From NCBI GenBank assembly GCA_964562525.1, contig CAZLTL010000009.1:11352-75351 (forward strand): a stretch of DNA of 64,000 nt, in the 5' to 3' direction. Below, piece by piece: positions 1 through 64,000 of the stretch. The first letter of the stretch is position 1; the number at the start of each line of letters is the position of its first letter. The stretch comes from an uncultured bacterium. Its GTDB lineage: Bacteria > Omnitrophota > Omnitrophia > Omnitrophales > Aquincolibacteriaceae. The position numbers were made by a program, and so were the translations under genes. The notes beneath the pieces were generated by a model that saw only the letters and a program-made list of their open reading frames with translations, was not told the origin of the DNA and did no database searches.

Positions 1-3000
1 ACTATTCCGCCGGCTGTCATTTCGACAGTAATATCATTGCTTAAGTTAGCGCTTTTCAGATTCGTGATAATCGCAGCCAGGGTCGTGGTTTTATTTGTGT
101 TTTTATCAAGAAAAGAAGTTCCGAAGTTTTTCAAGTAGAGTTCGACAAGCGGCAATGTGTTAGCAATCGGCCCTGAAGTCAAAGGCGCTGAGGTGGAAAG
201 AAAAATCCCCCCAAAGAGAACTTTCGTGCCTGAGCGGATAGTTGAAAGCGTGAGAGATTGATTGGTGCCGTCACGGTTATTAAACCAGCTGACAGTAAGA
301 GTTCCGTCTGCAGCCTTTAAAATACTTATCCATTTAACGGCTGGTGGTGTTGAGTAAATTTGTGAGCGCAAAGATTCCATTGCGACTAGATCTGACGAAG
401 ATAAATGACCGAAATAATCATCAACGGCTTCAAATGCTTTTTTGGCGTCGAGCATGCCTGTTGCAAGGGACGGCATCGCGGTGGGAGCTTTTGCCGCAGC
501 AAAGATGCGAATGGTTTGGCTTGAGGTCAAAAATATCGTGAATGGCTTTGAATTGAATTGACCGGAGAAAACAGATAATCCGTTGACGCGCTGAAGTGTT
601 ACTCGACTGCCAGAGTTGTTTGTGAGAATGCTTTTAATGTCAGCGGCAAGTCGCGCTGTTTCCTTGTCGATCACCATGTTTTCAAGGTAGAGCTGGGCCT
701 GCTGAGCGCTTATTTCAGTGAGCTGCTCATGCGAGACAACCAGTGTTTTTTGCTGATTTCGCGGATCATTTTGAATTTTGAGCGTTGTGAACTTGCCGTC
801 AATATTGCTGAAAAACTGAATATAAACGGAACCATCGCGATCCATGGAGCTCAAAATGTTGCCGCCGGTTTTTAAAAGTTCGGTTTTAAGCGCAAGCACT
901 TCCGCTTGAATTGTGGCGCCGGCCGCCGGCAGAACGGCGTTTAACAAGGTTTCGGTGCTTTTCCAAAGAGCCAAGGCCGGTAATTTGACATCGAAAACTT
1001 GCATCACATCTGACGGATTGGCACTTGAATTAATTTCGTAGCGTTTTCCGCCGAAAGACAAGATTAACTTAGAAGCATTCGGATCGTAAATTTCGAGTTT
1101 GGCGGTGCTAAGGGCAGTTAGAACATCAATTAAATTTGTTTTGTTTGAAATTTGACCGATGGCATCCCGCAATGCTTTAGCTGCTTGCTGATTAATGTTG
1201 CTTCCGCCGTTGATTCCGTTATACGAGAAATAAAAAGAGTTTGTTGTTTCTTCTATGCTTCCAAGTCCCTGGCCGTCATAATTTACACGGACATAAAAGT
1301 CGATTGTTTTCACTTCCCCGAGTTTGGTTGTTGTGTCAACAATGCTGAATTTATAGTTTCCGTTCAGTTCAAGCGTCTTTGTAATGATAGTTCCCGGAAA
1401 GATTTTTTTCACAGAAGCCTCTAATGGCAAGATGTAACGCAAGTCCGTCTGCTCTTCGATGAATACCGGCGGTGTGCTGCCGCGGGCGTAGCTGACTTCA
1501 TAATCTCGGTTTTTAAGTGTGAAGCTAAAGCTGTTTACCTTGGGGTCATAGGTTTTCAAAATAGAAACTTGAGTGACGGCTTTGATTTTATCTTCGAAAG
1601 AAGTAATGGCTGACAATGTGACGGGAGATTGCCCCGGGGCATCCACACCAAACGAAGCAAAAAGGGCTGCGTTAAAATCCGCAACAGTTCCCGCCGGAAC
1701 CGTGATTCCTTGGAAGTTTGCGGCAAAGCTGCTAGGAACCATTTCAATGTTGCCATTATTCATTTCCATCTTAAAAGTCATCGACGCGAAGTTTTTTGCG
1801 GGAATGGTTTTTAGCAGCGAAGAGATTTTTATATTATAAATTCCTTGAGGTGAAATAGACACAATCTCAACTTTGAGATTTGTATTTGCCAGATGATTGC
1901 GCAGAGTTGTCATAACATAGTTTGTCACGGCTGCTCTATCGGTGATGTCTTCCACGAGCCAATCTTTTTTTAATGCGGAATATTTCACTTCGTATTGGCG
2001 ACCATCTTTTTCATAAGTTAAGAGCGCGGCTGCGTTCGCTGTTCCTGAAGGCGGAATGGAATTGATTTTGGCGTTGAGCAAATGCTGAAAAGCTTGAGAT
2101 GAGCTTCCGGCTGAAAATAAAATTCCAGCATCGCGCAGCATGTCTGAAGCTTGAATCCCCACGCTGATACCATCTTGTCTAAAGAAAACCGGCGCAGGCT
2201 TGGTTTCAAGGTTGGCACCTTTAATTGAAAACTCGATTCGCTGAATAGTGCCGTTTTCAGCCCCGTTTGTTAACCGCTCAATGCGCACGGTGATAATTTC
2301 ACCGGCTTTAGCCGATGCATTGACACGATATGTGCCTTGACCGAATAAGGAATCAACGGAATCTTGTAGTCCAAGAATGTAGTTAGCAGAGGCGCCGATA
2401 TTCGCGCTCTTGTAACTGCCTTGAATTGGAAGGCTGTCTTTTTGAATGCCGACAAAGTCGATGCCCTCACCTTTAAAGTTAATTGTGCGTGTTAAACTTG
2501 TGGTTCCGGTTGTTTTTGCGGAAGCGACTGTTAGTTGTGATAAAGCTAAAACCTCATACAAACCGTGGGGATTAATAACCGAGCTTTCTGCGGCAATCCC
2601 TGCTCCGGAATTGCGAACAAGCCCCGTCTCAAGAGCGGAGCTTAAGGCTTCACGAAGAATAGATACATCTTGTTGTGATGGCGAGGTCAGCGTGCCTTTG
2701 TAGCTTAAGCTCAGCGAGCTCATATCAACACTAAACTTATTATCAGCTGCAGAGTTTAAAGTTACTGAAAGTGAAGTAAGCGTTCCTGCAGTTTGGGCTT
2801 TCGTACTGCTGTAGCTAATTTTAAGTTTTTCAACACCGCTTTCGTTTACGATGTCCAGGGTGTAGTTTGATGGCAACGTAGCGCGCAGCCCATCATAAAG
2901 ACTTTGACGATTTTCATTTTGAGAGGGAAGTGAGGAAGCCATGGCTGAGAGCGGGCTTTCGTTTCGTTCTTCTAAATCACAACCTGATTCCCCGCAGTGA

Positions 3001-3164
3001 TTGGTAACATCCGGGTTACCTGTGCTCTCGGGAGACACTTCGGGCGTTTGCTGATTTTGAGCTTCGATAGTTGTTGCTTGTTGGGCCTCTGCCATGGGAA
3101 GAAATGAAAAAGTAAGTATCAAAACAAGTGTTCCGGCGACCCATTTTTTTAATTGCGCAAGCAT
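1..3164 (-). CDS. Large secreted protein, 3'-truncated by the window edge (at least 1054 aa); modular repeat protein of unknown function
   Basis: My own reverse-complement translation from the ATG at 3164..3162 is open all the way to position 1. Every minus-strand ORF the track lists in this region is in another frame, and the ORF finder omitted this one because it has no stop in the window. An AAGGGG ribosome-binding site lies 5 nt upstream, and an in-frame TAA 4 codons upstream fixes the start. N-terminus MLAQLKKWVAGTLVLILTFSFLPMAEAQQ is a Sec signal peptide. Recurrent motifs KDGRQYEVKYS / KNRDYEVSYA / GGKRYEINSS suggest repeated modules. Confidence 0.6.
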   Translation of the reverse strand, partial: MLAQLKKWVAGTLVLILTFSFLPMAEAQQATTIEAQNQQTPEVSPESTGNPDVTNHCGESGCDLEERNESPLSAMASSLPSQNENRQSLYDGLRATLPSNYTLDIVNESGVEKLKISYSSTKAQTAGTLTSLSVTLNSAADNKFSVDMSSLSLSYKGTLTSPSQQDVSILREALSSALETGLVRNSGAGIAAESSVINPHGLYEVLALSQLTVASAKTTGTTSLTRTINFKGEGIDFVGIQKDSLPIQGSYKSANIGASANYILGLQDSVDSLFGQGTYRVNASAKAGEIITVRIERLTNGAENGTIQRIEFSIKGANLETKPAPVFFRQDGISVGIQASDMLRDAGILFSAGSSSQAFQHLLNAKINSIPPSGTANAAALLTYEKDGRQYEVKYSALKKDWLVEDITDRAAVTNYVMTTLRNHLANTNLKVEIVSISPQGIYNIKISSLLKTIPAKNFASMTFKMEMNNGNIEMVPSSFAANFQGITVPAGTVADFNAALFASFGVDAPGQSPVTLSAITSFEDKIKAVTQVSILKTYDPKVNSFSFTLKNRDYEVSYARGSTPPVFIEEQTDLRYILPLEASVKKIFPGTIITKTLELNGNYKFSIVDTTTKLGEVKTIDFYVRVNYDGQGLGSIEETTNSFYFSYNGINGGSNINQQAAKALRDAIGQISNKTNLIDVLTALSTAKLEIYDPNASKLILSFGGKRYEINSSANPSDVMQVFDVKLPALALWKSTETLLNAVLPAAGATIQAEVLALKTELLKTGGNILSSMDRDGSVYIQFFSNIDGKFTTLKIQNDPRNQQKTLVVSHEQLTEISAQQAQLYLENMVIDKETARLAADIKSILTNNSGSRVTLQRVNGLSVFSGQFNSKPFTIFLTSSQTIRIFAAAKAPTAMPSLATGMLDAKKAFEAVDDYFGHLSSSDLVAMESLRSQIYSTPPAVKWISILKAADGTLTVSWFNNRDGTNQSLTLSTIRSGTKVLFGGIFLSTSAPLTSGPIANTLPLVELYLKNFGTSFLDKNTNKTTTLAAIITNLKSANLSNDITVEMTAGGI

Positions 3165-3255
3165 GAAAGCCCCTTATTTTGTAATTTAATTGTCTTTTTA
3201 AATCTAATGAAAATGTATCCTAACCTATTATCTAAAGCAACCACTTGGATAGCAA

Positions 3256-3272
3256 TGCTATTTTTTGCTATA
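3256..3272 (+). promoter_or_regulatory. Direct-repeat motif TGCTAT-N4-TGCTATA (preceded by AA), candidate operator about 95 bp upstream of the truncated secreted-protein gene
   Basis: Read directly: caaTGCTATttttTGCTATAag. The same architecture recurs at 13190..13206 in the divergent control region of the giant genes. The 10-bp periodicity is typical of winged-helix or response-regulator sites. Confidence 0.3.
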
Positions 3273-3310
3273 AGAAGATGCTGCCGTCCCAGATACGGGA
3301 TCTGGTATGG

Positions 3311-3360
3311 GTGTATAAAAGGCGAGACCTCCGAAGGCTGTTTTAAGCTTGCCTTCGGAG
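3311..3360 (-). terminator. Rho-independent terminator downstream of the 3237-aa gene
   Basis: Perfect 10-bp stem ctccgaaggc / gccttcggag (3329-3338 / 3351-3360) with a 12-nt loop, followed on the minus strand by cgccttttatac (T-run). Confidence 0.5.
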
Positions 3361-3389
3361 GCGCATCGAAGAGATCGTTGAAACTTTGT

Positions 3390-6300
3390 TTAGGCTTGTT
3401 GGAGACGCTTTCTTCTTGCGTCTTCGTCTTCTTGATCAATATAAATGGGCGTTAAGCTTTCGCGCATTTGTTCCCACATGGTCCAAAAAGCGCCACGGTA
3501 TTCGGCGGTGCGATCCATCAGAAGTGTTTTTACAAAATTCAATTCCGTGGGGTCTTTAACCAGTTCGAGGGTTTGCTTCAATTCGCCCATGTTGCCGTTT
3601 TCATCTGCTGCGTAAAATTTGGCATAATTGTCTTGAAGAACTTTAAAACCAATAACTTTACCGTCTTGGCTATAAAGCTTGTCGGTAATGATATCGGATG
3701 GGCATGGTGTTGTAATGCAATTGACAGCGGTTTTTTCAGTTGTTTTGTAAAGGGTTCCCTCATTGCTGAGCCCTAAAACACTTACGGCTAAGTCTTGCTC
3801 AACTTGACTTAACGCAACCGCACCTTCCGGAAGCTTGTTTGCTATCGCGGACATTAAGTCTTCGCCCTCCGCGATCATTTGACTCATAACTTCACGAGGA
3901 TCGATCGGCATTGCCATGGGTTCCAAAGCGATAGGAGCGAGGACGGGAAATTCCATTTTAAGAGTTTCAAGTTCTTCAGCTGAGGTTGCCGCGCTGATTT
4001 TTTCCTGATAAGTGATAAGGTCGTTGGCCAACATTTGGTGCGCTGCAATTTCTGATTTAAGCGAAGCAAGTGCACCATAATGCAAGAATGATTCAAAGAT
4101 TTCCTTTTCCTGCTCTAATGTGTTGTCCAAGAAAAAGCGCATTTCACTGAGTTTTTCCGCGATGGCATCAATCGCTGGGGTATTGGGCCTGTCGCTATCA
4201 ACTACTTTTTGCATTTCCGTCATCAGCGCTTCAAGCCGGGTTTTCAATGCGTTGATTTCGGCGCCAAATTCTCCGACGCGCTGGTCAGCCAGGCGTTTCA
4301 TTTCTTCGAGGCTTGCAATAAGCCCGGCCAAAAGAGAATCGTTATCAGCTTGTGCGGAATCGATTCTTCCCAGAAGTTCATTGCGAGCCGTTTCAAATTC
4401 GAAAAGCGGGCTTGTGATTATTGTGTCGCTTACCTTGAGTCCCGCTGCTAGCGTCATATTCATGGTGGCTTGCAGCGTTTTTCCGCCTGACGCGGTAAAT
4501 TCAAGCTTCAATGAAAAATTATTTTCACTTGAAGATATGATTTTTATCGACTTAATCACAATTTCAGGTTGGGCTTCAAAATTAATGCCCGCCTTGAGCG
4601 CGGCTTCTTCATAAACAGCCAAAATAGCTTTCGCTGCTTCAGCGCGACCGCCTTGAATTAAGATGCGGAACAAATTCGTATTAATTCGTGTTGCGCCGGC
4701 GAATAAGCTTGAGCTGTCCGGCTTGCTCACAAAGCGAATGACCATGTTGCGTAAATCCTTAAGTGAAGGACCGGGTAGCATGTCATACATAATGTTGTCA
4801 AACACAGAAGGCATAAAGACACCATCGCCGGGATTAAAATCCCCGACATCGCCTGTGGTTAACCCTTTGAGTTTCAAATAATCTTCCGGTGAAGACCAAC
4901 GATCCAGCCCCAGGGCATTCATTTCACCGATTAAGGCGTTAACCAGCTCTGAAACGGGAACGAGCATTTTCTCTCCGACATTACCGCGGAAACTGGTGAT
5001 TTGAACCGAGCGCATCATCAAATTTTCGTAAAAATTAGCCAACCCTTGCATCGCTTGACGCTCAACATCTTTTGCTTTTTGCGGCCCATACACAGCGCTG
5101 AATTCGGTTGGAGCGCTTTCATCGCTTTGGGTGTAGCCATTTTCTTGCAGCCATGTTGCCAGGCGGGTGATCGCTGCGCGAACTGCGGTAACGGTATCAG
5201 CAAATTTTCTATCCATTGCCGGCATATCATCTTGGTTGATGACCGGAGGAATTTGCATGGAGACTTGCATTGCTTGCGCGATGGATTGCTGTGTATAGCT
5301 GAGCTGCATCGCAAAACGAATTTTATCTGTTTTGACCTGCTCGAGCGTTTGGTTCATTGCGCCTGCAAATGCACGCATTTTTTCAATAGGGTCCACACCC
5401 GGCTCGATATAGATCCCGTCAAAAAACAACTCGGGCAATTTTCCCTCGAGATCACGAAGCGCCTCGAGGCTATCCGCATTTTGAAGGCTGTTTTGATAAG
5501 CAATCAAATTTTGAGCGTGGTTATTTCTTCCTGCGGCTTCCATATCAAGAAGATGACGGAAGCTGTGAATGGTATATTGAATTAAAGCGTCGATTTCACC
5601 TTGAACAGTGTTATCCAAATAACTGCGCATTTCTGCTGCTTGAGCCTCGATTTGAAAACGGGTTTCGGTGCGAATGTCATCGCTTTCAAGTGCTTTTTCA
5701 AGGTCAGCGAGCATTCCCTTAAGCTTTTGAATTAATTCTTCAACTGAAGCATTAATTTCTAATTTCTTTGCTTCAAGCAATCTCTCTGCTTCGGCGATGC
5801 GGTTTCCTAGGTCGGCCATAGCCGCTTCATTTTTATTTATTTCATCTTGCGTTTTTTCAAGCATGACCGAACGCAGCGCTTCAAGCTCTTCTTTTACATC
5901 CTGAAGCTTTACGTTCCCCTCATCATTAATTTCAACGTTGAAAAGGCGGCCATCCAGCGTGACGGTTTTTACGGCAGGGTAATCGACTAAAGCGGTCGTT
6001 TGTCCGTAGGAACCGTCTTCTTTTTGACCCCATTTTGAGAAAACCAGACCATAGCCTAAATATTTAGGCGTATAAGGAGAAGGCTTCATAACCGACTCGG
6101 AGCCATCGGTTGTTGGAGAATAAACGACTAACTCCATTGTTTGCTCATAAGCTTCGCCAAAGGTAATTGAGTAATCACCGAAATTTTGATTATTACGAAT
6201 CAAAATATCATCGGATCTCTGCTCTGTTCCCGCAAGCAAATCAACCTGACCGACAACAATATAGCCGGTTTGATAATCCGCCATTTGCACAAAGCGGGGA

Positions 6301-9300
6301 GTGAGACCGTTTTCACCGCGCGCATAAGTGACTGAAAATTTAAGACCTTCCCATTTATTTGCGTCGCCGGAAAAATGGTATTCCGTTTTGATGCGAGCAT
6401 GCTGATCAATCAGTTCATGATTGCCTGAAGAGTTGATGGCATTAAAAACGTCAGCAGTAATTGTTGCGGAAGCATATTGCACGATATGCGGCGGAACGGA
6501 CACCCAAGTATCGGGATGACAAGGTGCTTTATAGCAGCCTTGGTCAGTTTGCCAATAACCTGCGGTTACATAGTTTGTGTAGTTTCCGGAGTAAGTAGTT
6601 TCACCATTAACAGTTGAGCTTGAAACGGAAATGATTTGTGAGTAATTGCCTTCCGCATCATAAGCATAAAATGTTTTTGTGGTTGATTCGCTTGCCGGGT
6701 AATAGGGGCGCCAAATGGGACGATAATATTCCACATCAGGTTTGTAAGCTCGGTCGATTTCTTCATTTGTGATCGCCGGCTTTTCAATAGGTCTAAGATT
6801 ATCATATTGCTCGACTTCAATCGGGCGCTTGTAGTAATAATCATGATTTGCTGTATGAGAAATGATGGAAGCAATTTTTTGTTGTCCGTTTACAAGTGTG
6901 TAGGTGTACGATGTTTTCCCTGAGCTATAACCGTTCTTATAGTAAGAAGTGAACCACGACTCAGCCTCGATCATTCCGTTTTCGTTATAGTAAGTTGTCG
7001 AGCTTGAGGCATGATTCCAATAGCTGCGCTCTTCCTTTCTTTCAAAAGAGATAACGCTATTAAGGCTTTCCGAGAGCTGTAAGGTCCATGTCTTTTCGCC
7101 TTCATAGTAGTAGGGATACCACATCTCGACCATTTGGCTTGAAAGCGCTTGCTTATCTTCATCCGAAATTACCGGAAAAGACGAATCAACCGGCTCAACG
7201 GCTTTTTCTTCCGTGTGAAGAATGTAGTCGTATTCTTTGTAATCCAGTTTATTTTTTATGCTGAGGTTGATTTGTTTGGTGTCCGGGTCGAATGTGCCCG
7301 AATATTGTGTTCCATACCAAGTCACTGTCGCTGTGCCGTCAAGCGCGACCGAGACCTTCAAGTTATTTTGGCCGCCATCCGTTGAAGCCGGAAGCACAAT
7401 TTCAAACGGCTTTTCAATCATTTGTTTAAGCTCAATCACGCCGTCTTTATTCAATGAAATTTCATAAAGAACGCCGTCAAGCGTAACGCGGCTTTCTTTC
7501 GGGAAAGCGGCAAAAACACTTTTACCGGTACTTGCATTTTGGAAATAAATCCCAACGGTTGAACCATGAATGCCCCAAGGTGTGAACCAGTTGGCATAAT
7601 AATTTTTTCCGTTGACGCTTACTTTGGGTTGATTGTATTTGATCAAAATATCATCACCGCTTCCCATCGGAGAATCAGGTGTGCCCACAATGGCATAAGC
7701 TGTGTATTTCCCACCAGTGAAAGAATCTTGCACTAGTGGCTTTTGATCCCAATTAGCCGAACCATCGTTTGAGTATGTGAGGCGTGAGTCAAACTGATTG
7801 GAATTTTCCGGATAGTTAGATATAGATTTATAAGCCGCGATTTGCAATGCGGTTTCCATGGTGAGGTCGGCCGTCACCTTGGCGAAATCTTCTTCGCTCA
7901 TCTCGCGCGTGGTAAAAGCAGTTGTTGTGCGGCTTCCGTCGCTGTTTGTAACCGAGCTTTCAAACCAAAAATAGTATTCAGTTGTTTCGACCCAAACCGT
8001 GCTTGGGGGAGTAAGACCCATAAAAATATCTCGTCCGGCTGTAATGGTTATGTCCGCGCCGTTTGAATCTTTTCGAAAGAAGTAGCGCGATTCGTTTGTC
8101 AGTTTTCCTTCGGAATCGTGAATGGTCCAAAGCGTTTCCGATTTCACTTGTGTGTCATCGATGTAATTGTGAACGTAGGTGTAGCGGTCGCCCCAGCTGT
8201 AAGTCGTTTCTTCTTTAACCAGACGGCCCAAATGGTCTTGGACAGTTGTTTTGGTTTCACTTTCAGAAACATAAATAGAAATGATTTGTTTTGTGTTGCC
8301 TTGAATTCCGCGCCAAGTAGTGACGGTGGTTTGCTCGTCGGGCTTCAAAATTGTTTTTGTGCCTAGCAGATTTCCATTGGCATCAAAATAAGTCGCTACA
8401 GATTTGTCTTCATTTTCTGTTTTATAAGCGGCTTTTTTCTCGAAGAGCGTTTCAGCCGTTGTATTTTCTTCTGCTGAAACATCAAGCTTTTTCACGGCTT
8501 CTTCAAGAGTGACGCCCCCGTTGTTTGTCATCTTAATGTTGTATTTAATCCCGTTCAGCTCAACTTGAGCTTGTTTGGGGTATTCGACAAAAGTATTTTT
8601 GCCCATGTCGTAAATCACAACACCAAAGGGCTGAAGGCCTGTTTCTCCATTAATAACCGGAAAGCTCCAAGAAATAATTGCGTTGCGGTCTTCTAAGCGG
8701 AGATTGTTTGGCGTGACATTAAGTTCGATGTCATCACCTGTGCCCGGATTGCTATCGGCATTACCCACAACAAGGAAATAGCGACTTGTTTGAAGGTTCT
8801 CAATGACAGAGCGATAAAGAGGCGTTTCGCTCCACGAGCCGTCTTCTTTGCGAAAAAAATGGTCAGTGATTAATTTACCGGCAACTTCAGAGCCTTTTGA
8901 GAGGGCCGCAGTTGTTTTGATAAATTCTTCCAGCGAAGTAGCTGCATTTAGATTTGCAAGAAGGGGGTGGTTGGCGCGGACTCCGAACCCTGTGTATCCA
9001 GAGGCGTTCTTTCCATCCGCTGTAAAAAGATGGACGACAATGATCGATGAAATCAAGTTGATTTCTACGCGCAACTTATCACCATTTTGCTCAGTTCTTT
9101 TAATGGTTATGTTTTCAAGAATGAGCTTGCCATCACTTTGTTTTTCAATCATATGCTCTTTGACCATGTCCGACGGCAGGAAATACTGAGAGCGCTTTTC
9201 AGTTCTTAATACGGGGGTCTCTACCGTAACGATTTTGTTTAGAATGTTCCAGTTGCCGTCATAGGAAACATGAGAGATTTCTTTTCGTGCAACCGTTCCA

Positions 9301-12300
9301 TCCTGGGTATAGTCAGTGGCTTCGGAGTAACTTTCCTGGTTTGGATGATATGTTGTCAAAGTCTTTGAGAGCTCTTTGCCGGAAGCGTCGGCAAGAGTTT
9401 GAAGCTCAGAATCAAGCTCATATTCTGTGCCGTTCGGGCGGATCGATTGAACCCATTTCACAGAAAGCAAAAAGTCACTTGTGAGATCAAATTGACGATA
9501 TGTTTCTGTTTTTGTATTTATTCCATTGACTACTTCGTAGGTAAATGCGCTTTCTTGTTCGTAGGTTAGAGTTCCGTTCGCAGCAAAATCACTTAAAATT
9601 TGACGGCTGTATTCTGTTGATGTTGCATCGAGATAAGTTGTGATCTGCTTGGAAGTGATGCCGTTTGGAATTTTGTATTCATAGTATGTTTCGCGCCCAG
9701 CTGAATCTTTCAATGTAGTAAGCGTATAGTTGTTACCTGTGACCACGGTCATTGTTTGCTTCGTGATGCCAGCAGCATCTACCCAAGACCCAAATTCTTT
9801 CGTGTAAGAGCCCATTACTTCAAAATTCTTATTGAAGAAGTAATAAGTGTGAGTTGGCTCGACATCGGGACACGCCCCAGCCCCAGAGCAGTCAGGTGAT
9901 CTGCGTAATAGCTGATAAGCTGGCATTTCCCCAAAAATATGATCTGCGATTCCGCTGAAGGTAATTTCAGTTTGAAATTGGACCTGCGAACCGTCGGCGT
10001 TTTTCCAAACGATTGAGTTTCGTTGAATATCTTGTACGCGGCGGATACCAATTACGTTGTTATTCTCATCAAAATAAGATGTCTCCGTCCAATTCTCACC
10101 GCCGTCCATAAGGTCAGAGCTGTGACTCCCCGTAATAACTGCGTAATTGGCTTGTCTTCCAAAAATAGCATGGATTGTCAGGTTTTCGCCTGCGGAAATA
10201 TCAAGCCGGACATCTTTTTTCAATGGGGCAACAATAACCCGACCATCTTCCGCGCGATAAGCCTTGTAGTTGTTCTCGCTGACTGAAAAATAAACCGCGC
10301 CATTTTCGACTTTTACAACATTGATGGACATCATTTGCTGGAAAACAGAGGCTTCTCCGACAACGTTATTGATAGCAATCATTTTCATCGGGCAAATTTG
10401 ACCTTCAGGGCACACATTCATAGCGGCAAATAGTAATTCAGCATCTTTGCCCGAAACCATGGCACCGTTGTAGTCAACATTCATGGATCCGGAAATTCGG
10501 GTTCCGTCCGCGTTGAGTCTAAAGGACATGGAGCCGAATGAACCCGGCGCGGGCGCAACCATAGTACACATCATGTCTTCGGGGCATTGGAAGCTGCGGT
10601 CAATCGAAACTAAATAAGTGCCATCTTCTTGAAGTGAAGCATTAATTCTTGTGTTGTCGTTTCCGAGCTGGTCTCGAATGGTTTGAATATAACTTGCGAT
10701 AGCCGGAGGTAATGAACCATTATCATTTTGTTTCTCAAGTACAACCTGTCCGCTTTCATCACGGAAGGCTTTGTAACTATTTTCACCTCTTGAAAAATAT
10801 ATCGCTCCAGCTTCGACTCGAGTGACAGAAGTTTTTGTCATTTCAACCAGCGTTTCCATGTCGGTGATGAATCGTGCTGAAATCATTTTGCCGTTATCAA
10901 CCGTACTTTCTTTGATTAAAGCTTGGCGCAATCCTTCAAAGAGCAATGTTGCATCGTTTTTTACTTTGTCCCCATAGAAGCTTACTCCGATAGATTCGGG
11001 TAATACGTTCCCATTTTCATCAACAGCGAAGCTCATCGATTGAAAGCCGGATGTGGGTTGCATGAGCCATTCTTTCGAATCAGTTACGCGGATAGAAAAA
11101 AGACCATTTTCTACTGTAATGGAAACAGTCAAGCCGTCGCCGAAAGCGGCTTGGTAGGCTGCCACTGCAGGCGGCAATGTAACCTCGTCCAGCGAAATTT
11201 TTTCTCCGTTGGGTCCGAACCATTCTTGCCGGCTTCCCCAATAGTTCAACGCGTAACCAATCATTTTTTTATCGTCATCAAAGTATTGAATTGTGTCAGG
11301 ACGCATGACTTGAGCGCAGGCTTCGCCTGTGCAGTTCGCTCCCGAAATGGTTTTTTGATAAACAGGCGTTTGTTTGAAAGCTTTTGTTGCATCTTCGAGG
11401 AATTCCGTTGCGTTAACAAGTTTGAGATCTCTTGCTTGCCCCCAGCGATCAAGGTGCGCGATGGGATTTTTATCATCTTCGGGGACGTACACAAGCGTAT
11501 AACTTTCGATGGTTTGCCCGCCGGTTGCTTGGCTTACATTGGATACACGGCCCAAATAACTGCCGGAAGCCGAGTAATAAAAATGATCTGTGGTGTCGGA
11601 GCCGGTGCATTTGGGCGGGATTGATTTTGTGCAAACAATGCCGATGTCCGAGTCTTCTGAGCGGACATAGGTCGTTGTTTCTCCCAAGTAGTCCGTTGCG
11701 ATATGGTCGGCTCCGGGGTCAATGGCTCTCAAAGGTTCGGATGAAGTGTATGAGCCGTCCTCGTTCTTTTTGACTGCATAAAAATATTCCCCGCGCTGAA
11801 TCACAAACTGTGCATCATTGAGGGTCCCGCTTACAAATTTAACTTCTACATTGTCGGAAGTTGTCCAAACCGTTACTTCCGGGGTGGATGAGTTGTATTC
11901 CATCTTTCCTAAATAGGACCCATCCGCTGAGGAGTAAGTTGTTCTTGTGTCATAGCAAGGGTCTTGATCGCAAACAAGGTTTGTCTCAACTCTTTTATAA
12001 ATAACAGGGTGAGTTTCTTTGTTGATATCCAAAATCACGGTGGTTTGCTCTGATTCGGTTCCTTCTACTTGAGTCTGAGGCTGTTGTGTTTCCGGAACGG
12101 TGAAGCTGGTTGACGTTGTGCCTGAAAAGGATACGTAGTTGTAATAATCGTTTGAAGCGATTTCAACATAGTAAGTCTGGCCTTGTGACAGCCCGCTGAT
12201 GTCGATGTCTTGCGAGCAAGAGCCATAGCTGTAGCAATTGCTCAAAGAAGTTTCGCTAATCTGGTTGTAGGACGAATCTTTCAAGCGCAGAACTAGGTTA

Positions 12301-13103
12301 GGGCTTGTACTGCTGTAGTTATAGAAGCTGACATTGGCTGTCGTCGGATTTGATTCCGAAGTTAAAACATTGAGCGATTCGATGTTGACATAGTTGTAGG
12401 AAACGGGGCTGGTGTAGCTGTAATAAGATGGATCAACATAGGTTGTGTCGTAATAATAGGAATAGCTTGTGTCCGGAGCCGTGCCAAAGCTTGTGGATGT
12501 TGTCCCTGAAACGGAGGTGTAACCGTTTGTACTGGGCGCAAGAATGTTTACTGTGTAAGAAGAGTTTGGGCTAAGTCCGCTAATGGATGTTGAGCAATAT
12601 CCATAGCAGTAGAGCGATGTTTGAGTTTGAACATTGTTATATACATCTCTTACTTCAAGTGTGATGTCTGAGTAATTGCCTGACAAGTTAACATTGACCG
12701 TAGCGTCGGTTGATCCCGCGGAAACATCCATTGACGATACATAGATATTTGTAATGGGCTCAACGACCTGGGTTTGACTTGTTGTTTCTGTTGTTGACGC
12801 CAAGCTTGTGTCTTCCTGTGTAGTTTCATCGGTACCATATTGATTTTCAGCACCACTTTGATCTACAGCGCTGACGACCTGGATAGAGCTTTCCCAAGAT
12901 TCTCCGGTTTGTATTTGCTCTTGGCCTTCCATATGTTCGGCCAAGTCGGGATTTTGTGGTTTATCAATAGACACACCTTGGCTGTCTAAAGCGGGGTCAG
13001 TTGCAATCATGTCAGCCGCAAAGCTGAATTGGGTTGGCGAGAAAGCGAATGTGAATGCCACAGCAAGCGCTGTGATCTTCTTTGCGGCTGTAATCAATTG
13101 CAT
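3390..13103 (-). CDS. Giant secreted protein (3237 aa): signal peptide, Tyr/Ser/Thr-rich tandem beta-sandwich-like repeats, duplicated ~170-aa units, YD/RHS-like repeat stretches, three copies of a ~90-aa 'GDDIL...VTLDG..Y.I' module, and a C-terminal ~800-aa coiled coil
   Basis: ORF-track ORF. N-terminus MQLITAAKKITALAVAFTFAFSPTQFSFAADM is a signal peptide. Tandem repeats '...TSLY/SNCYSYG.CS..ISGLS....Y.V.I......Y.SVSGTTSTSF' occur at aa ~115-330. The pair 'GSFGSMSFRLNADG...' / 'SGFQSMSFAVDENG...' and the pair 'NGAVYFSVSENNYKAYRAEDGRV' / 'AGAIYFSRGENSYKAFRDESGQV' are duplicated. YD-like strings include ETYYEYKIPNG, TTYHPNQESYSEATDYTQDG and HLGRLVKEETTYSWGDRYTYVHNY. Heptad-rich text begins at aa ~2400 (EELEALRSVMLEKTQDEINKNEAAMADLGNRIAEAERLLEAKKLE...). 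No TM segment after the signal peptide. Confidence 0.8.
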   Translation of the reverse strand: MQLITAAKKITALAVAFTFAFSPTQFSFAADMIATDPALDSQGVSIDKPQNPDLAEHMEGQEQIQTGESWESSIQVVSAVDQSGAENQYGTDETTQEDTSLASTTETTSQTQVVEPITNIYVSSMDVSAGSTDATVNVNLSGNYSDITLEVRDVYNNVQTQTSLYCYGYCSTSISGLSPNSSYTVNILAPSTNGYTSVSGTTSTSFGTAPDTSYSYYYDTTYVDPSYYSYTSPVSYNYVNIESLNVLTSESNPTTANVSFYNYSSTSPNLVLRLKDSSYNQISETSLSNCYSYGSCSQDIDISGLSQGQTYYVEIASNDYYNYVSFSGTTSTSFTVPETQQPQTQVEGTESEQTTVILDINKETHPVIYKRVETNLVCDQDPCYDTRTTYSSADGSYLGKMEYNSSTPEVTVWTTSDNVEVKFVSGTLNDAQFVIQRGEYFYAVKKNEDGSYTSSEPLRAIDPGADHIATDYLGETTTYVRSEDSDIGIVCTKSIPPKCTGSDTTDHFYYSASGSYLGRVSNVSQATGGQTIESYTLVYVPEDDKNPIAHLDRWGQARDLKLVNATEFLEDATKAFKQTPVYQKTISGANCTGEACAQVMRPDTIQYFDDDKKMIGYALNYWGSRQEWFGPNGEKISLDEVTLPPAVAAYQAAFGDGLTVSITVENGLFSIRVTDSKEWLMQPTSGFQSMSFAVDENGNVLPESIGVSFYGDKVKNDATLLFEGLRQALIKESTVDNGKMISARFITDMETLVEMTKTSVTRVEAGAIYFSRGENSYKAFRDESGQVVLEKQNDNGSLPPAIASYIQTIRDQLGNDNTRINASLQEDGTYLVSIDRSFQCPEDMMCTMVAPAPGSFGSMSFRLNADGTRISGSMNVDYNGAMVSGKDAELLFAAMNVCPEGQICPMKMIAINNVVGEASVFQQMMSINVVKVENGAVYFSVSENNYKAYRAEDGRVIVAPLKKDVRLDISAGENLTIHAIFGRQANYAVITGSHSSDLMDGGENWTETSYFDENNNVIGIRRVQDIQRNSIVWKNADGSQVQFQTEITFSGIADHIFGEMPAYQLLRRSPDCSGAGACPDVEPTHTYYFFNKNFEVMGSYTKEFGSWVDAAGITKQTMTVVTGNNYTLTTLKDSAGRETYYEYKIPNGITSKQITTYLDATSTEYSRQILSDFAANGTLTYEQESAFTYEVVNGINTKTETYRQFDLTSDFLLSVKWVQSIRPNGTEYELDSELQTLADASGKELSKTLTTYHPNQESYSEATDYTQDGTVARKEISHVSYDGNWNILNKIVTVETPVLRTEKRSQYFLPSDMVKEHMIEKQSDGKLILENITIKRTEQNGDKLRVEINLISSIIVVHLFTADGKNASGYTGFGVRANHPLLANLNAATSLEEFIKTTAALSKGSEVAGKLITDHFFRKEDGSWSETPLYRSVIENLQTSRYFLVVGNADSNPGTGDDIELNVTPNNLRLEDRNAIISWSFPVINGETGLQPFGVVIYDMGKNTFVEYPKQAQVELNGIKYNIKMTNNGGVTLEEAVKKLDVSAEENTTAETLFEKKAAYKTENEDKSVATYFDANGNLLGTKTILKPDEQTTVTTWRGIQGNTKQIISIYVSESETKTTVQDHLGRLVKEETTYSWGDRYTYVHNYIDDTQVKSETLWTIHDSEGKLTNESRYFFRKDSNGADITITAGRDIFMGLTPPSTVWVETTEYYFWFESSVTNSDGSRTTTAFTTREMSEEDFAKVTADLTMETALQIAAYKSISNYPENSNQFDSRLTYSNDGSANWDQKPLVQDSFTGGKYTAYAIVGTPDSPMGSGDDILIKYNQPKVSVNGKNYYANWFTPWGIHGSTVGIYFQNASTGKSVFAAFPKESRVTLDGVLYEISLNKDGVIELKQMIEKPFEIVLPASTDGGQNNLKVSVALDGTATVTWYGTQYSGTFDPDTKQINLSIKNKLDYKEYDYILHTEEKAVEPVDSSFPVISDEDKQALSSQMVEMWYPYYYEGEKTWTLQLSESLNSVISFERKEERSYWNHASSSTTYYNENGMIEAESWFTSYYKNGYSSGKTSYTYTLVNGQQKIASIISHTANHDYYYKRPIEVEQYDNLRPIEKPAITNEEIDRAYKPDVEYYRPIWRPYYPASESTTKTFYAYDAEGNYSQIISVSSSTVNGETTYSGNYTNYVTAGYWQTDQGCYKAPCHPDTWVSVPPHIVQYASATITADVFNAINSSGNHELIDQHARIKTEYHFSGDANKWEGLKFSVTYARGENGLTPRFVQMADYQTGYIVVGQVDLLAGTEQRSDDILIRNNQNFGDYSITFGEAYEQTMELVVYSPTTDGSESVMKPSPYTPKYLGYGLVFSKWGQKEDGSYGQTTALVDYPAVKTVTLDGRLFNVEINDEGNVKLQDVKEELEALRSVMLEKTQDEINKNEAAMADLGNRIAEAERLLEAKKLEINASVEELIQKLKGMLADLEKALESDDIRTETRFQIEAQAAEMRSYLDNTVQGEIDALIQYTIHSFRHLLDMEAAGRNNHAQNLIAYQNSLQNADSLEALRDLEGKLPELFFDGIYIEPGVDPIEKMRAFAGAMNQTLEQVKTDKIRFAMQLSYTQQSIAQAMQVSMQIPPVINQDDMPAMDRKFADTVTAVRAAITRLATWLQENGYTQSDESAPTEFSAVYGPQKAKDVERQAMQGLANFYENLMMRSVQITSFRGNVGEKMLVPVSELVNALIGEMNALGLDRWSSPEDYLKLKGLTTGDVGDFNPGDGVFMPSVFDNIMYDMLPGPSLKDLRNMVIRFVSKPDSSSLFAGATRINTNLFRILIQGGRAEAAKAILAVYEEAALKAGINFEAQPEIVIKSIKIISSSENNFSLKLEFTASGGKTLQATMNMTLAAGLKVSDTIITSPLFEFETARNELLGRIDSAQADNDSLLAGLIASLEEMKRLADQRVGEFGAEINALKTRLEALMTEMQKVVDSDRPNTPAIDAIAEKLSEMRFFLDNTLEQEKEIFESFLHYGALASLKSEIAAHQMLANDLITYQEKISAATSAEELETLKMEFPVLAPIALEPMAMPIDPREVMSQMIAEGEDLMSAIANKLPEGAVALSQVEQDLAVSVLGLSNEGTLYKTTEKTAVNCITTPCPSDIITDKLYSQDGKVIGFKVLQDNYAKFYAADENGNMGELKQTLELVKDPTELNFVKTLLMDRTAEYRGAFWTMWEQMRESLTPIYIDQEDEDARRKRLQQA

Positions 13104-13189
13104 AGAATGACTCCCTTAATAATTAGTCTTATTTTATCTATTGGGAAAGTAACTTGTTGATAGAAGGAATTCAATGGTGATAATCAGAA

Positions 13190-13206
13190 TGCTATATATT
13201 GCTATA
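13190..13206 (+). promoter_or_regulatory. Second copy of the TGCTAT-N4-TGCTATA direct repeat, in the AT-rich divergent control region between the two giant genes
   Basis: Read directly: gaaTGCTATatatTGCTATAttg. It lies ~90 bp upstream of the 3237-aa gene start (13103, minus strand) and ~150 bp upstream of the 6901-aa gene start (13353). Orientation and spacing match the copy at 3256..3272. Confidence 0.3.
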
Positions 13207-13352
13207 TTGTTAATTAAAATTAACTGTGTATATTAATCTTGTGATAGCAATCGAGAGCATTATTAATCACTTATTAAATGTTGTTATTTACGGTTGCAAT
13301 GCGGGGAAGAGATGGTAAGTTTTAAAAAACTTTCACCAAATATCTGAAAACA

Positions 13353-16300
13353 ATGCGAATTAAAAAGCTTACAAGTTGGTTTTTGACTATATGTCTGCTA
13401 ATAACACAGATATTGACGCCTGATCTTGCCCAGGCAGCTAGTCTCGTTTTTGCTCCCGCGCAAAGTGAGGCTCAATCGGTGGCGGCTTGGGAGCCATCCA
13501 CGTTAACCGGCAAGGTTACCCAGCGTGTTCTGACCGAGAACTCAAAGGGTACGATTATTCACATTCAAGACGCGCATGCTGTCTTTGAAGCTCAAAAAAA
13601 CATCCAATCGCTAATTGCCCAAGTCAATAAGGTCGCCTCAGCTGAAGCTATTTTCATTGAAGGCGGTATAGGTAAGTTGGATCCCCAAATGAAGCATTTC
13701 TTTCCGGATGGGTTAACGCTCAATCCCGAAACTCGCGAAGCATGGATGAAAGAAGGCCATCTTACCGGTGCGGAAGCTTATTTAATGGAGAATCAACGTG
13801 CGCGCGGATTCGGAATCGAAGAAATGAAAAGTTATTGGGATAACGTCGAACTTTATCGTCGTGTCGATGCCATGCAGAACGAAAGCGCGGAGTTTCTTAA
13901 AAGCTGGTATGAAGTTTGGCAGGAAGAAGCCGGAAAAAATTTTAAACCTTCTCTTAAAAAATATTTACAGACGTACGCCCAATCACAAGTGGAGGTTTCG
14001 GCTTCCGCGCTTTGGTTTGATGCCTTAAGTGAGTATATCAAGGCCGAATGGAATCGCGATTTGAGCTCAATCGAAGAGCAAATCGAGTTTCCGATGCTGA
14101 CACGTTATATCTATCTTAAAAAAATGGATGGCACGCCTGATTTTTCAAAAATCGAAAAGCAAAAGCAGGAATTTTTTGCTTCGCTAAAAGGCCTAGACCG
14201 GAGCCCGTCAACAGATTCCATTTTTCGTGAAATCGACAACCTTATCGAAAAATCCAAAACTGAGGCGATTGATTTTTCCGGTGCGCGCGAAGCATTTGAA
14301 CAGCTTGCTGCATATTTACCGGACGATTTTTCTATTGAGCGCTGGCCCGACTTAAAAAAACTGATCGAGCGGATTATTCTTGCGGGTGAAATGGATTCAG
14401 AAAAACTTCTGCGTGAAGCTAAACGGCTTCATATTCAGGTTATCAAAAAAGATGCTCAGGCAAAAACACAGCGAACACTGGCGCTTTTACTTGAAAAGCA
14501 GATCTTGCTTACCAAGCTCTTGAGTTTGGAATTAACCCGTGAAGATTTTCAAAAAACTTTAGATCATCCCGCGCAACCTCAAGAGTTAGCTGCGGAATTG
14601 GAGCGCATATCCAACAACGCTCCTGAAGCTGCAGGACGCATCTTCGGTAGTGCGCAAAGTGGCTTTACAAAAATTAATCAAACATACAACCAGGCTGTTG
14701 CCTTTTATCAAGGTGCGATTAATCGTGAAGCGGCCATGGAGCGTGCGATCTTAGAGAAAACCAAATCAGGTCAGATTTCAATTGTTGTTACGGGTGGTTT
14801 TCATAAAGAGGGAATGGAGTCTTTTGCGCGTCAGCAAAATTGGAATTATGTCAGCGTGATGCCGCGTATTTCAAAAATTCAACCCGAAGATTTCGCTCAT
14901 TATCGCCGCGCGCTGTTGGGGGAAGGCAGCGCGCGCAGCGAAATGGGCACTCCTTCGGAAGTTGCCGCCGCGCTTTTAACTAGCGCGGAAGTATTCAAAG
15001 ATCCCCGCGCCGCCGCCCGTGAGGAAGCTGCTTTGGTTTTGTCCGGCTCGGAAGAAGCAATGCGAAGGCTGGCGCACCACGACGAAGCCCGCAAAGGAAA
15101 AAATGCACCTCGCATGAAAAAAGCAGCGGAGCGTCCCAGAACAAGTGACCGGCCTCTGTCTGAGTGGGAGGGCGCGCGCGCTCGTCCGTCGGCCCGCTCA
15201 GAAACGCGACTGCAAGAAGCAATTCAAAAGCTCGACCAGTGGAAGTTGCGGCATCAAGGATCCGATATTCTTGAGCGTTATGAATCCGATCCTTTTATGA
15301 CCAGGCTTGAGGCTCAAGCGTCATTAATATTTAAACAGCTGCGCTTGAATGAGCTGACCGTAGGAGAGCGCGCCCAATTTGTCCAAAGTGCATTTGGAGA
15401 TGTTCAGCCTGCCGTTTCTGACTTTGTCGCAGGATGGATTGATAGTTTTTCACCTGAAATCTTAAACAGCGCTGATCCGATTGATTACAAGGCATTTCAC
15501 CAAGTGAGCTCAAATATGTCTAATCTCGAGTATCGCTATAGCTTGATGCAAAATCAAATGATTCGCACAGCAGGCAATTTGGTATTCGACTTGAGCGAAC
15601 AAGAAAAGCGCTTTTTTGAACTCGAATATCTTTGGCATGAATTTGATAAAGAAATGCAGAAATCGGGCACGGGTGATATTCCGGTTGTTGCCGCAATGCA
15701 AGATTTGCACGGAGGCACGCGCCGAGCTTTAGGATTGATCGCAAAACTTTATGGGTTACCTCCGGATTCGTTTAAAAAGATCAAGAACTTGACTGACCTT
15801 AAGCGATTGTTGGATGAACAAAACCTTTCGACTGCAAGTTTATCCGGCAGAGTGGTGGGATTTAGCGATTTGGTTGACCGCGGTGATGACCCGGTGGGAG
15901 CAATGGAATTAGCGCGCGAGTTTAACGAAAATTCACTCGGACGATTCATTTTAGGAAATCATGATTTATGGAGAATCATGGGTGTCTTAGGTGTTCATCA
16001 ACTTTTCGGAAAAGAAAAAGAAGAAGATTTTGATGTCACGGAAAAAGCGGATCATCCCGCTTGGTGGGCCTGGGAAGCGTTTCATCATGCCGGATGGGGA
16101 GACCGAGAGCTTGAGCAGTTGAATGAACGGCGCATCAACAGTCGTATTCGTGAAGCGAACTCGGCTATTCAGCGGCATAATCAAAGCTTTCCCGATCAAG
16201 CGCAACTCCTTCTTGAAGAAGTCAATTTGGAAGCTTTTGGTGAGGAGTTAAACAAAAAGCTGAAAGAAGCTAAGAAGAAAAACGAAGCTATTCGCGGGGC

Positions 16301-19300
16301 TTGGCAAAAAGCGGTTGTGGACGAAGATAAAGCTGCTCTTGCCGATTCTCGTCCCAAGAAAACAATTCGTGAACCTGAGTTTGTTCCTCTTCCTGATGTG
16401 TTTCAAGAAACGTTGAAATACACATATGAGGTGGTGGAGAAATACGAAGAGAGTGTGCGCAAGTTGAAGCAGCAAGGCGTGGATCTCGCGACCGACTTTA
16501 AAAGCATTCGCGTTGTTACGCGTGACAATTACCAACAAGACCCCGATGTTTTGAACAATATGCTTTGGCAAGTTCAGAAATTTCGTCTTTTTTATATTGA
16601 TATTTTAGGCAATCTTCACATGCATAACATTATTCCCATGGATTATGAAGCTGGAGGTATGGCAGTGCATTATCGCGGATTGGATGGCATTGCGGCGCTT
16701 GAACTCATGACCAAAGATATTCGAGAATTTTTTGAACAAGTGACAATTGATGATTTGATGGGACCGCCTGAAAAAATTAGTGAGTTTAGGCAGCGCATGT
16801 GGAATGCCGTAGGCGAAGCTTTTACGATTATTAACTCATGGTATTCCGACCGCGTTCCTGTCGCCAAAGCGATTGCTGTTCAGAAGTTTATTCAGGAGGG
16901 AAATATTGAGTGGTATTTGGGTTCGGCAGGGGCGTTTGTTGATCGTGAAATTTCTGGAGTTGTTTTTTGGGGGCACAATGAAGCCAAGAAATTTGTTGAA
17001 GCTAATTTGGCCCGTTTCATTATTTATCCGCAACATGGATCCGGGCTTATCAATATTGATGGAGGTATGTCCAAAGGTTATGAAAATCGCGGGCTTGAAG
17101 TTACCTTTGGTCTTCGGAATGAGGCCGGACATATTCAGGGGTTACAGGCTTGGGGATATCACTCCAAAGGAACTGATCAAGACACTGAAACGGTGGTGGA
17201 TTTAACTCGATCGGGTGAGTTAACCGATGCGATGAGCGATGAGCAAAAAGTTCTATTGGGGCATTTGACCCACGGTCCTACTTATTTGCGTTGGCAAAGG
17301 CATAAAATTTTAACTCTGCTTGATCGCGGCTTAGAGTCTTTTCTTCGGTCTTCCACCGGGCAGCGTCGTGAAAAAATTGTGAAATTGCGAAAGCTTCAAA
17401 AACACGTTCATGAGCATTTAAAATCAGACAAAGATCCTTTGAGGTCGATAGAAGCGGTTCGATCGATAGCGCCTGAAGAAGCGGTTCAAACGGTTGATTT
17501 TTCGGTGATGGATCAAATTGAGAGCGTGAAGACTTGGAAAGAAGCGTTTTCCGTTATTGAAAAAATTTTAGCATTACCCACGACTGATCTTGCCGTTGCA
17601 GCGCTTAAACGGTTTATTCTGAAAGTTCGTTTTAATGGCGCAGGATTTGAGTTTGCGCAAGAACACTCCTCCGACGACTATTCCGATGATATTTACGAAA
17701 AAGGACGCGAGCTTGGAGAGAAAATCATTGAAAAATACGCGGATCATCCCGAGCTTGTGCGCCACTTCGTTTTTTCAATGCCTTTTGATTTGGATCGTGA
17801 CAAGAAAAATAAGCGAGAGCTGTGGGGGCTTGCTGCGGATTTTGATGATCGTTGGATGCGTGACGAAGATGGAGGTGAAACCGGGTATGCGAACACGCTC
17901 CGTCGTCTTATTCATCGCGCCGGATTCAGTTTTTCAAAAGCGATGGAATTAGTCCAAGTTTATATTGATTATTTGACGAACCCTAAAACTGATGGTGCTT
18001 GGGAAAATGTAAGGCGCGTTGCCGTCGTTAATTTTCCGAGTGCGGCGGACAGAGAATTGCGCGACGAGGTTCAGAAGCAAATGTCTCAAGGCAAATCCTT
18101 AGGACAAATTCAATCCGAGCCTTTTCAGATTTTGTGGGACATGCGAGAAAAAATTTTGCTGGCTCAAAATGGAATTCGGCACAAAGAATTCTTTGATCGT
18201 TGGCAGCGATCTTTGTTAGCTCAAACGCACCCTGAGATTCAGCCTTGGATTGATCGAATTCTGAGACCTCAGATGCCGCGTGATGATCTCTATGCAGTAA
18301 ATGAAGCGATGAACTGGGTGAGCGAGCTTGGGAAAAAGCAGCTGCCACCTGAGATTCGCTACGAACAAATACATTTTTATCAGTCGCTTGGATCCATACT
18401 GCAAGATTTGATCCCTTCTTATTTGGAGGGAATCAGTGAATTGCCGGATATAGAACGCTTTCGGCATATCGCTGAAGTTGTTGTTGTTTTGCAGCCGATG
18501 TTAAACCGGTTGCGAGACCAAGGATATTTGACTCGCGATAGTAAAGACTGGATTGTTTCGCTTCAGGAGTCGTCGCTGCAGCTTGATCAAATTTATGATT
18601 TACTTCAAAAAATCCGAGAAGACATCAGCTTTTTCACGGGGAAGTTTTTTGATTCTTACAATCAGGAGGCGCATTTACTTTTTGGCGAAAACACGGTTAC
18701 TTTAGAAACAACCTTAAATATGCTCTTAAAAGAAGAGCAAGAGGTAAAGTTAGCAGGGCAATTGATTGAGGTTTTATCTCATGCGATTCAAGGTATGCCG
18801 ATGGAGTATCGACAGAGGAAATGGCGCTCGTTGTCTGATGTGTTTCCATCAACCCAAGATGCGCGCCCCCAAGGGCATGCGGCATTTGCGTTTTTTAACC
18901 AACCTCAAATATGGATGAATCAAAACACTCGCCGCATATGGGGTGGAGAAAAAGCATCAGTGCTTGCTCTTGCGCGGAACCGCTTGGGCGTTCCGGTTCC
19001 GCCGGGTTTTGTGGTTCCTGCAGATTTTTTTATGACTTTGCAGACGTCGCAAGCGTGGGGTCAATTCAATCAAGAATTAATTCGCGGCGTTCATCAGATT
19101 GGAAAAGAATGGAATGATGCTTCATCCGAGCAGCTCCGCTTTGGAGATCCGGATCGTCCGCTGTTTCTTGCCGTTCGTTCCGGATCGACGTTTGTGATGC
19201 CGGGGCAATTAGCAACTTTTATCATGATTGGGATGACGAGACCCATTTTAAAAAAAATGATTCAGTCAGATTCTCCCAAAGAAGGATATTTGGCTTACTA

Positions 19301-22300
19301 CTATTTTTTATTTTCGGCGGCAGAGCTGCTGGATATACCTTCCGAAGAAATGCATCAGCGTGTGAAGACTTACCTTGAATCAATAAATGAAGCCAAGGTG
19401 CAGGATCTTCAAATTGAGCAAATGAGAAAATTAACGGAGTGGATGGAGCGTTTGTTTGCAGAAAAGCAAATGGGTGAAAACCTGGAAGATCTTTTGGCGT
19501 ACCCGGACAAACAACTTTTTCTTGCTGCCAGCAAAGTCCGTCAGTCTTGGGATGACGAACATGCCCGCGCTTATCGAGTCGAGAATAATATTTCCGAAGC
19601 GTGGGGAACTCCGCTTATTGTGCAGAAATATGTTTTAGGAAGTTCAGAAAAGAAATCTGGTTCAGGATTGGCGCGTTCGAGAAATTCGAAGGGCGAAAAA
19701 ATTTTAAACGGTGATTGGCTTGCTGCCGCGCAAGGCCTCGACTTGGTAAGCGGATTCCAAACGCCGCGCAGTTTAGATGCATTAGCGGAAGAACAGCCGG
19801 TTATTTATGATCAGCTTCGTCAAATGGTGGAATCTTTGGAGGCGTATTTTGGACGGCCGGTATTGGTTGAGTTTACTGTTTCGAATGGCCGACTTTGGAT
19901 CTTGCAAGTTTCGCGAGATAAATCAGTGAAATCATTAAAGTTGCCCGCTCTTTATTTGAAGGATTTGCGACAGCAGACTATTTTAGGGCAAGGAGCATCT
20001 GTTTATGCTTCAAGCGGTGGTTTTCGCGGCAAGGCTGTTTACGATCTTTTGTCAGCGTTTGACGCAGATGGAAGATTGAACTCCGGATGGTTGCAAGAAA
20101 TTCAACAGCAAAAATTGGATGGATTAATTTGGATCGTGGAATCAATGACCCCTAAAAAAACAGCCATGATGCTGAAGGCAAAGAAAGAATTAGAATCGCA
20201 GGGATTGCGTCTGGTTGTTGTGAGCTCTGAGGGAGGCGCTTTATCGCATGCGGCAACCTCAGCGGCAGAAGGTCAAGTTCCTGCGGTTGTGGGTGTTCAG
20301 CAAATGCAATTTTCTTCGGGAGAGGTCAGAGTTTTAAATGGTGCGGTTCTTCTGCCTAAGTCGGTTTTGACGATTAAATTTGACAATGGTTCTATTTATT
20401 ATGGACGGGTTCCCTTAGAGTTAGAGCGATCGGAAGCGCGCTCCGAAATACGGCTTCCGAAAAAACCGGAATGGCTTGAAGATAAAGCGCGCGCGAATTA
20501 TGAAGCGATTTACGGCAAGAATGGGTTTTTAGATTCGCTGGAACATAAAATCGAAACCAACCGTAATTTAAGAAAGATGCTGGAGTCGGCGGAAATTTTG
20601 GTTGTAATTCCGATCGCGAATGAAAAGTCGTGGGCGCGCACCAGCAATTTAATCGATGATGTCCGCCGTTACGCCCGTGAAAATAGTGCCAAAAAATTGA
20701 AAATTGTGGCGATTGCCGAAGAAGGTAGCCCTACGGCGGTCAGGTTAGCGCCCAGACAAGACGAAGGCTTTCAAATTTTATATAAAGACAAAAAAGACCA
20801 GGGGAAAGGCGCCTCGGAATTTGCGGGAATTTATTTGGCATCCCGATCCTTAAAAAAAGGACCGGAATATTCCGGAGCGCAAGCGGTCGTTTTTTTAGAT
20901 GCTGATTTGAAATTGAGCAATGGGCAGGAAAGCGCTAAAAGCTTGCTGGGTTCTTTGATCTCAGAAATTGAAAAGCATCCCCACTCCGCGATGGTGCTTT
21001 TGCACGCGCTGAAGCGCCGATTCTCGGATGATGATGGCTTGGCACATTTTTGGACTTTGGCTTTTACGGAAGCGCTTTATGGGCTTTCCTTTTTTCAGTC
21101 ACATGGCGGTGAGTTTGCTGTTTCCCGCGAGGCCGTGAAAGCGCTTTTAGAATCCGGAAAATCCGGCGATGAGCCGGCGATGAGCGTTCACGATGTTTAT
21201 GATCTTGAGCATCCGCTGATGCTGCGTCTTGCTTCGTTGATTTCTCGGAAAAAGCTTCCGGAAAGCTACTTGGTTCAGCATACCAAAGTTTACAAAGACC
21301 ATACGGAGACAGAGCCGGAGCGTATTTTTAAGCGCATGGAAGAAGAGTTAATCCCCAGACTTTTTGAAACAGCCCTTTCGGATCAGGATTTTATTCAGGC
21401 TCGTCCCGATTTAAGCCAAAATCTTTTTTATGATGAGGATGGTCTTAAACGGCGTGTTCGGGATAAAGAAGTGAATACCACAAAATTTTTTGATATGGCC
21501 GGTTCCTTTTTACAAAATCATTTTCATGAGCTGGAACCGCTCGCGCACCTTGACCGCCACCCGGAGCTGGAGCCCTTTTTGAGAGGTCTTGAAAGTGAGC
21601 GCGCCCAAATTCAATCCGCGGCTATGGCGCGCGATTACATTCACTTTGAGTTTCATCCCGTATTTTTTGGACAAGTTACCCGCAACGCCCTTTTTCTTTT
21701 TGCGGCTGAGCCTGAAGAAGAAAAGCGTAAAGATATTACGCGGCGGTATATGCTCTTCGTCAAAGCTGCCTTTTTTGACTATGCGGCAACTATTTTGAAA
21801 GAAAACCCGAACGCGTTGCTTTTGGATGTTGTTCTGAACCGCAAAGACGCGCCTTTTGCACAAGCAATTGAGGGCGCTTTTCGTTCCGAAATCCGCGCGG
21901 GCAAGCCAAGCTTTTTATCGAAGGTTCAAGGACACGTCGACGGAAGGCTGCTTTTTGCCGGCGCGTTTGTTTTGGGAATCGGGCTTTTACAAACCATTTT
22001 GGGACTTGCGGCTTTTAAGGTTGCGCTTGGTCTTGTGGGAGCGGCATTGGTCGGAGTTACTTTTTTCAGTGCCTTTCGCGGAATATATCTCGATGCGAAA
22101 AGGAAAGCAAAGCTCGCCCAAAATGAACGTTTTGCCGACCTTGAAAGAAAGCATCAGCTTCGCAGCAAAGTTTGGACGGCGTTGGATGCTTGGCCCGCGC
22201 CCGCGATTCAGACTTGGATTGAAAAAGAGGAGTCCGCGGCGATTCCCGATTTATCTCAAATTCGTGATCACTATGTTTTAGGTGCTCTTCACTTCAAAAA

Positions 22301-25300
22301 AGCCGCCGGCTATTTTCGCGCGGGAATGGATGCGGAGCTTTCAAACGCAGAGATTGCGCGAGGCATACGCTTTGAATTAAAAATAGCGCGTGATGAATTT
22401 CAGCGGGTTGATTATGACCGCGACGCGGGCGTTCTTTTGAATGCGCTAAATCGTCTTGCGCTTGATTCAGAAGAACCGTCACCGGCATTAATTCACTTTG
22501 TTGAATATTTTATTTTGGCGCGTCTCAGGGCTCAGCCGCGCAAAGCTTGGGCTGATGCACCGCTTCCTCAAGGCGGATATGTGCTTGGGAAAAATCCTAC
22601 TTCCGCCGAGCTGAAAAATTATCTGCTTCCGCTCAAGAAAAACGCCGTTGTTTTTCTGCTTCCCGGTGAAAGCAAAATCGCGTTTAAATTGAAACCGCTT
22701 TATCGCGATTTACGCAAAAATAAAAATAACATCCGCTTTGTTGAGCTTAAACCGCAAGACTATGCTTCGCGCGAAGCGCTCATCGATAAAATCCGCCAAA
22801 CTGATTCGGAAAAAGCAGATATTTTAATTACACCTTTTGCCGGCTTGATGCCCGAAAAAAACAATCCGTATCCTGCTGAACTTCAACGTTATTTCGAAGA
22901 TGCCAAAGATTTGTATGAAGTTGAAATCGGAAAGCGGGTGGATCAAATTTTTTATGAAACCGATCTTGTCCCAACACTCGCCAATTATTTTGTCGCAGCA
23001 GATGAAAAGACGGCTCGAATTTCTTCGCAGTCATTATTTGAAGGTCATAAAACACAAGAATTTCGCACCCCTTATTCCGTTATTACAGTGCTTATGGCTT
23101 TTGTTGCGGGCACTTTGGGCATGAAGAAGGGCATCTTAAAATTCTCAGAAAAGCCTACGCTTGCGGATGCGTTTTACCGCACAGGCATTTACGGAGATGA
23201 GCGTCCTCAGCAGCCGAATGAGCCCTCCAAGCTGCGGCGTATTTTCTTGGTTTCGCCGCATCCCGACGACGATGTCATTGCCGCAAAAGCAGTGCTTGCT
23301 GAGGCGATGAAATTAGCCCAAGAAGGCGAAGTCGTTGCGGAAGTGATTGTGATGCAGCCCGGCGAAAACGGGGTGGTAGATTTAAATGAAACACAAATGA
23401 AAGAGGCGCTGCGGCTAGCGCTAGGATATGACGCGGGAGATTTGAATGCAGCGCGCGTTACCGAACTTAAAAAAGCATGGGGAAAAACTCTCATTGAAAT
23501 CCGCACCCTGCACGAAAATGTTTTAGCGGAATATAAAGAGCGTTATCCCGCGGCGGCTGAAAAATTTAAGGCAAAACTAGAGACTTTCAAAGGCGTTGAT
23601 TTTGATGCCTTGTTTGATGCTGCGGCAAACCAAGCATGGAGCTATGAAGAACTGGCGAAGTCGGGAATCCAGAAGAAAGAAATAAATCAAGCAACCCAGG
23701 CCTTGTTGAAAGAAACAGCGAAGTATTTTATTCGCCGTATTGAAAATCAGCGCGCAATCGACTTTTTTAATGAGGCTTACCCGGGAAAAATTCGCGCCCA
23801 ATTTTTTCCCGAGTTTTTAGGCTACCCTTCATCGGGTCCGCAAGACTTGCGTTTCATTCATGAGCTTGAAGAACATGCCGCAGTCGTGCTGCAGCATTTA
23901 TTGATGAAATTTGAGCGCTCAGTAAAAGACGCGCCGAAGGAGGCGGTCATTAGTATTGTGGCGCCGCATCGTGTGGATAGTCATCCCCATCATGTCGGCT
24001 CTTGGAAAGTGATTAATGAAGCGATGAAGCTTTGGTCGACACAGGCATCGCGTCAGTCAAGCCGTGACGTGGAAGTGCTTTATTATTTCGCCCCATGGTC
24101 GGGCAATTTACCTGCATACCATCTCTCGCCGCAAACAAAGAAGTCAACCAATGCGGATTTATTGCGCGCCTTAATCGCCGGCGAACTTACTGCTTCGCGC
24201 TTTGGTTTGCCGTCACCCAAAGAATTACAAACCATGCAGGCCCAACGTTATCTTGTTCGCCCCTCCATTTTGAATGCTCGTTCAGAAGTCCGGAGTAACA
24301 GGCAGGAGAAAAGCACGAAATTTTTTCTTGCCGCGGCGGAAGCCCTTAAAAAAGGGGATCGTCGGCGATTTGAGTCTGAGAAAAGCAAATTGGAAAAATT
24401 GGGCATGCGTGTTTTGGCGGTGGGCAATTCTGAATTTTTTCCTGAAAATTGGAAAACAAAAAGACCGCGCGTTTATACCCGCGCGGAACGCGAAGAAGTT
24501 TTGCGCCTTGTGACCGCTAAAGTTAAAAAAACGATGACGCCCCAAGAAAAACGGCAATTGCGCGTGACGGTTGAAAGCCAAATTCTTGCGATCGGTGAAG
24601 ATGAAGTGGGTTTAATCGGGGTGCAAAATTATGCTGAAGGGGAATCTTCAAAATTTAATGACCCTCATTTACAAGTTGTTAGCGCTTCGGATTCATCTCG
24701 CTTGGAATCCATGACGCGCCAACTTGCGAGCGGTTTTATGAATATGACGCAATACGGCGGAGCCGCAAACATAGAATATCAAGTTCAGTACTTATGGTGG
24801 GGCGGGACAGAGGCTTTTACCGCGACAAGCGAACAATTGCATGGCGGATCCTACAGTGAGGTTCACCGTTTTTTTAATCCCGATGGAAGTTCGCATGTCG
24901 TTAAAACCGCCGATCCTCGCAAAGACGGCGGCAAGCTTTTGAATGAAGCTAAAATGATACAGTCTTTGCCCGAAGATGCCGCTGCTTTTTTCCCCAAAAT
25001 CTTGAAAGTGATTGATCAGCCTGGAAAAACGGAAGTTTGGATGGAGGATCTTCAGGGAGCAAGCCTTACGGGACTCATTAACAGCGCGCCGGGAATGGTG
25101 CATATGTCGCGGAAAGAAGATTTGTTAAGCTTTTCACCTTTTGTGGTCGCGCGGCAAATCTATAGTTTGTTGTTGGGTATTTTTTATATGCGCAAGAAAA
25201 GTGATACACCCGATGACTTTGCGGAGAAATACCATTTCTCAAAGCTTGAAAAGCGCTGGCAGGAAGCCGAAGCCGTTTCCCCCGCGTTTAAAAAATGGAT

Positions 25301-28300
25301 AAACGCGCCTTATGTGAAAGTTTACGATCATCGAGGACAAGAGCATCTTCTGCCTAATTTTAAAATGATGCTTCGCATCTTCAGAGCTTTAGCGAAGGCC
25401 TATCCGGATTATTTCAAGCCCCCGTATTTATCTTACGAACACGGCGACTTGCATTTTGGCAATATCATGGCTGATATTTTTGATGTCATTTCTGACAAAG
25501 CCTTGCTTCGATTTAAACTCATTGACCCCAAGTGGATGCCGGAGGGGAATGACCCGCTTTATGATTTTGCGAAATTACTGCATAACTTATTCGGACATTA
25601 TGACTTGGCTTTGGATCACTCCGACACCTACCATTTCAATATGCAAGATCCGGGCACATCCGCGGATCCGTTGGAGATGAGCGATTATGTGGATGATGAA
25701 GCAGTTGGCACGCTGGAAATGCTTGAACGCACGCGGCAGTTTCAAATTGAAACATGGGATTTTTTGCGCACTCATCGCGGCGCAGCTTTTCCTTTCGAGA
25801 AGGATCCGGTGGCTTGGCGCGTTCGATTACTTTTCACGGAAGCATCATTGATCGCGGGACTTTTCCCTTTTCACATTAAGTCCTTGGAGAAAACCAGCAT
25901 TCTCTATGAGCGCGCATTGACGCTTTTCAATAACACGATCGGATTGTTTGCCAGCCTTCAGGACAGCTCTTTGATTCCGAGTAAAGATAAAAAACTGCGC
26001 AAAGCTTTGAGGAAATTAATTTCAGCCCAGCAAGCGGTAAATGAACCTGCCTTTGTGAAAGCCTTGAGTCAAGTTGATAGCCTTGTTTCCGCCCGCTCGG
26101 AATCAAGAGAGCGTTATCAGCAAACACCGGAGCAGGTTTCGAAAATGGTTTATCCGTTTCAATCCATTGCGCATATTAGCTATGAAATGGCGCCGTTTTT
26201 TAAACGAGGTGGGCTTGCGGATGTGGCGGGGGACTTACCGCCTGAGATGATCAATTTGCGACCCGGTATGGATGTTGCCATGGTGATGCCTTATCACAAA
26301 GACTTGAAGTTAGAAGGCAGTGAGTCTCCGCGTAGTATCGGCAAGTTGGAGTTTGAAGAAAAGGAAACGCGCGAAAAATATGAATTTGAAATTTTTTATT
26401 TGAAGCATCGCGGCGTGAATGTTTTCTTTCTTGCGCATCCCGATTTTTTTCAACTGGGCTATAACAATCCGGATGCGGACCGTGAGCGAATCTTTTTTGC
26501 TAAGGCAGCGACCGAGTTTATGGTTCAGCGCAATTTGAAATTTGATGTAATTCACGCGCACGACCAAGCGGCCGCGCTCGTGCCCGCCTTTGTGCGCTAT
26601 ACACGCGATGATTTTTTTAAAAACTCAGCTGTCATTTACACCGCGCACCATTTTTCACCCGCTTATCAAGGGCGCATGGATTTGTCTAAAAAAGGAATGT
26701 TGACTTCTCTGGGAATGCCCGATGAGCTTTTCAAATTGGGTGGGCAAATGGAGTTAAACGGTCATCTCAATCCTGTCAAAAGCGCGATTGAAGTTAGCGA
26801 TTTTGTCACCACCGTAAGCCAGGCCTTTGCCGTAGACGCTGTTTTTAGCGGTTTAAGCGATGGACTGCAAGGCTCTTTGCACAAGCGGTTTAATGAAAAA
26901 ACATTGGTGGGTATTAATAATGGCATGAACCTGGATCTGTGGCGCCCGGATGTGGCGCCCGGAGTTGAAATTCCATTTAGGCCGGATGATTTAACCGATG
27001 GTAAAGCTGCCAACAAAGCGGTGCTTCAGCAGGCTTTGGGGTTAGCGGTTAGCCCTGCAGCAATGCTTGCGACCATGTTTGCCCGCTTCGATGGTGTGAA
27101 AGGTTTTGATATTGTGGCGCAGGCTGCGGCTCCGCTTTTGTATCAGTTCAAAGATTTGCAGTTTGTTTTTGGCGGAGGCGGTGACCCGGCGATTACGGAT
27201 CAATTGCTGGGAATTCAAGCCGACCCGCTTTTTAAGGGACGCATGGTGGTGATACCGCAATTTGTGAGCGAAAGCGTGATTCAACGTGTGCTCGCTGCGG
27301 CGGATATCGGCTTTGCGCCTTCACGCGTTGAACCGCACGGACTCTTTCAGCTACAAGCGAAACGTCTTGGTGCGACCCCCATTACTTCCAACGTTCATGG
27401 TCTGGGTGAAACCGTTTACGATCGCCGGCATGGCGATCTTTTACAAACCGGAATTAAGTTTGGTCTTGGTCAACCCGCGTTAGAGCTTGGAGTCGGCTTG
27501 GCGCGTTTTGCAACTATGCGGGAAGTTGCGCCTGAGTTTGTACGAAATATGCGCGACGATGCCATGGGCTCCGTCCGCTCATGGCAGCAAATTGCTCCCG
27601 AATATTTTGATCTTTATACTCAAGCTGTTCAAAACCGGAGACAATTTATTCAAAATCGATCCGAAGCCCGCACGGTTGACCCGGTTAAAGAGCCTGTTTT
27701 TGATCAGCAAGGCTGGAGTCAGCGCGAACGCGAAGAAAGTCCCGTCGCTGTTCCGTCCCCGCAAACATTTAAAGGGAAATATTTTGTTGTTTTAGATGAC
27801 AAAACTTACTTGCTTGAAAGCTATGAGCAAATACTTAAAAGCCACGGCGCTGAGAATGTTTTGATGGGCGCTTCATCCGAAGATGGATTGCGGCTTGTGG
27901 CTGAATTAAAAGCCAAAGGTGTTGCGGATGAAGATATTGTTGTGATTACGGACTATCAATTCAAGGGTGAGGACACGGCTCTCAATCTGATTAACTTTTT
28001 GCGCGCGCCTAAAGACCAAGCTGTTTTTAAAGGCCCTATTTTAATTGTGTCGGGCAGTATCGTGAGCCGTCACGAAATACCCGGTATTCAAGAAGGCAAG
28101 TTAAGCGAAGAAATGCATAAAAAATATGGTTTGGCTTATCTTGAAAAAAACGGCGGTTATTATTTCCGTGAACAGCTTTTAGCGGCTTTAGGCGAAGTGA
28201 TCAAAAACCACGTTGATGCGGATGCCTTTGCTCGTGAGCCCCTTGCAGTAAAAACGGCAGAAGAAATGCAGATCCCTCAGGCTCAAGTTCATTTGCAGGG

Positions 28301-31300
28301 CGCAATTAACGATTGGGAAGCCGCGGCTGGTCGCGCTGTTATTCAAAGCTTAGAAGCTCTTTTGGCTGCCGCTCCTGAACTTTCCGAAGAGCAGGTAGCT
28401 TTCATCGGAAAGCGTTTAAATCAAATCCTCAAACGCATTGAGTTCGGGGCAATTGACCGGCGCATGAAATTCGAACGCCGGGTTCACGATTATAAAAGTG
28501 CTTTGCATCAAGTGCTTACGGTTGAAATGCGCGAAGCGCTTGATGCTGCGGAAGCGTTAAGCGGCGTCAAAACGGAAGCGCTCAAAGCGGAGCTTTCACG
28601 GCTTGAATCCTTTTTAAAATCAGCTTTTCATAACGCGTATTTCTTGCAGCAGCTTTTTGATGTGTTGCGTCGCTTAGACAAAATTCAAAAGATGGAGCCG
28701 CTTTTACAACAAGCAGTGATCCGTTTTCAGCAGCAGCATGAAGGTAAAGCATCCGAAGCTTGGGATCCTGCGTCAGGCATTGCTCAGGGTTTTGCGGAAT
28801 TGCAAAACTTTGAAGCCGAAATCGCGCGCAAAGAAATCGAAAAAGCGCTGATTGCGTGGGGGCGTTTGCGCAATGATTACAAAGCCGTTGAAGAAACTTT
28901 AAAACCCCTAATCGGGGAACAGTTGGGGACTCGCTCGTCTGCCTTTTTAGAAGCAATGAGCGCAACGATTAACGAATTGTTTCAAGCTTATGTCAGCCAA
29001 TATGGCGTTGCGGGGCTGAAAGCCGCGGAGCCGGGCCGTGCGGCAGGGCGAATCAAAATTTTAAAAGGTACCGAAGACCAAATACGCGCCGAGCTTGAAC
29101 AATTAGACGCAAATCAGATTGTTGTGATTGATCAAGACTATTCATCGCTTTCGGCGGCCGGCGATCAGCAATCCGGCATTGTTTTTTCGCGCGAAGGCGC
29201 CGGTCATCTCGCAACACGCGCTCGTGCTTTAGGTGTTCCGCTCGTTTATTTACCCGATGCGGTTGAATTGTTGCCGGAAGGAATGCCTGTTGTTTTAACG
29301 AGCGAAAACGGAAAAGGTATTTTGCGCCCTGCCGCGCAAAAAGAAATGGCCGATGCCAAAATTTTGAAAAAATCGCGCGTTCAAGTGAAGCCCGTGCCGG
29401 TGAACTGGGATGTTGAACCGCAAATGCACATGTATTACGCGATGAATATAGATTGGAAATCGAAGGCATCGCTTGATGAGCTTTCTTCAATTATGGGACC
29501 TAAAGCCGCGCGGCTTTTTATGATGAACCGTGATCACGAGCAAACTTACGCCAGCGTGCCAACTAGTTTATTTCTCAACTTTCCATTTTTCAAACTGGTT
29601 CTAGAGGCGAACCCCGAGGCGGCCGAAAAAATTCGCCTATTAGAAGCGGAAATTCAGGGCTTAATGGTACAAGTTGATAAAGCTGTTCCGCTTGATTTGG
29701 TGCGGCAAAAGTTAATGCAAATTCAAAATATTGTGGGAGAGTTAAGAATTCCGGAAAATTTACAGCGTGAAATTCGTGAATTTCGTAACCAACGCGAGTA
29801 CCGCCCATTGGAAGAATACGAGATTCGGAGCGGGTATAAGCCTTGGATTCCTCGTTTAATTGCGCGGTTATCCACGAATACGGAAGATTTGGAAAATAAT
29901 CCGGGTGTGGGAGCGGGGGTTTACGGTTCAAATGAAATTGGCTCTGATTTAAATACAGTTTCGCAAGAAGACTATCTCAAAATTGTGATGCGAACGTTCT
30001 CTAGCTTTTGGTCCTGGGAAGCCTTTGCCGACCGCCGCTTTTACGGTATTTCGGAAGAAGAAGCTTTTCCTGCTCTGGTTATCCAAGAAATGGCGGGGCG
30101 CGATGATGGCTATTCCGTTTTAATTCATACGGCAGAGCCTGCTTCCCGTGATCCGAATATTATGATGATTGAATTAATTCCGGGATCAGGCCGCGCTTTA
30201 ACAAGCCCCGAACCTAAATTGCAGGGTGAACCGTTTCGTTTTTATTTTGATAAAACATCAGCTGAAGTTGTCAGTGAAGGTGATGAGCGCGTACATTTGC
30301 GCCCTGTGATGGCGACCAAAAAGTATACGGTTTCGCTTAAAGATGGTTCGCTTGAGCCGCTTGATTACCGGCAATATCCGGATTTGATCGATAGCGGACG
30401 TGTTAAAGAATTGGTAAGTATGATTGCATCAAAAGCATCAAAAATTGAGACTTACTTTGGCCGGCCGATGGATATCGAGTGCATGATTGAACGGATGTAT
30501 GAGTTTGTGCAAGGCCACCCTGATTATGATCCAAATAAAAAAGTAAATGTTGCGGTGTTTGTTCAGGCTCGTCCGCAGGGTGGTTTTGAGGTTTATAAAA
30601 GCAGCCGTCAATTTGATGTTGAAAGAAAAAAACGGGTTGAATTTATAAGGCAATGGATTGCCCGTTACGGCGAAGCAAATTTACGTGATCTTAGTTTTTA
30701 TCTCGGCCCCGATCACGAAAAAGCCTATGGCCTTGGAATTGATTATAGCCCTGATGAATCGCGCGGCATGGCTGAGACTTTTGGCGAGCTTATTTCGAAC
30801 AATTCGCCTTACCAAATTATGCCGGCAGTCATTAAAATTTTAATGACGGAAAAAGAGTTTGAGCCGGTGCGTGAGGGAATTTTGCGGCGGTTTTTCTTTT
30901 ACGCCAAATGGCAGCATGCGTCTTTAACGGCCTTGCTCGAAAATCTTTATGAAAAGGATAAAGATTTGTTCTATCAAATTTTGCCTTACATGATTCCGTC
31001 TTTTGGCAAGCATCCGGATCCCAATTTGCCCGAGGCAGAATGGTTTGATGCCGCCAATGAATCCCTTTTTGCGCGTTTTCTAGTTTATTCGCATCTAGCT
31101 TACGACATGACGGAGTTTGTTAAGCCGCTTCCAACGGATCAGTTGGCAGCTCTCATTAACTTAATCAACAATTCCGGTTTTTTAATGTCGGGAAGACATG
31201 AAACCGAAGAGCAGCTTGCTGAAGCCTTTGCCGCGCGGGCAGATAAAGAACAATGGATGGATTACATCGAAGAGCGTTTTAAAGATAAGCACCCCTCATT

Positions 31301-34058
31301 TTTTAATCGCTCGGAAGCCCGCAATGTTGCGCAAGACTTTTTAGATTGGGTTAAAAATTCAGACTTTATTTTTAGGCTGGGTAATTTAAATCAAATTGAA
31401 TTATTGGTGCGCGATGGAATTGAGCCCGATCAAATATCCATCGCAAGTTTGTTAGGCCCGACCGGCGGCTTCGCATTTGGCTTTGATATCCCGCCAATTT
31501 TTTATGAAGAAGGTGTAACCATTATCAATAGCGGACTTTATCAAGCGCTTCAAGATCGAGTGAATGGCCGTGATTTTTATGAAGCGCGATATTTGGATGG
31601 TGCTAATCAAGAAATTGGGCGTGCTTTCAATCATGATCATCGGCGGAAATATGGTCCGGGAATGGGTGCTGTTAAGGGCGGTTCCAAGCATAGCCACAAA
31701 AGCCAAAACCGATCTGAAATGCGTGATGCTTCGGCCGAGGATGCGCTGGAACTTTTGCGCAAGGCTGCGGGTATGGTCAAAAGTCCTGAGCATCGTGTTC
31801 CGACCGGAAACCAGGAGACAGCGGGGAGCGCTCAAATGCGCGACGCAAGAATTTTGGAAGTCGTTCTTGTGATTGAATCTCGGCCGCAAGTTTTGCGCGC
31901 CGTTGCAAAGCTTGTGCGCGATAAGGCTCCCAAGCCGTTGTCAGCGGAAATGGAAGCGGATTTAGTTCGGATTGATACTAAGGCCGAGCAGGCAGAGAAT
32001 AAAAAAGCGCGCCTTGATCAAGAGCCCACGCCCATGCCGGATGCCATAAAAGAGGCGCTTGCCGAACGGGAACAAGCCGCAGAGGCAGCTTTGTTGGCCC
32101 CAGTTTCGAGATTAGTTGCGGCTGAAGCGAAGGCGAAGGCAAAGCCCGCCCAAGAAGTTACGGCGGAAGAAATAACTGCGGTTCAACCGGAAGCGCTTGT
32201 TGAGCCGGTTCAAGCGGATATGATCGATCCTCGGCTACGTAATTTACCTGGCTTAAGAAAAGAATTTGCGGCGAGAACACCGTCCGACCGGCGCAGTTTG
32301 GGGGCTATTCTCAAATCGGAAAATCTTGATCAAGCTTTTATTCAATCGCTGACAGCCGTTTACCGTAAGCATTACGGGTATATGAAAAAAGTGATCGCGG
32401 AATTCGGATTTACGGATTATGACCAGCTGCGGCTTCTGACCAAAGAGCTGGATTTTGATTATAAAACGATTGTGCTTGAAGACGGGGACTTGCTTCAAGG
32501 TGTCGAAAAGTTGCAGGGCGTCGTAGATAAACAAGCCGAGATTTTAAAATTGGCGCAAAAAAATGACTGGGATTTACCAAAACTTCAGAATGTTTTATTC
32601 GGAGGACAGTTTTATTATTTGGGAGATTTGATTAAAGGATTGAATCTCGCCGCGGATTTTAAAGCCGAAGTTGAAAAACGGTACCTGGCCGCTCAAGGCC
32701 GTCCTTTTAAAGATAAAACAGCTTCTTTTTTTGGTTTGAAGCAAGATGGGTTTAATGATTTGATTGCGAAGTTGCGAATAGAATTGCCGCTAATAACTGC
32801 GACAGAATCTTCTTCCATGCCGGCTGCTGTAAATAATCCCGCGGAAGACCATGACGCGGCCTTGAATTTTTTGCGTGCCAATGATTGGAATATCACAAAG
32901 CTGGTTGCGCATATCCGTGAGTTGGTACACTCAAGCGGTGCCGCCGCGGAGACCCGTGAATATGCGGATGTTTTGAAGCCGCTCAATTTGAAGGTTGAAT
33001 TTAAAGCTGAATTTGAAAAACGGTACCGTGCTCGTTACGGCTATTTCGCGGGAGTGGTGAAAGATTTTGGTTTGGGTCAAACGGATGGTGCCATTCGTGA
33101 TATTTTAAAATTGTATGAAATTGATCCCGCCCAAATTGATTTGAAGCAAGGGGACTTGCTGGTGGGCGTAGATTTGGGTAAGAATCGCGCGAAGGCGAAA
33201 GAAAAGCTCATGCAAAAGGTAAATGCCAAAATGGCGAGCGAAGGCTGGGATTGGAACTTGCCCAGCATCCTGAAATGGGCACAAGATTATGCGGGTGGGC
33301 GCTTGAATTATTTACAGATGTTTAAAGCTTTGGATATTCGCGCGGAATTTGAAGCGGAGCTCGAAGCCACGCGCGCCCGGACCAAAAACGCCGATGAAAC
33401 CGCGCAACGGTTTGGATTTAAAAACAACAGCAATCTTAAGTTTTTACTTAGCCAGCTCAAAAGTGATGTGCGTTCTGAAATGCGCGGGGAACAGCCTTCA
33501 GCGATTCAGATAATGACTGCGCGTTTATTTGCGGCCGGATTTTTATCTGTTGAAGATGCGGTTTATTATTTAAATCATCGCGAGGAGTTTTTGGAAATTT
33601 TACCGCAACTGGTTTCGGCCGAACTTCAAAAGCAAGAGATGGAAAAATTACAGAGTATTTTGGGTACAGATATTACCGTGAAAGACGGCGTTATTTTGTC
33701 TTCGGGATTGGTCGAGCAAGGATTTTTGGCGGCTGCCGGAAAAATATTTAAGGATGTTCCGTTTGCCTTTATCGCGCAAGGGGAGCAAAAATTAGAAGCT
33801 TTGAAGTTAATTGAGCAAGAAGGTTGGGCGGACCAGATATTTATCGCGGAGAGTATTCAGCATGCGCAAGCGCTGCTTAAAAAGCACGGCGCCACGCGCA
33901 TTCAGGGAATGGCTCTTGCGGGCGAAGAGCTCTTGGGCGTGCAGGAAATCGTTTCATTTACAACCGGCCAGCTCCAAAAGTTTTATAAGCAAGCCGGAAT
34001 TTTGAACGAAGTTCAACATTGGGCCCAAATTTTCTCTGCTTTCGCTTCCGCTGCTTAA
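13353..34058 (+). CDS. Giant multi-enzyme membrane protein (6901 aa) with two glycosyltransferases, a deacetylase, a kinase, a phosphatase, a receiver-like domain and two PEP-synthase-like phosphotransfer modules
   Basis: A single uninterrupted ORF in the track. Motifs read in the translation, with approximate nt positions in brackets. N-terminus MRIKKLTSWFLTICLLITQILTPDLAQA|AS is a signal peptide. GTIIHIQDAH ... SIVVTGGFHKEG is a possible TraB/GumN-like domain (13530-14850). DLHGG / GDLVDRGDD / GNHD are the PPP-family GDxHG, GDxVDRG and GNHE signatures (15690-15970). 'GGEKASVLA...LGVPVPPGFVVP ... LFLAVRSGSTFVMPGQ ... AWGTPLIVQKYV' resembles the PEP-synthase/PPDK N-terminal ATP-grasp (18930-19950), and VVVSSEGGALSHAATSAAEGQVPAVVGV resembles the PEP-utilising phospho-His swivel (20215-20300). 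LVVIPIANEKS ... VVFLDADL resembles a GT-A/GT2 fold with a DxD motif (20590-20905). Two hydrophobic helices LLFAGAFVLGIGLLQTILGLAAFKVALGLVGAALVGVTFFSAF lie at 21945-22075. SPHPDDDVIAA is the PIG-L/LmbE AHPDDE motif (23253). EHGDLHFGNIM ... GNDPLYDFAKLL are APH/choline-kinase-like motifs (25437-25560). APFFKRGGLADVAGDLP ... EPHGLFQLQAKRLGATPITSNVHGLGETV are glycogen-synthase GT5 motifs (26180-27410). YFVVLDDKTYLL ... VVITDYQF is receiver-like (27775-28150). A second swivel GIVFSREGAGHLATRARALGVPLVY (29175) is followed by a second ATP-grasp ALVIQEMAG...VLIHTAEPASRDPNIMMIELIPGSGRALTSPEP (30070-30200). Four ~110-aa C-terminal repeats sit at 32250-33500. Confidence 0.8.
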   Translation: MRIKKLTSWFLTICLLITQILTPDLAQAASLVFAPAQSEAQSVAAWEPSTLTGKVTQRVLTENSKGTIIHIQDAHAVFEAQKNIQSLIAQVNKVASAEAIFIEGGIGKLDPQMKHFFPDGLTLNPETREAWMKEGHLTGAEAYLMENQRARGFGIEEMKSYWDNVELYRRVDAMQNESAEFLKSWYEVWQEEAGKNFKPSLKKYLQTYAQSQVEVSASALWFDALSEYIKAEWNRDLSSIEEQIEFPMLTRYIYLKKMDGTPDFSKIEKQKQEFFASLKGLDRSPSTDSIFREIDNLIEKSKTEAIDFSGAREAFEQLAAYLPDDFSIERWPDLKKLIERIILAGEMDSEKLLREAKRLHIQVIKKDAQAKTQRTLALLLEKQILLTKLLSLELTREDFQKTLDHPAQPQELAAELERISNNAPEAAGRIFGSAQSGFTKINQTYNQAVAFYQGAINREAAMERAILEKTKSGQISIVVTGGFHKEGMESFARQQNWNYVSVMPRISKIQPEDFAHYRRALLGEGSARSEMGTPSEVAAALLTSAEVFKDPRAAAREEAALVLSGSEEAMRRLAHHDEARKGKNAPRMKKAAERPRTSDRPLSEWEGARARPSARSETRLQEAIQKLDQWKLRHQGSDILERYESDPFMTRLEAQASLIFKQLRLNELTVGERAQFVQSAFGDVQPAVSDFVAGWIDSFSPEILNSADPIDYKAFHQVSSNMSNLEYRYSLMQNQMIRTAGNLVFDLSEQEKRFFELEYLWHEFDKEMQKSGTGDIPVVAAMQDLHGGTRRALGLIAKLYGLPPDSFKKIKNLTDLKRLLDEQNLSTASLSGRVVGFSDLVDRGDDPVGAMELAREFNENSLGRFILGNHDLWRIMGVLGVHQLFGKEKEEDFDVTEKADHPAWWAWEAFHHAGWGDRELEQLNERRINSRIREANSAIQRHNQSFPDQAQLLLEEVNLEAFGEELNKKLKEAKKKNEAIRGAWQKAVVDEDKAALADSRPKKTIREPEFVPLPDVFQETLKYTYEVVEKYEESVRKLKQQGVDLATDFKSIRVVTRDNYQQDPDVLNNMLWQVQKFRLFYIDILGNLHMHNIIPMDYEAGGMAVHYRGLDGIAALELMTKDIREFFEQVTIDDLMGPPEKISEFRQRMWNAVGEAFTIINSWYSDRVPVAKAIAVQKFIQEGNIEWYLGSAGAFVDREISGVVFWGHNEAKKFVEANLARFIIYPQHGSGLINIDGGMSKGYENRGLEVTFGLRNEAGHIQGLQAWGYHSKGTDQDTETVVDLTRSGELTDAMSDEQKVLLGHLTHGPTYLRWQRHKILTLLDRGLESFLRSSTGQRREKIVKLRKLQKHVHEHLKSDKDPLRSIEAVRSIAPEEAVQTVDFSVMDQIESVKTWKEAFSVIEKILALPTTDLAVAALKRFILKVRFNGAGFEFAQEHSSDDYSDDIYEKGRELGEKIIEKYADHPELVRHFVFSMPFDLDRDKKNKRELWGLAADFDDRWMRDEDGGETGYANTLRRLIHRAGFSFSKAMELVQVYIDYLTNPKTDGAWENVRRVAVVNFPSAADRELRDEVQKQMSQGKSLGQIQSEPFQILWDMREKILLAQNGIRHKEFFDRWQRSLLAQTHPEIQPWIDRILRPQMPRDDLYAVNEAMNWVSELGKKQLPPEIRYEQIHFYQSLGSILQDLIPSYLEGISELPDIERFRHIAEVVVVLQPMLNRLRDQGYLTRDSKDWIVSLQESSLQLDQIYDLLQKIREDISFFTGKFFDSYNQEAHLLFGENTVTLETTLNMLLKEEQEVKLAGQLIEVLSHAIQGMPMEYRQRKWRSLSDVFPSTQDARPQGHAAFAFFNQPQIWMNQNTRRIWGGEKASVLALARNRLGVPVPPGFVVPADFFMTLQTSQAWGQFNQELIRGVHQIGKEWNDASSEQLRFGDPDRPLFLAVRSGSTFVMPGQLATFIMIGMTRPILKKMIQSDSPKEGYLAYYYFLFSAAELLDIPSEEMHQRVKTYLESINEAKVQDLQIEQMRKLTEWMERLFAEKQMGENLEDLLAYPDKQLFLAASKVRQSWDDEHARAYRVENNISEAWGTPLIVQKYVLGSSEKKSGSGLARSRNSKGEKILNGDWLAAAQGLDLVSGFQTPRSLDALAEEQPVIYDQLRQMVESLEAYFGRPVLVEFTVSNGRLWILQVSRDKSVKSLKLPALYLKDLRQQTILGQGASVYASSGGFRGKAVYDLLSAFDADGRLNSGWLQEIQQQKLDGLIWIVESMTPKKTAMMLKAKKELESQGLRLVVVSSEGGALSHAATSAAEGQVPAVVGVQQMQFSSGEVRVLNGAVLLPKSVLTIKFDNGSIYYGRVPLELERSEARSEIRLPKKPEWLEDKARANYEAIYGKNGFLDSLEHKIETNRNLRKMLESAEILVVIPIANEKSWARTSNLIDDVRRYARENSAKKLKIVAIAEEGSPTAVRLAPRQDEGFQILYKDKKDQGKGASEFAGIYLASRSLKKGPEYSGAQAVVFLDADLKLSNGQESAKSLLGSLISEIEKHPHSAMVLLHALKRRFSDDDGLAHFWTLAFTEALYGLSFFQSHGGEFAVSREAVKALLESGKSGDEPAMSVHDVYDLEHPLMLRLASLISRKKLPESYLVQHTKVYKDHTETEPERIFKRMEEELIPRLFETALSDQDFIQARPDLSQNLFYDEDGLKRRVRDKEVNTTKFFDMAGSFLQNHFHELEPLAHLDRHPELEPFLRGLESERAQIQSAAMARDYIHFEFHPVFFGQVTRNALFLFAAEPEEEKRKDITRRYMLFVKAAFFDYAATILKENPNALLLDVVLNRKDAPFAQAIEGAFRSEIRAGKPSFLSKVQGHVDGRLLFAGAFVLGIGLLQTILGLAAFKVALGLVGAALVGVTFFSAFRGIYLDAKRKAKLAQNERFADLERKHQLRSKVWTALDAWPAPAIQTWIEKEESAAIPDLSQIRDHYVLGALHFKKAAGYFRAGMDAELSNAEIARGIRFELKIARDEFQRVDYDRDAGVLLNALNRLALDSEEPSPALIHFVEYFILARLRAQPRKAWADAPLPQGGYVLGKNPTSAELKNYLLPLKKNAVVFLLPGESKIAFKLKPLYRDLRKNKNNIRFVELKPQDYASREALIDKIRQTDSEKADILITPFAGLMPEKNNPYPAELQRYFEDAKDLYEVEIGKRVDQIFYETDLVPTLANYFVAADEKTARISSQSLFEGHKTQEFRTPYSVITVLMAFVAGTLGMKKGILKFSEKPTLADAFYRTGIYGDERPQQPNEPSKLRRIFLVSPHPDDDVIAAKAVLAEAMKLAQEGEVVAEVIVMQPGENGVVDLNETQMKEALRLALGYDAGDLNAARVTELKKAWGKTLIEIRTLHENVLAEYKERYPAAAEKFKAKLETFKGVDFDALFDAAANQAWSYEELAKSGIQKKEINQATQALLKETAKYFIRRIENQRAIDFFNEAYPGKIRAQFFPEFLGYPSSGPQDLRFIHELEEHAAVVLQHLLMKFERSVKDAPKEAVISIVAPHRVDSHPHHVGSWKVINEAMKLWSTQASRQSSRDVEVLYYFAPWSGNLPAYHLSPQTKKSTNADLLRALIAGELTASRFGLPSPKELQTMQAQRYLVRPSILNARSEVRSNRQEKSTKFFLAAAEALKKGDRRRFESEKSKLEKLGMRVLAVGNSEFFPENWKTKRPRVYTRAEREEVLRLVTAKVKKTMTPQEKRQLRVTVESQILAIGEDEVGLIGVQNYAEGESSKFNDPHLQVVSASDSSRLESMTRQLASGFMNMTQYGGAANIEYQVQYLWWGGTEAFTATSEQLHGGSYSEVHRFFNPDGSSHVVKTADPRKDGGKLLNEAKMIQSLPEDAAAFFPKILKVIDQPGKTEVWMEDLQGASLTGLINSAPGMVHMSRKEDLLSFSPFVVARQIYSLLLGIFYMRKKSDTPDDFAEKYHFSKLEKRWQEAEAVSPAFKKWINAPYVKVYDHRGQEHLLPNFKMMLRIFRALAKAYPDYFKPPYLSYEHGDLHFGNIMADIFDVISDKALLRFKLIDPKWMPEGNDPLYDFAKLLHNLFGHYDLALDHSDTYHFNMQDPGTSADPLEMSDYVDDEAVGTLEMLERTRQFQIETWDFLRTHRGAAFPFEKDPVAWRVRLLFTEASLIAGLFPFHIKSLEKTSILYERALTLFNNTIGLFASLQDSSLIPSKDKKLRKALRKLISAQQAVNEPAFVKALSQVDSLVSARSESRERYQQTPEQVSKMVYPFQSIAHISYEMAPFFKRGGLADVAGDLPPEMINLRPGMDVAMVMPYHKDLKLEGSESPRSIGKLEFEEKETREKYEFEIFYLKHRGVNVFFLAHPDFFQLGYNNPDADRERIFFAKAATEFMVQRNLKFDVIHAHDQAAALVPAFVRYTRDDFFKNSAVIYTAHHFSPAYQGRMDLSKKGMLTSLGMPDELFKLGGQMELNGHLNPVKSAIEVSDFVTTVSQAFAVDAVFSGLSDGLQGSLHKRFNEKTLVGINNGMNLDLWRPDVAPGVEIPFRPDDLTDGKAANKAVLQQALGLAVSPAAMLATMFARFDGVKGFDIVAQAAAPLLYQFKDLQFVFGGGGDPAITDQLLGIQADPLFKGRMVVIPQFVSESVIQRVLAAADIGFAPSRVEPHGLFQLQAKRLGATPITSNVHGLGETVYDRRHGDLLQTGIKFGLGQPALELGVGLARFATMREVAPEFVRNMRDDAMGSVRSWQQIAPEYFDLYTQAVQNRRQFIQNRSEARTVDPVKEPVFDQQGWSQREREESPVAVPSPQTFKGKYFVVLDDKTYLLESYEQILKSHGAENVLMGASSEDGLRLVAELKAKGVADEDIVVITDYQFKGEDTALNLINFLRAPKDQAVFKGPILIVSGSIVSRHEIPGIQEGKLSEEMHKKYGLAYLEKNGGYYFREQLLAALGEVIKNHVDADAFAREPLAVKTAEEMQIPQAQVHLQGAINDWEAAAGRAVIQSLEALLAAAPELSEEQVAFIGKRLNQILKRIEFGAIDRRMKFERRVHDYKSALHQVLTVEMREALDAAEALSGVKTEALKAELSRLESFLKSAFHNAYFLQQLFDVLRRLDKIQKMEPLLQQAVIRFQQQHEGKASEAWDPASGIAQGFAELQNFEAEIARKEIEKALIAWGRLRNDYKAVEETLKPLIGEQLGTRSSAFLEAMSATINELFQAYVSQYGVAGLKAAEPGRAAGRIKILKGTEDQIRAELEQLDANQIVVIDQDYSSLSAAGDQQSGIVFSREGAGHLATRARALGVPLVYLPDAVELLPEGMPVVLTSENGKGILRPAAQKEMADAKILKKSRVQVKPVPVNWDVEPQMHMYYAMNIDWKSKASLDELSSIMGPKAARLFMMNRDHEQTYASVPTSLFLNFPFFKLVLEANPEAAEKIRLLEAEIQGLMVQVDKAVPLDLVRQKLMQIQNIVGELRIPENLQREIREFRNQREYRPLEEYEIRSGYKPWIPRLIARLSTNTEDLENNPGVGAGVYGSNEIGSDLNTVSQEDYLKIVMRTFSSFWSWEAFADRRFYGISEEEAFPALVIQEMAGRDDGYSVLIHTAEPASRDPNIMMIELIPGSGRALTSPEPKLQGEPFRFYFDKTSAEVVSEGDERVHLRPVMATKKYTVSLKDGSLEPLDYRQYPDLIDSGRVKELVSMIASKASKIETYFGRPMDIECMIERMYEFVQGHPDYDPNKKVNVAVFVQARPQGGFEVYKSSRQFDVERKKRVEFIRQWIARYGEANLRDLSFYLGPDHEKAYGLGIDYSPDESRGMAETFGELISNNSPYQIMPAVIKILMTEKEFEPVREGILRRFFFYAKWQHASLTALLENLYEKDKDLFYQILPYMIPSFGKHPDPNLPEAEWFDAANESLFARFLVYSHLAYDMTEFVKPLPTDQLAALINLINNSGFLMSGRHETEEQLAEAFAARADKEQWMDYIEERFKDKHPSFFNRSEARNVAQDFLDWVKNSDFIFRLGNLNQIELLVRDGIEPDQISIASLLGPTGGFAFGFDIPPIFYEEGVTIINSGLYQALQDRVNGRDFYEARYLDGANQEIGRAFNHDHRRKYGPGMGAVKGGSKHSHKSQNRSEMRDASAEDALELLRKAAGMVKSPEHRVPTGNQETAGSAQMRDARILEVVLVIESRPQVLRAVAKLVRDKAPKPLSAEMEADLVRIDTKAEQAENKKARLDQEPTPMPDAIKEALAEREQAAEAALLAPVSRLVAAEAKAKAKPAQEVTAEEITAVQPEALVEPVQADMIDPRLRNLPGLRKEFAARTPSDRRSLGAILKSENLDQAFIQSLTAVYRKHYGYMKKVIAEFGFTDYDQLRLLTKELDFDYKTIVLEDGDLLQGVEKLQGVVDKQAEILKLAQKNDWDLPKLQNVLFGGQFYYLGDLIKGLNLAADFKAEVEKRYLAAQGRPFKDKTASFFGLKQDGFNDLIAKLRIELPLITATESSSMPAAVNNPAEDHDAALNFLRANDWNITKLVAHIRELVHSSGAAAETREYADVLKPLNLKVEFKAEFEKRYRARYGYFAGVVKDFGLGQTDGAIRDILKLYEIDPAQIDLKQGDLLVGVDLGKNRAKAKEKLMQKVNAKMASEGWDWNLPSILKWAQDYAGGRLNYLQMFKALDIRAEFEAELEATRARTKNADETAQRFGFKNNSNLKFLLSQLKSDVRSEMRGEQPSAIQIMTARLFAAGFLSVEDAVYYLNHREEFLEILPQLVSAELQKQEMEKLQSILGTDITVKDGVILSSGLVEQGFLAAAGKIFKDVPFAFIAQGEQKLEALKLIEQEGWADQIFIAESIQHAQALLKKHGATRIQGMALAGEELLGVQEIVSFTTGQLQKFYKQAGILNEVQHWAQIFSAFASAA

Positions 34059-34096
34059 ACTTTGTTCTTTGTTCCTTGTTCTTTGTTCCTTATAAT
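34059..34096 (+). promoter_or_regulatory. Short tandem repeat (tttgttc/tttgttcc x4-5) immediately after the giant-gene stop, embedding a candidate sigma70 promoter (-35 TTGTTC 34069-34074, 16-nt spacer, -10 TATAAT 34091-34096) for the downstream gene, possibly giving a leaderless mRNA
   Basis: Sequence 34059-34105 reads actttgttctttgttccttgttctttgttccTTATAATtctcgaactATG; the ATG at 34106 lies only ~10 nt after the -10 box. Confidence 0.3.
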
Positions 34097-34105
34097 TCTC
34101 GAACT

Positions 34106-34963
34106 ATGACGACTGCCGCACTTAAAAATATCCGTTTCGGGCACAGCCCGGATCCCGATGATGCGTTCATGTTTTACGCCTTCGCGTATGAAACCATTCC
34201 TATGCGCGGGTTCAAAGTAACGCATGTCATCGAGGATATCGAATCACTCAATCAGCGCGCGCTTAAAAACGCTGAGTTGGAAGTGACCGCGGTTTCTTGC
34301 CATGCGTATGCGTATCTTTCCGATAAATATGCGGTAATGCGTTCCGGCGCCAGCATCGGCGAAAAGTATGGGCCGATTCTTGTTTCTAGAAATGCGGAAA
34401 AAATTTCGCCCGAATCTATCCGCGGGAAGAGAATCGCAATTCCCGGAAAACTTACGACGGCATATTTAACTTTACAGATTTTTCAAAAAGACTTTCAGGC
34501 TGTTTTCATTCCTTTCGACAAAATTATGGACGCGGTCAAAGCGGGTGAAGTGGATTTAGGTTTGGTGATTCATGAAGGCCAGCTCACGCATTCCGCTGAA
34601 GGCTTGCACAAGGTTTTAGATCTCGGTGAATGGTGGCATCAAACAACAGGCTTACCTTTACCGCTCGGCGTGGATGTCATTCGCAAAGATTTAGGTCAGG
34701 AAACGATGCGTGACTTTGCTTTGCTTTTTAAAGAAAGCATTCAGCACTCGCTGCAAAACCGCAAACCGGCTTTGGATTACGCGATCCAATACGGCCGTGG
34801 GTTAAATGAAGATTTGAATGATAAGTTTGTGGGAATGTATGTGAATGACCGCACCGTTGAAATCGGCGCTGATGGGGAAGCCGGTTTCCGCCGCTTGCTT
34901 AAAGAGGGCTATAAAAAAGGCATTATCCCTAAGCCTGTCGCGATTGAATTCATCCCACAGTAA
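34106..34963 (+). CDS. MqnA/MqnD-family protein (futalosine-pathway menaquinone biosynthesis; likely 1,4-dihydroxy-6-naphthoate synthase MqnD)
   Basis: The track ORF (34019) overlaps the giant gene; the first non-overlapping ATG is at 34106 (MTTAALKNIRFGHSPDPDDAFMFYAFAYETIP...). 'GHSPDPDDAFMFYAF' matches the MqnA/MqnD 'SPCPND(T)F.FYA' N-terminal signature, and the ~285 aa length fits. Confidence 0.5.
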   Translation: MTTAALKNIRFGHSPDPDDAFMFYAFAYETIPMRGFKVTHVIEDIESLNQRALKNAELEVTAVSCHAYAYLSDKYAVMRSGASIGEKYGPILVSRNAEKISPESIRGKRIAIPGKLTTAYLTLQIFQKDFQAVFIPFDKIMDAVKAGEVDLGLVIHEGQLTHSAEGLHKVLDLGEWWHQTTGLPLPLGVDVIRKDLGQETMRDFALLFKESIQHSLQNRKPALDYAIQYGRGLNEDLNDKFVGMYVNDRTVEIGADGEAGFRRLLKEGYKKGIIPKPVAIEFIPQ

Positions 34964-35058
34964 TTTTTTTTCTCTGCATCTAGGGCGCTCCGCCATTTAA
35001 AGCTTTTCCTTACTCAGCCGTTAATCGAATCAGACTTAATGTCTTAGGAGGCAATTTT

Positions 35059-35439
35059 ATGAAGATCAAAGCGGCTGTTTTGGCGGTACTATTTTTAGGC
35101 TTGGCTCAAGTAAGTTATGCAGATCATCACGAATCGGATGGCTGCGGATGCATGGGTAAAAAAGTAATGCGCGGCGTGGAAGGCGTAATTACTTTTCCTC
35201 TGGAATATGTGAATCAGTACGAAGTGCTGCATCATAAAAATTCAGCGCCGGCCGCGGTCATCGGGTCTGTTTTTTCCGGAACGGCGATGAGCGTAAAGCG
35301 CATTGTGAACGGGGTTTATGATATTGTGACTTTTCCGGTCAAAGTTCCCGGTAATTATGGGCTTTTGCTCGGAGATAAATATGATACGGCGCTTGATGCG
35401 TATCAGGGGAATCACGGAAGCTGTTCAGCCTCAAAGTAA
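35059..35439 (+). CDS. Small secreted hypothetical protein (126 aa; His/Cys-rich mature N-terminus)
   Basis: AGGAGG RBS 7 nt upstream. Signal peptide MKIKAAVLAVLFLGLAQVSYA|DHHESDGCGCMGKK. Confidence 0.5.
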   Translation: MKIKAAVLAVLFLGLAQVSYADHHESDGCGCMGKKVMRGVEGVITFPLEYVNQYEVLHHKNSAPAAVIGSVFSGTAMSVKRIVNGVYDIVTFPVKVPGNYGLLLGDKYDTALDAYQGNHGSCSASK

Positions 35440-35460
35440 AAAGAGTTTCTTAAAAAAGAT

Positions 35461-35497
35461 AAAACCGCGCGGAATTTTCCGCGCGGTTTTGCTTTTT
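35461..35497. terminator. Bidirectional rho-independent terminator between convergent genes
   Basis: aaaaCCGCGCGGaattttCCGCGCGGttttgcttttt: a self-complementary GC stem flanked by A-run and T-run, between the stop at 35439 (+) and the stop at 35496 (-). Confidence 0.6.
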
Positions 35498-36629
35498 AAA
35501 CTTCCAAGAAACGCGGAAATTTCGTAAAGTTTCGACAGCTGGTTTTTGTGACTAGAACCACGTCTTCAAGGCGCACTCCGCCGATACCTTCATAATAAAG
35601 TCCTGGTTCCACGGTTACGACATGGCCCGGTTTTAAAATGTCATTGGCGCGGCCCACACGAGGTTGCTCATGCACATCAAGCCCTAATCCATGACCCGTG
35701 CCGTGAAAAAATCCCTGCATGCGGCCGTTAATATTTCCGGTTTTAAAACCCAGTTTTTCAAAATATTTTTGAATTGCGCCATGAACCGTGCTTGCATCCA
35801 CACCCGGCTTAATCATTTTAAATCCAATTTCTTGCCCTTCATAAACCGCGTTATACATAGCTTTAAGTTTAGGTGAAGCTTTGCCTTTTACCAGTGTGCG
35901 TGAAAAGTCCGCGTGATAGCGCGATTTCATGTGGCGAGGAAAAATATCAAAGATGATGGACTGATTCGGAAGAAGAGGGCCTGAACCTTCATCATGCGGA
36001 TCAACCGCGTGTTTACCGCAAGCGATAATCGCGCGCGGACCCACGCAATCAAGCTCGAGCAAGCGGGCATTGAGGCGTGCGCGCACACTTTCACTCGTCA
36101 GCATTTGTGTGCCGGCGTAAATGCGATTACCCTTGATCTTAGCTTTCTTTAAAAAAGCGACAATTTCACCAAAAGCAATTTCCACTTGGCGAATCGCGGT
36201 TTCAATCGCTTTGGCTTCCGCCGCTGTTTTTAAAGTGCGCCCTTCAAAGAACGGATCCGTTTTGACTTCGATTTTAAGGCCTTGTTTGCGCAGGGAGTCG
36301 GCATAGTAAAGCGGAAAATTTTCCGGCACAAAAAAAGACTTCGCTTTCTTAGAGTGCGCGAACCAGCTGATCAGCTCCATGTAAGAAGGTCTGCGTTTTT
36401 CTTTTTTGGCAAAGGTTTGTGCTAAGTCCGAAACAGAAACAATTTCATCAACCGCGGCTTCTTTGCGCGCACGGTCGACTTCAAGATCGCTCATCAGGGC
36501 ATAGCTTTTGCCGCGTATGCGGAAATAGACGAAATCGTCGGGCACCAGAAAGCGGGTGGCGTAATACATGTTTTGATCCGCTTCACTCGAAGCAACCATC
36601 AATAAGTCAGATTTTTTGGATTGAGGCAT
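35496..36629 (-). CDS. M24-family metallopeptidase (Xaa-Pro aminopeptidase / creatinase-fold)
   Basis: HGTGHGLGLDVHEQP and EPGLYYEGIGGVRLED are the M24 'pita-bread' metal-ligand motifs; 377 aa. Confidence 0.8.
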   Translation of the reverse strand: MPQSKKSDLLMVASSEADQNMYYATRFLVPDDFVYFRIRGKSYALMSDLEVDRARKEAAVDEIVSVSDLAQTFAKKEKRRPSYMELISWFAHSKKAKSFFVPENFPLYYADSLRKQGLKIEVKTDPFFEGRTLKTAAEAKAIETAIRQVEIAFGEIVAFLKKAKIKGNRIYAGTQMLTSESVRARLNARLLELDCVGPRAIIACGKHAVDPHDEGSGPLLPNQSIIFDIFPRHMKSRYHADFSRTLVKGKASPKLKAMYNAVYEGQEIGFKMIKPGVDASTVHGAIQKYFEKLGFKTGNINGRMQGFFHGTGHGLGLDVHEQPRVGRANDILKPGHVVTVEPGLYYEGIGGVRLEDVVLVTKTSCRNFTKFPRFLEV

Positions 36630-36751
36630 AAATAATTCCTTTGAGGGCCGTTTTTTAGGCTTGTTTCTATTCTACCCGAGGAAATCCTGAAAAGCGAACA
36701 ACTAAGCGTGGCCTTTTAGACGCTCAGGGTTTGCCGGGCACAAGTTTCATG

Positions 36752-36779
36752 TTGCAATTATTTGAAGCCCGCTTATAAT
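36752..36779 (+). promoter_or_regulatory. Sigma70-type promoter for the marR-tolC-RND operon (-35 TTGCAA, 16-nt spacer, -10 TATAAT)
   Basis: gTTGCAAttatttgaagcccgctTATAATt read directly, in the divergent region between the M24 peptidase gene (-) and marR (+). Confidence 0.4.
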
Positions 36780-36796
36780 TCCGGCACCTATTTAAT

Positions 36797-36832
36797 TCAA
36801 TCATTTAACTATTCAACCATTAAACTGATTTA
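36797..36832. promoter_or_regulatory. Imperfect inverted repeat AATCATTTAA-N13-TTAAACTGATT, candidate MarR operator
   Basis: Lies between the promoter and the marR ATG (36836). MarR-family proteins bind such palindromes overlapping their own promoters. Confidence 0.25.
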
Positions 36833-36835
36833 GGC

Positions 36836-37285
36836 ATGAAAGAAAAAGAAGCTTTTGTTCGTAACTTCCGCGAAGTTCAGCCCAAGTTTTCGCGCCTTTG
36901 CATGCGCAAGCTCGTGCAGTCGGGCTTGACCATGCCGCAATACGCTTTGCTTAATCTTGTGGTTGCGGGCCCTGTCGCGATGAAAGACTTGAGCACAAAA
37001 CTGCTTGTATCCAAGCCTGCGGTGACCAACCTTGTCGATCGGCTCGAGAAGCACGGATTTTTAAAACGCATTCATGACGAGAATGACCGCCGTATCTCTT
37101 TGATCGAAATTCGCCCTAAAGGGCAAAAGTTAATTCTCGGCATGCAAACCAATGCGTTGGGTGTTTTGTTGCGCGCGCTTGAAAAGTTTACGCCGACCGA
37201 ACGCGCGGTGATCACCAAGTTCCATGAAGTGCTATCGCTTTGCTTTGATCAGGATTTGTCCAAAGGGATTCGGGGGGCAAAATGA
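36836..37285 (+). CDS. MarR-family transcriptional regulator
   Basis: 149 aa, winged-helix text 'MPQYALLNLVVAGPVAMKDLSTKLLVSKPAVTNLVDRLEKHGFLKRIHDENDRR'. Its stop overlaps the next start (ATGA). Confidence 0.8.
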   Translation: MKEKEAFVRNFREVQPKFSRLCMRKLVQSGLTMPQYALLNLVVAGPVAMKDLSTKLLVSKPAVTNLVDRLEKHGFLKRIHDENDRRISLIEIRPKGQKLILGMQTNALGVLLRALEKFTPTERAVITKFHEVLSLCFDQDLSKGIRGAK

Positions 37286-38673
37286 AATTTTATTTTATGA
37301 AACCGCTCGCTTTGCTTCTGTCGGTGATTTTTGCTTTGGATTCATCGGCTGCGTTTGCGATGGCGCGTTTTCCCTCTGAAGAGCCTGTTTTGCAAAGAGA
37401 TGAAGGTGGAAGCTTATCGGCGGAAGCCCAAAGTATGAACTTTGAAGAGTTTATTCAAGTCAGTTTGCGCCGCAGTGATATGGTCAAATCCGCTCGTGAA
37501 GAAATTAAGATCGCGCGCGCACGAACGCTGCAAGCTTTTGGCGAAGCGATTGGCGACGGAGATTTCGTTATTACCAACCGCTACCAAGAAGAGCAAGCTT
37601 CAGGCCCGGGCGGAGCTGACGGCAGCACGAGCACCGCGCGTGCCGCCCATCGGCGCGAAAGGCGCTTTGCTTTTAGCCAGCCCCTTTTTCAAGGTTTCAA
37701 ATCAGTCGGGGCGCTGATGGGCGCTGGTAATTTAAAAAATCAGCGCAAAGAAGAACACGACCTTGCCAAAGAAGATTTGTTTCTCGAGGCTTCCGAAGCC
37801 TTTTACGCGCTTCTTTCCGCAGACAAGAATTTGGCGATTTTAGATGAAAGCAAAAAACTTTTTGAAGAACGCATTCGTGATTTGCAAGAACGCGAAAAAA
37901 TCGGCCGGTCGCGGCCGGGCGAAGTCGCGATGGCGCGCGCAAAAATGAAGGTGCTGGAAGCCCGTATTGCCAAAGCCCGCGGAACTTTGCTTTCCGCGCA
38001 AAGCCTGGCTTGGTTTTATTCGGGCGTTTCACATATGAAGCCGCAAGATGAAGATCCTGAGACTTTTTCCGAGACATTGGAAATTGATTCCGCTCATTAT
38101 GCTGAAATTGCTGAGAGCCGTTCGGATGTTGCCGCGGCGCGCGAGGCTGTGGGAACCGCGAAGCAAACCATCGTGGTGAAGCAAAGCGCGATTTGGCCGC
38201 AAATTAATTTGGAAGCGAATCAATATGAAAAGCGTGAAGGTTTTCAAGACGGCATCAGCTGGGACGCGTTGATTACGATGAATGTCCCGCTTTACCGCGG
38301 TGGCGATAATTTAGGGCAAGTTTTGGAAGCGCAGGCGAATTACCGTAAGGCACAATGGAACTATCGCTTGGTTCAAAAAACAGCTCTGCTCGAAATCGAA
38401 CAAACCCATCAGGATTGGATTGCTTCTCGTGAACAACATCGCGCTTATCAGGCGGCGGTTGAAGCGAGTCAGGAAAATTTTAATTATCAAAAAGAAGATT
38501 ACTCTAAAAACTTGGTTAGCAATTTAGACGTGCTCGCCGCGCTTGAAGAATTACTCAGTATTCGCGAAGAAGCCAATGCCACGCTTTATACGATGAAGTC
38601 TAATTATTGGCGTTTGCAAATCGCGTCTAGTTCCAAAGTTCCCGAATGGGCGGAAAACCAGACTAAAGACTAA
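37282..38673 (+). CDS. TolC-like outer-membrane efflux protein (OEP family)
   Basis: 463 aa with a signal peptide (MKFYFMKPLALLLSVIFALDSSAAFA) and two internal OEP-like repeats with coiled-coil text. Sits directly upstream of the RND pump. Confidence 0.7.
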   Translation: MKFYFMKPLALLLSVIFALDSSAAFAMARFPSEEPVLQRDEGGSLSAEAQSMNFEEFIQVSLRRSDMVKSAREEIKIARARTLQAFGEAIGDGDFVITNRYQEEQASGPGGADGSTSTARAAHRRERRFAFSQPLFQGFKSVGALMGAGNLKNQRKEEHDLAKEDLFLEASEAFYALLSADKNLAILDESKKLFEERIRDLQEREKIGRSRPGEVAMARAKMKVLEARIAKARGTLLSAQSLAWFYSGVSHMKPQDEDPETFSETLEIDSAHYAEIAESRSDVAAAREAVGTAKQTIVVKQSAIWPQINLEANQYEKREGFQDGISWDALITMNVPLYRGGDNLGQVLEAQANYRKAQWNYRLVQKTALLEIEQTHQDWIASREQHRAYQAAVEASQENFNYQKEDYSKNLVSNLDVLAALEELLSIREEANATLYTMKSNYWRLQIASSSKVPEWAENQTKD

Positions 38674-38695
38674 AGACCAAAGACAAACGAAGAAA
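38645..38695 (+). repeat. Short tandem repeat (ctaaagac/caaagac units) spanning the tolC-like stop codon
   Basis: cagaCTAAAGACTAAAGACCAAAGACaaacgaag read directly. Confidence 0.4.
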
Positions 38696-38702
38696 ATTTT
38701 TT

Positions 38703-41700
38703 GTGAATTTAACTCAATTTTCAATTAAAAATCCGGTGTTCGCGTGGATGCTCATGATCGGGCTCATGCTGTTCGGTTTTGTCAGTTTTAAAAGCTTGGG
38801 CGTGGGCCAAATGCCCGATGTGGATTTTCCCGTTTTAACTGTTCAGCTCACATGGGAAGGCGCCGCGCCGGAAGTTATGGAAAGCGACGCGGTCGATTTG
38901 GTTGAAGATGTCATGATGGGTGTCGAAGGCATCAAAGACATCAGCTCCTCCTCGCGCCAAGGGCATGCGACCATTACCGCCGAATTTAATTTGGGCCGCG
39001 ACATTGACGCCGCCTTGCAGGAAGTGCAGAGCAAAATCGCCGAAGTTCAATACCGCCTGCCTAAAGACATGGACTCGCCGGTCATCGCGAAATTCAATCC
39101 CGAAGATCAGCCGATTATGTGGATTGCGGTTTCAAGCGACACAAAGTCTCGCCGCGAGCTGATGGAATATGTTGACCGCAGCTTGAAAGATATTTTCAAA
39201 ACCGTTCCGGGTGTCGGGGAAGTCATGCTGGGCGGTTACCTCGACCCCAATTTGCGTATTTGGCTTGATACCAAAAAAATGGATGAATATCAGGTGACGG
39301 TGGAAGACGTAATTGATTCCATTGCGGGCGGACATTTGGAAACTCCCGCCGGTTATCTTGAAACCGCCCGCACCGAAACGACTGTGCGCGCCATGGGTGA
39401 AGCCCGCAGCGTGGAAGAATTCGAGAAAATTATTATCGAAAAACGTGCTGGTAAAGCCGTTTACAAATCGATTCCGCTCAAAGCGGTCGCGCGCATTGAG
39501 GACGGCCTTGCTGATATTCGTAGTATTTCTCGCGTGATGGGTAAAACATCGGTCGGGTTAGGTATTCGCAAACAGCGCGGAACGAACACGGTTGCGGTAG
39601 CGAAAGGCGTGAAGAAAAAACTCGAAATCGTTAAAAGAGATATTCCCAAAGATTATGAAATTGGAATCAACTTTGATTCCACAAAGTTCATTGAAGAGTC
39701 GGTGCATGAACTTGTATTTACTTTGATCCTTTCTTCTTTGCTGACTGCTTTTGTCTGCTGGCTGTTTTTGGGGTCATGGACGACAACGCTGAATATTTTG
39801 CTCGCAATTCCAACTTCGCTGCTCGGAACTTTTATCGTGATGAAATTCGCCGGATTCACGATGAATACTTTTACGCTTTTAGGTTTGTCGCTTGCCGTGG
39901 GCATTGTCGTGGATGACGCCATCATGGTGCTTGAAAATATTGTGCGCCATTCCGAAATGGGGAAAGACCGTAAAACTGCCGCTCTCGACGGAACCCGCCA
40001 AATTACGGGCGCGGCTGTTGCGGCCACGATCGCGATTGCCGCCATTTTTATTCCCGTGGTCTATATGGACGGCATTATCGGAAAATTTTTCATGCAATTC
40101 GGCGTCACCATTACCGCCGCGGTTTTGCTTTCATTGCTGGAAGCCGTCACGCTCGCGCCGATGCGCTGTTCGCGTTTCCTCGAACATGGCAACCGCAATG
40201 ACCCTTTCGGAAAATGGTTTGAAAAAGCCTTGGTGGATTTGTCAGTGGGGTATTCGCGAATTTTGGATAAGGCGATCAAACATCGCCGCTGGGTTTTTGG
40301 TTTTGCCGCGCTTATTTTCGTGGGCTCTTTTTTCCTTTTGCCGCATATCCGCAAAGAATTTGTCCCCGCGCAGGATCAAAGCATGATGCTGATCCGCGTT
40401 CAAACACCGATTGATTCTTCGATGGAATACACCAGCGAAAAAATGAAAGAAGTTGAAAAGCTTGTGATGGATCATCCCTCGACGCGCCGCTATTACTGCG
40501 CGGTGGGCGGATTCTCCGGCGGTGAAACCAATGCCGGAATGTTGTTTGTGAGTTTGAAGGAACCGAAGGACCGTCCGAAAGATGCGAAGCTCGGTCGCCG
40601 GCCCACGCAGGATGAAGTCATGGAGCAATTCCGTGAAAGCATGAAAGCGGTGAAAGATATTCGCCCTGTTCTGCAAGATCTATCATTGCGTGGTTTTTCC
40701 GCTCAGCGTGGCTTTCCGGTTGAGTTTACAGTGCGCGGGCCCAATTGGGACACGCTTGTCGAAGCCTCTGAAAAAATTCAAGCAGAAATGCGCAAAAGCG
40801 ATTTACTGAATGATGTGGACACAGACTATCTTTCGGGCAAACCCGAAATTCGTGTTTATCCCGACCGCGATAAAGCGTATGAGCATGGCGTCAGCGTTAG
40901 CACCATCGCTACCACCATTAACGCGCTGATTGGCGGCGAACGCGTTGCGAAATACACCAAAGACGGCCGCCGTTATGATGTGCGCGTGAAGCTTGAAGCC
41001 ACTGAGCGCGTGAAGGCTGACAATATTCTTGATTTGAATCTTTGGAATAATCGCGGTGAGCTCGTGCGTATGCGCGATGTGGTGAAGCTCGAAGAAAAAC
41101 CCAGTTTGCTCGTTGTAACGCGCAAAGGCCGTGAACGCGCCATCGGTATTTTTTCAAATGTCGCGGCGGGCAAATCGCAGGCGTTAGCCATTGACCACGC
41201 GCGCGAAATCGCAAAAAAGCATTTGCCGCCTGGGTATCGCGCGGTGTTCAGCGGAACCAGCGAAACCTTTAAAGAATCATTTCAAAGTTTGATGGTCGCG
41301 TTTTGGCTGGGCATTATTGTCGGCTTCATGGTGCTTGCGTCGCAATATAACCATGTCATTCATCCGATTACGATTTATCTCGCGCTGCCGTTTAGTTTAA
41401 CCGGCGCTTTTTTTGGGCTCTGGGTGACGGATCAATCGCTCAATATCTTCAGCTTCATCGGGCTTTTGCTTTTGATGGGTATCGTAAAAAAGAACTCGAT
41501 TATGCTCGTTGAGTTTATGAATCAATTGCGCGAAGACGGCAAAGATTTGATGTCTGCTGTGCGTGAAGCCGCGCCGGTGCGCTTGCGCCCGATTTTAATG
41601 ACGACTGTCGCGACGGTTGCCGCCGCGGTTCCACCCGCGCTTGCGATTGGGCCCGGTGCAGAGACTCGCATTCCTATGGCGGTGGTCGTTATCGGCGGCG

Positions 41701-41804
41701 TGACGGTTTCTGCGATTTTGACTTTGTTTGTCGTTCCTTGCGCGTATATTTCCTTTGCACATTTGGAAGAATGGTTTGGGAAGCTCAGGCGCCGCAAAGC
41801 TTAA
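38703..41804 (+). CDS. RND-family inner-membrane efflux transporter (AcrB/CzcA-like)
   Basis: 1033 aa, GTG start. N-terminus VNLTQFSIKNPVFAWMLMIGLMLFGFVSF, 12-TM pattern with two large periplasmic loops, and a C-terminal 'AVPPALAIGPGAETRIPMAVVVIGGVTVSAILTLFVVP'. Confidence 0.85.
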   Translation: MNLTQFSIKNPVFAWMLMIGLMLFGFVSFKSLGVGQMPDVDFPVLTVQLTWEGAAPEVMESDAVDLVEDVMMGVEGIKDISSSSRQGHATITAEFNLGRDIDAALQEVQSKIAEVQYRLPKDMDSPVIAKFNPEDQPIMWIAVSSDTKSRRELMEYVDRSLKDIFKTVPGVGEVMLGGYLDPNLRIWLDTKKMDEYQVTVEDVIDSIAGGHLETPAGYLETARTETTVRAMGEARSVEEFEKIIIEKRAGKAVYKSIPLKAVARIEDGLADIRSISRVMGKTSVGLGIRKQRGTNTVAVAKGVKKKLEIVKRDIPKDYEIGINFDSTKFIEESVHELVFTLILSSLLTAFVCWLFLGSWTTTLNILLAIPTSLLGTFIVMKFAGFTMNTFTLLGLSLAVGIVVDDAIMVLENIVRHSEMGKDRKTAALDGTRQITGAAVAATIAIAAIFIPVVYMDGIIGKFFMQFGVTITAAVLLSLLEAVTLAPMRCSRFLEHGNRNDPFGKWFEKALVDLSVGYSRILDKAIKHRRWVFGFAALIFVGSFFLLPHIRKEFVPAQDQSMMLIRVQTPIDSSMEYTSEKMKEVEKLVMDHPSTRRYYCAVGGFSGGETNAGMLFVSLKEPKDRPKDAKLGRRPTQDEVMEQFRESMKAVKDIRPVLQDLSLRGFSAQRGFPVEFTVRGPNWDTLVEASEKIQAEMRKSDLLNDVDTDYLSGKPEIRVYPDRDKAYEHGVSVSTIATTINALIGGERVAKYTKDGRRYDVRVKLEATERVKADNILDLNLWNNRGELVRMRDVVKLEEKPSLLVVTRKGRERAIGIFSNVAAGKSQALAIDHAREIAKKHLPPGYRAVFSGTSETFKESFQSLMVAFWLGIIVGFMVLASQYNHVIHPITIYLALPFSLTGAFFGLWVTDQSLNIFSFIGLLLLMGIVKKNSIMLVEFMNQLREDGKDLMSAVREAAPVRLRPILMTTVATVAAAVPPALAIGPGAETRIPMAVVVIGGVTVSAILTLFVVPCAYISFAHLEEWFGKLRRRKA

Positions 41805-42147
41805 TGTCCTCAGCGCCGGACAGGCTTTAATCCTCAGCGGCGGATGGCCTTGCGCCTCCGGAGCCGGCGCGGGCTCCGCAAGCCTGTTTCGAAACGCTTG
41901 TTCCGGTTCATGATTCTGTCTCATTCGGCGAAGGAAGCCTTCCGCGGATGGAACGCGGCATTCCTTTCGCCTCACTCGCAAGAATCATTCCCTCCACTTC
42001 GCATGTTTCTCAACACTGGCTTGCTGTAACCAAAGATCCCGGATCTAAGGAAACAAACCCGGGATCTGGGCTGTTTCTCCTTGTCATTCCCGGCTCGATC
42101 GGGAATCCAGCGGTTTTTATTTCTAAACTGGCATATAATTTTACCCC
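41805..42147. repeat. Repeat-rich intergenic region carrying palindromic units related to 'tgtcattcccg...cgggaatcc' (repeat family B) and 'cccggatct...cccgggatctggg'
   Basis: 42080-42112 reads ccttgtcattcccggctcgatcgggaatccagcgg. 42038-42070 reads cccggatctaaggaaacaaacccgggatctggg. 41936-41975 reads ccttccgcggatggaacgcggcattcc, a possible degenerate inverted copy. Confidence 0.45.
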
Positions 42148-43215
42148 ATGTTTGTAATTACTAAGAAAACTCCTCCGCCAGCCAACCTGTCAAAAGACGA
42201 ACATGATTTTGTTATTTCTTGTCGTGAAATTTTGGAGTTTGTTTTAAAGGTTTATGAAAGTACAGGCAAGTATCCAGAAGAACTTAATTTAGAGTTTGAG
42301 TTTGAAGAAAAGTTTTCAGTAGAAGACTTTAGAAAACTAAGAGACCTTGATATGTTAAAGGCTAATTATTCGCTTCAGCCGACCAGAACCGAATTAACAT
42401 TTTTTGGTTTTTTGTATTGCAGCAGTGAAGAAGCAAAAAAGTATCAAAAATCTATGGAGGATGCATTTAATTTTTTAATGAAGACTCTTCGTGAGGAAAG
42501 GAAAGAGGTAGATCTTCAGCTAGACGATTTTTGCCGATTGGTGAACCCTAAGCTGGGAGTAACATTTCGACAGTTTTGGGAAAGGCTGCTAGCTTTTTTT
42601 AACAGTGAACCATTTGTAATTTTCACCATAAGCTGGAGTGGATCAAGTTCCGATGCGGGCAAGGTTTATTACTCTGTTTGTCCAAGAAAAAGGATACGTG
42701 AGTTTAAAGACTTTAGTCAATATCTTCAAAGGTGCTATGAATTAATTAAAGCCTCTCGAGGGATGGCAGAGCCTTCTGCGTTGATAGGCGACACTTTCAA
42801 TCAAGAGAAGGCGCCCGCCAAGCTTTATGTAAATGAGAAAAGAATTTTAGAGTTAAAAAATATAAAAAGCACAAAGTTTGATCTCTCAAAAACCGCTCAA
42901 ATTTTAGAAGAGATAAACAGATCATTTAAGTATCAAAATTACTTGTCAATTATTTTACTTTTAAGAATGTTGATTGATCATATTCCGCCCATTTTTGAGA
43001 TGGAGACTTTTAAGGAAGTGGCAAATGCTCAGCCGATTTCAGTTAAAAAAACATTTCTTAGATTTGATGAGCATGTTAGAAATGTCGCAGATCACTATAT
43101 TCATCAAAAAATCAGGAAAAAAGAACACCTTCCAAATGATACGCAGATTGATTTTCGAAGTGAGCTTGATTTTTTGTTAGGAGAAGTTATTCGAACATTG
43201 CATGAAAAATCTTAG
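42148..43215 (+). CDS. Hypothetical protein (355 aa), AT-rich orphan gene
   Basis: Clean ORF, visibly more AT-rich than its neighbours, no motif I recognise. Flanked upstream by family-B palindromic repeats and downstream by a cagtcg-type tandem repeat. Confidence 0.55.
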   Translation: MFVITKKTPPPANLSKDEHDFVISCREILEFVLKVYESTGKYPEELNLEFEFEEKFSVEDFRKLRDLDMLKANYSLQPTRTELTFFGFLYCSSEEAKKYQKSMEDAFNFLMKTLREERKEVDLQLDDFCRLVNPKLGVTFRQFWERLLAFFNSEPFVIFTISWSGSSSDAGKVYYSVCPRKRIREFKDFSQYLQRCYELIKASRGMAEPSALIGDTFNQEKAPAKLYVNEKRILELKNIKSTKFDLSKTAQILEEINRSFKYQNYLSIILLLRMLIDHIPPIFEMETFKEVANAQPISVKKTFLRFDEHVRNVADHYIHQKIRKKEHLPNDTQIDFRSELDFLLGEVIRTLHEKS

Positions 43216-43300
43216 GATTATAAAGAAATTAGAACATTTCTAGATGTGTCTGGTTTATCGGTGGTCGTTAGTCGTCAGTCGATAGTCTAAAAAGGTGGTT

Positions 43301-43606
43301 ATGGCAAATTGGGTTCGAGTTGCTACAAGTAAGGATGTCCCCACAAACACAGGCTTAGCCGTTGAGGTTGAGGGGCAGGCGGTTGCCTTATATAAGGTGG
43401 ATGGTCAGGTCTATGCTATCGAGGGGGTTTGTCCGCATGCGGGTGGGCCTTTGGCGGAGGGGAGTCTGAACGGTTGCTTGGCGATGTGTCCTTGGCATGG
43501 CTGGGAATTTGATGTGAAAACCGGCAAATGTGACTTCAATTCTGATATTGCGGTGAAAACCTACCCTGTGAAACAAGAAGGTGACGACATTTATATTAGT
43601 TTATAG
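43301..43606 (+). CDS. Rieske [2Fe-2S] domain protein (NirD-like small Rieske ferredoxin)
   Basis: CPHAGGPL ... CPWHGWEF are the two Rieske boxes CxH-Xn-CxxH. ATG at 43301, preceded by an AAAGG-5nt spacing, preferred over the track's GTG at 43295. Confidence 0.7.
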   Translation: MANWVRVATSKDVPTNTGLAVEVEGQAVALYKVDGQVYAIEGVCPHAGGPLAEGSLNGCLAMCPWHGWEFDVKTGKCDFNSDIAVKTYPVKQEGDDIYISL

Positions 43607-43611
43607 AGCAA

Positions 43612-43720
43612 AGTTCAGAGTTCAGAACCATAGATTAAAGCTCAAGACGGTTCGAACATCTGATTGCCTTTGATTTATGGTTTTGACTTCTGATTTTTGA
43701 ATTTTGAACTGTTTTTGGGT
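43612..43720. repeat. Repeat family C: imperfect palindrome built from 'agttcaaaattcaaaaatcagaagtcaaaaccata'-like arms
   Basis: 43617-43640 agttcagaaccatagat pairs with 43668-43715 ttatggttttgacttctgatttttgaattttgaact. The reverse complement of the latter closely matches 49385-49420. Confidence 0.4.
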
Positions 43721-43759
43721 TTGACGCTATAGCTAAAACCCGCTAAACTGCCGCTTCTT

Positions 43760-44596
43760 ATGTCACCTACAAATCTCAAAAATAAGCCGTCCATCGAAGA
43801 ACTTCAAGTTATCGCGAAGCGTGTTCGTCGTCATATTGTTGAAATGACGCACATGGCGGGTAATGGTCATCCGGGCGGGTCTCTCTCGGTGACTGAAATT
43901 TTAGTCGCGCTTTATTGTCATGCCGCAAAGTACGATACTAAAAATCCGAATTGGGCTGACCGTGACCGTATTATCTTGAGCAAAGGCCATGCTTGCCCTG
44001 CGCTTTACGCCGTGATGGCTGAAGTGGGTTATTTTGATGTTTCACTTTTGAAAACTTTCCGCAAAATCGGCAGTCCGCTTCAAGGACATCCCGATCGTCG
44101 TAAGCTTCCCGGAATTGAAGCTTCAACCGGTTCTTTAGGACAAGGTCTCTCAATCGGTATCGGACATGCGCTTGCTGCTAACCTTGATAAAAAAGATTAC
44201 AAAACTTTCTGCGTTATTTCTGATGGTGAATCAAACGAAGGCCAAATTTGGGAAGCGGCGATGATGGCCGGCCACCGTAAAATGGATAATTTGATTGCGG
44301 TTCTCGATGCTAATAAATATCAGCTCGATGATTCCACTGAAGCGATTTGCAATATGGAGCCGTTTACCGATAAATGGCGCGCGTTTCACTGGGAAGTGCG
44401 CGAAATTGACGGTCACGATATGAAGCAAGTTGTTGCCGCGCTTGAGTGGGCGAAAGCTGTTAAAGGCGCACCGGCGATGATTGTTGCGCATACGGTTAAA
44501 GGCAAAGGCGTTTCATTTATGGAAAACAACAATGCTTTCCACGGTGTTGCTCCGACGGATGCGGAATGTAAGAAAGCGTTGGAGGAACTCGCATGA
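43760..44596 (+). CDS. Transketolase, N-terminal (TPP-binding) subunit
   Basis: 278 aa with GHPGGSLS, 'SKGHACPALYA' and 'GSLGQGLSIGIGHALA...DGESNEGQIWEA', the classic TktA N-terminal motifs. Stop overlaps the next start (ATGA). Confidence 0.85.
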   Translation: MSPTNLKNKPSIEELQVIAKRVRRHIVEMTHMAGNGHPGGSLSVTEILVALYCHAAKYDTKNPNWADRDRIILSKGHACPALYAVMAEVGYFDVSLLKTFRKIGSPLQGHPDRRKLPGIEASTGSLGQGLSIGIGHALAANLDKKDYKTFCVISDGESNEGQIWEAAMMAGHRKMDNLIAVLDANKYQLDDSTEAICNMEPFTDKWRAFHWEVREIDGHDMKQVVAALEWAKAVKGAPAMIVAHTVKGKGVSFMENNNAFHGVAPTDAECKKALEELA

Positions 44597-45534
44597 GCAA
44601 GCGTGTTTTCGGTAAAGCCACTCGTGATGCCTACGGCGAAACACTCGTTGAGCTTGGTAAAGAAAACCCCAATGTGGTTGTTTTAGATGCGGATCTTTCT
44701 AAATCAACAAAAACATGTATGTTTCAAGCGGCTCATCCCGGTCGTTTTTTTAATGTCGGTATTCAAGAAGCGAATCTCGTTGGTGTTGCTTCCGGTCTTG
44801 CGGCTTGCGGGAAAATTCCTTTTATCTCTTCCTTCGCATCATTCCTTGTTTGCAAAGGCTATGACCAAATGCGTATGGCGGTGGCTTTCTCTGAGCTCAA
44901 TGTAAAGATGGTTGCGTCCCACGGCGGAATTTCAATCGGTGAAGACGGCGCATCCCAAATGAGCATTGAAGATATTGCCTTAATGGCAACTTTGCCGGGC
45001 GTGGCCGTGATCAACCCTGCCGATGAGTTATCCACACGCGCTTTGATTCGTGCGACTGCTGCGCACAATGGACCCGTTTATGTTCGCACCGGTCGTCCTA
45101 AGGCTCCGGTGGTTTATACTGCACCGCGCAAATTTGAAATCGGCAAAGGTGTTCTCGTGCGCGAAGGTAAAGATTTAACAATCGTTGCGAATGGTCTTTT
45201 GGTTGCTGAAGCTTTGGATGCCGCTGAGATTTTAGCGGGTCAGGGAATTCAGGCCGGTGTAATTGATATGCATACTGTTAAACCGCTTGATACCGCGCTT
45301 CTTTTGCAGGAAGCCAAGAAAACCGGCAAAATTGTAGTTGCTGAAGAGCATTCAATTTGGGGCGGTCTTTGCGCTGCGGTTTCAACTTATCTTTCTTCAG
45401 TTCATCCCTGCAAAATGAGCTATGTCGCGATTCAGGATACTTATGCTGAAACCGCAACGCCGGATGAATTGCTCGATAAGTATGGCATGCGTGCGGTGGA
45501 TGTGGTCAATGCCGCCAAAAAACTCTTCTCTTAA
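44593..45534 (+). CDS. Transketolase, C-terminal (pyrimidine-binding) subunit
   Basis: 313 aa with 'FFNVGIQEANLVGVASGLAACGKIPFISSFASF' and 'ASHGGISIGEDGASQ'. Confidence 0.85.
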   Translation: MSKRVFGKATRDAYGETLVELGKENPNVVVLDADLSKSTKTCMFQAAHPGRFFNVGIQEANLVGVASGLAACGKIPFISSFASFLVCKGYDQMRMAVAFSELNVKMVASHGGISIGEDGASQMSIEDIALMATLPGVAVINPADELSTRALIRATAAHNGPVYVRTGRPKAPVVYTAPRKFEIGKGVLVREGKDLTIVANGLLVAEALDAAEILAGQGIQAGVIDMHTVKPLDTALLLQEAKKTGKIVVAEEHSIWGGLCAAVSTYLSSVHPCKMSYVAIQDTYAETATPDELLDKYGMRAVDVVNAAKKLFS

Positions 45535-47239
45535 GTTCGGAGCCCGGAGCCCGGAGCTTCGAGATGCATCTTTTTCTAAAATTTTACCCATAGTTTTTCT
45601 TTTCTTTGGCCTCTGGGCTCAGGCCACTGGTCTCGCAGATTCCGCGACGGGTGAAAAAGGTATGGTGGTCACTCAGCATCCGCTCGCGACTGAAGCCGCG
45701 CTTGAAATATTGAAAAAAGGCGGCAGTGCGGCCGATGCGGCAATTACAGCCCAGCTTGTTCTCAATGTTGTTGAGCCGCAAGGTTCAGGTTTAGGCGGCG
45801 GCGGTTTTTTTCTTTATTACGACCGTGTTCAGCGCAGTGTGACGAGTTATGACGGCCGCGAGGCTGCGCCCGCGTCCGCTCATCCCGAAATGTTTTTGCG
45901 CAATGGCACACCGATGCCTTTTTTCCCCGACCGTATTACCGGGGGGCTGCCTGTCGGCGTTCCGGGAACACCTGCTTTGATTCAAAAGATTTATGACAAG
46001 CATGGCAGCGGAGTTTTTTCACTGACGCAATTAGCTGAGCCTGCCGTCAAAATTGCCGAAGAAGGTTTTACCGTTTCTAAAACATTGGCAGCAAAACTTG
46101 CCCAGCATGCGGATCGCTTGCGTCAATTTCCGGAAACCGAAAAAATCTTTTTTAATCAGGGACAGCCGCTTAAAGAAGGCGAAACTTTAGTCCAAAAAGA
46201 TTTAGCCCAGACCTTGAAGCTTTTAGGTGAAAAAAAAGCGGATACTTTTTATCGCGGAGAAATCGCGGATGCTATTGTTGAAGCGGTTCGATCCTCACCT
46301 GTTAATTCAGCTGCGCTCAATAAATCTGATTTAGAAAATTATGCCGTTATTAAACGTGATCCTGTTTACGGCAATTACCGTGGGCTGGATATTTTAGCGC
46401 CCGCGCTTCCGACTTCCGGCGGCATTGTTTTAATCGAAGCTCTGCAGATTTTAGAAAATTTCAGTATTTCCGACATGGGTTGGGATTCGCAGGCGCTGCA
46501 TTATCTAAACGAAGTTCAGAAAATCGCTTTCTTTGATCGTTTGAAACTGGGTGATGCCGATCTGAAAGTTTCCGTCGAGAAGCTGATTTCGAAAGATTAC
46601 GCGAAAGAAGCCGCCCAAAAAATTCAGCCTCAGAAAGCCATGCGCACTGCGGCAATGATTCCCGAAGAAGGTTTGCAAACGACACACATTTCAATCATGG
46701 ATCGCGCCGGCAATTTAGTGAGTTGGACTTCAACCATTGAAGCGCCTTTTGGATCAGGCATTACGGTTCCCGGCTACGGATTTTTACTCAACAATGAGCT
46801 CACGGATTTCGATGCCGAACCGCGCGATGCGCAGGGAAATTTAAAGCCTAATGCCGCGCAACCATCAAAGCGTCCGCTCAGCAGCATGACACCGGTTTTT
46901 CTTTTTAATAAGGGTAACCCTTATATGATTTTGGGTTCGCCGGGCGGCACGACTATTATTGGTTCAGTTTTAAATACCATTGTGAATTCCGTTGATTTTG
47001 CATTGCCTTGTGAAGAAGCCGTTGCCAAAGAACGAATGATTTTCCGCGGACAAAAAATTGAGATGGAGCCAGCGATTTTCAACCATCCTTTTATTCGGTT
47101 GCAGCTTGAACTTTGGAGCCATGATGTTGAAAAAGCGGAAGTCATCGGCAATGTTCAGGCGATTTGTTTTGATGCGAGGTATCAGCAGATTGTGGGGGTG
47201 TCGGACCCTCGCGGCGAAGGTAGCGCGGCCGGATATTGA
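45509..47239 (+). CDS. ggt: Gamma-glutamyltranspeptidase (periplasmic, Ntn-hydrolase)
   Basis: 'GGGGFFLYYD', 'TTHISIMDRAGNLVSWTSTIEAPFGSGITVPGYGFLLNNELTDF' and the autoprocessing site '...SSMTPVFLF'. The track start (45422) lies deep inside tktC. The in-frame ATGs at 45500 and 45509 give a KN-rich n-region followed by ILPIVFLFFGLWAQA|TG, a signal peptide. Confidence 0.8.
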   Translation: MPPKNSSLKFGARSPELRDASFSKILPIVFLFFGLWAQATGLADSATGEKGMVVTQHPLATEAALEILKKGGSAADAAITAQLVLNVVEPQGSGLGGGGFFLYYDRVQRSVTSYDGREAAPASAHPEMFLRNGTPMPFFPDRITGGLPVGVPGTPALIQKIYDKHGSGVFSLTQLAEPAVKIAEEGFTVSKTLAAKLAQHADRLRQFPETEKIFFNQGQPLKEGETLVQKDLAQTLKLLGEKKADTFYRGEIADAIVEAVRSSPVNSAALNKSDLENYAVIKRDPVYGNYRGLDILAPALPTSGGIVLIEALQILENFSISDMGWDSQALHYLNEVQKIAFFDRLKLGDADLKVSVEKLISKDYAKEAAQKIQPQKAMRTAAMIPEEGLQTTHISIMDRAGNLVSWTSTIEAPFGSGITVPGYGFLLNNELTDFDAEPRDAQGNLKPNAAQPSKRPLSSMTPVFLFNKGNPYMILGSPGGTTIIGSVLNTIVNSVDFALPCEEAVAKERMIFRGQKIEMEPAIFNHPFIRLQLELWSHDVEKAEVIGNVQAICFDARYQQIVGVSDPRGEGSAAGY

Positions 47240-47240
47240 T

Positions 47241-47361
47241 CGTTTATTGAAAAAGGTCATTTGCGGCGTTGCAAACATCGCTTCCTTGTGCGGCGTAGGT
47301 TCTCACTACGCCTCCGCGGGCGCTTGTTTGCGCCTGGCATCTGAACCTTTTTGAATAAACG
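47241..47361 (+). repeat. Repeat family A, copy 1 (~120 nt; candidate structured RNA / 3'-UTR element), starting 2 nt after the ggt stop
   Basis: cgtttattgaaaaaggtcatttgcggcgttgcaaacatcgCTTCCTTGTGCGGCGTAGgttctcaCTACGCCTCCGCGGGCGcttgtttgcgcctggcatctgaacctttttgaataaacg. Three nested stems: outer cgtttattgaaaaagg/cctttttgaataaacg, middle gcaaaca/tgtttgc, inner ggcgtag/ctacgcc. Confidence 0.6.
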
Positions 47362-47413
47362 CTTCCGCTATGCATTTTGAAAGTTAAATGCTGAAAAAAT
47401 AAATACAGAAAAT

Positions 47414-48007
47414 ATGAAAAAAAAATCGAAGATTAAAAAGACGGACAAGCTGCTTGGCGAGGGAAATTTTCTCAAGCTTTGGGATCGTGATTCTTGGGAG
47501 TTTGTATCGCGCAAGAATTGCACAGGGGTTGCGATTATTGTGGCGATGACACCGCAGAAAAAAGTGGTGTTCGTGGAGCAGTTTCGTGTGCCTGTCGCAA
47601 CATCTGTGATTGAGTTGCCTGCCGGAATTATCGGCGATAAAGACAAGGCCGAATCGATGCTGAAAGGCGCACAGCGCGAGCTGTTTGAGGAAACGGGATG
47701 GTGGCCGCGCAAAATGAAGGTTTTGGTATCCGGCCCTGCAGCAAGCGGAATGTCTTGTGAAGAGCTCACTTTCTGTTTGGCTTCCGATTTAGTTAAGCGC
47801 GGCGAAGGCGGCGGTGATGAGAGCGAAGACATTACTACGCATGAGGTGCCGTTGGCAAAAGTTGAAAGCTGGCTAAAACAGCAGCAGAAGAAGGGTAAGA
47901 AGATAGACCCTAAAATTTTCTCCGGTATTTATTTCTTGCAAAAAAAATCTTTGTCATTCCCGCGCAGGCGGAAATCCAGACTGGATCCCCGATCAAGTCG
48001 GGGATGA
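47414..48007 (+). CDS. NUDIX hydrolase (ADP-ribose pyrophosphatase-like), with its 3' end running into a family-B palindromic repeat
   Basis: Nudix box 'AESMLKGAQRELFEETGW' (GX5EX7REUXEEXGU). The last ~19 codons (SLSFPRRRKSRLDPRSSRG*) are encoded by the repeat at 47951-48010. Confidence 0.7.
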   Translation: MKKKSKIKKTDKLLGEGNFLKLWDRDSWEFVSRKNCTGVAIIVAMTPQKKVVFVEQFRVPVATSVIELPAGIIGDKDKAESMLKGAQRELFEETGWWPRKMKVLVSGPAASGMSCEELTFCLASDLVKRGEGGGDESEDITTHEVPLAKVESWLKQQQKKGKKIDPKIFSGIYFLQKKSLSFPRRRKSRLDPRSSRG

Positions 48008-48010
48008 CAA
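47951..48010. repeat. Repeat family B: ~60-bp nested palindrome ttgtcattcccgcgcaggcggaaatccagactggatccccgatcaagtcggggatgacaa
   Basis: Outer arms ttgtcattcccg / cggggatgacaa and inner arms ggaaatccag / ctggatcccc. A shorter relative lies at 42080-42112. Confidence 0.5.
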
Positions 48011-48030
48011 TCACAAGGAGTTTCACCCTT

Positions 48031-48381
48031 ATGTCAAAGATTGTCATTTATCAAAAACCAACCTGCACGACTTGCAAACAAGTTTATGCGGCATTGAAAG
48101 AAGCGGGCGTTGATTTTAATGCGGTGAATTATTATCTCGAGCCCATTTCAAAGACGAAGCTCAAAGAGCTTGTTAAGAAAATGGGCATTTCCGCGCGGGA
48201 GCTTTTTCGTACCAAAGAAGATATTTATAAAGAGCTGAAATTAGCCGGAAAAGAAATGTCCGATGATGCAGCGATTGATTTAATGACGAAGCATCCCGAC
48301 TTAATTCAGCGGCCGATTGTGGAAAAGGGAGCGAAGGCAATTTTGGCTCGTCCTTCCGACAGACTAAAAGAAATCCTCTAA
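48031..48381 (+). CDS. ArsC/Spx-family thioredoxin-fold protein (YffB-like)
   Basis: MSKIVIYQKPTCTTCKQ ... LIQRPIV matches the ArsC/Spx fold with its N-terminal CxxC-type cysteine. AAGGAG RBS 9 nt upstream of the ATG at 48031; the track's TTG at 48004 lies inside the repeat. Confidence 0.65.
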   Translation: MSKIVIYQKPTCTTCKQVYAALKEAGVDFNAVNYYLEPISKTKLKELVKKMGISARELFRTKEDIYKELKLAGKEMSDDAAIDLMTKHPDLIQRPIVEKGAKAILARPSDRLKEIL

Positions 48382-48500
48382 ACCATTGAAAAAGAATCAT
48401 CTGCGGCGTTGCAAGCGGCTCTTCCTTGTGCGGCGTAGGTTTTTACTACGCCTCCGCGGGCGTTTGCTTGCGCCTGGCATCTGAATCTTTTTGAATGGTT
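48382..48500 (+). repeat. Repeat family A, copy 2, starting immediately after the TAA of the ArsC-like gene
   Basis: aaccattgaaaaagaatcatctgcggcgttgcaagcggctCTTCCTTGTGCGGCGTAGgtttttaCTACGCCTCCGCGGGCGtttgcttgcgcctggcatctgaatctttttgaatggtt. The outer stem differs from copy 1 but still pairs (aaccattgaaaaag/ctttttgaatggtt); the middle stem is gcaagc/gcttgc. Confidence 0.6.
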
Positions 48501-48600
48501 TTTAATCTTAGATTTTCCGATTTATAAAAAGAAAAAGCCCGAAGCGATCGTGCTTCGGGCTTTCTTATTTACGGTTGCCTGTAATCAGGCAGAGCGAAAA

Positions 48601-49329
48601 CTAATTGCGACGGCTTTGAAGCTTGGCGAGCAATCTCAGCATTTCAAGATAAAGCCAAATCAAAGTGACCATCAAAGCGAAAGCGCCATACCATTCCATA
48701 TATTTCGGTGCGCCGTTCTGAACCCCCTCTTCGATTCTTCCGAAATCAAGAATGAGGTTGAGTGCCGCAATGCCCACGACAACAAGGCTGAAAATAATGC
48801 CGAATGTTCCGCTCGAAGTAGAAAGTGGAACGCCTTTGCCGAAAAATCCCAAAATAAAATCAATCATGTAAATCGCAAAAATTGAGAAAGTTGCGATGAC
48901 CACAAAAGAACGGAATTTTTCAGTTGGTTTAATCCACCCGAAACGGTAAACCGCGAGCATGGTCCCCGCAGTCATGGCGGTGAGCGTCAGCGCCTGCATA
49001 CAAATACCGGGATAGCGCGCGTCATAAAAACTCGAAATGGTTCCAAGCAAAAGCCCTTCCAATCCGGCGTAGATCGGGGTGGTAATTGGAGCCGCTTGGG
49101 GTTTAAAGCAGGTAATCAGCGCCAAAATCAGAGTGGCAATGGCTGCAAACATCATCCAGGCTCCCGCTGCACCGGTGGGGATAACTCGCCACGACCAGAA
49201 TCCGCCCAAAAAAAGAATAGCGAGACAAAGCGCTGTTTTTCCGATGGTGCCGTTGAGCGTCATCGTGGATTGACCGGAAAAGCTGCCGGCAGCTTCAAAA
49301 GGTTTCATAACCGGATTGGATGTGCGCAT
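48601..49329 (-). CDS. Bax-inhibitor-1/YccA-family membrane protein
   Basis: 242 aa, 7 hydrophobic segments, BI-1-like N-terminus 'MRTSNPVMKPFEAAGSFSGQ...TIGKTALCLAILFLGGFWSW'. Confidence 0.7.
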   Translation of the reverse strand: MRTSNPVMKPFEAAGSFSGQSTMTLNGTIGKTALCLAILFLGGFWSWRVIPTGAAGAWMMFAAIATLILALITCFKPQAAPITTPIYAGLEGLLLGTISSFYDARYPGICMQALTLTAMTAGTMLAVYRFGWIKPTEKFRSFVVIATFSIFAIYMIDFILGFFGKGVPLSTSSGTFGIIFSLVVVGIAALNLILDFGRIEEGVQNGAPKYMEWYGAFALMVTLIWLYLEMLRLLAKLQSRRN

Positions 49330-49382
49330 AAATTATGTCTCCTTGGGTTTGATGACACGACATTTTACAATAAGTCTGGGTT

Positions 49383-49507
49383 TTGTGTAAAATACGCACC
49401 CGTATCCATTAAATCAAAATTCAAAGATCAGAAATCAAGACCATAGCCGAAAGATCAGCGCTGTTCGTATATCCGATAAGTTTTTACCTATGGTTCCGAG
49501 CTTTGAT
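49383..49507. repeat. Repeat family C, second locus (imperfect palindrome around 'accatag')
   Basis: aaatcaaaattcaaagatcagaaatcaagaccatagcc ... gtttttacctatggttccgagctttgattttt. The arms are mutually complementary and match the 43612-43720 element. Confidence 0.4.
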
Positions 49508-49527
49508 TTTTAACCTCTGAGTTAACT

Positions 49528-50277
49528 ATGATAGATGTTCAGTCGCTTTCCATGCGGTATGGTCATTTCCGGGCTTTAGAGGATGTCAGCTTTCAGGCTC
49601 GGCCGGGCGAAATTCTAGGTCTTTTGGGACCCAATGGCGCCGGCAAAACAACTCTCATGCGCCTTCTCACCACTTATTTACATCCTTTTTCGGGGACAGC
49701 TAAAATCGCCGGCGCGGATCTGATTGAAAATCCGCTCGAAGTCCGCCGTCAAATCGGTTACTTGCCGGAAACCGCACCGCTTTATCCGGATATGCGGGTT
49801 GACCAATATTTGAAATTCGCGGGCGATGCGCGCGGTTTGGAAGGCAAGCATTTGCAAGAGCGCTTGGATTGGGTAAAGAGTTCCTGTCATTTGAAATTTT
49901 ATTGGAAAAACCGGATTGCTGAACTTTCCAAAGGAACGAAACAGCGCGTGGGATTGGCGCAGGCTCTTTTGCATGATCCTAAAATATTGATTTTAGATGA
50001 GCCTACTTCGGGACTGGATCCGATTCAGATTTTAGAAATTCGCAATTTGATTCAAAGTTTAGCGCATCAAAAAACAATTGTTTTCTCGACGCACATTTTG
50101 CAGGAAGTCGAAGTGTTAGCCGGGCGCATTGTTTTAATTAACCAGGGACGCATGGTTGCGCAGGGAACCATCGCGGAATTAGGGCAAGGTTTGCCGAATC
50201 CGCACCCTCAAAAACCGCTGAGCCTGGAAGAGATCTTTATTCAGCTTTTGAAACCTTCCGTGGGAGCTAGCGTATGA
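49528..50277 (+). CDS. ABC transporter ATP-binding protein (GldA-like)
   Basis: Walker A GPNGAGKTT, signature LSKGTKQRVGLAQAL, Walker B ILILDEPTSGLD. Stop overlaps the next start. Confidence 0.85.
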   Translation: MIDVQSLSMRYGHFRALEDVSFQARPGEILGLLGPNGAGKTTLMRLLTTYLHPFSGTAKIAGADLIENPLEVRRQIGYLPETAPLYPDMRVDQYLKFAGDARGLEGKHLQERLDWVKSSCHLKFYWKNRIAELSKGTKQRVGLAQALLHDPKILILDEPTSGLDPIQILEIRNLIQSLAHQKTIVFSTHILQEVEVLAGRIVLINQGRMVAQGTIAELGQGLPNPHPQKPLSLEEIFIQLLKPSVGASV

Positions 50278-52754
50278 AGACTGCGGGATGGGCATCTATT
50301 TTTCGCCGTGAAACCGCGGCGTATTTCGGATCACCGGTCGCGGCAATTTTTCTTATGATTTTCGCCGGTCTTTCCGGCGGCCTTTTCATGACCGCCTTTT
50401 TCCTGATTAATCAGGCGGATATGCGTACTTTTTTCGAGCTCTTGCCTTGGCTTCTTAGCATTTTTCTCGCAGCGCTGACCATGCGCAGCTGGGCCGAAGA
50501 CCGCCGCGGCAACACATTGGAATTGCTTTTAACCTTCCCGATGAATAGCTCTGCGCTTGTCATCGGAAAATTTTTAGCCGCGCTGCTTTTTTATACTGTC
50601 GCGCTCTGCTCAACCTTTTTAATTCCCGTCATGCTTTTTACTTTGGGCACCCCTGATTTGGGGCAAATCGCTTCCGCTTATTTGGGAGCTTTTTTCCTCG
50701 GAGCTTTTTTCCTCGCGGGCGGTCTTTTTATTTCCGGGTTTTGCCGCGATCAAATCGTCGCATTTGTCCTGACTTTACTTTTTTGCCTGGCGCTTTATTT
50801 GTTGGGTCAGAACATTGTCGCGGAAACGCTGGATGGCTGGATTGCGGGTTTTGGAACGGCTTTGCGCGCGGCATTGGGTGCAGAGCCGCATTATGCGATT
50901 TTTGTCCGCGGCGTGATTGATTTACGCAGCGTTGTTTTCTTTGTATCGGGAGCAGGGTTGCTGTTGCTATTAAATGCCTACTGGATGGACTCGCGCTCGC
51001 GCCGAAACGCCTTGCCTGTGTTTCTGGGAGCTTGCGCGCTTTGTTTCGGAATTTTTATTGCTTTAAATTATGTTTTGCGTCCGCTGGCGTTGCGCGCGGA
51101 CTGCACCGAAGGAAAAATTTATACTTTGGCGGATGCGAGCCGGAAGATCTTAAAAAAATTAGCAGGCCCCGCTTTGATTAAACTTTATGTTTCGCCGCGC
51201 GACAAAATGCCCACCGCCTTTAAGTCGTTGGAGCGCGATTTAGTCAGTAAGCTGGATGAGCTGAAGCTGGCTTCGGGCGGCAAAGTGAAATATGAAGTGG
51301 TGCATATGGAAGCCTCCAACGCCCTTGATTCCGAAACCGCGGAAAACACAGCAGAGGGACAAGTTACAAAAAAAGGTGTTTATCCTTTTCAGGTGCAATC
51401 GGTAGAGTCGGATCAGGTGGAGTTGAAGCTGGTTTATTCCGCGATGACGATTTCTTATTTGGAGAAACCGGAAGATATTATCCCGCAAATTTATCCCGGC
51501 GATTTGGGTGGGTTGGAATACAAACTCATTTCGAAGCTTTATAAAATGACTTTTGAAAAGTATCCCAAAATTGCTTTGGTTGCGCCGATGGAAGAACGCG
51601 CGATGAATTCCGAAACCGCCGCGATATTGTCGCAACTCATGGGCGGAAAAATGCCGGAGCTGGATAAAGAAGATCACTATGAAGTGCTGACTCGCATTCT
51701 TCAATACGAGGGATATCCGTTTGACCGTATCGCGCTTTCCGAAGCCGAGCCTTTAACCCAGGAGCATAGCGCGCTTTTCCTCATTGAGCCGCGGCTTTTG
51801 TCTGACCGTCAAAAATACGAAATTAACCGCTATTTGCGTTCGGGCGGATCTGTTTTTATGGCGGTGCAAAATCAGGAGTACAACTATGTTCCTGAAGGCC
51901 GCCAAATTAAAATCGAACCCGAATTAAGAAACCCGCGAGTGAACGACTTGCTCGTCAAGTGGGGGTTGTCGGTCAGTGAAAATATGCTTTTGGATGAAAG
52001 TCAGGAAACGGTTTCGATCGGTGCCGGCGGGCTTTTTGACATGTCGATTCCGCTAAAACTTCCGATTCATGTTTTGGTTCCGCCGCAGGGCTTAAACCAA
52101 AAAGTGGCGATGATGGAAGAAGTGGGATCTTTGTTCTATTTGTGGGGCAGCGCGGTCGAAAAGCAAGAAGCGCTTCCGGCCGGCCTAACTTACACTTCGT
52201 TGTTCTCTTCCAGCGTCAATTCGCATCTCAGTGCTTTGCCCCCGACGCCGAAAATTAGTTTTGCAGAGCTTCGTGAAGCGCCTGTGCTAAAAAAAGGGCC
52301 TTTTGATTTAGGTGTGATGGTTGAAGGTATTTTTCCCGATGCTTATGAAGGTAAGCCTGTGCCGGCGTGGGATGAAGAACCGGACGCCGTCCCGCAGGGA
52401 AGTGTTAGTGAGCTAACGCCTCCCCAGGGGACGGCGTCCGAAGAAGTTAAGCCCGGCAAGTTGATTTTAATCGGGTCGGCAACCATCTTGCAAAACAACT
52501 TGATGCGCGGCAGCGGTCATTACAATCTCGCCATGAATGTGCTGGATTCTTTAACTTTCGGCGATGATTTGATTGGCGTGCGTTCGAAGCGAATGGTAGA
52601 CCGAACCATGCCCAAAATCTCGCGGAATGAGAAATTAATTTGGCGTATTTTGGTGACTTTTTTTGTGCCGTTTATTTTGGTTGTATTAAGTCTCTATCGC
52701 GTTGTCGCGGCATCCCGCGAAAAACAGGTTTATCTCAAAAGTTTGTCCGCGTAG
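50274..52754 (+). CDS. ABC-2-type permease fused to a GldG-like extracytoplasmic domain
   Basis: 826 aa. The N-terminal ~250 aa have 6 hydrophobic helices (ABC-2). A large soluble domain follows, then a C-terminal anchor LIWRILVTFFVPFILVVLSLY typical of GldG. Confidence 0.65.
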   Translation: MKTAGWASIFRRETAAYFGSPVAAIFLMIFAGLSGGLFMTAFFLINQADMRTFFELLPWLLSIFLAALTMRSWAEDRRGNTLELLLTFPMNSSALVIGKFLAALLFYTVALCSTFLIPVMLFTLGTPDLGQIASAYLGAFFLGAFFLAGGLFISGFCRDQIVAFVLTLLFCLALYLLGQNIVAETLDGWIAGFGTALRAALGAEPHYAIFVRGVIDLRSVVFFVSGAGLLLLLNAYWMDSRSRRNALPVFLGACALCFGIFIALNYVLRPLALRADCTEGKIYTLADASRKILKKLAGPALIKLYVSPRDKMPTAFKSLERDLVSKLDELKLASGGKVKYEVVHMEASNALDSETAENTAEGQVTKKGVYPFQVQSVESDQVELKLVYSAMTISYLEKPEDIIPQIYPGDLGGLEYKLISKLYKMTFEKYPKIALVAPMEERAMNSETAAILSQLMGGKMPELDKEDHYEVLTRILQYEGYPFDRIALSEAEPLTQEHSALFLIEPRLLSDRQKYEINRYLRSGGSVFMAVQNQEYNYVPEGRQIKIEPELRNPRVNDLLVKWGLSVSENMLLDESQETVSIGAGGLFDMSIPLKLPIHVLVPPQGLNQKVAMMEEVGSLFYLWGSAVEKQEALPAGLTYTSLFSSSVNSHLSALPPTPKISFAELREAPVLKKGPFDLGVMVEGIFPDAYEGKPVPAWDEEPDAVPQGSVSELTPPQGTASEEVKPGKLILIGSATILQNNLMRGSGHYNLAMNVLDSLTFGDDLIGVRSKRMVDRTMPKISRNEKLIWRILVTFFVPFILVVLSLYRVVAASREKQVYLKSLSA

Positions 52755-52776
52755 TTTTGAGAAGTTTCAGTTCAAC

Positions 52777-54123
52777 ATGAAAAAAAATCAGATTCTTATT
52801 TTGGGAATGATTCTCGCCGTGCTTTTCGGTATTGCTGCCGTTCAAAAAGCGCAGGAGAAGCGTGTGCCCGCCGGTGAGCATCGCCGGGAAGTTTGGAAGC
52901 CTCTGATTCTTACTGAACAAGTGACGCGTATTGTTTTTTCAAAACCAAAGCATCCGCCGCTTTCTATTTCGCGTCAAAGCCAAGGATGGAAAGTGGATAC
53001 GCTTTCAGGTGTTGCCGGGGATACTCAAAAAGTGAATGAGCTTCTCGCTCAACTGAATCAAATTCAGGCGGAATGGCGCGCCGAAGGGGAAGAGTATTTT
53101 GAGCGTTTCGGAGTGGGTGAAGAGCAAGCCTTCCGTTTGCAGGTGTTTAATGCGGAAGGCGGGGCCCTGCTTGATTTTTACATTGGTGTGAAGCGCGCAG
53201 GACAAGGTGTTTTTATCCGTTTGCCGGGGAAGCCTAAGATTTATTATGTTGCCGAAAACTTGCCTGCACTCTTTGGACTTTACGCGGATTTAGAGCCCGC
53301 CGCGCCGCTGCCGATTTTTTTCGCGGATTTAAGATTGGTACCCGAAACTTTTGAGCAAATTCAACGCTTTGAATTAACGGAGTTTCAGAATGGTCGGAAA
53401 ACAACGCTTGCGGCCCTTGAACGCCCCGTAGTTGAAGCCGGTGCGCCGTGGAATTTCATTGCGGAAATGGGTTCGTTTTCTCCCGGCTTTGAAAAAATCG
53501 AAAATTATTTGGCAACGTTAGCGGGCGCACATGCTGAGAATATCGCGCCGCCCCAAAGCGGATGGAAACCGGAGCTTGAAATCATGGTTCGGGATGCAAA
53601 GGGCAAGGTTCTTCGGCTTGAGTTTCTTAAAGTGAAGGAAGCCGTTTCTGGTGGAGCCGAAAGATGGCTTGTGAAGCGTGAAGATGCGCCGCAGATCTAC
53701 GAAGTATCGGACATGGTTGTGAATGATTTGAAAACTCAAGACGCTGCGCTGATCGAAGATAATCCGCTGCGGCTTGAAATTGATCAAGGCTATTCGGTGG
53801 AGATTCAGGACGAAAAACGGACGGATGTTTTTTCGCATGCTTCAGGTTGGCCTTCTGCCGCTGCGATATTGGATGCCGCATCACGGCTGCGCTTTCTGAG
53901 CCGGGAGTCCGGAGTCACCTCGGCGGATTTGCAGGGTTTTCCGCCGACTCACCGCCTTAAAATTAAGCGGCTAGGTGTGGATGTCGTGGAATTAAGTTTT
54001 TATGCCGCAGATTCGAAACTGCGCGAAATTAAAACAGTGATTTCAGGCCAGAGCCCAGTTTATGTTGTTAGCCGCGATTTTTTTGAAACTATTTTTATTC
54101 CGACGGATGCGGCCCCAGAATAG
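52777..54123 (+). CDS. Conserved hypothetical protein with an N-terminal membrane anchor (DUF4340-like by gene context)
   Basis: ATG at 52777 ([23 protein letters not shown]). Follows the GldA/GldF-G-like operon, where such proteins typically occur. Function call from context only. Confidence 0.45.
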
Positions 54124-54171
54124 GGGACAGACCCCTTTGTTGGGTTTGTTTGGGAACGGGGTCTGTCCCCT
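54122..54171. repeat. Repeat family D hairpin, copy 1 (aggggacagacccc-22nt-ggggtctgtcccct); putative terminator, overlapping the DUF4340-like stop
   Basis: 14-bp perfect stem. The loop ends ...tgggaac, as in copy 2. Followed by tgatatacTTTTTTg. Confidence 0.5.
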
Positions 54172-54188
54172 GTGATATACTTTTTTGC

Positions 54189-54983
54189 ATGAAACCTTAT
54201 CTTGATTTGTTACGTCACATTTTGGAACACGGCACCAAGAAAACCGACCGCACCGGAACCGGCACCACCAGCGTTTTTGGTTATCAAATGCGTTTTGATC
54301 TTGCTCAAGGGTTTCCGCTTGTTACCACCAAGAAAGTTCATCTTCGCTCAATCATCCATGAATTGCTTTGGTTTCTTAAAGGCGAAACGAATATCAAATA
54401 TTTGAAAGATAATAATGTTTCCATTTGGGATGAATGGGCGGACGCGAATGGTGATTTAGGACCGGTGTATGGTAAACAATGGCGACGCTGGGAAACAGCA
54501 GACGGACGCGTGATTGATCAGGTTTCTCAGCTGATCGAGCTGATTAAAAAATCACCTGATAGCCGGAGGCTGATTATTTCAGCGTGGAATGTCGGCGAAA
54601 TCGACAAAATGGCTTTGATGCCGTGCCACACGATGTTTCAGTTTTATGTCGCGGACGGAAAGCTTTCTTGCCAGCTTTATCAGCGCAGCGCGGATGTTTT
54701 TCTGGGCGTGCCGTTTAATATCGCAAGTTATGCGCTTCTCACCATGATGATCGCGCAAGTTTGTAATCTGAAGGTGGGTGATTTTGTGCACACTTTCGGC
54801 GACGTACACATTTATTCCAATCACATGGAACAGGTCAATTTGCAGTTATCGCGCGAGCCCAAACCGCTTCCGCAAATGAAAATCAATCCCGCCGTAAAAG
54901 ACATTTTTAGCTTTAAGTTTGAAGATTTTACGCTGGAAAACTACGATCCGCATCCTCCTATCAAAGCCCCCGTCGCTGTTTAA
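54189..54983 (+). CDS. thyA: Thymidylate synthase
   Basis: [26 protein letters not shown], '[24 protein letters not shown]', '[10 protein letters not shown]' (catalytic Cys), '[17 protein letters not shown]'. The ATG at 54189 is preferred over the track's TTG at 54150, which lies inside the hairpin. Confidence 0.9.
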
Positions 54984-55104
54984 GATCAAAAGATAAGGGC
55001 TCGTCTACTGCGTCACAGCCTTCACTTCCTCCTGCGGCGTATTGCCGCATACGCCTCGTCGGGCGTTTGTCTGTTCCTTGTATCCAAACCCTTCTTTTTT
55101 GATC
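54984..55104 (+). repeat. Repeat family A, copy 4 (most divergent), starting immediately after the thyA TAA
   Basis: gatcaaaagataagggctcgtctactgcgtcacagccttcaCTTCCTCCTGCGGCGTATtgccgcATACGCCTCGTCGGGCGtttgtctgttccttgtatccaaacccttcttttttgatc. The inner stem is changed compensatorily (ggcgtat/atacgcc) and the outer stem is gatcaaaag.aagggtttgg/ccaaacccttcttttttgatc. Confidence 0.5.
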
Positions 55105-55135
55105 TTGCTGTAATTATTTGAGAGAAATTTCGAAA

Positions 55136-55188
55136 GCAAAGGGGTCAGACCCCAATGCGAGTTCGGGAACGGGGTCTGACCCCTTTGC
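55136..55188. repeat. Repeat family D hairpin, copy 2 (gcaaaggggtcagacccc-17nt-ggggtctgacccctttgc)
   Basis: 18-bp perfect stem, loop ...gttcgggaac. Together with copy 1 it brackets thyA in direct orientation. Confidence 0.5.
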
Positions 55189-55433
55189 GAAAGTTTTTGT
55201 CACAGCTGCTGCGGTTCTAAGCGGAGCTATTTACTTTTCTTGGTTTTGAGAAGTGTCCAGGCGGAAATTTCCAATATGGCTCAAGCTGCTCCCTTGATTG
55301 CTCGCCTGTGCCTTGTAAGCAAGAATAACAGCGCAGCTGTTATTAGAAGACCGATGGTCGGATGACCATAGCCAAATCTTCCTCCTTCGATTTTGAGCAG
55401 CTTGCGGAACGAGGCAGATCTGAATCGCTGAAA

Positions 55434-56150
55434 TTAAAAGCGGGTGGTGAGCTTGATTAGCCAATCAGGGTATTGTTCAAGAACCCAAATTTCAATTTCG
55501 CTCATGATTCCGGTTAAGAGAAGTGCCCCCAAAACTAAAAAAGTGAGCGCTGTTAAAAACTTAATAACAGGCGCGACTTTTGTTAGATTAGCTTTTATCT
55601 TTAACATGGCCGCCTGAGAAGACATAGCCATGATGAACATGGGCGTCGCAATTCCCAAAGAGAAGCTAAGCATGACAATAAAAGCATAAGGCAAGTTTTT
55701 GAGTTGGGATGCAAGCGCAATCGCCGCTCCAAGAGTCGGTCCTGCGCAAGGTGCCCACATTAAGCCAAGAAGGAAACCAAGAATAAAGGTTCCTCGTTTG
55801 CCTTCCCATTTAACGGAGCTAATCTTCGTTTGGAATCCGCTCAGAGATCCTGATGCAGCAAAAGCAAGTTTCTGATAAAGCGGTTGAATTAGCAGAATCG
55901 TTCCAAAGACGATCAATAAAAGAGCGGTGATTTTTTGTAAAAGTTCACGAGTCAGGCCCAGAGAACTTCCTACAGTTGCAATTAAAAATCCGGAGAGTGT
56001 AAAAGAGAGGATAAGTCCGGCGATTAAAAAAAGTGGACCGCGCCGATTTTCGTTCCATGCACTGATAATAACGATGGGCAAAATGGGAAGAACGCATGGC
56101 GATAGAATTGTTACCACGCCCGCTAAATATGCCAATATCATGCTTCCCAT
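55434..56150 (-). CDS. CcdA/DsbD-family thiol-disulfide transmembrane electron transporter
   Basis: 238 aa with 'AGVVTILSPCVLPILPIVI' and a second 'WAPCAGP' cysteine motif; 6 TM. Confidence 0.75.
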   Translation of the reverse strand: MGSMILAYLAGVVTILSPCVLPILPIVIISAWNENRRGPLFLIAGLILSFTLSGFLIATVGSSLGLTRELLQKITALLLIVFGTILLIQPLYQKLAFAASGSLSGFQTKISSVKWEGKRGTFILGFLLGLMWAPCAGPTLGAAIALASQLKNLPYAFIVMLSFSLGIATPMFIMAMSSQAAMLKIKANLTKVAPVIKFLTALTFLVLGALLLTGIMSEIEIWVLEQYPDWLIKLTTRF

Positions 56151-56172
56151 TTTGCCCTCCGAGTGTTTTTAA

Positions 56173-56568
56173 TTACATGCCTGATTTAACAAGATCAAGA
56201 ATTTTTGATTCGTTTGTTTCGCCTGTGAGACGACCTGTCTCTTTATCGCCCTTATAAACCACTAAAGTGCTTTGCATAGTAGCGCCTAGTTTTTCTACTG
56301 TGGCTTTGTCTTTCATGAAATCCACTTTAAAGAAAACAGCCTCTGGATACATTTCGGCAGCTTTCGCTAAGGCTGGCTGCTGTGCCTTGCAAGTCGGGCA
56401 ACCTTGTTTATATACATCAACAACAATAGTCTTGCCCATGGACTGTGCTTGCATGAATGCTTCTGAACTGAATGGTTGCGCGTGTCCGTCTGCTTTCGCT
56501 GCAGGGCTAAAAGCAAGCGTCATCGCAATCAGAGCAGTGCCGGTTAAAATTTGAGATAGAACTTTCAT
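56173..56568 (-). CDS. Periplasmic thioredoxin-family protein (CxxC = CPTC)
   Basis: Signal peptide MKVLSQILTGTALIAMTLAFSPAAKA, then 'VVDVYKQGCPTCKAQQPAL'. Paired with ccdA downstream, as in cytochrome-c maturation or periplasmic reduction systems. Confidence 0.75.
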   Translation of the reverse strand: MKVLSQILTGTALIAMTLAFSPAAKADGHAQPFSSEAFMQAQSMGKTIVVDVYKQGCPTCKAQQPALAKAAEMYPEAVFFKVDFMKDKATVEKLGATMQSTLVVYKGDKETGRLTGETNESKILDLVKSGM

Positions 56569-56711
56569 AAAGGAACTCCTTTTTCGTTAAATGGACTTTT
56601 CGTTCGTAATTCGTTAGCATGACGACGAAAAGTTTGATTTGTTTTTCAATGATTAATACGAACCATGATTAGAAATGGTTACAATTTATTTTTATGTAAC
56701 CTCGAGGGCTT

Positions 56712-57254
56712 GTGATCCGAATATACAATAGTGACCAGTGGGATGGATGGATGAAACTGGCATTAGTCGGAGATGCTCAAGGGTATCATCATCTGTTGAC
56801 GAATATACGGGAATGGCTCATGGCTTATTTTTCAAAACGAGTTCCGCGAGCTGTTTTGGAGGATTTGGTTCAGAGCACGCTGCTCAGCATTCATGAAAAA
56901 AGGCATACTTTTGATCCTCAATATAAAGTAGGCCCATGGGTTGCTGCTGTGGCGAGGCATCGGTGGATTGATTATTTGCGTGCGCATTCGAGCAAGGTGG
57001 AATGCGAGCTAAGTGAGAATGTGCCGGAAAAAGAAGTGATACAGACTTTTTTAGCGACGGAAGATGTAGCTGAGTTACTGCGTTTAATTCCGAAGGATCA
57101 GGCTGAAATGATTGAATTGGTAAAACTCAAGCAGCTTAGCGTTGAAGAAGCTTCTAAAAAGACTGGGCAGAGCGAAGCGAATGTGAAGGTGCTCGTGCAT
57201 CGGGGAATAAAGAAGTTAATTGAAAAAGTTGGGGTAGTGAATGAACGATTCTAA
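56712..57254 (+). CDS. ECF-type RNA polymerase sigma factor (sigma-70 family group IV)
   Basis: Region-2-like 'LVQSTLLSIHEKRHTFDPQYKVGPWVAAVARHRWIDYLR' and region-4 HTH 'LSVEEASKKTGQSEANVKVLVHRGIKKL'. The start is GTG (track) or the internal ATG at ~56748. Confidence 0.7.
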   Translation: MIRIYNSDQWDGWMKLALVGDAQGYHHLLTNIREWLMAYFSKRVPRAVLEDLVQSTLLSIHEKRHTFDPQYKVGPWVAAVARHRWIDYLRAHSSKVECELSENVPEKEVIQTFLATEDVAELLRLIPKDQAEMIELVKLKQLSVEEASKKTGQSEANVKVLVHRGIKKLIEKVGVVNERF

Positions 57255-57888
57255 AAAATTGATTGATCAGCTTACGGCAGACTGTAAACCCGTTTCCGTC
57301 ATCAAAAACCGCGATGGATTTTTGTTGAGCGCGACCACTTTGATCGGAATAGGCTTTTGCGTTTTGTTTTTTATGGGCATTCGACCTGACTATCAGGCAG
57401 CGATCGAGTCCCGGGTCTTTTTTTGGAAGCCAGGAATTTTTGTTTTCATTTGGCTTTCGAGTTTGCTGTTTATTTTGAAATTATCTCGGCCGCATGAAAA
57501 AGCTCCAAAGTGGGCTTGGGCAACATTACTGGCAGCATTTCTATTTTTATTGAGCCAATTTAAATTGCAGCTTGATCAGTATTCTTGGACATTTATGGTT
57601 CAAAGTTTAGCTTCGAGTTCTGCTTGGGTTTGTTTTGGAACCATTACCGGATGTGGGCTTTTAGCATTAGGGTTGATTTGGCATTTTTGGTTGCGACGCA
57701 CAGCGTCTTCTTCACCATCTCAGCTTGGGTTTTGGGCTGGAGTGAATGTGGGCTCATTAGCGGCAGCGGCTTATGCGGTTCATTGTCCGATGGATACGGC
57801 GACTTACATCTTTTGCTATTATTGTTCACCCCTCTTCATTTTCTCTGCTTTCGGCGCTTGGTTAGGTAAATCCAAGCTGCGCTGGTGA
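57241..57888 (+). CDS. Membrane anti-sigma factor, NrsF/DUF1109-like
   Basis: Overlaps the sigma gene by 14 nt. 'LIDQLTADCKPVSV' matches the DUF1109 N-terminal signature, followed by ~6 TM helices. Confidence 0.55.
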   Translation: MNDSKKLIDQLTADCKPVSVIKNRDGFLLSATTLIGIGFCVLFFMGIRPDYQAAIESRVFFWKPGIFVFIWLSSLLFILKLSRPHEKAPKWAWATLLAAFLFLLSQFKLQLDQYSWTFMVQSLASSSAWVCFGTITGCGLLALGLIWHFWLRRTASSSPSQLGFWAGVNVGSLAAAAYAVHCPMDTATYIFCYYCSPLFIFSAFGAWLGKSKLRW

Positions 57889-57962
57889 AATAATCCAATA
57901 ATAATTTTGACATAGCTCTTTTAATAGAGTAGTCTACTAAATATATAGACTAAGTATATTTT

Positions 57963-58415
57963 ATGATTTCAAAGAAAAGCAAATATGCGCTTAAGGCGCT
58001 TGAGGTTTTAGCGGAGAATTACACGCGGGCAGAGCCTTTGCTTATTTCCGATATTGCCGCGAAAGGAAAATTGCCCAAAAAGTTTCTCGAGGCTATTTTG
58101 CTTGAGCTTAGAAATAAGGGAATCCTGAATAGTCGTAAGGGAAAGGGTGGCGGATATTCACTCGCGATGGCGCCGTCCGCAATCAAAATTGGCAATGTGT
58201 TGCGGGCAATTGAGGGGCCTTTAGCTCCGTTACCTTGCCTGAGTAAAACAGCCTATCGAAAATGTGATGAGTGCGAGAGTGAAGAAAACTGTGGCATACG
58301 GCTTGTGATGAAAGATGCGTTTGAAGCGCAGTTGGCTAAATTAGAATCGGTTTCGCTGCAGTGTATGCTGGATCGTAAATGCACGGCGGAACTGGCCGGA
58401 AGCTACGAAATTTAA
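57963..58415 (+). CDS. Rrf2-family transcriptional regulator (IscR/NsrR-like)
   Basis: 'MISKKSKYALKALEVLA ... LISDIAAKGKLPKKFLEAILLELRNKGILNSRKGKGGGYSLA' with three downstream Cys (C-x-C...C). Confidence 0.75.
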   Translation: MISKKSKYALKALEVLAENYTRAEPLLISDIAAKGKLPKKFLEAILLELRNKGILNSRKGKGGGYSLAMAPSAIKIGNVLRAIEGPLAPLPCLSKTAYRKCDECESEENCGIRLVMKDAFEAQLAKLESVSLQCMLDRKCTAELAGSYEI

Positions 58416-58430
58416 CTTAGGAAAAAGAAA

Positions 58431-60239
58431 ATGGATTTTCAAGTTGTTTGGACTTTAGTGATTTTGGTTGGCATGATGACTGCGTTGGCGGTCGGAATCG
58501 GCAGCGCCGATTTTGTTATGCTCGCGGCATTAGCGGCTCTCCTCATGGGAGGTGTGATTTCTCCGAAGGAAGCTCTGGCCGGGTTTTCGAATGAAGGTAT
58601 GATTACGGTTGCTTTGCTTTTTGTGCTCAGCGAAGCCATTCGCAACACAGGCGCATTGAACGGTGTTGTGACAAGTTACTTAGGCAGTCAAAAAAGTAAA
58701 TCCACATCACGTATGATGCTGAAAATGATGGCGCCGATCGCAGCTCTTTCGGCATTTTTGAATAACACGGCAATCGTTGCGATTTTTACTCCCACGGTAA
58801 AAAAATGGACGAGTCAGCTTAATCTTCCCGCGTCAAAATTTTTTATTCCTCTTTCTTATGCCACGGTTTTAGGCGGGTGCGTGACGCTGATCGGAACTTC
58901 CACAAACCTGATCGTGCACGGACTTTTGCTGCAAAAGGGAATGAAGGGGTTTTCTTTTTTTGAATTAGCGTGGGTTGGAATTCCGTGCACATTGGTCGGC
59001 ATGGTTTATCTCATGACGATTGGCAAAAATCTTTTGCCGAATCACAAGGGCGCGACTGATTTAATTACCGAAAATAGCCGTGAGTATGTCGTTGAAATGA
59101 AAGTGAAAAAAGATTCGCCGCTCATCGGAAGATCAATTGAACAGGCGGGTTTGCGCAATTTGCGCGGGCTATTCTTGGTAGATATTGAACGCGGCGGAAA
59201 GTCGCTCGGAACCGTGGCTCGCTCAGAAATTTTGGCTCCGGAAGACCGGCTTTTATTTGCAGGTGTAACATCCGCAGTGCTCGACTTGCAGGAAATTCCG
59301 GGGCTTGTACCGGCAGAGCATGAGACCTTCGAGGGAGATTTGAAATCATTGCGAATGCATTTGGTGGAAGCAGTTGTTTCATCCAATTCACCGATTTTGG
59401 GAAAGACGATTAAAGAATGCGGTTTTCGTTCCAGATACGATGCCGGTGTGGTTGCGGTTCATCGTAACGGTGAGCGTATTCAGCAAAAAATTGGCGATAT
59501 TGAATTGCGCGCGGGCGACACTTTGCTTGTTTTTGCGCAAGAAGATTTTGTTCAAAACTGGCGCGACTCTCAGGACTTTTATCTTATTTCCTATTTGGGC
59601 GATAAACCGCCGGTTGTTTCATGGCAGGGATATGCTTTGATTGCGATGACGGTTGTCATGATTGCCTTCGCGGTCATCGGCGAAACGGCAGATTTAAAAC
59701 TTTTTGGCAACCATATCAGTATTTTTCAAATGGCTTTGCTTGGCGTGATTGGCGCTTTTTTACTCGGAACTTTGCGTGCTCGCGAAGCGAAGCAGGCGTT
59801 GCGAACGGATGTTTTAATTGCAATCGCATGTTCATTCGGAATCAGTAAAGCTCTTGAAAATACGGGGATCGCGCAATATTCCGCGGATCAAATGGTGTCG
59901 GTCTTGTCTCATTGGGGACCCTATGCGGTATTAGCCGGAATTTATTTGCTCGCGAATTTATTTACGGAGTTGATGTCCAATAACGCGGCCGCTGTTTTGG
60001 TTTTCCCGATTGCTTTGGCAATTGCCGAGCAAATGGGCGTGAGTCCGATGCCGTTTGTGATTGCGGTCACAGTTGCGGCATCCTATGGGTTTGCGACCCC
60101 GATCGGTTATCAAACGCATTTGATGGTGCAAAGCGCCGGCGGATATAAATTCAGCGATTATTTGAAAGTGGGACCGTTACTCAACTTGATTTGCTTTGTT
60201 GTGGCGGTATTGATTATCCCTCTGATCTGGAAATTTTAG
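58431..60239 (+). CDS. SLC13/DASS-family permease with two internal TrkA-C regulatory domains
   Basis: 602 aa. Hydrophobic N- and C-terminal halves flank soluble repeats 'GRSIEQAGLRNLRGLFLVDIERGG' / 'GKTIKECGFRSRYDAGVVAVHRNG' (TrkA-C-like). Confidence 0.7.
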   Translation: MDFQVVWTLVILVGMMTALAVGIGSADFVMLAALAALLMGGVISPKEALAGFSNEGMITVALLFVLSEAIRNTGALNGVVTSYLGSQKSKSTSRMMLKMMAPIAALSAFLNNTAIVAIFTPTVKKWTSQLNLPASKFFIPLSYATVLGGCVTLIGTSTNLIVHGLLLQKGMKGFSFFELAWVGIPCTLVGMVYLMTIGKNLLPNHKGATDLITENSREYVVEMKVKKDSPLIGRSIEQAGLRNLRGLFLVDIERGGKSLGTVARSEILAPEDRLLFAGVTSAVLDLQEIPGLVPAEHETFEGDLKSLRMHLVEAVVSSNSPILGKTIKECGFRSRYDAGVVAVHRNGERIQQKIGDIELRAGDTLLVFAQEDFVQNWRDSQDFYLISYLGDKPPVVSWQGYALIAMTVVMIAFAVIGETADLKLFGNHISIFQMALLGVIGAFLLGTLRAREAKQALRTDVLIAIACSFGISKALENTGIAQYSADQMVSVLSHWGPYAVLAGIYLLANLFTELMSNNAAAVLVFPIALAIAEQMGVSPMPFVIAVTVAASYGFATPIGYQTHLMVQSAGGYKFSDYLKVGPLLNLICFVVAVLIIPLIWKF

Positions 60240-60363
60240 CAAGCCGCTGAAAAGGGCCTGTCTGCGTCGTTGCGGACTTCACTTCCTTGTGCGGCGTATT
60301 GCTTCATACGCCTCCGCGGGCATTCGTCCGCGCCTAGCATCCCAGCCCTTTTGAGCCGCTTGC
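60239..60363 (+). repeat. Repeat family A, copy 3, overlapping the TAG of the permease gene
   Basis: gcaagccgctgaaaagggcctgtctgcgtcgttgcggacttcaCTTCCTTGTGCGGCGTATtgcttcATACGCCTCCGCGGGCattcgtccgcgcctagcatcccagcccttttgagccgcttgc. All three stems covary: outer gcaagccgctgaaaaggg/cccttttgagccgcttgc, middle gcggac/gtccgc, inner ggcgtat/atacgcc. Confidence 0.6.
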
Positions 60364-60388
60364 GGAACATCTAGCAAAACGCTATTCT

Positions 60389-61129
60389 GTGTTTATGGAA
60401 ATAAAATCTAATCAAGGTGAAAATTTTATAGTGGCCTATCTTGACATAATGGGCTACCGAGATTTAATTAAAACAACAGAGCCTGAAAAAATAAAAGAAG
60501 CCATAGAAGGAACTCTTAAATCTCCCGAGTCTATTAGTGGTGATGCAGCTGATTTAGCAAAGTCCATAGAACTGCAGCTCCTGAGTGATTCGATAATTCT
60601 TGCTTTAAATTTAGACAGTTTAGAGCAGTACCAAATTGGATTTAAGATAAATCAATTTTTGGCGATATGCGCAGCTTTGTATGTACTTTTATTTTGTCAG
60701 CTGAAAAAACCAATAAGAGGTGCGGTCGCAATAGGGCAATACTATATGGAGCAGCTTCAAACTCGCTTTGCCAATCACTTTTTGTTCAGTAAGGCGCTTG
60801 TTGAAGCGTATGAGCTTGAAAATAAACACGCTGATGTTCCCAGAATATTGTTAACCCAAAAGCTGGGCGCTCTTTTTACCGGCGAACCTCACTCTAAAAA
60901 TAAAATCAAAAAAGATTTTGATGGCTTATGGATAATTGACCCATACGAATTTGTTCGGTTTTGTGATGGTGTTAACAAATCACGCGATGTGGAAAATCTT
61001 TATATTAAAAATTTAAAGGAAGTATTAAATTCGGATATTGAATTAAAGGTAAAACGTAAGTACGAGTATATGCGAATGTGTCATAATCAGAAAATGATGG
61101 CGAATGGTCTAAATGAATTCTTGATTTGA
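60389..61129 (+). CDS. Hypothetical protein (246 aa), AT-rich orphan gene, possible divergent nucleotidyltransferase/cyclase-palm-like fold
   Basis: 'NFIVAYLDIMGYRDLI' resembles the first metal-binding motif of class-III cyclase / GGDEF / mCpol palm domains (hh.hDI.G[FY]..L), and 'LLSDSIILAL' sits about 50 aa later where the second acidic motif would be. The resemblance is weak. Visibly AT-rich, and flanked upstream by repeat A3. Confidence 0.5.
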   Translation: MFMEIKSNQGENFIVAYLDIMGYRDLIKTTEPEKIKEAIEGTLKSPESISGDAADLAKSIELQLLSDSIILALNLDSLEQYQIGFKINQFLAICAALYVLLFCQLKKPIRGAVAIGQYYMEQLQTRFANHFLFSKALVEAYELENKHADVPRILLTQKLGALFTGEPHSKNKIKKDFDGLWIIDPYEFVRFCDGVNKSRDVENLYIKNLKEVLNSDIELKVKRKYEYMRMCHNQKMMANGLNEFLI

Positions 61130-61148
61130 TTATCAGAAAAAAGAGAAA

Positions 61149-61670
61149 ATGAAAAATATAAGTCTTCAGTCTTCAGTCGTTGGTCATCGGTCTGGTCTTT
61201 TCCACGTCGTTGCAATGGCGCAAAACAAGGTGATAGGAAAAGACAATAAATTGCCTTGGCATTTTTCCGCCGACCTCAAGTTTTTCAAAGCGTTGACCAC
61301 CGGCCAAACCGTGATTATGGGACGCAAAACCCATGAAAGTATTGGAAGACCGCTTCCAAACCGTGAGAATTTCATTGTTTCGCGTTCGGTGCGGCAAGAT
61401 GTTGGAACTTTAAAAAATTTTTCATCGATTGAGTCGGCTCTGAGCGCGGTGAAGACCGAAAAAGCGTTTATTATCGGCGGGGCGGAGATTTACAGGCAGA
61501 CAATCGACAAAATTGCAGGGATTTATCTGACTTTGATCCATCAGGACTTTGAGGGGGATGCTTTTTACCCCGGTATTCCGGTTGGGTTTAAGGAGGTTTC
61601 CCGAGAGAAACTGCAGGAAAACCCCTTGATCGAAATTATCTTTTACCAGCCCACCAAGACCGGGTCTTAG
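61149..61670 (+). CDS. folA: Dihydrofolate reductase
   Basis: 'LFHVVAMAQNKVIGKDNKLPWHFSADLKFFKALTTGQTVIMGRKTHESIGRPLPNRENFIVSRS' aligns with canonical FolA (IAALA.DRVIG...MPW ... VIMGRKTWESIGRPLP.R.NIVLSR). An alternative start is ATG 61215, but it would remove the first beta-strand. Confidence 0.85.
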   Translation: MKNISLQSSVVGHRSGLFHVVAMAQNKVIGKDNKLPWHFSADLKFFKALTTGQTVIMGRKTHESIGRPLPNRENFIVSRSVRQDVGTLKNFSSIESALSAVKTEKAFIIGGAEIYRQTIDKIAGIYLTLIHQDFEGDAFYPGIPVGFKEVSREKLQENPLIEIIFYQPTKTGS

Positions 61671-61704
61671 GCTTAAAAAATCGTCGCCTTGTTCGTTGTT
61701 CTTT

Positions 61705-61740
61705 GAGCGCTCTACCGCTATAATACGCCCTTCCTTGGAA
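61705..61740 (+). promoter_or_regulatory. Candidate sigma70 promoter (-35 TTGTTC, 17-nt spacer, -10 TATAAT) in the 257-bp folA-TPR spacer; it implies a ~180-nt structured leader containing the hairpin ggcaatgccaaaggcgcattgcc
   Basis: gTTGTTCtttgagcgctctaccgcTATAATacg read directly. Confidence 0.3.
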
Positions 61741-61927
61741 GCAATTTCATAAGCAGTCGTGAAGTCAAAGAGTTGAGAGAAGCGAGTAGGGCAAGGAGTT
61801 CGAAGCAGGCAATGCCAAAGGCGCATTGCCGATGCAGGACGACGAAGCTATGCGAAGCTTATCTCAGCTCGACACTTACGAATACTTATGAATTTGCTTC
61901 CTGCAATCCCATGCGGAGTCGCCTTTT

Positions 61928-62419
61928 GTGACCGAAGATTTCAATTTTGATACAGGGCAAGCGGAGCGCTTTTTTCATGATGCTTATGAAAAGCAAATGG
62001 CTGGGCATATGGATGAAGCCATTGAGCTGTATCAGAAGTCGATAGAAATTTTTCCGACAGCGGAAGCGCATACTTTTTTAGGATGGGCCTATAGTTTTAA
62101 GGGGCGTTTTGAGGACGCAATTACAGAGTGCCGTAAAGCGATTGAAGTCGATCCGGATTTCGGTAATCCATATAACGATATCGGCGCTTATTTGATTGAA
62201 CTCGGGCAGTATGATGAAGCTCTGACGTGGCTTGAGCAGGCAACGCAGGCTAAGCGCTATGATGCGTACTTTTATGCTCATTTTAATTTGGGGCGGGTTT
62301 GGGAGCAAAAAGGCAATTGGATGCGAGCGCTATCTTGTTATCAAGAAGCTTATCGTTTAAACCCGGATTATACCTTGGCTGAAAAAGCGATGATCCGTAT
62401 GAGAGCGAAGCTAAACTAA
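61928..62419 (+). CDS. TPR-repeat protein (163 aa)
   Basis: GTG start. Three or four TPR-like 34-mers (e.g. 'AEAHTFLGWAYSFKGRFEDAITECRKAIEVDPDF', 'GNWMRALSCYQEAYRLNPDY'). Confidence 0.6.
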   Translation: MTEDFNFDTGQAERFFHDAYEKQMAGHMDEAIELYQKSIEIFPTAEAHTFLGWAYSFKGRFEDAITECRKAIEVDPDFGNPYNDIGAYLIELGQYDEALTWLEQATQAKRYDAYFYAHFNLGRVWEQKGNWMRALSCYQEAYRLNPDYTLAEKAMIRMRAKLN

Positions 62420-62421
62420 TT

Positions 62422-62778
62422 ATGCTAAATGATTATCTCGGAATTCTATTTACAGTCGTGATTGCGGCAGGTTTGTCGGGCGTTTTTATTGTGCTCGCAA
62501 CTATTTTGGGGCCCAAAAAACCAAACGCGGTGAAGAATCAGCCTTTTGAATGTGGGCAAGCCCCTTTTGAAAGTCCGTCGGGACGCCACGCGGTGAAATT
62601 TTATTTAGCGGGCATGCTTTTTGTTTTATTTGATGTGGAAATTATTTTTCTTTTTCCATGGGCAGTGATCGCTAAAGATTTGGGAGCCCAGGGTTTTTGG
62701 GCCATGATGATTTTTCTCGGGCTTTTTCTTTTGGGCGACGCGTATGCGTGGAGAAAAGGGGCGTTTGAGTTTAAATAA
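62422..62778 (+). CDS. nuoA: NADH-quinone oxidoreductase subunit A
   Basis: 118 aa, 3 TM, 'QPFECGQAPFESPSGRHAVKFYLAGMLFVLFDVEIIFLFPWA'. Confidence 0.85.
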   Translation: MLNDYLGILFTVVIAAGLSGVFIVLATILGPKKPNAVKNQPFECGQAPFESPSGRHAVKFYLAGMLFVLFDVEIIFLFPWAVIAKDLGAQGFWAMMIFLGLFLLGDAYAWRKGAFEFK

Positions 62779-62941
62779 TTTTTAAATCTTCTTCTCTGCT
62801 CAGACAACTGCGTCCTAACGGCGCAGAACTCGCAGCCGAAGAATAATTTAAAAATTATTTCAAAACAGGCAAAATCAAAAGCCCTTCGGTGAGATGGCTG
62901 GAAACGGTGTCGAGTGAGACTCGACCGATTGAAATATTAGG

Positions 62942-63421
62942 ATGAATATGGAAACAGTACCTCAAGCAAATACAGGGTTCGTGACTTCGAAGCTCGAAGA
63001 GATGATCGGCTGGGCGCGCAAATTTTCTATTTTCCAATATCCGTTTGTCACGGCTTGCTGCGGCATGGAATACATGTCGACGGCTTGCGCACATTACGAT
63101 GTGGATCGCTTCGGTGCCGGATTGCCGCGTTTTTCTCCGCGCCAATCGGATGTGCTTTTTGTGGTGGGAACCATTTCGCATAAGATTGCGCCGGTGCTCA
63201 AACAAATTTACGATCAAATGGCGGATCCGAAATGGGTTGTCGCTTTCGGTGTTTGTACATGCACGGGCGGTTTTTATGATAACTACTCGACCGTGCAGGG
63301 AATCGATACGATTATTCCCGTGGATGTTTATATTCCGGGTTGTCCGCCGCGCCCTGAAAATGTGCTCGATGGACTTATGAAGCTGCAGGAAAAAATGCAG
63401 CAGCAAAAACAACCGATCTGA
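62942..63421 (+). CDS. nuoB: NADH-quinone oxidoreductase subunit B
   Basis: '[12 protein letters not shown]', '[35 protein letters not shown]', 'IPGCPPRPE', the N2 cluster cysteines. Confidence 0.85.
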
Positions 63422-63468
63422 GTGTTTTTGCTCTGGGCTGCGCCCAACCGCGCATGTATAAATAAAAT

Positions 63469-63975
63469 TTGGAAACAGTAAACGAAATGATTGAATTACA
63501 CTTAAAACTCAAAGAAAAGTTCGGCGATGACGTTCTCGGCGTGCACAATCAGCATGGCGATGAAACTATTGTCATTAAGCCCTCTGCGTTAATTGCGATC
63601 GCGCAGTTTTTGCGAGATGACGCGGAATACGATATGAACTTTCTCATGGATTTGACCGCAGTGGACGGATTGAAGCTGGGTTGGAATCCGCGTTTTCAGG
63701 TGGTTTATCATTTCTTTTCTTTAAAGCATGGCCATCGTTTGCGCATTAAAGTTCCCGCGGCGGACGGCGGATCCGTTCCATCGCTAACCGGTTTATGGGC
63801 AATTGCGAATTGGTTTGAGCGCGAATGCTGGGATTTGCTTGGAGTTAAATTTGAAGGACATCCGAACTTGAAGCGCATTTTGATGTATGAAGAATTTGTC
63901 GGGCATCCTTTGCGTAAAGATTATCCGATTAATAAAAGACAGCCTTTGATTGGGCCCGGAGCGGTCAGAAAATGA
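63469..63975 (+). CDS. nuoC: NADH-quinone oxidoreductase subunit C (30-kDa subunit)
   Basis: 'WAIANWFERECWDLLGVKFEGHPNLKRILMYEEFVGHPLRKDYP'. Separate from nuoD, not the fused nuoCD of Gammaproteobacteria. Confidence 0.8.
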   Translation: METVNEMIELHLKLKEKFGDDVLGVHNQHGDETIVIKPSALIAIAQFLRDDAEYDMNFLMDLTAVDGLKLGWNPRFQVVYHFFSLKHGHRLRIKVPAADGGSVPSLTGLWAIANWFERECWDLLGVKFEGHPNLKRILMYEEFVGHPLRKDYPINKRQPLIGPGAVRK

Positions 63976-64000
63976 GCGAGCTCGCCACCGAAAAAAATAT
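63972..64000 (+). CDS. nuoD: NADH-quinone oxidoreductase subunit D, 5' fragment only (ATGA overlap with nuoC)
   Basis: The ATG at 63972 overlaps the nuoC TGA (MSELATEKN...). Identity is inferred from gene order only. Confidence 0.4.

Follow-up and report, generated by a model that had tools for sequence, protein, structure and literature searches.

To our knowledge, nothing is known about the control of the very large secreted proteins of Omnitrophota, for which roles in predation or host attachment have been proposed, and we know of no regulon described in the Omnitrophota lineage that is the host of this locus. In the 64-kb stretch of DNA analysed here (the window), the same pair of short direct repeats stands upstream of two genes for secreted proteins. 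Are the repeats a regulatory element at all, and if so, what kind of protein would read them and with what effect? The following features are considered first.

1..3164, minus strand: gene 1, secreted protein without family assignment; 1054 aa inside the window, ATG at 3164
3254..3272, minus strand: site R1, gene strand TATAGCAAAAAATAGCATT; half-sites ATAGCA at 3271..3266 and 3261..3256; exact pattern match
3328..3361, minus strand: hairpin following the stop codon of gene 2; stem of 11 bp, then a U-run
3390..13103, minus strand: gene 2, 3237-aa secreted protein without family assignment; ATG at 13103
13188..13206, minus strand: site R2, gene strand TATAGCAATATATAGCATT; inside the divergent region with the 6901-aa gene; exact pattern match
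13353-34058, plus strand: giant gene, 6901 aa, divergent from gene 2; begins with a signal peptide

The repeat pair and the genes behind it

Gene 1 extends past the window edge, and comparison with its 95% homolog P0001 gives a full length of ~1085 aa. Its signal peptide, read from the sequence, is MLAQLKKWVAGTLVLILTFSFLPMAEA, and the N-termini of the gene 1 and gene 2 proteins both read as Sec signal peptides. The two proteins are barely similar to each other, and searches of both found no Pfam families, no PDB sequence matches and no recognisable domains. Between gene 2 and the giant gene is a divergent region of 249 bp, which holds the second copy of the repeats, as originally described. 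The 6901-aa protein contains two PPDK_N domains, a PEP-utilizers mobile domain, a GT5 starch-synthase domain and a GT1 domain. The name "megaenzyme" given to it in the preliminary description does not hold in the sense of a classical assembly-line enzyme; with its signal peptide and its PPDK_N, GT5 and GT1 domains, the product is a multidomain giant secreted protein. This domain mix is unusual for an exported protein, and a GNHD motif near residue 800 resembles a metallophosphatase motif. Elsewhere in the window, the ORFs at 60389-61129 (246 aa) and 42148-43215 (355 aa) match no Pfam family, even with a threshold of E = 0.01.

The hairpin behind gene 2 folds with -25.2 kcal/mol (z = -3.9 against shuffles), and its stem is retained in two related loci, L009 and L010 (listed below). 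It is likely a terminator separating gene 2 from gene 1, and for this reason gene 1 needs a promoter of its own.

Within the window, the pattern TGCTAT-N4-TGCTAT matches exactly twice, each time on the plus strand (3256-3271 and 13190-13205), and its expected count is 0.00 in 100 dinucleotide-preserving shuffles. The longer 19-mer AATGCTAT-N4-TGCTATA fits without mismatch at 3254-3272 and 13188-13206, in the same orientation as first reported, and nowhere else in the window. The lone hexamer TGCTAT is not enriched (19 found, 23.5 expected); the signal resides in the paired arrangement and its position, not in the hexamer. Read on the gene strand, the pair is ATAGCAA-N3-ATAGCATT, and the repeat unit is ATAGCAW followed by a 3-nt, mostly A/T spacer, giving a period of 10 bp. 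The nearest edge of the site is 90 nt from the ATG of gene 1 and 85 nt from that of gene 2, slightly less than the 90-95 bp first given; the observation itself essentially stands. The site is not palindromic. The palindrome ATAGCAaTGCTAT at 3249-3261 was considered as part of it and rejected, its inverted half-site being lost in the 95% relative L009.

In a look-elsewhere test, each 200-nt upstream region of the window was compared with every other. For most pairs the best 19-nt match was 12-15, and the pair 3254-3272 / 13188-13206 scored 17/19, so that together with the shuffles the test bears out the earlier statement that such a recurrence is unlikely by chance. No more than two other pairs exceeded 16, both on other repeated intergenic sequences of the window. 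The window holds several dispersed intergenic repeats unrelated to the site, namely a 107-nt direct pair of 88% identity at 47250-47356 / 48390-48496, a 102-nt direct pair of 75% at 54992-55093 / 60249-60350, and a 32-nt inverted pair of 91% at 43676-43707 / 49414-49445; these may be elements of the REP or MITE type. When the window and ~174 kb of related loci were scanned with a PWM, no strong site appeared beyond those described here, which leaves two promoters only, and a scan of a viral collection with the full layout pattern (given below) gave no match. No Rfam family matched at or above its gathering score anywhere in the window, and the site corresponds to no known structured RNA.

Conservation in related Omnitrophota loci

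The gene family is rare. Protein searches gave two hits for gene 1, two for gene 2 and one for the N-terminus of the giant gene; a scan of genome contigs gave six loci, only two of them (L001 and L002) orthologous, and a metagenome scan added two contigs only, both of the L002 species. Five informative loci were recovered, and the related loci are all in Candidatus Omnitrophota assemblies. The four loci compared with the window differ in what they retain and in their distance from it:

L009 (GCA_020049755.1): gene 1 at 95% identity
L010 (SRR22388275): gene 1 at 57% identity; fully syntenic over the giant gene, gene 2 and gene 1
L002 (UBA2337; same species as L007 and L008): gene 2 at 53% and the giant-gene N-terminus at 60% identity
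L001: gene 2 at 29% and the giant-gene N-terminus at 42% identity; the most distant ortholog

The motif was found in all orthologous promoters recovered (L009, both promoters of L010, L002/L008 and, in degenerate form, L001), and the preliminary description thus withstands the check for absence from such promoters. The gene-strand sequences of the sites are as follows:

Window R1 and L009 R1: TATAGCAAAAAATAGCATT
L010 R1: AATAGCAATATATAGCATT; third repeat ATAGCT 10 bp upstream
Window R2: TATAGCAATATATAGCATT
L002 R2: TATAGCAATTAATAGCATT; third repeat ATAGCA 9 bp upstream
L010 R2: TATAGCAACTTATAGCATT
L001 R2: TATAGCGACATCTATCATT

The half-sites ATAGCAA / ATAGCAT are in direct, head-to-tail orientation in all six strong instances, and the centre-to-centre spacing is 10 bp in every instance. 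The direct repeats of 10-bp periodicity noted at the outset therefore hold throughout, and two promoters have a third in-phase repeat. In L001 the proximal repeat is degenerate (CTATCA) and the same spacing is kept; this instance scores 14.9 bits, no better than the best background match of its own locus, and the exact spacing alone is what identifies it.

With the proximal repeat as anchor, seven promoters were aligned (R1 and R2 of the window, R1 of L009, R1 and R2 of L010, R2 of L002 and R2 of L001), which represent four or five lineages of Omnitrophota. The alignment is gap-free over ~110 nt and has a fixed layout of repeat pair, 13 nt, TTGnnT, 17 nt, (G.)TACwTT and a conserved block around the predicted transcription start. 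Its invariant or near-invariant columns (n = 7) are tATAGCaA...aTAgCATT, TTG..T, G.TAC.TT and cA.tAGaT..AA.AAG.C. When R1 is compared with R2 within one genome, identity is 0.84-0.89 in the site, 83% in the -10 hexamer and 67% in the -35 hexamer, against 0.00-0.15 in the 13-nt spacer and 0.24-0.29 in the 17-nt spacer; the start-region block, at 0.56-0.64, likewise stands above the 0.00-0.29 of the spacers. The same holds between orthologs. R1 of the window and R1 of L010, whose proteins are 57% identical, agree at 16 of 19 positions in the site (0.84) and at 0.31 in the sequence upstream. For L009, at 95% protein identity, the site is identical (19/19), the 13-nt spacer has dropped to 0.54, and the DNA directly upstream of the site has been replaced (identity 0.14 to the window).

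This is a clear phylogenetic footprint, in which the repeats and the -35/-10-like hexamers are conserved and the spacers have diverged to random levels. It indicates that purifying selection has acted on the half-sites and kept their distance from the core promoter, as judged from aligned sequences. With the shuffles, the look-elsewhere test and conservation across genomes, a chance origin is ruled out. The claim that the motif is a non-random cis-element common to both secreted-gene promoters is upheld by the shuffles and by its conservation across lineages, and the repeats are very probably a conserved cis-regulatory element of the two promoters.

Could the element be conserved in layout and still have no function tied to a specific protein? 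It might be homology left over from promoter duplication or gene conversion, or an A/T tract or bend of the UP-element kind, touched by RNA polymerase alone. R1 and R2 share their whole layout, suggesting common descent; the absence of gene 1 from the L002 lineage shows a locus with a history of gain or loss, and the site is located where UP elements act. Indeed, because the same layout extends over ~110 nt, a single promoter was probably the ancestor of both R1 and R2, which would then not be independent inventions. Yet spacers at 0-29% identity against repeats at 84-89% exclude recent copying. The three bases between the repeats vary (AAA, TAT, TTA, CTT) and the repeat bases do not, which argues for selection on the half-sites instead. 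Each half-site also has an invariant G and C (six strong instances, four lineages), unlike UP elements, which are A/T tracts without G/C positions. We therefore regard an element without a specific binding protein as highly improbable.

Two further features of these loci were observed. The UBA2337 lineage lacks both gene 1 and its promoter (L002 1-1343 compared with L010 9789-13678), so gene 1 was gained or lost together with its promoter; in L002, Polyketide_cyc2 and Exo_endo_phos genes directly follow gene 2, and in L009 and L010 they follow gene 1. In addition, a block of ~40 nt just upstream of R2 (13207-13245, compared with 2236-2281 of L010) is 100% identical between the window and L010 and has diverged in L002. 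This contrasts with the 57% identity of the gene 1 proteins of the window and L010, and marks an extra constraint in the divergent region.

Position of the site on the predicted promoters

Promoter elements were assigned by conservation together with resemblance to consensus, and are as follows:

3235..3240, minus strand: predicted -35 of gene 1, TTGCTT, 13 nt downstream of R1; TTG..T invariant in seven promoters
3212..3217, minus strand: predicted -10 of gene 1, TACATT, 17 nt after the -35, with a conserved G at -14; TAC.TT invariant in seven
3192..3211 (R1) and ~13126-13145 (R2), minus strand: block cAwtAGaT..AA.AAG.C around or just after the predicted start; conserved in seven promoters
13169..13174, minus strand: predicted -35 of gene 2, TTGAAT, 13 nt from R2, as in R1
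13146..13151, minus strand: predicted -10 of gene 2, TACTTT; identical in L002, L010 and L001
13243..13261, plus strand: weak third copy of the repeats, GATAGCAATCGAGAGCATT, in opposite orientation, with 2 mismatches
13294-13321, plus strand: giant-gene promoter TTG(C/A)AA-16-TA(A/C)(G/C)TT, sigma-70-like; conserved in four lineages, spacer diverged

We infer that TTGnnT-17-TACwTT is the sigma-70-type core promoter of gene 1 and gene 2, because it is the only hexamer pair conserved in 7/7 promoters, because the promoter of the giant gene has the same style, and because distant Omnitrophota loci show a perfect TTGACA-17-(G)T-TAnnTT. Inspection found no GG-N10-GC, and a sigma-54 -24/-12 promoter was rejected, as was an ECF-type promoter, no shared ECF-like -35 being visible. 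A scan tool chose other pairs, namely TTGCTA-17-GATAAT at R1, TCAACA-18-TAAAAT at R2 and, on the plus strand, TTGATA-16-GATAAT; these were rejected, neither their position nor their sequence being conserved between R1 and R2 or among orthologs.

On the predicted core promoter, the site would span about -67 to -49 and be centred at about -58.5. The gap of 13 nt from site to TTGnnT, followed by 17 nt to TACwTT, is invariant in all seven promoters, and the site is thus held upstream of the predicted -35 at a fixed helical phase, as for a class I activator site. The -35 hexamers are weak (TTGCTT, TTGAAT, TTGTAT, TTGCAT, TTGATT), whereas repeat-free promoters of distant homologs show a perfect TTGACA-17-TAnnTT, a difference consistent with dependence on an activator.

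The preliminary description had called the site an operator. A repressor bound there could hold both secreted-protein genes off by blocking upstream contacts of the polymerase or by looping, and the second conserved block, at the predicted start of 7/7 promoters, shares ATAG with the site and could be a looping partner. If the tool-predicted promoters were real, in particular TTGCTA-17-GATAAT at R1, the R1 site would abut the -35. But the TTGCTA hexamer has not been kept even in L009, the 95% relative, and R2 has no equivalent of the TTGCTA-17-GATAAT pair at that position; this non-conserved pair is the only one that would touch the site. Relative to the conserved promoter, the site (about -67 to -49) stays clear of both hexamers and of the start, with 13 bp between it and the downstream -35, so that the term operator does not fit, and the weak -35 hexamers suit activation. 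Repression from this site is accordingly unlikely in our judgement. Since the site ends 13 bp upstream of the -35-like hexamer, a class I activator position fits better than an operator, and the balance tips slightly towards an activator site. The start-region block cAwtAGaT..AA.AAG.C could in its own right be a second operator or a leader element.

The motif had also been proposed to link three giant genes into one regulon. This is supported for gene 1 and gene 2 but not for the 6901-aa gene, which has its own promoter at 13294-13321, ~90 bp beyond R2 and reading away from it; R2 is at about -140 to -122 relative to the predicted start of the giant gene, a position not equivalent to that in the other two. 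The third copy at 13243-13261 was considered as a site for the giant gene and rejected: it scores 12.9 bits, against ~30 for real sites, is not conserved in L010 or L002, and is probably non-functional by these measures. Two other features accompany this promoter. A perfect 16-bp palindrome, AAGTTTTAAAAAACTT (13317-13332), overlaps the giant-gene -10 and predicted start, is identical in L002 and L010, and may be a separate operator or leader feature. An A/T-rich direct repeat, TTATTAA-N4-TTATTAA (13262-13283), with an 11-bp period at about -67 to -45 of the giant-gene promoter, is largely conserved in L002 and L010 and may be a UP element or the site of another regulator.

The candidate regulator and known systems

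Sequence comparison makes it quite likely that the repeats are a functional protein-binding site shared by both promoters. In the mechanism we propose, the two direct repeats, three in some relatives, would be the transcription-factor binding site of two weak sigma-70-type promoters. Bound to the repeats as a head-to-tail dimer, along a single face of the helix, the protein would activate in a class I-like manner by contacting RNA polymerase, and gene 1 and gene 2 would be switched on together. Taken as a whole, we consider it fairly probable that the repeats are a fixed-position activator site of both secreted-gene promoters.

Which protein would bind? A winged-helix response regulator of the OmpR/PhoB type is the best single guess from the geometry of the site, because the half-sites are near-identical and head-to-tail, with a 10-bp period and an A/T spacer. 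Direct repeats of 6-7 bp are present, and their 10-bp spacing falls within the 10-11 bp of about one helical turn, with the third repeat at 10 bp in L010 and at 9 bp in L002. Most OmpR/PhoB-family regulators bind direct repeats (PMC6868441). The regulators encoded in the window itself are a MarR protein adjacent to an efflux pump, an ECF sigma factor accompanied by an NrsF anti-sigma factor, and an Rrf2 protein. Pfam scans of the window (ORFs of at least 150 aa and the 149-aa MarR) found no Response_reg or Trans_reg_C domain, and neither domain occurs among the called genes of L009 and L010. Two-component genes, whose presence nearby is common but not defining for OmpR/PhoB sites, do not flank the locus in the window, L010, L002 or L009. 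By analogy, then, assignment to the OmpR/PhoB type is tentative, one possibility among several.

The same two successive major grooves might instead be read by another class of regulator, such as an AraC/XylS-type monomer with two HTH motifs, a LytTR protein, or an oligomer of the ribbon-helix-helix or MraZ-like kind. A protein family cannot be told from site geometry alone, the missing two-component neighbours are in keeping with such a reader, and the optional third repeats would suit oligomeric binders. Near-identical 7-mer half-sites, spaced 10 bp centre to centre with an A/T spacer, speak against this. AraC-type monomers usually read two different subsites, which counts against an AraC-type reading, and LytTR proteins typically bind repeats of 9 bp separated by 12 bp, which counts against a LytTR one. 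We judge a regulator of another class to be rather unlikely, and retain the OmpR/PhoB type as the working guess.

In kind, the element is most likely an ordinary one, a tandem-repeat activator site. The half-site ATAGCAW is not known to match any named box, and a literature search found no ATAGCA direct-repeat box and nothing relevant on Omnitrophota promoters. The conserved site can serve as a search pattern for co-regulated genes in complete genomes and as bait to identify the regulator, and the layout gives worked core-promoter examples for Omnitrophota, TTGnnn-16/17-G(T)TAnnTT. In a wider reading that we hold to be doubtful, the repeats would be the cis-element of a lineage-restricted switch for a secreted "attack" locus, beside an Archaeovorin-like giant gene, in Omnitrophota that are putative predators or parasites. 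If this were true, they would offer a first point of entry to the regulation of such loci in an uncultured phylum, and the regulator would become findable together with its signal, which might be contact with a host or prey.

Archaeovorins are giant multidomain secreted proteins of Omnitrophota, with GT5 (glycogen-synthase-like), GT1 and PPDK_N among their listed domains; the paper that describes them reports no promoter or regulatory motif (bioRxiv 10.1101/2023.11.21.568195). The 6901-aa gene product resembles them in its GT5, GT1 and PPDK_N domains and in its host phylum. Unlike Archaeovorins, the site-carrying genes 1 and 2 encode no recognisable domains, and the giant gene uses a separate promoter.

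The sites of the OmpR/PhoB family offer a closer comparison for the repeats themselves, and include the F and C boxes of OmpR, the GTAAA-N5-GTAAA box of CpxR and the pho boxes. They are bound by winged-helix response regulators, usually in a phosphorylation-dependent way. As in R1 and R2, they consist of at least two direct half-sites, each 6-7 bp long, which lie on the same face of the helix and have a period of 10-11 bp and an A/T-rich spacer; they lie upstream of or adjoin a weak -35, and extra repeats extend the array upstream. R1 and R2 differ from these examples in having no two-component genes nearby and in their host, which belongs to an uncultured lineage of Omnitrophota. In class I activator-dependent sigma-70 promoters, an activator near -60 is contacted by the C-terminal domain of the polymerase alpha subunit. 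The position of R1 and R2, unlike that of such sites, is counted from predicted hexamers, and activation and polymerase contact are what we infer for them; with a centre at about -58.5, a fixed spacing to the -35 and a -35 that is weak, the two promoters resemble this class.

Follow-up and report, generated by a model that had tools for sequence, protein, structure and literature searches.

A 6901-residue Omnitrophota protein with delimiter-punctuated enzyme cassettes and its possible processing as a polyprotein

Giant proteins and polyproteins as the closest described systems

Several described systems place many proteins or enzyme activities within a single reading frame. In viral polyproteins and the gingipain precursors RgpA, Kgp and HagA, one frame encodes several mature proteins, short conserved protease sites lie between them, and the chain itself includes the protease. 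Plant GWD and PWD combine a PPDK-type ATP-grasp domain with a phospho-His swivel and do not possess the PEP/pyruvate barrel. MARTX toxins are large secreted proteins whose effector enzymes form an array that varies and is specific to the strain; cleavage between modules frees these enzymes.

Giant ORFs of more than 20 kb are common in Omnitrophota (PMC10066038). Multi-enzyme giants with GT5, GT1, PPDK_N, receiver and LmbE-like domains have already been catalogued (10.1101/2023.11.21.568195; 10.64898/2026.06.07.730766), and the original prediction for the present locus, that no bacterial system of this architecture had been described, does not hold against that catalogue. According to West-Roberts 2023, the cleavage points of giants are unknown (10.1101/2023.11.21.568195). 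Published work treats the question of whether giants act whole or after cutting as open, with no known sites (PMC10066038; 10.1101/2023.11.21.568195).

The protein considered here is encoded in a 64,000-nt stretch of genomic DNA, referred to as the window, and shares many of these features. It belongs to the same phylum as the giant ORFs of Seymour 2023 (PMC10066038), and its 20,706 nt exceed 20 kb. Like them, it strings many unrelated cytoplasm-type enzyme domains with poorly conserved cargo along one chain. It combines a putative signal peptide (judged by eye) with a membrane hairpin predicted from hydropathy. At 6.9 kaa, however, it is much smaller than the catalogued giants, whose sets start at 10 kaa or exceed 30 kaa. 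It thus falls short of the ≥10,000 aa of multi-enzyme class 1 (Nielsen & Lui 2026), whose possession of many distinct Pfams, none of them dominant, it does share (PPDK_N, PEP-utilizers, Glyco_transf_5 and Glycos_transf_1, with weak PIG-L and Metallophos). Archaeovorins (West-Roberts 2023) exceed 30,000 aa and display many transmembrane regions and a divergent SecA DEAD helicase, whereas the ORF has 6901 aa, one hairpin and no SecA match.

Comparison with the other systems is equally mixed. The likeness to MARTX toxins lies in size, predicted export and variable enzyme cargo, with delimiters at the module borders where cleavage may occur. In contrast, RTX repeats and a cysteine protease domain were not detected in the ORF with Pfam, and in place of a type 1 secretion signal there is a putative Sec signal peptide; moreover, RRSP is cargo in MARTX toxins and not a processing enzyme. 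The family differs from viral and gingipain polyproteins in being chromosomal, in having thousands of members and in its highly variable metabolic-enzyme cargo, and its processing is a proposal. GWD and PWD provide an analogy for the barrel-less dikinases and for the His-before-ATP-grasp order of module 7, but CBM45 and CBM20 were not detected in the ORF with Pfam, and the GlgA partner is dispensable, as strain L010 illustrates. The N-terminal domain, the C-terminal domain and the pentapeptide delimiter described below were not found in term searches of the Omnitrophota giant-ORF papers (PMC10066038; 10.1101/2023.11.21.568195; 10.64898/2026.06.07.730766), nor was the coincidence of delimiters with module borders found in the literature searched.

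An intact gene with a family-defining head, tail and delimiter

The reading frame runs without interruption from 13353 to 34058 on the forward strand, from an ATG start through 6901 codons to a stop, with uniform GC content and skew. Over window positions 32393-36331, a stretch that takes in the 3' end of the ORF, the sequence agrees at 100% identity with an independent assembly, a Logan contig. In strain L010 (ERR15459718_16426), recovered from another sample, an orthologue of 6837 aa and ~90% identity occupies the equivalent position. The AcrB encoded in the window shares 99% identity with a protein labelled Candidatus Omnitrophota bacterium; all of its top matches that bear an organism name are Omnitrophota/Omnitrophica. 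The frame represents a real gene, and the bacterium that carries it belongs to Omnitrophota. The single frame and the order of motifs proposed originally are borne out and all listed motifs are present, except that the phosphatase motif quoted as GDLVDRG reads SDLVDRG.

It is barely credible that the ORF is a chimera of the assembly or a pseudogene in decay, in which case the long frame would be biologically meaningless. An identical protein was not found in the databases searched, and the relative P0001 is broken by a frameshift, both of which would fit such an origin. Against it stand 20.7 kb of stop-free, evenly composed sequence, the identical contig, the orthologue from a different sample and collinear homologues of 4.5-7 kaa with the same head, tail and delimiters; as far as testable, no chimera is apparent. 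P0001 was also considered as a gene split at a delimiter, a candidate rejected on the grounds that it stops at the frameshift within module 4. Table 1 lists the features along the chain.

Table 1. Features of the 6901-aa ORF, with residue numbers and window positions
Feature	Residues (aa)	Window position	Strand	Remarks
Signal-peptide-like N-terminus	1-28	13353..13436	+	MRIKK, hydrophobic core, AQA|AS; read from sequence by eye
Family-defining N-domain	~50-525	13500..14927	+	TIKI/TraB/EreA-like core, ~300-aa helical insertion
Decayed delimiter RSEMG	527-531	14931..14945	+	88 aa ahead of first intact delimiter
Delimiter RSETR	615-619	15195..15209	+	Motif count
Module 2a	620-1363	15210..17441	+	PPP-like motifs DLHGG, SDLVDRG, GNHD plus sequence of no assigned type
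Decayed delimiter RSIEAVR	1364-1370	17442..17462	+	Inferred phosphatase/dikinase module border
Module 2b	1371-2358	17463..20426	+	N-part without assignment, PPDK_N ATP-grasp, His swivel GGALSHAAT
Tandem delimiter RSEARSEIR	2359-2367	20427..20453	+	Motif count
Module 3	2368-2843	20454..21881	+	GT-A-like by motif alone (VVIPIANEKS ... GKG ... FLDADL)
Delimiter RSEIR	2844-2848	21882..21896	+	Motif count
Module 4	2849-3642	21897..24278	+	Two-helix membrane hairpin and LmbE/PIG-L-like region (SPHPDDD)
Delimiter RSEVR	3643-3647	24279..24293	+	Motif count
Module 5	3648-4247	24294..26093	+	APH/choline-kinase-like (HGDLHFGN), weak matches
Delimiter RSESR and module 6	4248-4768	26094..27656	+	Full-length GlgA-like GT5/GT1; missing in L010
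Delimiter RSEAR	4769-4773	27657..27671	+	Motif count; L010 comparison
Module 7	4774-5985	27672..31307	+	Receiver-like region, His swivel, PPDK_N ATP-grasp, helical tail
Delimiter RSEAR	5986-5990	31308..31322	+	Motif count
Module 8	5991-6119	31323..31709	+	Family searches without match
Delimiter RSEMR	6120-6124	31710..31724	+	Motif count
Module 9	6125-6706	31725..33470	+	~115-aa repeats: units 6400-6490, 6536-6584, 6633-6703
Delimiter RSEMR	6707-6711	33471..33485	+	Motif count
Module 10	6712-6901	33486..34055	+	Family-conserved C-terminal domain, tail ends -SAA

A hydrophobic N-terminus opens all 14 of 14 aligned family members, and the elements of the proposed Sec signal peptide are present to the eye. 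The adjoining N-domain spans ~480 aa, and across 150 members it conserves D73-x-H75, E103 (28 residues further on), R458 and H484. The TIKI/TraB/EreA superfamily is marked by a catalytic set of 2His/2Glu together with a conserved basic residue (PMC6254334). Compared as sequence patterns, the side chains of the N-domain resemble this set, with Asp instead of the first Glu and with the core split by the helical insertion. [quoted passage not shown] The best structural match of the model is RRSP, a MARTX effector, and Foldseek against the PDB did not recover the TIKI fold at significance. Neither Pfam (including TraB) nor NCBIfam models matched the N-domain, and profile and single-sequence searches against PDB sequences likewise returned no match. 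The possible TraB/GumN-like domain of the original prediction is thus retained as a predicted fold with a conserved residue set, but not as a Pfam TraB match.

The N-domain defines a large family: it matches no fewer than 5641 clusters (50% identity), of which 2776 reach E<=1e-10. It sits at the N-terminus of proteins of up to 7376 aa, and organism-named members are almost all Omnitrophota. Stand-alone N-domain proteins were not found; short matches lacking the family tail appear to be truncated. A single-sequence scan of genome contigs located four loci, and an alignment-based profile search returned three fragments only. The shared plan comprises a signal peptide, the N-domain, variable enzyme cassettes, a conserved C-terminal domain of ~100 aa and a terminal -[S/A]-A. 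More than 30 members carry the module-10 domain at the extreme C-terminus, and among 165 sequences, 106 finish with -AA or -SA.

Within this plan, the separator between cassettes is a strictly conserved pentapeptide, R-[S/A]-E-x-R. It occurs 10 times in the giant against 0.1 expected from shuffles (~100-fold excess) and 733 times across the family against 12 expected (~60-fold). Control Omnitrophota AcrB sequences contain 1 copy against 2.4 expected, and the neighbouring 3237-aa ORF contains none. Flanks are unconserved and mildly biased to disorder, and tandem copies are common. Motif codons vary like the background in seven genes, and a role at the RNA or DNA level was rejected on this basis. 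Ser and Ala are freely interchangeable at position 2, which also led to the rejection of Ser phosphorylation or glycosylation as the purpose of the motif. Most clades use R[SA]ExR, and one coherent N-domain clade replaces it with [AG][AS]SLG.

Delimiters coincide with module borders. Cargo HSPs that cross a delimiter make up 20%, where 54% would be expected; those that start no more than 30 aa from a delimiter make up 41%, compared with an expectation of 11%. Homologous modules in other members begin and finish at delimiters. Module 2a homologues directly follow a delimiter in P0017 and P0018, and the P0045 counterpart of module 2b is flanked by delimiters at 1392 and 2365. In P0017, the counterparts of modules 4 and 5 are both bracketed by delimiters, and a module 6 homologue in P0027 is flanked by RAExR at 1083 and 1632. 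Two degenerate copies fit the same pattern. At the position of RSEMG, P0017 carries an intact motif at 521, and the 88-aa spacing recurs in the paralogues L004, L006b and L007. Around RSIEAVR, the alignments to P0017 and P0018 stop at aa 1285-1331, and that to P0045 begins at 1388.

Cargo modules and their turnover between relatives

Most of the domain inventory proposed originally is correct, and the enzymes lean towards carbohydrate chemistry and phosphotransfer. Profiles are strongest for the dikinase and synthase modules. PPDK_N was found twice (E 3.7e-16 and 1.4e-14; 59.7 and 54.6 bits, cut-off 27), and TIGR01828 matched the PPDK_N region at positions 11-337; the best profile matches of the dikinase modules are PPDK, PEP synthase and, weakly, rifamycin phosphotransferase. 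No Pfam match to the PEP-utilizers_C barrel occurs in the ORF, and NCBIfam matches end at about position 440 of 800-865. Two dikinase-like modules free of the PEP/pyruvate barrel are therefore present as predicted, the second, in module 7, with its His swivel ahead of the ATP-grasp. The first of the two swivels exceeds the PEP-utilizers cut-off (25 versus 23.1 bits), but the second lies below it (19 bits). Module 6 is the full-length glycogen-synthase-type GT5 that had been predicted, with Glyco_transf_5 at E 1.1e-42 and 146.9 bits, an additional Glycos_transf_1 match and the KRGGLADV motif. The glgA model TIGR02095 covers 2-476 of 477 positions inside this 516-aa module; its 290.7 bits fall under the NCBIfam cut-off of 328.45.

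Other assignments are weak, with motifs present and profiles below cut-off. This applies to the PPP-type metallophosphatase in module 2a (Metallophos 15.2 bits, cut-off 21.5; DxH/GDxxDRG/GNH[DE]-type motifs) and to the PIG-L/LmbE deacetylase in module 4 (18.5 bits, E 0.003, cut-off 28.2; PHPDD motif). It likewise applies to the APH-like kinase in module 5 (TCAD9 19 bits, cut-off 40; APH(3') E 0.007), where the HxDxxxxN-type loop is present and the PDB gave no match. The two-helix membrane hairpin is evident from hydropathy at aa 2864-2911 and is the only one in the ORF. Three of the four predicted C-terminal ~110-aa repeats are significant; P0017 contains repeats related to module 9. Two calls could not be confirmed. 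The GT-A glycosyltransferase of module 3 is a motif resemblance with no Pfam, NCBIfam or PDB match and no relative in a metagenome scan, and the receiver-like region is unmatched by the Response_reg Pfam and retrieved only CheY chains, aligned along the entire domain at E 0.16-0.4.

The set of modules is not a conserved pathway. In L010, exactly the GlgA cassette and one delimiter are absent. P0017, the closest family member found, shows no alignment to the dikinase, GT-A or GlgA modules. The syntenic L008 (GCA_035436425.1) shares only the C-terminal domain over 1659 comparable C-terminal residues and carries other cargo. Elsewhere in the family, the same modules stand beside cytidylate kinase, UDPGP, deaminase or methyltransferase domains, and HEAT-repeat scaffolding is frequent among the cargo. 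Cassettes are thus gained and lost exactly at delimiters between close strains. A whole pathway fused into one polypeptide, as originally proposed, appears to describe the gene less well than a row of about ten delimiter-punctuated, swappable cassettes.

Possible processing of the chain and alternative readings

A polyprotein-like cassette array accounts better for this architecture than one co-folded megaenzyme, because a conserved pentapeptide punctuates the module borders. We assign a probability of about one half to the explanation that the chain is exported via Sec and then cleaved at its delimiters, perhaps by the N-domain it carries, which in this explanation is a hydrolase domain of the TIKI/TraB/RRSP superfamily. 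R-[S/A]-E-x-R would serve as a proteolytic processing site, and cutting would yield about ten separate proteins. These would comprise the N-domain, a phosphatase-dikinase, four units of the GT-A-like, LmbE-like (membrane-anchored), kinase-like and GlgA-like kinds, a receiver-dikinase, a repeat protein and the C-terminal domain. More speculatively, the TIKI-like N-domain might be the processing protease. Equally speculative, and by analogy with MARTX toxins, ATP- and NDP-sugar-dependent cargo may work in a nucleotide-containing compartment, for example a host or prey cell. Points against the array explanation include that it places ATP-dependent enzymes outside the cytoplasm and that the motif could serve docking, modification or export instead.

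The latter point leads to a competing reading, tentative and distinctly less probable, in which the chain stays uncut and forms a multi-enzyme scaffold or coat tethered to a membrane or surface. In that case R[SA]ExR would be a non-proteolytic short linear motif at cassette junctions, for partner docking, modification or a repeated export or chaperone signal. Omnitrophota giants are viewed in the literature as membrane-anchored extracellular assemblies (PMC10066038; 10.64898/2026.06.07.730766), HEAT-repeat scaffolding is common in the family cargo, and tandem motif copies could equally provide avidity. The N-domain also shows no pocket changes specific to a delimiter class. Between the R[SA]ExR and SLG classes, its alignment differs in only four columns, three of them hydrophobic and one a gap, and no column switches charge, so the comparison lends no support to the N-domain reading the delimiter; a protease gene as a conserved neighbour was not found either. 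On the other hand, a five-residue motif with unconserved flanks, located exactly between autonomous enzyme-sized modules and swapped by clade, is typical of a polyprotein protease site. The Ser/Ala interchange speaks against modification of Ser, and every member carries at its head a domain whose hydrolase catalytic set is apparently intact.

The self-contained machine of the original prediction appears improbable. There, an alpha-glucan-like polymer would be made by the GlgA-like and GT-A enzymes, phosphorylated by two GWD-like dikinases and the kinase, dephosphorylated by the PPP enzyme and deacetylated by LmbE within one chain. Two barrel-less dikinases, one in His-then-ATP-grasp order, do share the chain with a GlgA-like GT5 and LmbE-like and PPP-like motifs, and sugar-metabolism Pfams co-occur in Omnitrophota giants (10.64898/2026.06.07.730766). 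The enzymes suit such a role in flavour, but the reading is weakened by a set that varies between relatives, as L010, L008 and P0017 display, and by modules that recur beside unrelated enzymes. Furthermore, no starch-binding module appears among the Pfam matches, the GT-A and receiver calls are unconfirmed, and the predicted extracytoplasmic location offers neither ATP nor ADP-glucose.

The cassette-array explanation can be extended, tentatively, to a phylum-wide Omnitrophota polyprotein system. In it, the TIKI-like head of each chain would act as an endopeptidase on thousands of Sec-exported trains of interchangeable cassettes, with cleavage at R-[S/A]-E-x-R or, in one clade, at [AG][AS]SLG. 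Stoichiometric sets of cytoplasm-type enzymes would be released extracellularly or within a host or prey cell, and the delimiters would double as junctions at which strains rapidly swap cassettes.

Giant ORFs are characteristic of Omnitrophota and of other ultrasmall bacteria that depend on hosts. Even without cleavage, the grammar of head, delimiter, cassette and tail defines a family of thousands that Pfam and NCBIfam models do not match, and the delimiter allows giants to be split rationally for structure prediction and annotation. Its position at cassette borders, including those of an indel between two strains, makes it a set of concrete candidate cut sites. If cleavage proves true, bacteria would have, in this large family, an equivalent of viral polyproteins and MARTX effector arrays, and the TIKI-like head would become a candidate for a site-specific protease that might find use in biotechnology.

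Integrity and domain content of the giant ORF

The giant is a real Omnitrophota gene that encodes a signal-peptide-like start, a TIKI-like head, cassettes split by a short delimiter and a conserved tail. Its ORF opens with ATG and is unbroken, and both GC content (0.44-0.48) and skew stay even along its length. Over window 32393-36331, which takes in the 3' end of the ORF, a Logan contig from SRR13355622 matches at 100% identity. In a contig from another sample, ERR15459718, an identical MqnA gene is preceded by a 6837-aa orthologue of 86-92% nucleotide identity. These matches speak against an assembly artefact such as the chimera raised as a risk in the original prediction. The AcrB encoded in the window is 99% identical to a protein named "Candidatus Omnitrophota bacterium", and all of its top matches bearing an organism name belong to Omnitrophota.

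Domains were called with Pfam on overlapping 1000-aa tiles and with NCBIfam on segments. Two PPDK_N ATP-grasp domains were recovered (E 3.7e-16 and 1.4e-14), each with a PEP-utilizers swivel, the first above the cut-off (25 bits) and the second below it (19 bits); neither search returned a PEP/pyruvate barrel. A GT5+GT1 unit resembling glycogen synthase (Glyco_transf_5 E 1.1e-42) matches positions 2-476 of 477 in the TIGR02095 glgA model. These units and a two-helix hairpin seen by hydropathy uphold part of the proposed inventory, but other parts fare less well. The metallophosphatase, PIG-L/LmbE and APH-like regions score below threshold, although the catalytic motifs quoted for them are present, except that GDLVDRG reads SDLVDRG. 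The GT-A-like region lacks a profile or PDB match, and the receiver-like region has only weak CheY matches. Three of the four proposed C-terminal repeats are statistically similar.

Coordinates of the giant, its internal features and related loci (window positions unless stated otherwise)
Feature	Position	Remark
Giant ORF	13353..34058 (+)	6901 aa
RSExR delimiters	giant aa 615, 2359, 2363, 2844, 3643, 4248, 4769, 5986, 6120, 6707	ten copies
Decayed delimiter RSEMG	giant aa 527	
Decayed delimiter RSIEAVR	giant aa 1364-1370	
Two-helix hairpin	giant aa 2864-2911	
Low-complexity mini-module	14931-15209	~83 aa; also in L004, L006, L007
C-terminal tail	33486-34055	
Delimiters of Betzabe_MAG072 paralogues	aa 510/598/620, 556/644/666, 83/171/193	third starts 22 aa past second
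Thr/Ser-rich ORF	3390-13103 (-)	3237 aa; 249 bp from giant
MqnA, mechanical ORF list	34019-34963	TTG start; overlaps 3' end of giant
MqnA, probable true start	34106	ATG; 285 aa
Low-GC segment	42000-43600	GC 0.40; 355-aa ORF without Pfam match
Same place in L008	L008 13402-15521	DNA methylase and EcoRII-C restriction pair
Family member in L005	L005 3309-9743	compared with window 34106-47239
P0001	L001 11000-12698	region of the frameshift that ends this 1800-aa relative

Head, tail and delimiters across the family

All homologues recovered for the first ~550 residues lie at the start of other long proteins. An exhaustive HMMER search put the head-domain family at 5641 clusters (50% identity), of which 2776 have E<=1e-10, and the longest protein has 7376 aa; the domain has no match among Pfam, NCBIfam or PDB sequences. 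Among 150 members, conservation reaches 99-100% at H75, E103, R458 and H484 and is at least 90% at D73. His and Glu stand 28 residues apart, as they do in RRSP (H3902/E3930) and Bcr135 (H85/E113). In those proteins this pair joins a second His and a conserved Arg as the catalytic residues of an esterase or site-specific endopeptidase (PMC6254334). Residue conservation and spacing hence support, at fold level, the TraB/GumN-like domain that had been suggested.

Past the head, the pentapeptide R-[S/A]-E-x-R recurs. RSExR copies in the giant, expected 0.1 times from shuffles, all sit between recognisable domains. Across 168 family proteins, R-[S/A]-E-[LVAMSIT]-R was observed 733 times against 12 expected; 120 Omnitrophota AcrB proteins yielded 1 against 2.4. 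Successive motifs lie a median of about 240 aa apart, tandem copies spaced by 4-9 residues are common, and flanks show no conservation but a mild enrichment of disorder-promoting residues. Ser and Ala replace one another both inside single proteins and from one protein to the next, and all four paralogues of Betzabe_MAG072 use RAExR rather than RSExR. In one coherent N-domain clade the motif is missing and [AG][AS]SLG recurs in its place with similar spacing, the first copy again just past the head. Delimiter codons in seven genes vary as the gene background does, so it is the peptide rather than the nucleic acid that is under selection.

The MAG Betzabe_MAG072 (Omnitrophota; L004, L006, L007) encodes four or more paralogues of the family, and two of these are neighbours on a single contig. 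The mini-module occupies the interval between the first two post-head delimiters, whose starts are separated by 88 aa; the decayed RSEMG is the first of this pair in the giant.

The last ~190 residues form a domain that more than 30 members carry at their very C-terminus, and the final two residues are -AA or -SA in 106 of 165 family sequences. Complete members close on [hydrophobic]-x-x-x-[S/A]-A-COOH, for example, ARSA, AKSA or ASAA. The SLG class ends in -AA in 14/14 cases, against 35 -SA and 33 -AA in the RSE class. This conserved tail could be a recognition tag.

Cassettes turn over rapidly, and they do so at delimiters. In other members, counterparts of the giant's modules start directly after one delimiter and stop directly before another: the P0045 dikinase lies between copies at 1392 and 2365, the P0027 GlgA module between RAExR at 1083 and 1632, and the hairpin-LmbE and kinase-like modules of P0017 are likewise bracketed. 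Alignments to P0017, P0018 and P0045 place RSIEAVR exactly at the phosphatase/dikinase border. Among 95 members, 20% of cargo-to-cargo BLAST alignments cross a delimiter against 54% under random placement, and 41% start within 30 residues of one against 11%. The sharpest evidence comes from L010 (ERR15459718_16426), a ~90%-identical strain. Its junction reads "...VDAVVSA-RSEAR-TVDVVEKP...", where the window allele has "...VDSLVSA-RSESR-[516-aa GlgA module]-RSEAR-TVDPVKEP...", so that the GlgA cassette plus one delimiter is a clean indel.

Divergence extends further at the syntenic MAG locus L008 (GCA_035436425.1). Flanking genes are 80-87% identical, and its 5039-aa giant, with a Pantoate_transf match, has nothing but the C-terminal domain in common with the window's giant over its last 1659 residues. 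The head of P0017 is 67% identical, and this protein gave no alignment to the dikinase, GT-A or GlgA modules. Other members carry cytidylate kinase, UDP-glucose pyrophosphorylase, deaminases, methyltransferases, NUDIX, HEAT repeats and dockerin.

Chromosomal neighbourhood

The giant is flanked by ordinary chromosomal genes, including MqnA, an M24 peptidase, an OEP/AcrB efflux pair, a split transketolase, GGT and ABC transporters. The giant and MqnA have no terminator-like site between them and may therefore be co-transcribed; the ATG start of MqnA is the one annotated in three other assemblies. The L005 member, from an uncultured bacterium, adjoins MqnA, split transketolase and GGT on the opposite side, which suggests a recurrent neighbourhood. 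The stretch from AcrB to Rieske/transketolase is variable between the window and L008.

The divergently oriented Thr/Ser-rich ORF has a signal-peptide-like start, belongs to no Pfam family and lacks delimiters. Beside the family member P0001, both its N- and its C-terminal part are conserved, so this pairing may be syntenic. P0001 ends by frameshift within its hairpin/LmbE module, and homology to giant aa 3120-3473 resumes in another frame; a natural split was therefore rejected in favour of a sequencing error or pseudogene.

Proposed polyprotein processing and competing explanations

We infer, at a probability of about 0.5, that proteases cut at the delimiters and that the product is a polyprotein, a reading that most simply accounts for a strict five-residue motif, free flanks, autonomous enzyme-sized units, tandem redundancy and a clade-level motif switch. 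Cleavage at delimiters would turn the chain into separate products. That the head itself is the protease is a more speculative and rather doubtful proposal: it occurs in every member and never alone, keeps its catalytic set whole and is related to site-specific endopeptidases, but the R[SA]ExR and SLG classes differ in charge at no column of the N-domain alignment. A search for a conserved neighbouring protease as an alternative found none.

The original prediction instead saw a self-contained machine for glycan synthesis and phosphorylation. The barrel-less dikinases do resemble the domain logic of glucan, water dikinase, and the second matches its His-before-ATP-grasp order. Such a co-adapted machine is nonetheless improbable, because no starch-binding module was found in the giant, the best dikinase profiles are PPDK and PEP synthase (rifamycin phosphotransferase weakly), and GlgA, the supposed partner, is dispensable in the sister strain. 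Individual cassettes may well act on sugars. The predicted export of ATP-/NDP-sugar-dependent enzymes is paradoxical, as two preprints previously noted for Omnitrophota giants. If the cargo were delivered into the cytoplasm of a host or prey cell, in the manner of MARTX toxins, this paradox would disappear.

Giant ORFs above 20 kb are reported from most Omnitrophota classes (PMC10066038), and the two preprints catalogue giants tiling GT5, GT1, PPDK_N, receiver, NUDIX and deacetylase-like domains. The statement that no described bacterial system has such an architecture is accordingly out of date, as the host is an Omnitrophota bacterium; a multi-enzyme giant is a known kind there. Pfam and NCBIfam searches did not return the head domain, the tail domain or the delimiter grammar. 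In literature of limited coverage, a full-text search gave nothing relevant on the motif, and term searches of the two preprints turned up no TraB-like domain or motif. West-Roberts et al. describe cleavage-point information as lacking for giants, and a huge-protein survey states that the motifs recognised are not known. The delimiter grammar offers a testable route into the question of whether and where giants are cleaved.

Follow-up and report, generated by a model that had tools for sequence, protein, structure and literature searches.

Omnitrophota bacteria have been described as predatory or epibiotic, and giant proteins located outside the cell or at its surface have been reported for them (among others by West-Roberts et al. 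2023, 10.1101/2023.11.21.568195). The puzzle of metabolic domains predicted to lie outside the cell has been stated explicitly for these proteins (10.1101/2023.11.21.568195; 10.64898/2026.06.07.730766), and the paradox is already in print for Omnitrophota giants. Keyword searches of both texts turned up neither the junction motif nor the cysteine exclusion described below, and the two reports give no fold for the N-terminal region. Exclusion of cysteine from exported proteins is itself an established signature (PMC2823432).

The protein analyzed here, hereafter the giant, is encoded within a 64,000-nucleotide stretch of DNA (the window) by a single open reading frame (13353..34058, plus strand, as are all its features below) of 6,901 codons, which opens with an ATG at 13353 and remains stop-free for 20.7 kb. 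The original prediction had placed the whole domain set in 13353-22075, an interval that covers only codons 1-2,907, the first 42% of a gene that is 2.4 times longer and ends at 34058; the proposed kinase and GT5 domains lie beyond it. An AcrB gene in the window, 99% identical to that of Ca. Omnitrophica UBA2337, places the producer in the Omnitrophota. One relative, P0004 (5,456 aa, taken from a protein database with no assembly assigned), is collinear with the giant at 57-78% identity, first over the stretch that runs from the signal peptide to aa 1285 and then across the hairpin and kinase modules; P0016 and P0017 have subsets of the giant's modules in common. A frame of this length with a collinear relative is no chance product. 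No secretion-system or protease gene was found linked to the giant's gene in the window, or to the genes of the relatives P0003 and P0017, which counts against a reading based on export.

GT5 starch-synthase, GT1, pyruvate-phosphate-dikinase-type and phosphatase-type domains are common to the giant and the Omnitrophota giants of the same phylum, including the Archaeovorins, as are N-terminal regions without identifiable domains. The giant likewise belongs to the class combining a signal peptide with transmembrane (TM) segments, which makes up 39% of 916 long proteins. It differs from the Archaeovorins in size, 6,901 aa against more than 30,000 aa, and in having one hairpin rather than dozens of TM helices, and, unlike the Omnitrophota giants, it returned no SecA_DEAD, HEAT/TPR, C39 or S8 peptidase domains in HMM searches.

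Export signal and membrane hairpin

The N-terminus of the giant reads MRIKK-LTSWFLTICLLITQIL-TPDLAQA|AS and shows every hallmark of a cleavable Sec signal peptide (aa 1-28; 13353..13436), as originally predicted from its AQA|AS site: an n-region of charge +3, an uncharged hydrophobic core of 16-17 aa, Pro at -6 and Ala at -3 and -1, with a predicted cut at A28|A29 and neither a lipobox nor a twin-arginine motif within these 28 residues. Under a strict criterion for hydrophobicity, 125 of 150 family members have the same design, and distant relatives keep it as well. Across 151 family members the n-region has a mean charge of +3.1 and the h-region a median length of 12 aa (IQR 11-13); inspection of the listed N-termini shows c-regions that often end in ..YA|AP, ..FA|Q or similar. 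Because the median h-region of 12 residues is followed by ..YA|AP-type sites, the family signal peptides are probably of the cleaved type. The suggestion that the segment is instead an uncleaved signal anchor holding the domains in the cytoplasm does not survive inspection of its charges. A charge of +3 ahead of the core, with none over the next 30 residues, predicts an N-in/C-out orientation with or without cleavage, and the core itself, whose best 19-mer gives about +4.9 kcal/mol, appears too weak for a membrane anchor. It had been held that a signal anchor would leave the bulk of the protein cytoplasmic and thereby dissolve the paradox; this reasoning is flawed, as the domains would end up outside even if the anchor stayed uncleaved.

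A Gly-rich hydrophobic helical hairpin, LLFAGAFVLGIGLLQTILGLAAF-K-VALGLVGAALVGVTFFSAF, with a one-residue loop, occupies aa 2866-2908 (21948..22076), matching the earlier assignment (nt 21945-22075) and bearing out its description as the only other strongly hydrophobic stretch. It reaches a Kyte-Doolittle 19-mer maximum of 2.25, and rough sums on the Hessa scale give +0.6 and +0.2 kcal/mol; weaker peaks lie at 3239-3257 (+3.9 kcal/mol) and at 4561-4579, inside the conserved glycogen-synthase core. P0004 retains both the hairpin and its flanks, and in P0016 the homologous domain is preceded by a TM pair. A hydropathy scan of the region separating the signal peptide from the first enzyme module found no hydrophobic segment that would return the chain to the cytoplasm. 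Since a signal peptide is combined with an even number of membrane passes, all enzyme modules are predicted to lie outside the cytoplasm. The core of the original prediction, that the enzyme modules are extracytoplasmic, thus stands as a sequence-based one, and it extends to the whole family rather than the giant alone. The resulting conflict between a signal peptide and ATP- or sugar-nucleotide-dependent enzymes is genuine and common to thousands of related proteins.

Positive charge prevails on either side of the hairpin (+3/-1 and +5/-1 in 15 aa), where 8 of the 30 flanking residues are Lys or Arg against about 3.9 expected. By the positive-inside rule, such flanks would place both halves of the chain in the cytoplasm and argue against extracytoplasmic halves, a point absent from the original prediction that runs counter to a reading based on export.

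Enzyme modules

Curated Pfam thresholds are passed only by PF01326/PF00391 (aa 1864-2329 and 5252-5742) and by PF08323 with PF00534. The first pair marks two dikinase-like modules. Module 1 (18942..20339) comprises a PPDK_N ATP-grasp domain (aa 1864-2145) followed by a PEP-utilizers swivel domain (aa 2289-2329, GGALSHAA), and the PEP-utilizers_C barrel is absent from it in Pfam searches. Module 2 (29106..30578) has the reverse order, a swivel His domain (aa 5252-5320) and then PPDK_N (aa 5380-5742), which we take to be that of plant glucan, water dikinases; its NCBIfam matches to PEP synthase and rifampin phosphotransferase are sub-threshold. The second pair marks a glycogen/starch-synthase module (aa 4272-4696; 26166..27440) with a GT5 catalytic half (PF08323, E=3.3e-42) and a GT1 C-terminal half (PF00534, E=4e-9), which keeps KRGGLADV, R..KG and the Glu of EPxG and has His4662 at the Cys position of EPCG.

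The remaining assignments are motif-level or sub-threshold. A metallophosphoesterase-like module (aa 615-1331; 15195..17345), common to P0004, P0016 and P0017, carries DLHGG, DLVDRG and GNHD, in agreement with the DxHG/DxVDRG/GNHD pattern, and has sub-threshold matches to Metallophos (E=0.13), ApaH (E=4.5e-4) and lambda phosphatase (E=0.22). A PIG-L/LmbE-like deacetylase signature (aa 3299-3385; 23247..23507) is likewise sub-threshold (PF02585, E=3e-4; PRK02122, E=1.2e-3). The protein-kinase/APH-like module (aa 3648-4247; 24294..26093), 78% identical in P0004, is suggested by HGDLHFGN...IDPK, which fits HGDLHxxN...D, and by sub-threshold matches to TCAD9 (E=3.5e-4) and APH(3') (E=7e-3). For aa 2368-2843 (20454..21881), originally called GT-A, HMM and PDB searches returned no match and a single-sequence AF2 model reached a pLDDT of 39, leaving a module of unknown fold. 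The predicted domain list is therefore upheld by Pfam for the dikinase-like domain, present as two modules, and for GT5/GT1, and by motifs for the phosphatase and kinase, and it loses GT-A. The glycogen synthase, glucan-dikinase-like and deacetylase modules resemble housekeeping metabolism and not typical toxins, which also runs counter to a reading based on export.

A modular family with a shared N-terminal module and junction motif

Ahead of the enzymes lies a conserved N-terminal module of about 480 aa (aa ~50-527; 13500..14933), which we assign as Tiki/TraB/ChaN/erythromycin-esterase-like, with a putative hydrolase core and a large helical insert. Its conserved motifs are IQDAH, EAQ, EG, R and GGFH, with the H, E, R and H positions invariant. 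Searches with this module recovered 9,077 cluster representatives at E<=1e-3 and 5,601 at E<=1e-30. Among the best 150 matches the matching stretch begins no further in than about residue 60, with few exceptions (including P0048, P0129, P0135 and P0140). Family members range from 436 to 7,984 aa, and three of them occur within one MAG. The giant is one member of a very large, unnamed modular family that is multi-copy in Omnitrophota genomes.

Past the N-terminal module, members carry variable cargo that is shuffled as a mosaic. Most of it is too divergent for Pfam; the recognized cargo of relatives includes methyltransferases, adenylate kinase, NAD dehydrogenase, SNF2 and DEAD helicases and the RNA polymerase alpha CTD, enzymes and domains that would be of little use in a periplasm but of use in the cytoplasm of another cell. 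The modules are separated by a junction motif with the family form [A/S]-R-S-E-[V/L/M/A]-R. The giant has 11 RSExR copies against 0.13 expected, and none occurs in any other frame of the window; the Arg and Ser codons vary synonymously and Glu is GAA in 11 of 11. The first two motifs (RSEMG at aa 528 and RSETR at aa 615) are joined by a charged linker (14934..15209), a doubled example, RSEARSEIR, lies at 20427..20453, and further copies start at 14934, 15195, 21882, 24279, 26094, 27657, 31308, 31710 and 33471. In 150 relatives 564 copies were counted, the first usually directly past the N-terminal module, with a median spacing of 304 aa.

The C-terminal module of the giant (aa 6707-6901; 33471..34055), which ends ...IFSAFASAA and is 56% identical in P0017, belongs to a family-wide amphipathic element ending in -[A/S]-A. 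The design shared across the family consists of a short cleavable Sec signal peptide, the N-terminal module, variable and mostly cytoplasmic-type enzyme cargo, RSExR junctions, the -[A/S]-A end and scarce cysteine; this family-wide architecture appears to be undescribed.

Cysteine exclusion

Of the giant's 6,901 residues, 2 are Cys. The 21 other ORFs of the window contain 0.94% Cys, a difference with a binomial P of ~1e-25, and the family as a whole contains 0.113% over 375,043 aa. Free-standing glycogen synthases (n=120) all have at least one Cys, with a mean of 0.88%, whereas the GT5 module of the giant has none in 516 residues and carries His in place of a 96%-conserved Cys. Cysteine is equally scarce before and after the hairpin, with 1 Cys in the roughly 4,000 aa of the C-terminal half, which argues that the two halves share one compartment. 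The divergent neighbor (3390..13103, minus strand), a protein of 3,237 aa that is rich in Ser, Thr and Tyr and carries a signal peptide as well as 10 C-x4-8-C pairs, serves as a contrast case, a predicted disulphide-forming exported giant protein, and a DsbD-like protein is encoded at the same locus. The envelope would therefore form disulphides, making the exclusion specific to the giant.

Interpretation

The paradox most likely means that the protein works outside its producer, and we favor, with a probability of about one half, a multi-enzyme protein that is exported, probably processed, and active inside or at the surface of a prey cell. We infer whole-chain export, processing and delivery as follows. 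The whole chain would be threaded out via Sec and its signal peptide cut at A28|A29, and the Gly-rich hairpin would keep the chain at a membrane, or later insert it into one, so that its two large halves share a side. Freedom from disulphides may reflect the need for the unfolded chain to pass one more barrier, the producer's outer membrane and/or the prey envelope. Cleavage of the chain would probably follow at the RSExR junctions, for which its N-terminal hydrolase module may be responsible, although RSExR may alternatively serve a structural or docking role. The modules that depend on ATP and NDP-sugars would then work where these substrates are present, within the prey or host of a predatory or epibiotic producer or at a leaky zone of contact with it. 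Delivery into another cell, one of the explanations offered originally, gains support from the Omnitrophota lifestyle, from the giant surface proteins of the phylum and from the near-zero cysteine relative to neighbors and free-standing glycogen synthases; the modules may also use substrates other than the usual nucleotides, as was likewise proposed.

Two readings compete with export and delivery, each of them unlikely to a similar degree. The bulk of the chain could stay in the producer cytoplasm despite its signal-like N-terminus, if translocation stalls or aborts past the N-terminal module or the chain is cut before export, and the hairpin might then tether an alpha-glucan/sugar-phosphate machine to the inner membrane face. 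Such an assembly would suit the need of every recognizable catalytic module for ATP or NDP-sugars, the retained glycogen-synthase motifs for NDP-glucose binding and catalysis, and the Lys/Arg-rich sequence on both sides of the hairpin, as for cytoplasmic flanks; moreover, the 2026 preprint (10.64898/2026.06.07.730766) reads the sugar-metabolism modules of TM-only giants as cytoplasmic, and West-Roberts et al. (10.1101/2023.11.21.568195) suspected wrong localization calls for such domains. However, nothing hydrophobic precedes the first enzyme module to bring the chain back, the signal peptide is of the cleavable type and kept family-wide, and a cytoplasmic location gives no reason for the near-absence of cysteine or the loss of a 96%-conserved one, when free-standing homologues are never Cys-free. 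Alternatively, the protein could be exported and retained as a periplasmic or surface coat, its nucleotide-dependent chemistry lost or changed, with modules that could bind glycans, transglycosylate or use donors from lysed prey and act on extracellular polymers. The signal peptide and cysteine exclusion apply equally here, the giant's module departs from glycogen synthases at 18 of their 76 columns with >=90% conservation, most cargo has diverged beyond Pfam's reach, and the literature proposes an extracellular coat or cell-wall or polysaccharide processing for Omnitrophota giants. Against a coat stand the retained catalytic motifs (KxGGL, R..KG, the Glu of EPxG and both swivel-domain histidines) and the cargo of relatives, which includes helicases, adenylate kinase and RNA polymerase alpha CTD, for which no function outside the cell suggests itself. 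Envelope-folding proteins can also use disulphides, and since the neighbor does so, the exclusion of cysteine suggests a further translocation step and not simple residence.

It is improbable that the 43-residue hydrophobic region is one stop-transfer span, which would leave the first ~2,840 residues (N-terminal, phosphatase-like, dikinase 1 and unknown-fold modules) outside and the last ~4,000 (deacetylase-like, kinase-like, glycogen synthase and dikinase 2 modules) in the cytoplasm. With RGIYLDAKRKAK (+5 in 15 aa) coming directly after a hydrophobic stretch, the region matches the classical pattern of stop-transfer, and this topology would rescue the NDP-sugar module and two ATP-dependent ones; yet two segments of ~20 residues with near-zero insertion energy and a Lys between them give the usual two-helix picture, dikinase 1 would be outside even so, and a cytoplasmic half needs neither its equal lack of cysteine nor the replaced glycogen-synthase Cys. 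Least probable is an artefact, in which mis-assembly or a mis-called gene (a wrong start codon or a chimeric contig) has joined a foreign signal peptide to the enzymes. The source is a metagenome-type genome and the ATG has no clear Shine-Dalgarno sequence by eye, but the long open frame, the promoter-like sites in the divergent intergenic region upstream, the collinearity of P0004, the module subsets held by P0016 and P0017, and the recurrence of signal peptide, N-terminal module and cargo in thousands of proteins all speak against it.

Comparison with known systems

Relative to Tiki, TraB-PrgY, ChaN and erythromycin esterase, the N-terminal module of the giant has no Pfam or NCBIfam match, contains a helical insert of ~300 residues and has QDAH, not GxxH, as its first motif. 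The two dikinase-like modules share the ATP-grasp and phospho-histidine swivel domains of alpha-glucan, water dikinase, PEP synthase and rifampin phosphotransferase; both lack the PEP/pyruvate barrel, one adjoins the glycogen synthase, no starch-binding module was found alongside them, and their scores fall far under equivalog cut-offs (58 against ~600-740 bits).

MARTX toxins, represented here by the RRSP structure 5w6l, have a C-terminal type I secretion signal, glycine-rich repeats and a cysteine protease domain for cutting. In contrast, the giant has an N-terminal Sec signal, no GGxGxD repeats and no cysteine protease, and its cleavage is putative. TcdA/TcdB and other glycosyltransferase or kinase effectors are exported with NDP-sugar- or ATP-dependent domains that are meaningful only in the target cytoplasm. 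The likeness of the giant to TcdA/TcdB is by analogy rather than by any recognized sequence or fold relationship; its enzyme is a GT-B glycogen synthase and not a GT-A toxin domain, and its target would be a prokaryote; both have a hydrophobic region, which in TcdA/TcdB is used for membrane insertion. Chlamydial Inc proteins and toxin translocation hairpins feature a hydrophobic hairpin with two lobes, ~40-50 residues in all, and a minimal loop. The Inc proteins use type III secretion where the giant would take another route, and the comparison is one of analogy without homology; by that analogy, the parts flanking the hairpin of the giant may both lie on the same side of a membrane, possibly that of another cell.

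Gene boundaries and genomic surroundings

The interval 13353-22075, which the original prediction treated as a unit, comprises the first 2,907 codons of a larger gene, whose single reading frame runs from an ATG at 13353 to a stop at 34058 on the forward strand and encodes a protein of 6,901 residues (hereafter the giant protein). The observation behind that prediction, enzyme domains behind a signal-like N-terminus and a membrane hairpin, is real, its bounds were too narrow, and its interpretation was partly right. A 250-bp promoter-like intergenic region is common to this gene and a divergent neighbor (3390-13103, reverse strand) encoding a Ser/Thr/Tyr-rich protein of 3,237 residues with a signal peptide, ten C-x4-8-C pairs and a coiled-coil-like C-terminal third. 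The neighbor, for which Pfam gives no match, probably functions at the surface or as an adhesin, stabilised by disulphides.

The genes downstream are ordinary (MqnA-like, M24 peptidase, TolC-like/AcrB, split transketolase and GGT, then an ABC system, thymidylate synthase and a DsbD-like protein). The MqnA-like ORF is listed at 34019-34963 with a TTG start, which gives it a 40-nt overlap with the end of the giant gene. Because there is an in-frame Met near residue 29 and the Pfam match begins at residue 38, its true start is probably downstream and the overlap an artefact of ORF listing. At 37282-41804, a TolC-like outer-membrane factor is directly followed by an AcrB-type RND pump, with no recognisable periplasmic adaptor gene between the two, and the 355-residue ORF after the pump (42148-43215) has no Pfam match. 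The AcrB gene is 99% identical to Candidatus Omnitrophica bacterium UBA2337, and its next relatives come from other Omnitrophota MAGs, which places the window in an Omnitrophota genome. Rfam and tRNA scans of the window gave no match.

No secretion or protease gene was found linked to the giant gene or to the genes of two of its relatives, P0003 and P0017, and no secretion or processing system is a conserved neighbor around these two or within the window. At the P0017 locus (JAYTHE010000003.1, Ca. Omnitrophota GFS_2494, 10001-33680), a DEAD/ResIII helicase gene comes after the gene for this 4,559-residue protein, and after it another ORF of more than 3,366 residues, several large proteins being clustered in that genome too.

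Signal peptide and hydrophobic hairpin

The giant protein begins with MRIKK, followed by LTSWFLTICLLITQIL and TPDLAQA/AS (slash, cleavage site). Its n-region, MRIKK, carries a charge of +3, close to the mean net charge of +3.1 among the 150-odd best relatives, and Lys and Arg are absent from the 30 residues after the core. The h-region of 16 residues lies at the upper edge of the ~7-15 residues typical of cleavable signal peptides (family median 12, IQR 11-13), and the best 19-mer of the core has a crude Hessa sum of +4.9 kcal/mol, too weak for a membrane anchor. The cleavage site, P-D-L-A-Q-A/A-S, has Pro at -6 and Ala at -3 and -1, while relatives have c-regions such as YA/AP, SLAYA/AP and FA/Q, and a strong N-terminal hydrophobic core is present in 125 of 150 family proteins. 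Neither a lipobox ([LVI][ASTVI][GAS]C) nor a twin-arginine motif was found by regular expression in the first 30-40 residues. The n-region charge, the short and weak h-region, and the -3/-1 alanines with a helix breaker argue for the Sec signal peptide originally proposed, and h-regions of 12 residues with small -3/-1 residues across the family have the appearance of cleaved signal peptides. The suggestion that an uncleaved anchor keeps the domains cytoplasmic is untenable as stated, as positive charges before the core and none behind it would orient the segment N-in/C-out whether it is cut or uncut.

Hydropathy of the whole protein reveals one outstanding region, residues 2866-2908 (nt 21948-22076), a hairpin of two Gly-rich helices (2866-2888 and 2890-2908) joined by a single Lys, with a KD maximum of 2.25 and crude Hessa-scale sums of +0.6 and +0.2 kcal/mol. 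Both hydrophobic features of the original prediction, the signal-like N-terminus and the hairpin, are therefore real and correctly placed by hydropathy and insertion-energy sums. The hairpin is kept with the same charged flanks in P0004, a relative collinear with the giant protein over large parts, and another relative, P0016, has a TM pair ahead of the homologous domain. The next hydrophobic candidates are poor: residues 4561-4579 lie within the conserved glycogen-synthase core, and residues 3239-3257 sum to +3.9 kcal/mol, such that a third TM helix at 3239-3261 (~15 apolar residues), by which the C-terminal half would change sides, was dismissed as too weak.

The hairpin flanks are rich in Lys and Arg: with a K+R background of 13%, their charges come to +3/-1 and +5/-1 in 15 residues. 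Under the positive-inside rule, these flanks would place both halves of the protein in the cytoplasm, whereas the signal peptide and the exclusion of cysteine favor the outside, which constitutes a real internal conflict. One way out may be that the hairpin is meant for a membrane other than the producer's inner one. A family-wide test of the rule, limited to 9 hairpin-like regions, gave a modest K/R enrichment in the flanks (5.4 vs 3.9) that is not decisive.

Exclusion of cysteine

The giant protein contains two cysteines, one at residue 14 within the signal peptide and one at residue 5710, while the window's 21 other ORFs have 0.94% Cys (depletion P~1e-25); the mean across 150 relatives is 0.11%. 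As a matched control we used the 120 closest free-standing glycogen synthases, including one from Omnitrophota, which average 0.88% Cys and of which none is Cys-free. The glycogen-synthase (GT5) module of the giant protein has no Cys in 516 residues, and the EPCG Cys, 96% conserved in glycogen synthases, is replaced by His at residue 4662 (nt ~27336). Cysteine exclusion is an established signature of exported proteins (PMC2823432). Since the neighboring signal-peptide protein carries its ten Cys pairs and a DsbD-like gene lies nearby, the exclusion is no general envelope feature here; it points to a chain that avoids disulphides, for example one crossing a further membrane unfolded. This exclusion, extending even to a 96%-conserved, active-site-adjacent residue, provides an argument for export that is independent of topology predictors.

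An N-terminal module shared by a large protein family

Behind the signal peptide lies a module of ~480 residues (13500-14933, forward strand), here termed the N-module, that stands at the start of large proteins in more than 9,000 clusters. A word-indexed homologue search recovered no relatives of the hairpin module and three of residues 1-620, each opening with a segment that resembles a signal peptide. This near-absence of relatives was an artefact of sensitivity: a family profile built from four sequences (the giant protein and these three), searched exhaustively against 1.84 billion representatives, matched 9,077 proteins at E<=1e-3, including P0004, and 5,601 at E<=1e-30. Protein lengths range from 436 to 7,984 residues. 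Family statistics cover the 150 best matches (375,043 residues), in which, apart from a few (P0048, P0129, P0135, P0140), the best-aligned stretch starts no later than approximately residue 60. All family members with a source name belong to Candidatus Omnitrophica/Omnitrophota, three of them to one MAG.

The residues invariant across the family (IQDAH75, E79, E103-G, R458 and GGFH484) follow the order His, Glu, Arg, His, which we take to be that of the Tiki/TraB/ChaN/erythromycin-esterase superfamily active site. The core of the module resembles members of this group, namely the erythromycin-esterase-like 2rad, 2qgm and EreC, a TraB-family protein, ChaN, and the secreted effectors HopBA1 and RRSP. 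Foldseek against the PDB returned only non-significant matches (E>=0.07, TM ~0.1), to helical sensor domains and ClyA-type pore-forming toxins aligned to the helical insert, which we did not use. Because of this, and because Pfam and NCBIfam do not recognise the N-module, we consider its membership of the Tiki/TraB superfamily likely rather than proven.

Beyond the N-module, sequence comparison indicates that modules are shuffled between relatives as a mosaic. P0004 (5,456 residues) aligns with the giant protein at 57% identity over residues 1-1285, at 78% over 2844-4252, including the hairpin, and at 30-32% over the C-terminal region (~6294-6901), and has neither the glycogen synthase nor the second dikinase; P0016 and P0017 each have other subsets in common with the giant protein. 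In P0003, the order is signal peptide, N-module, RSEMR, a SAM methyltransferase and further copies of the RSExR junction motif. The Pfam-recognisable cargo of 41 relatives is again of cytoplasmic type, comprising PPDK_N, APH, methyltransferases, adenylate kinase, PdxA, an NAD-dependent dehydrogenase, SNF2 and DEAD helicases, and the RNA polymerase alpha CTD.

A recurrent motif at module junctions and a conserved C-terminus

The giant protein carries 11 copies of the pentapeptide R-S-E-x-[R/G], where composition predicts 0.13, and the other reading frames of the 64-kb window contain none. The copies, starting at nt 14934, 15195, 20427, 20439, 21882, 24279, 26094, 27657, 31308, 31710 and 33471 (forward strand), are located at the borders of recognisable modules. 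Glu is encoded by GAA in 11 of 11, but their Arg and Ser codons vary synonymously, so that a DNA-level repeat or recombination site was rejected and the motif is taken to be maintained at the protein level. Across the 150 relatives there are 564 copies (1.5 per 1,000 residues, median spacing 304 residues) with the logo [A/S]-R-S-E-[V/L/M/A]-R-[S/A], the first usually just past the N-module. We found no description of RSExR in the literature searched; it may be a processing or docking site.

The C-terminal module (33471-34055, forward strand) carries a family-wide amphipathic element ending in -[A/S]-A-COOH, of which a PDZ protease would be one candidate reader. This ending, present in 103 of 150 relatives against 1.3% expected by chance, is preceded by an amphipathic element of ~28 residues and often reads R[A/S]E[V/I]R-K-A-A. 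Separately, window 31725-33470 (residues 6125-6706), which has no Pfam match, aligns to P0004 in several shifted registers (query 6294-6697 to subject 4377-4747, and query 6405-6713 to subject 4585-4874), suggesting internal repeats of ~100-200 residues (units such as ...RYRARYGYFAGVVKDFGL...).

Enzyme modules

The dikinase-like and GT5 domains named in the original prediction score above Pfam gathering thresholds. Two dikinase-like modules are present, the first (residues 1864-2329, forward strand) with PPDK_N followed by the PEP-utilizers swivel domain and the second (residues 5252-5742, forward strand) with the two in reverse order, and the swivel His is kept in both. Although PF01326 and PF00391 thus occur twice, the PEP-utilizers_C barrel (PF02896) is absent from the protein and NCBIfam scores fall far under their cut-offs, such that neither module can be regarded as a PEP synthase or PPDK proper. 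The glycogen-synthase module (PF08323, 145.3 bits, cut-off 22.7; PF00534, 36.7 bits, cut-off 26.4) is ~30% identical to 120 GlgA proteins and contains KRGGLADV, ARFDGVKG and SRVEPHG, corresponding to KxGGL, R..KG and the catalytic Glu of EPxG. Among 76 highly conserved GlgA columns, 58 are kept and 18 changed, the changes including the Cys of EPCG to His and GGL to HGL. Despite these 18 changes, the glycogen-synthase and dikinase modules look like working nucleotide-dependent enzymes, given the retention of KxGGL, R..KG, the catalytic Glu and both swivel His residues.

The other proposed activities fared less well. For the phosphatase, the metallophosphoesterase motifs (DxH, GDxxDR and GNH[D/E]) are present and invariant in four relatives, but all HMM matches are sub-threshold (PF00149, E=0.13; ApaH, E=4.5e-4; lambda phosphatase, E=0.22). 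The kinase-like module likewise has HGDLHFGN and IDPK but matches TCAD9 (E=3.5e-4) and APH(3') (E=7e-3) under their cut-offs, and a PIG-L-like module shows motifs and sub-threshold matches only. The GT-A domain finds no support, a DAD tripeptide being its sole evidence: HMM searches and phmmer against the PDB, even at E<=10, gave no match, and its AF2 model, from the single sequence without an alignment, is unusable (pLDDT 39). Single-sequence phmmer also gave no PDB match for the N-module or the phosphatase-like and kinase-like modules.

After the glycogen synthase, window 27657-28100 (residues ~4790-4930; KGKYFVVLDD...VVITDYQF...) looks by eye like the receiver domain of a response regulator, with no Pfam match at E<=1. 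A 2026 preprint (10.64898/2026.06.07.730766) reports receiver domains among the sugar-metabolism modules of Omnitrophota giants.

Localisation and proposed function

Among the explanations originally offered, delivery into another cell is favored, and substrates other than the usual nucleotides are a possibility. We estimate at about one half the probability that the giant protein is an exported modular protein with the following course. The chain would leave through Sec, stay free of disulphides and probably be cut at RSExR, perhaps by its own N-terminal hydrolase. Its enzymes would work where ATP and NDP-sugars exist, within a prey or host cell or where the producer is in leaky contact with one. 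A cytoplasmic, membrane-tethered enzyme assembly would account for the Lys/Arg-rich hairpin flanks under the positive-inside rule, but whole-protein hydropathy finds no hydrophobic segment after the signal peptide and ahead of the first enzyme module that could return the chain, and we consider such an assembly unlikely. A similarly low likelihood attaches to an exported coat retained by the producer, its enzyme-like modules having changed chemistry; the 18 altered GlgA columns would fit this, while the kept catalytic motifs and swivel His speak against it. That the hairpin splits the protein across a membrane is quite improbable, as the halves before and after it are equally Cys-free, and we give hardly any credence to an artefact.

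More tentatively, and as a possibility that we would not yet call probable, the giant protein may belong to a class of multi-enzyme polyproteins that are exported. Their N-terminal part, a Sec signal peptide and a hydrolase of Tiki/TraB-like type, would lead a shuffled train of cytoplasm-type enzymes, cut at RSExR. Being Cys-free, the train would pass unfolded over further membranes, and its enzymes, once delivered to prey, would use the ATP and sugar nucleotides found there. If true, this class (>9,000 sequence clusters) would be an undescribed one that serves bacterium-on-prokaryote predation. Should the modules reach prey, they would amount to a large reservoir of secreted enzymes and reveal a new logic of effector delivery in bacterial predation; should they instead stay cytoplasmic, localisation calls based on signal peptides would need revision for the whole phylum. 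The question matters because giant and large modular proteins occupy a large share of small Omnitrophota genomes. The N-terminal Tiki/TraB-like module offers a defined family marker and RSExR a cleavage-site candidate that can be searched for in existing metaproteomes.

Comparison with known systems

The localisation puzzle of giant proteins is already in the literature. The Archaeovorins of West-Roberts et al. 2023 (bioRxiv 10.1101/2023.11.21.568195) carry GT5, GT1, PPDK-type, fructose-bisphosphatase and other glycolytic domains predicted to be extracellular, although the authors warn that a missed TM helix may explain this; they also suggest post-translational cleavage. [quoted passage not shown] Both studies note that metabolic domains are predicted outside the cell and leave prediction error as a possibility; the predatory/epibiotic context in Omnitrophota is summarised by Seymour et al. 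2023. A Tiki/TraB-like leader as a marker, RSExR, cysteine exclusion and module shuffling were not found in these papers or in full-text searches. The architecture of the family and the argument from cysteine are new leads by which the question becomes testable.

The giant protein shares only GT5/GT1/PPDK content with Archaeovorins, which exceed 30,000 residues and have many TM helices; at 6,901 residues, with one hairpin, no SecA_DEAD and no HEAT/TPR arrays, it is not one of them. Its design resembles MARTX and large glucosylating toxins by analogy only. MARTX/RTX toxins have GGxGxD nonapeptide repeats, a C-terminal T1SS signal and a cysteine protease domain, whereas the giant protein has no GGxGxD, no cysteine protease domain by Pfam and an N-terminal Sec signal instead. 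If the polyprotein reading is true, the family would be functionally analogous to MARTX toxins and evolutionarily unrelated to them.

Follow-up and report, generated by a model that had tools for sequence, protein, structure and literature searches.

High-copy extragenic palindromes of the REP/REPIN (BIME) type can form hairpins of about 100 nt as RNA or as single-stranded DNA, are vertically kept over long periods, and occupy 3' UTRs and intercistronic spacers; REPINs have been described as long-lived hairpin repeats (PMC8049555). In Escherichia coli, REPs located at most 15 nt from a stop codon stall ribosomes and lower expression, as PMC12306157 cites Liang 2015, and the share of REPs abutting stops ranges from 11% (RepRanger) to about half (260/496, Liang 2015 via PMC12306157).

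Bacterial MITEs such as Correia/NEMIS, ERIC and Chunjie are imperfect palindromes of 100-200 bp that lie inside intact operons and have conserved terminal inverted repeats and target duplications. They are transcribed as RNA hairpins. Transcripts containing Correia elements are cleaved by an RNase, and Chunjie, a Geobacter element, measures 178-235 bp and has TIRs and DRs (PMC10969869). Two further systems involve folded DNA. Integron attC sites are imperfect hairpins (57-141 nt) directly 3' of an ORF stop, in a single orientation, in which structure is kept above sequence and mismatches are conserved; they carry R''/R' AAC...GTT boxes and form cassette arrays. IS200/IS605 elements have a separate hairpin at each end, act as folded single strands, and insert in an oriented manner 3' of a short target with no target duplication, their orientation tracking replication.

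Here we describe family A, a set of imperfect hairpins of ~120 nt that shares features with each of these systems. We read it as an interspersed extragenic hairpin repeat with two unusual properties, a conserved apex and a stop-codon rule. The family is apparently undescribed so far. Searching the available literature for its core sequence returned unrelated primer matches only, and the multicopy sequences listed in supplements to two Geobacter genome papers do not include it. The earlier note on this DNA had named a match to a known Rfam family as grounds for refutation; Rfam 15 gave zero matches on the whole window (the 64,000-nt stretch of DNA analysed here) at gathering score, and nothing overlapping 47241-47361 or 48382-48500 at E<=10.

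Family A is, like REPs and REPINs, high-copy, extragenic and persistent, with up to three copies per 8 kb and orthologues kept across species, and it occupies the same kinds of spacer. In a REPIN, however, the conserved REPs form the arms and the apical spacer varies, whereas in family A the apex is conserved and the arm helices vary. The GTAG-type foot is absent from the ends of family A, where GTAG occurs only within the inner stem of some subfamilies, and the strict sense orientation is unlike that of REP/REPIN. About 80% of family-A copies abut a stop, as against 11% to about half of E. coli REPs in the figures cited above. The likeness to MITEs lies in size, imperfect palindromy and location inside intact operons, but the centre is conserved and the termini vary: O-type termini (subfamilies are defined below) differ from copy to copy, while S and T ends are conserved as GTTTCC...GGAAAC. 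Family A shows no TA duplication, which speaks against its being an ERIC or Correia element. With a conserved centre, variable ends, no target-site duplication (TSD) and no foot, it is neither a classical MITE nor a REPIN, and would add a hairpin-repeat family whose logic is inverted relative to both.

As in attC sites, the hairpin stands directly 3' of a stop in one orientation and conserves structure above sequence, with conserved mismatches such as the G.G in TGAAAAAG/CTTTTTGA. It differs in its long conserved central sequence and in its neighbours; we rejected an attC site on a base that lacks RYYYAAC...GTTRRRY, and a cassette array on copies that follow ggt, thyA, eno and clpP, housekeeping genes in conserved synteny. 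With IS200/IS605 it shares oriented placement 3' of a short target, no target duplication and the capacity of single strands to fold, but it is one end-to-end hairpin and its orientation tracks the neighbouring gene rather than replication.

Four copies in the 64-kb window

The earlier note had described four copies on the + strand, each abutting a stop codon. They are present as described, and are listed here with their covariance-model (CM) scores, together with the core of copy 1 and a terminator near copy 2.

47241..47361, + strand: copy 1, 121-nt hairpin 3' of ggt (stop TGA 47237-47239); CM 133 bits
47281..47322, + strand: conserved apical core of copy 1, CTTCCTTGTGCGGCGTAG-loop-CTACGCCTCCGCGGGCG
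48382..48500, + strand: copy 2, 119-nt hairpin 3' of the ArsC-like gene (stop TAA 48379-48381); CM 136.6 bits
48532..48565, no strand assigned: canonical two-way intrinsic terminator ~30 nt 3' of copy 2, separate from the element
54984..55104, + strand: copy 3, 121-nt hairpin 3' of thyA (stop TAA 54981-54983); CM 107.6 bits
60239..60363, + strand: copy 4, 125-nt hairpin 3' of the SLC13/CitMHS permease gene (stop TAG 60237-60239); CM 124.1 bits

The preceding ORFs (45422..47239, 48004..48381, 54150..54983 and 58431..60239) leave gaps of 1, 0, 0 and -1 nt before copies 1 to 4, the G of TAG being common to stop and element in the last case. The gene identities were also borne out: the ORF before copy 1 matches G_glu_transpept (GGT), and those before copies 2, 3 and 4 were read in syntenic relatives as ArsC, Thymidylat_synt (ThyA) and CitMHS/Na_sulph_symp. 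Copies 2 and 3 are flanked by convergent genes, as claimed, and copies 1 and 4 by co-oriented genes, with a NUDIX gene starting 53 nt further 3' of copy 1 and the next ORF 26 nt downstream of copy 4. The + strand carries all four copies and most genes of the 44-64 kb interval. Homologues of ThyA assign the source DNA to Candidatus Omnitrophota.

Each copy folds as a single long imperfect hairpin (dG -36 to -62 kcal/mol; z -4.0 to -7.0 against shuffles) with the outer, middle and inner stems reported previously, the inner being GGCGTAG/CTACGCC or GGCGTAT/ATACGCC. Copy 3 is the most divergent of the four. Neither repeat finding nor the covariance model returned a fifth copy in the 64-kb window, and core-less backbones were likewise not found there.

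Core, arms and distribution of family A

The conserved apical module spans ~45 nt and reads CTTCCTTGTGC-GGCGTA-loop-TACGCC-TCCGCGG. The arms are lineage-specific, and their helices retain pairing rather than sequence. A search with the pattern CTTCCTNNTGCGGCGTA-N6-11-TACGCCTC, whose chance expectation in the genome collection we estimate at ~0.1, retrieved at least 108 loci. Among the matches listed, carriers included several Omnitrophota MAGs, Planctomycetia-labelled MAGs and many Geobacter/Geobacteraceae, the isolates Geobacter argillaceus ATCC BAA-1139 and Geobacter sp. OR-1 among them, as well as Syntrophobacteraceae and other Thermodesulfobacteriota. The core also occurred in single MAGs labelled Bdellovibrionales, Auribacterota and Dongiaceae; such single-hit labels need caution, and the Dongiaceae-labelled contig holds a Geobacter-type locus. 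At least two robustly sampled phyla contain the core, and the viral contigs searched held no copy. Omnitrophota and Desulfobacterota (Thermodesulfobacteriota) thus have the family in common, its carriers including Geobacter and further bacteria of sediments, with the single-hit lineages in need of confirmation. Several Omnitrophota loci contain two to three copies per 8 kb, and a feature this abundant and unannotated will confuse the prediction of terminators, sRNAs and operons in the carrier phyla.

Clustering of the arms separated subfamily O (Omnitrophota, Planctomycetia-labelled MAGs and the window copies) from G1, G2 and G3 (Geobacter), S (Syntrophobacteraceae) and T (other Thermodesulfobacteriota). 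O and G1 are homologous end to end (...GCTGAAAAA..CCATCT...core...ATCTGA..TTTTTGAGC...); S and T arms differ from these, and S-type arms hold small internal palindromes. At least five types of arm bear the same apex, and O-type arms can carry other apices, namely a 17-nt mini-hairpin in locus L109 and unrelated sequences in L118 and L067, which indicates that the element is modular. Since the loci were retrieved with an exact core pattern, the invariance of the core is partly by construction, and the covariance model revealed variant cores in 10 of 52 O-type copies at the same loci. On inspection, no K-turn, loop E, T-loop or hairpin-ribozyme motif was matched in the element.

Pairing and covariation

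The window's four copies alone are insufficient to prove covariation, and the proposal that the element is structured and selected for pairing was assessed on 52 copies aligned with model R1, itself built from 40 O-type copies. Standard pairs occupied 95.3% of cells, and 24 of the 32 pairs showed double-sided changes (289 cells). None of 500 shuffles reached the observed covariation, and sliding one partner by 1-3 columns lowered pairing to 27-52%. As this alignment was fitted to R1, we note that a MAFFT alignment was similar, with 17/32 pairs compensated. Compensated variants were found even in the near-invariant inner stem (GGCGCAC/GTGCGCC and GGCATAG/CTATGCC), and orthologues likewise differ by compensated changes (the enolase pair L070/L041; L098 against L017). 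The covariation is thus far above the controls, and this part of the proposal stands.

In alignment A3, the dinucleotide in a 5' TGC[xy]CG motif was linked to the base in a 3' CCT[N]GCA motif, with counts of 16 for TG-T, 8 for GG-T, 5 for TT-C, 4 for TT-T and 4 for GT-A; we take this to be a pair that is mostly, though not always, G.U.

Placement directly behind stop codons

MFE-based hairpin boundaries were unreliable, and we used core-anchored distances and helix extension instead. Among 100 copies with sufficient flank, 73 were preceded on the same strand by an ORF of 100 codons or more whose end lay at most 120 nt before the core, with a sharp peak in the stop-to-core distance at 39-42 nt, whereas a convergent ORF ended within 120 nt downstream of the core in only 30/100, with no peak. 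Where the hairpin base could be located, the stop lay -5 to +6 nt from the first paired base in 45/60. Strand specificity relative to the preceding gene was also evident in L091, in which two opposite copies 735 nt apart each lie 3' of their own ORF, so that orientation tracks the gene and not the chromosome.

The statement that copies always start behind a stop proved too strong. It describes most O copies well (27/34), and stop adjacency was similarly found in 10/13 of G1/G3 and 7/11 of T, but in only 3/16 of S. Some copies have no adjoining ORF, and reversed copies occur. L041 contains a tail-to-tail pair, and at L042 4586-5049 two inverted copies bracket tRNA-Ala (4717-4792) and tRNA-Leu (4829-4915); each starts within a few nt of a tRNA, at the 3' end in one case and at the 5' end in the other.

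A co-oriented start lies within 150 nt, often 13-40 nt, after 20/34 O copies, which makes most copies intercistronic; 9/13 G1/G3 copies also precede a co-oriented gene, and few copies are followed by terminators. The upstream genes are diverse (GGT, ThyA, enolase, ClpP, LpxA, LptE, CobA, AOR, permeases, tRNA) and share no functional theme, and no recurrent neighbouring protein family was found at the copy loci. Three simple alternatives were rejected: read-through or an in-frame coding extension, as stop-to-core distances lack 3-nt periodicity; a small minus-strand ORF, which by eye is not conserved across subfamilies; and a TA or stop-codon target duplication, which is inconsistent. The rule is nucleotide-precise and strand-specific, no known insertion mechanism accounts for it, and we know of none that places DNA exactly 3' of in-frame stop codons.

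Conservation, gain and loss

Orthologous copies proved to be conserved like the gene that they adjoin. At the AOR (aldehyde:ferredoxin oxidoreductase) locus of seven Geobacter-type genomes, the copies are 0.74-0.94 identical and the gene 0.79-0.90, while the next 150 nt are at ~0.5, which is random. As the copies match the gene in identity while the flank is randomised, purifying selection acts on them. L109 and L043 likewise have orthologous copies 3' of ggt. In L043, at 70-72% identity of the gene, the retained element shows about four differences besides a 17-nt insertion.

The informative empty sites were reached through ThyA homologues; a GGT scan of metagenomes yielded just two close relatives. 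Relatives at 72-83% DNA identity (L189/L190, which are GCA_035436425.1, and L191, L192 and L194) lack the element 3' of ArsC (L189, L191, L192) and 3' of thyA (L191, L194; next start 7-10 nt away). In L189, the permease gene ends in TAA, followed after 3 nt by the DHFR start, with no element between, and a different, divergent copy lies directly 3' of the thyA stop, and copy 3's orthologue survives behind it as a 3' half only. Protein C-termini are identical whether the element is present or absent. No palindrome similar to the outer stems is present at the empty sites, which indicates that the stems arrive with the element, and no consistent target duplication was found around the hairpins, including those of young, near-identical T-type copies. 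Insertion into terminator loops was rejected on the same empty sites and on canonical terminators, which lie downstream of the element.

That copies are missing, replaced or truncated at the same sites in relatives indicates that the family is, or was, mobile. The earlier note had argued for selection on structure rather than copying of a selfish repeat; the selection on pairing is upheld, but the either/or is not.

Interpretation

We favour, with a probability of roughly 0.45, the reading that family A is a mobile, or formerly mobile, hairpin akin to REPs, REPINs and MITEs, whose conserved apex serves as a recognition module and which is co-transcribed and kept as a 3'-UTR or intercistronic RNA hairpin. 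A mobilising enzyme would read the conserved apex on one strand and spread copies, which would insert directly 3' of stop codons in sense orientation with no target duplication and be co-transcribed with the upstream gene. They would be retained because the RNA hairpin does good, or at any rate no harm, when it comes first in the 3' UTR or intercistronic spacer. Such a hairpin could block 3'-exonucleases or define a processing site, 3'-exonuclease protection and RNase III-type processing being ordinary roles of hairpins of this kind. It could also modulate translation termination, its start falling within the ~12-15 nt downstream that a terminating ribosome covers; the stalling of E. coli ribosomes at REPs near stops, as summarised in the source cited above, would be the nearest mechanistic precedent by analogy. 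Several points speak against this reading: the conserved part is the apex and not the termini, with neither a TSD nor a conserved target, the reverse of a MITE or REPIN; S-type copies have the same core without the stop-codon rule; the constancy of the core owes something to the exact search pattern; no mechanism known to us would explain the placement behind stops; and no transposase, RAYT or other partner was found in the loci and the window, although the crude motif scan for RAYT/HUH/Y1 genes across the 108 loci and the window is a weak test. The cultivable Geobacter carriers make it testable how a DNA element finds gene ends, and how the hairpin affects translation, coupling and mRNA decay.

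Rather less probable, in our view, is a dedicated, non-mobile cis-acting structured RNA that acts on termination, coupling or decay, its conserved internal loops and apex being the binding site of a protein or of the ribosome, with copies that arise rarely by duplication and are maintained by function. Such an RNA would fit the conservation of orthologous copies beside a randomised spacer, the sense orientation with stop abutment, and the conserved asymmetric loops. It would also fit the asymmetry of the model scores, which are ~130 bits for the sense and ~25 bits for the antisense strand, the mostly G.U pair beside helix 3, and the three U.G pairs of the conserved helix TTGTG/CGCGG (columns 60/99, 61/98 and 63/96), which occasionally switch to U-A or C-G. 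In the variable helices, however, G.U occupies 11/624 cells against 45 non-pairs and is no commoner than other mismatches, unlike in ordinary RNA families. As G.U is rare in the arms and U.G pairs are kept in the core only, the arms look like DNA-type palindromes, and the core like a strand-specific RNA or single-strand recognition site. A non-mobile RNA is also at odds with dozens of copies behind unrelated genes with no functional theme, with relatives in which a given site has no copy, another copy or a shortened one, with S-type copies that are mostly not behind genes, and with tail-to-tail pairs and reversed copies beside a tRNA 5' end.

The almost purely Watson-Crick arms would instead suit a site that works as single-stranded DNA, in which the folded strand is the substrate of a recombinase or HUH nuclease (REP/RAYT-, IS200/IS605- or attC-like), or a DNA-protein site, any RNA role being incidental. 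We consider this unlikely. The lack of a TSD and the oriented placement 3' of a short motif, both known from IS200/IS605, are in its favour, as are copies that are nested or replaced and the over-representation of TA-containing stops, above all TAG, among those abutted (22/45 against a rough background of ~24%; TGA is depleted). GC skew is positive across window 1-64000 (0.04-0.14), so that the + strand is probably the leading strand and the folding strand would be the lagging-strand template in the window, but gene direction is a confounder of this argument. Within 1-3 kb of one another, copies can point in opposite directions, each in line with its own gene (L091, L038, L041 and L042, the last three with mixed orientations within 3 kb), which argues against a replication-strand rule. 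Insertion at random stop-like triplets would, by our estimate, give ~20-25% true-stop adjacency, as against ~80%. The ends lack a conserved AAC/GTT or GTAG foot, the upstream genes are syntenic housekeeping genes and not cassettes, and the weak test described above detected no Y1/HUH gene in the loci and the window.

Equally doubtful is a stop-anchored RNA device, in which termination would open the lower helices and the U.G core would then act on the ribosome or a partner protein. If it existed, ribosomes might be passed over the hairpin base to the next cistron, analogous to shunting or coupled re-initiation, or programmed stalling and decay might follow, and the placement behind stops would reflect selection or a translation-linked insertion route.

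The earlier note had considered a terminator, and an intrinsic or bidirectional terminator or attenuator, with an A-tract, hairpin and U-tract (TGAAAAAG...CTTTTTGA), is suggested by the O and G1 arms, which have A5 at their 5' side and T5 at their 3' side, and by a T-run a few nt past the stem in G1 copies. We think it very unlikely, since the T-tract adjoins no more than 2-3 bp of stem, situated below a large internal loop, is engaged in pairing and has another helix after it, in contrast to the stable GC-rich stem directly before a U-tract at the transcript end that an intrinsic terminator has. Furthermore, the A/T tracts are reversed in S, T, G2 and G3 arms, and a co-oriented gene follows the majority of copies (20/34 O, 9/13 G1/G3). 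Copy 2 has its own canonical terminator 30 nt behind it, which shows that termination is not the element's part there.

Chance similarity or an assembly artefact can be dismissed, even though one related contig (L110) looks chimeric: the 5'-half core pattern has four matches in the 64-kb window, exactly the four copies, against 0.4 expected, CM E-values are 1e-27 to 1e-36, and the covarying element occurs at 108 or more other loci, in isolates and many independent MAGs.

Associated repeats and variable segments

L110 (4230-4569) is ~82% identical to the window over ggt, yet identical over copy 1 and the following spacer. The contig ends in low-complexity sequence, and L110 is probably a chimeric assembly, or possibly the product of recent exchange.

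The 17-nt mini-hairpin (TGTGGTCGTATGACCAC and variants) is inserted into family-A copies of relatives and, on its own, occurs in a 3' UTR as well (L109 4316-4332; L043 ~6047-6063; L189 398-415 and ~6953-6969), and it looks like a nested micro-repeat. The sequence RGTCGTAKGACY occurs in six Omnitrophota loci and is absent from the window. In L081, L092, L039, L084, L099 and L104, a second conserved palindromic repeat (GTGTCTAATCCGGGGTTTCCGGATGGACAC) lies 3' of the S-type copies, and the two form BIME-like composite arrays.

Two segments near window copies are absent from L189. A 246-aa ORF without a Pfam family (60389-61129) lies between copy 4 and DHFR, and a block encoding a DsbD-like protein, thioredoxin, an ECF sigma factor and an NrsF anti-sigma factor (55434-57888) lies between thyA and an Rrf2 gene; the absence of the latter marks a variable region adjoining copy 3.

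The window also contains hairpins of other types. One, at 52381-52440, bears no relation to family A; its arms measure 28 nt and are 82% complementary, and its loop is 4 nt long. A second hairpin family, built on GGGGTC(A/T)GACCCC, is represented at 54122-54171, before thyA, and at 55136-55188, ~30 nt after copy 3, and in a relative (L191, ~428-455) a copy of it lies directly 3' of the ArsC stop.
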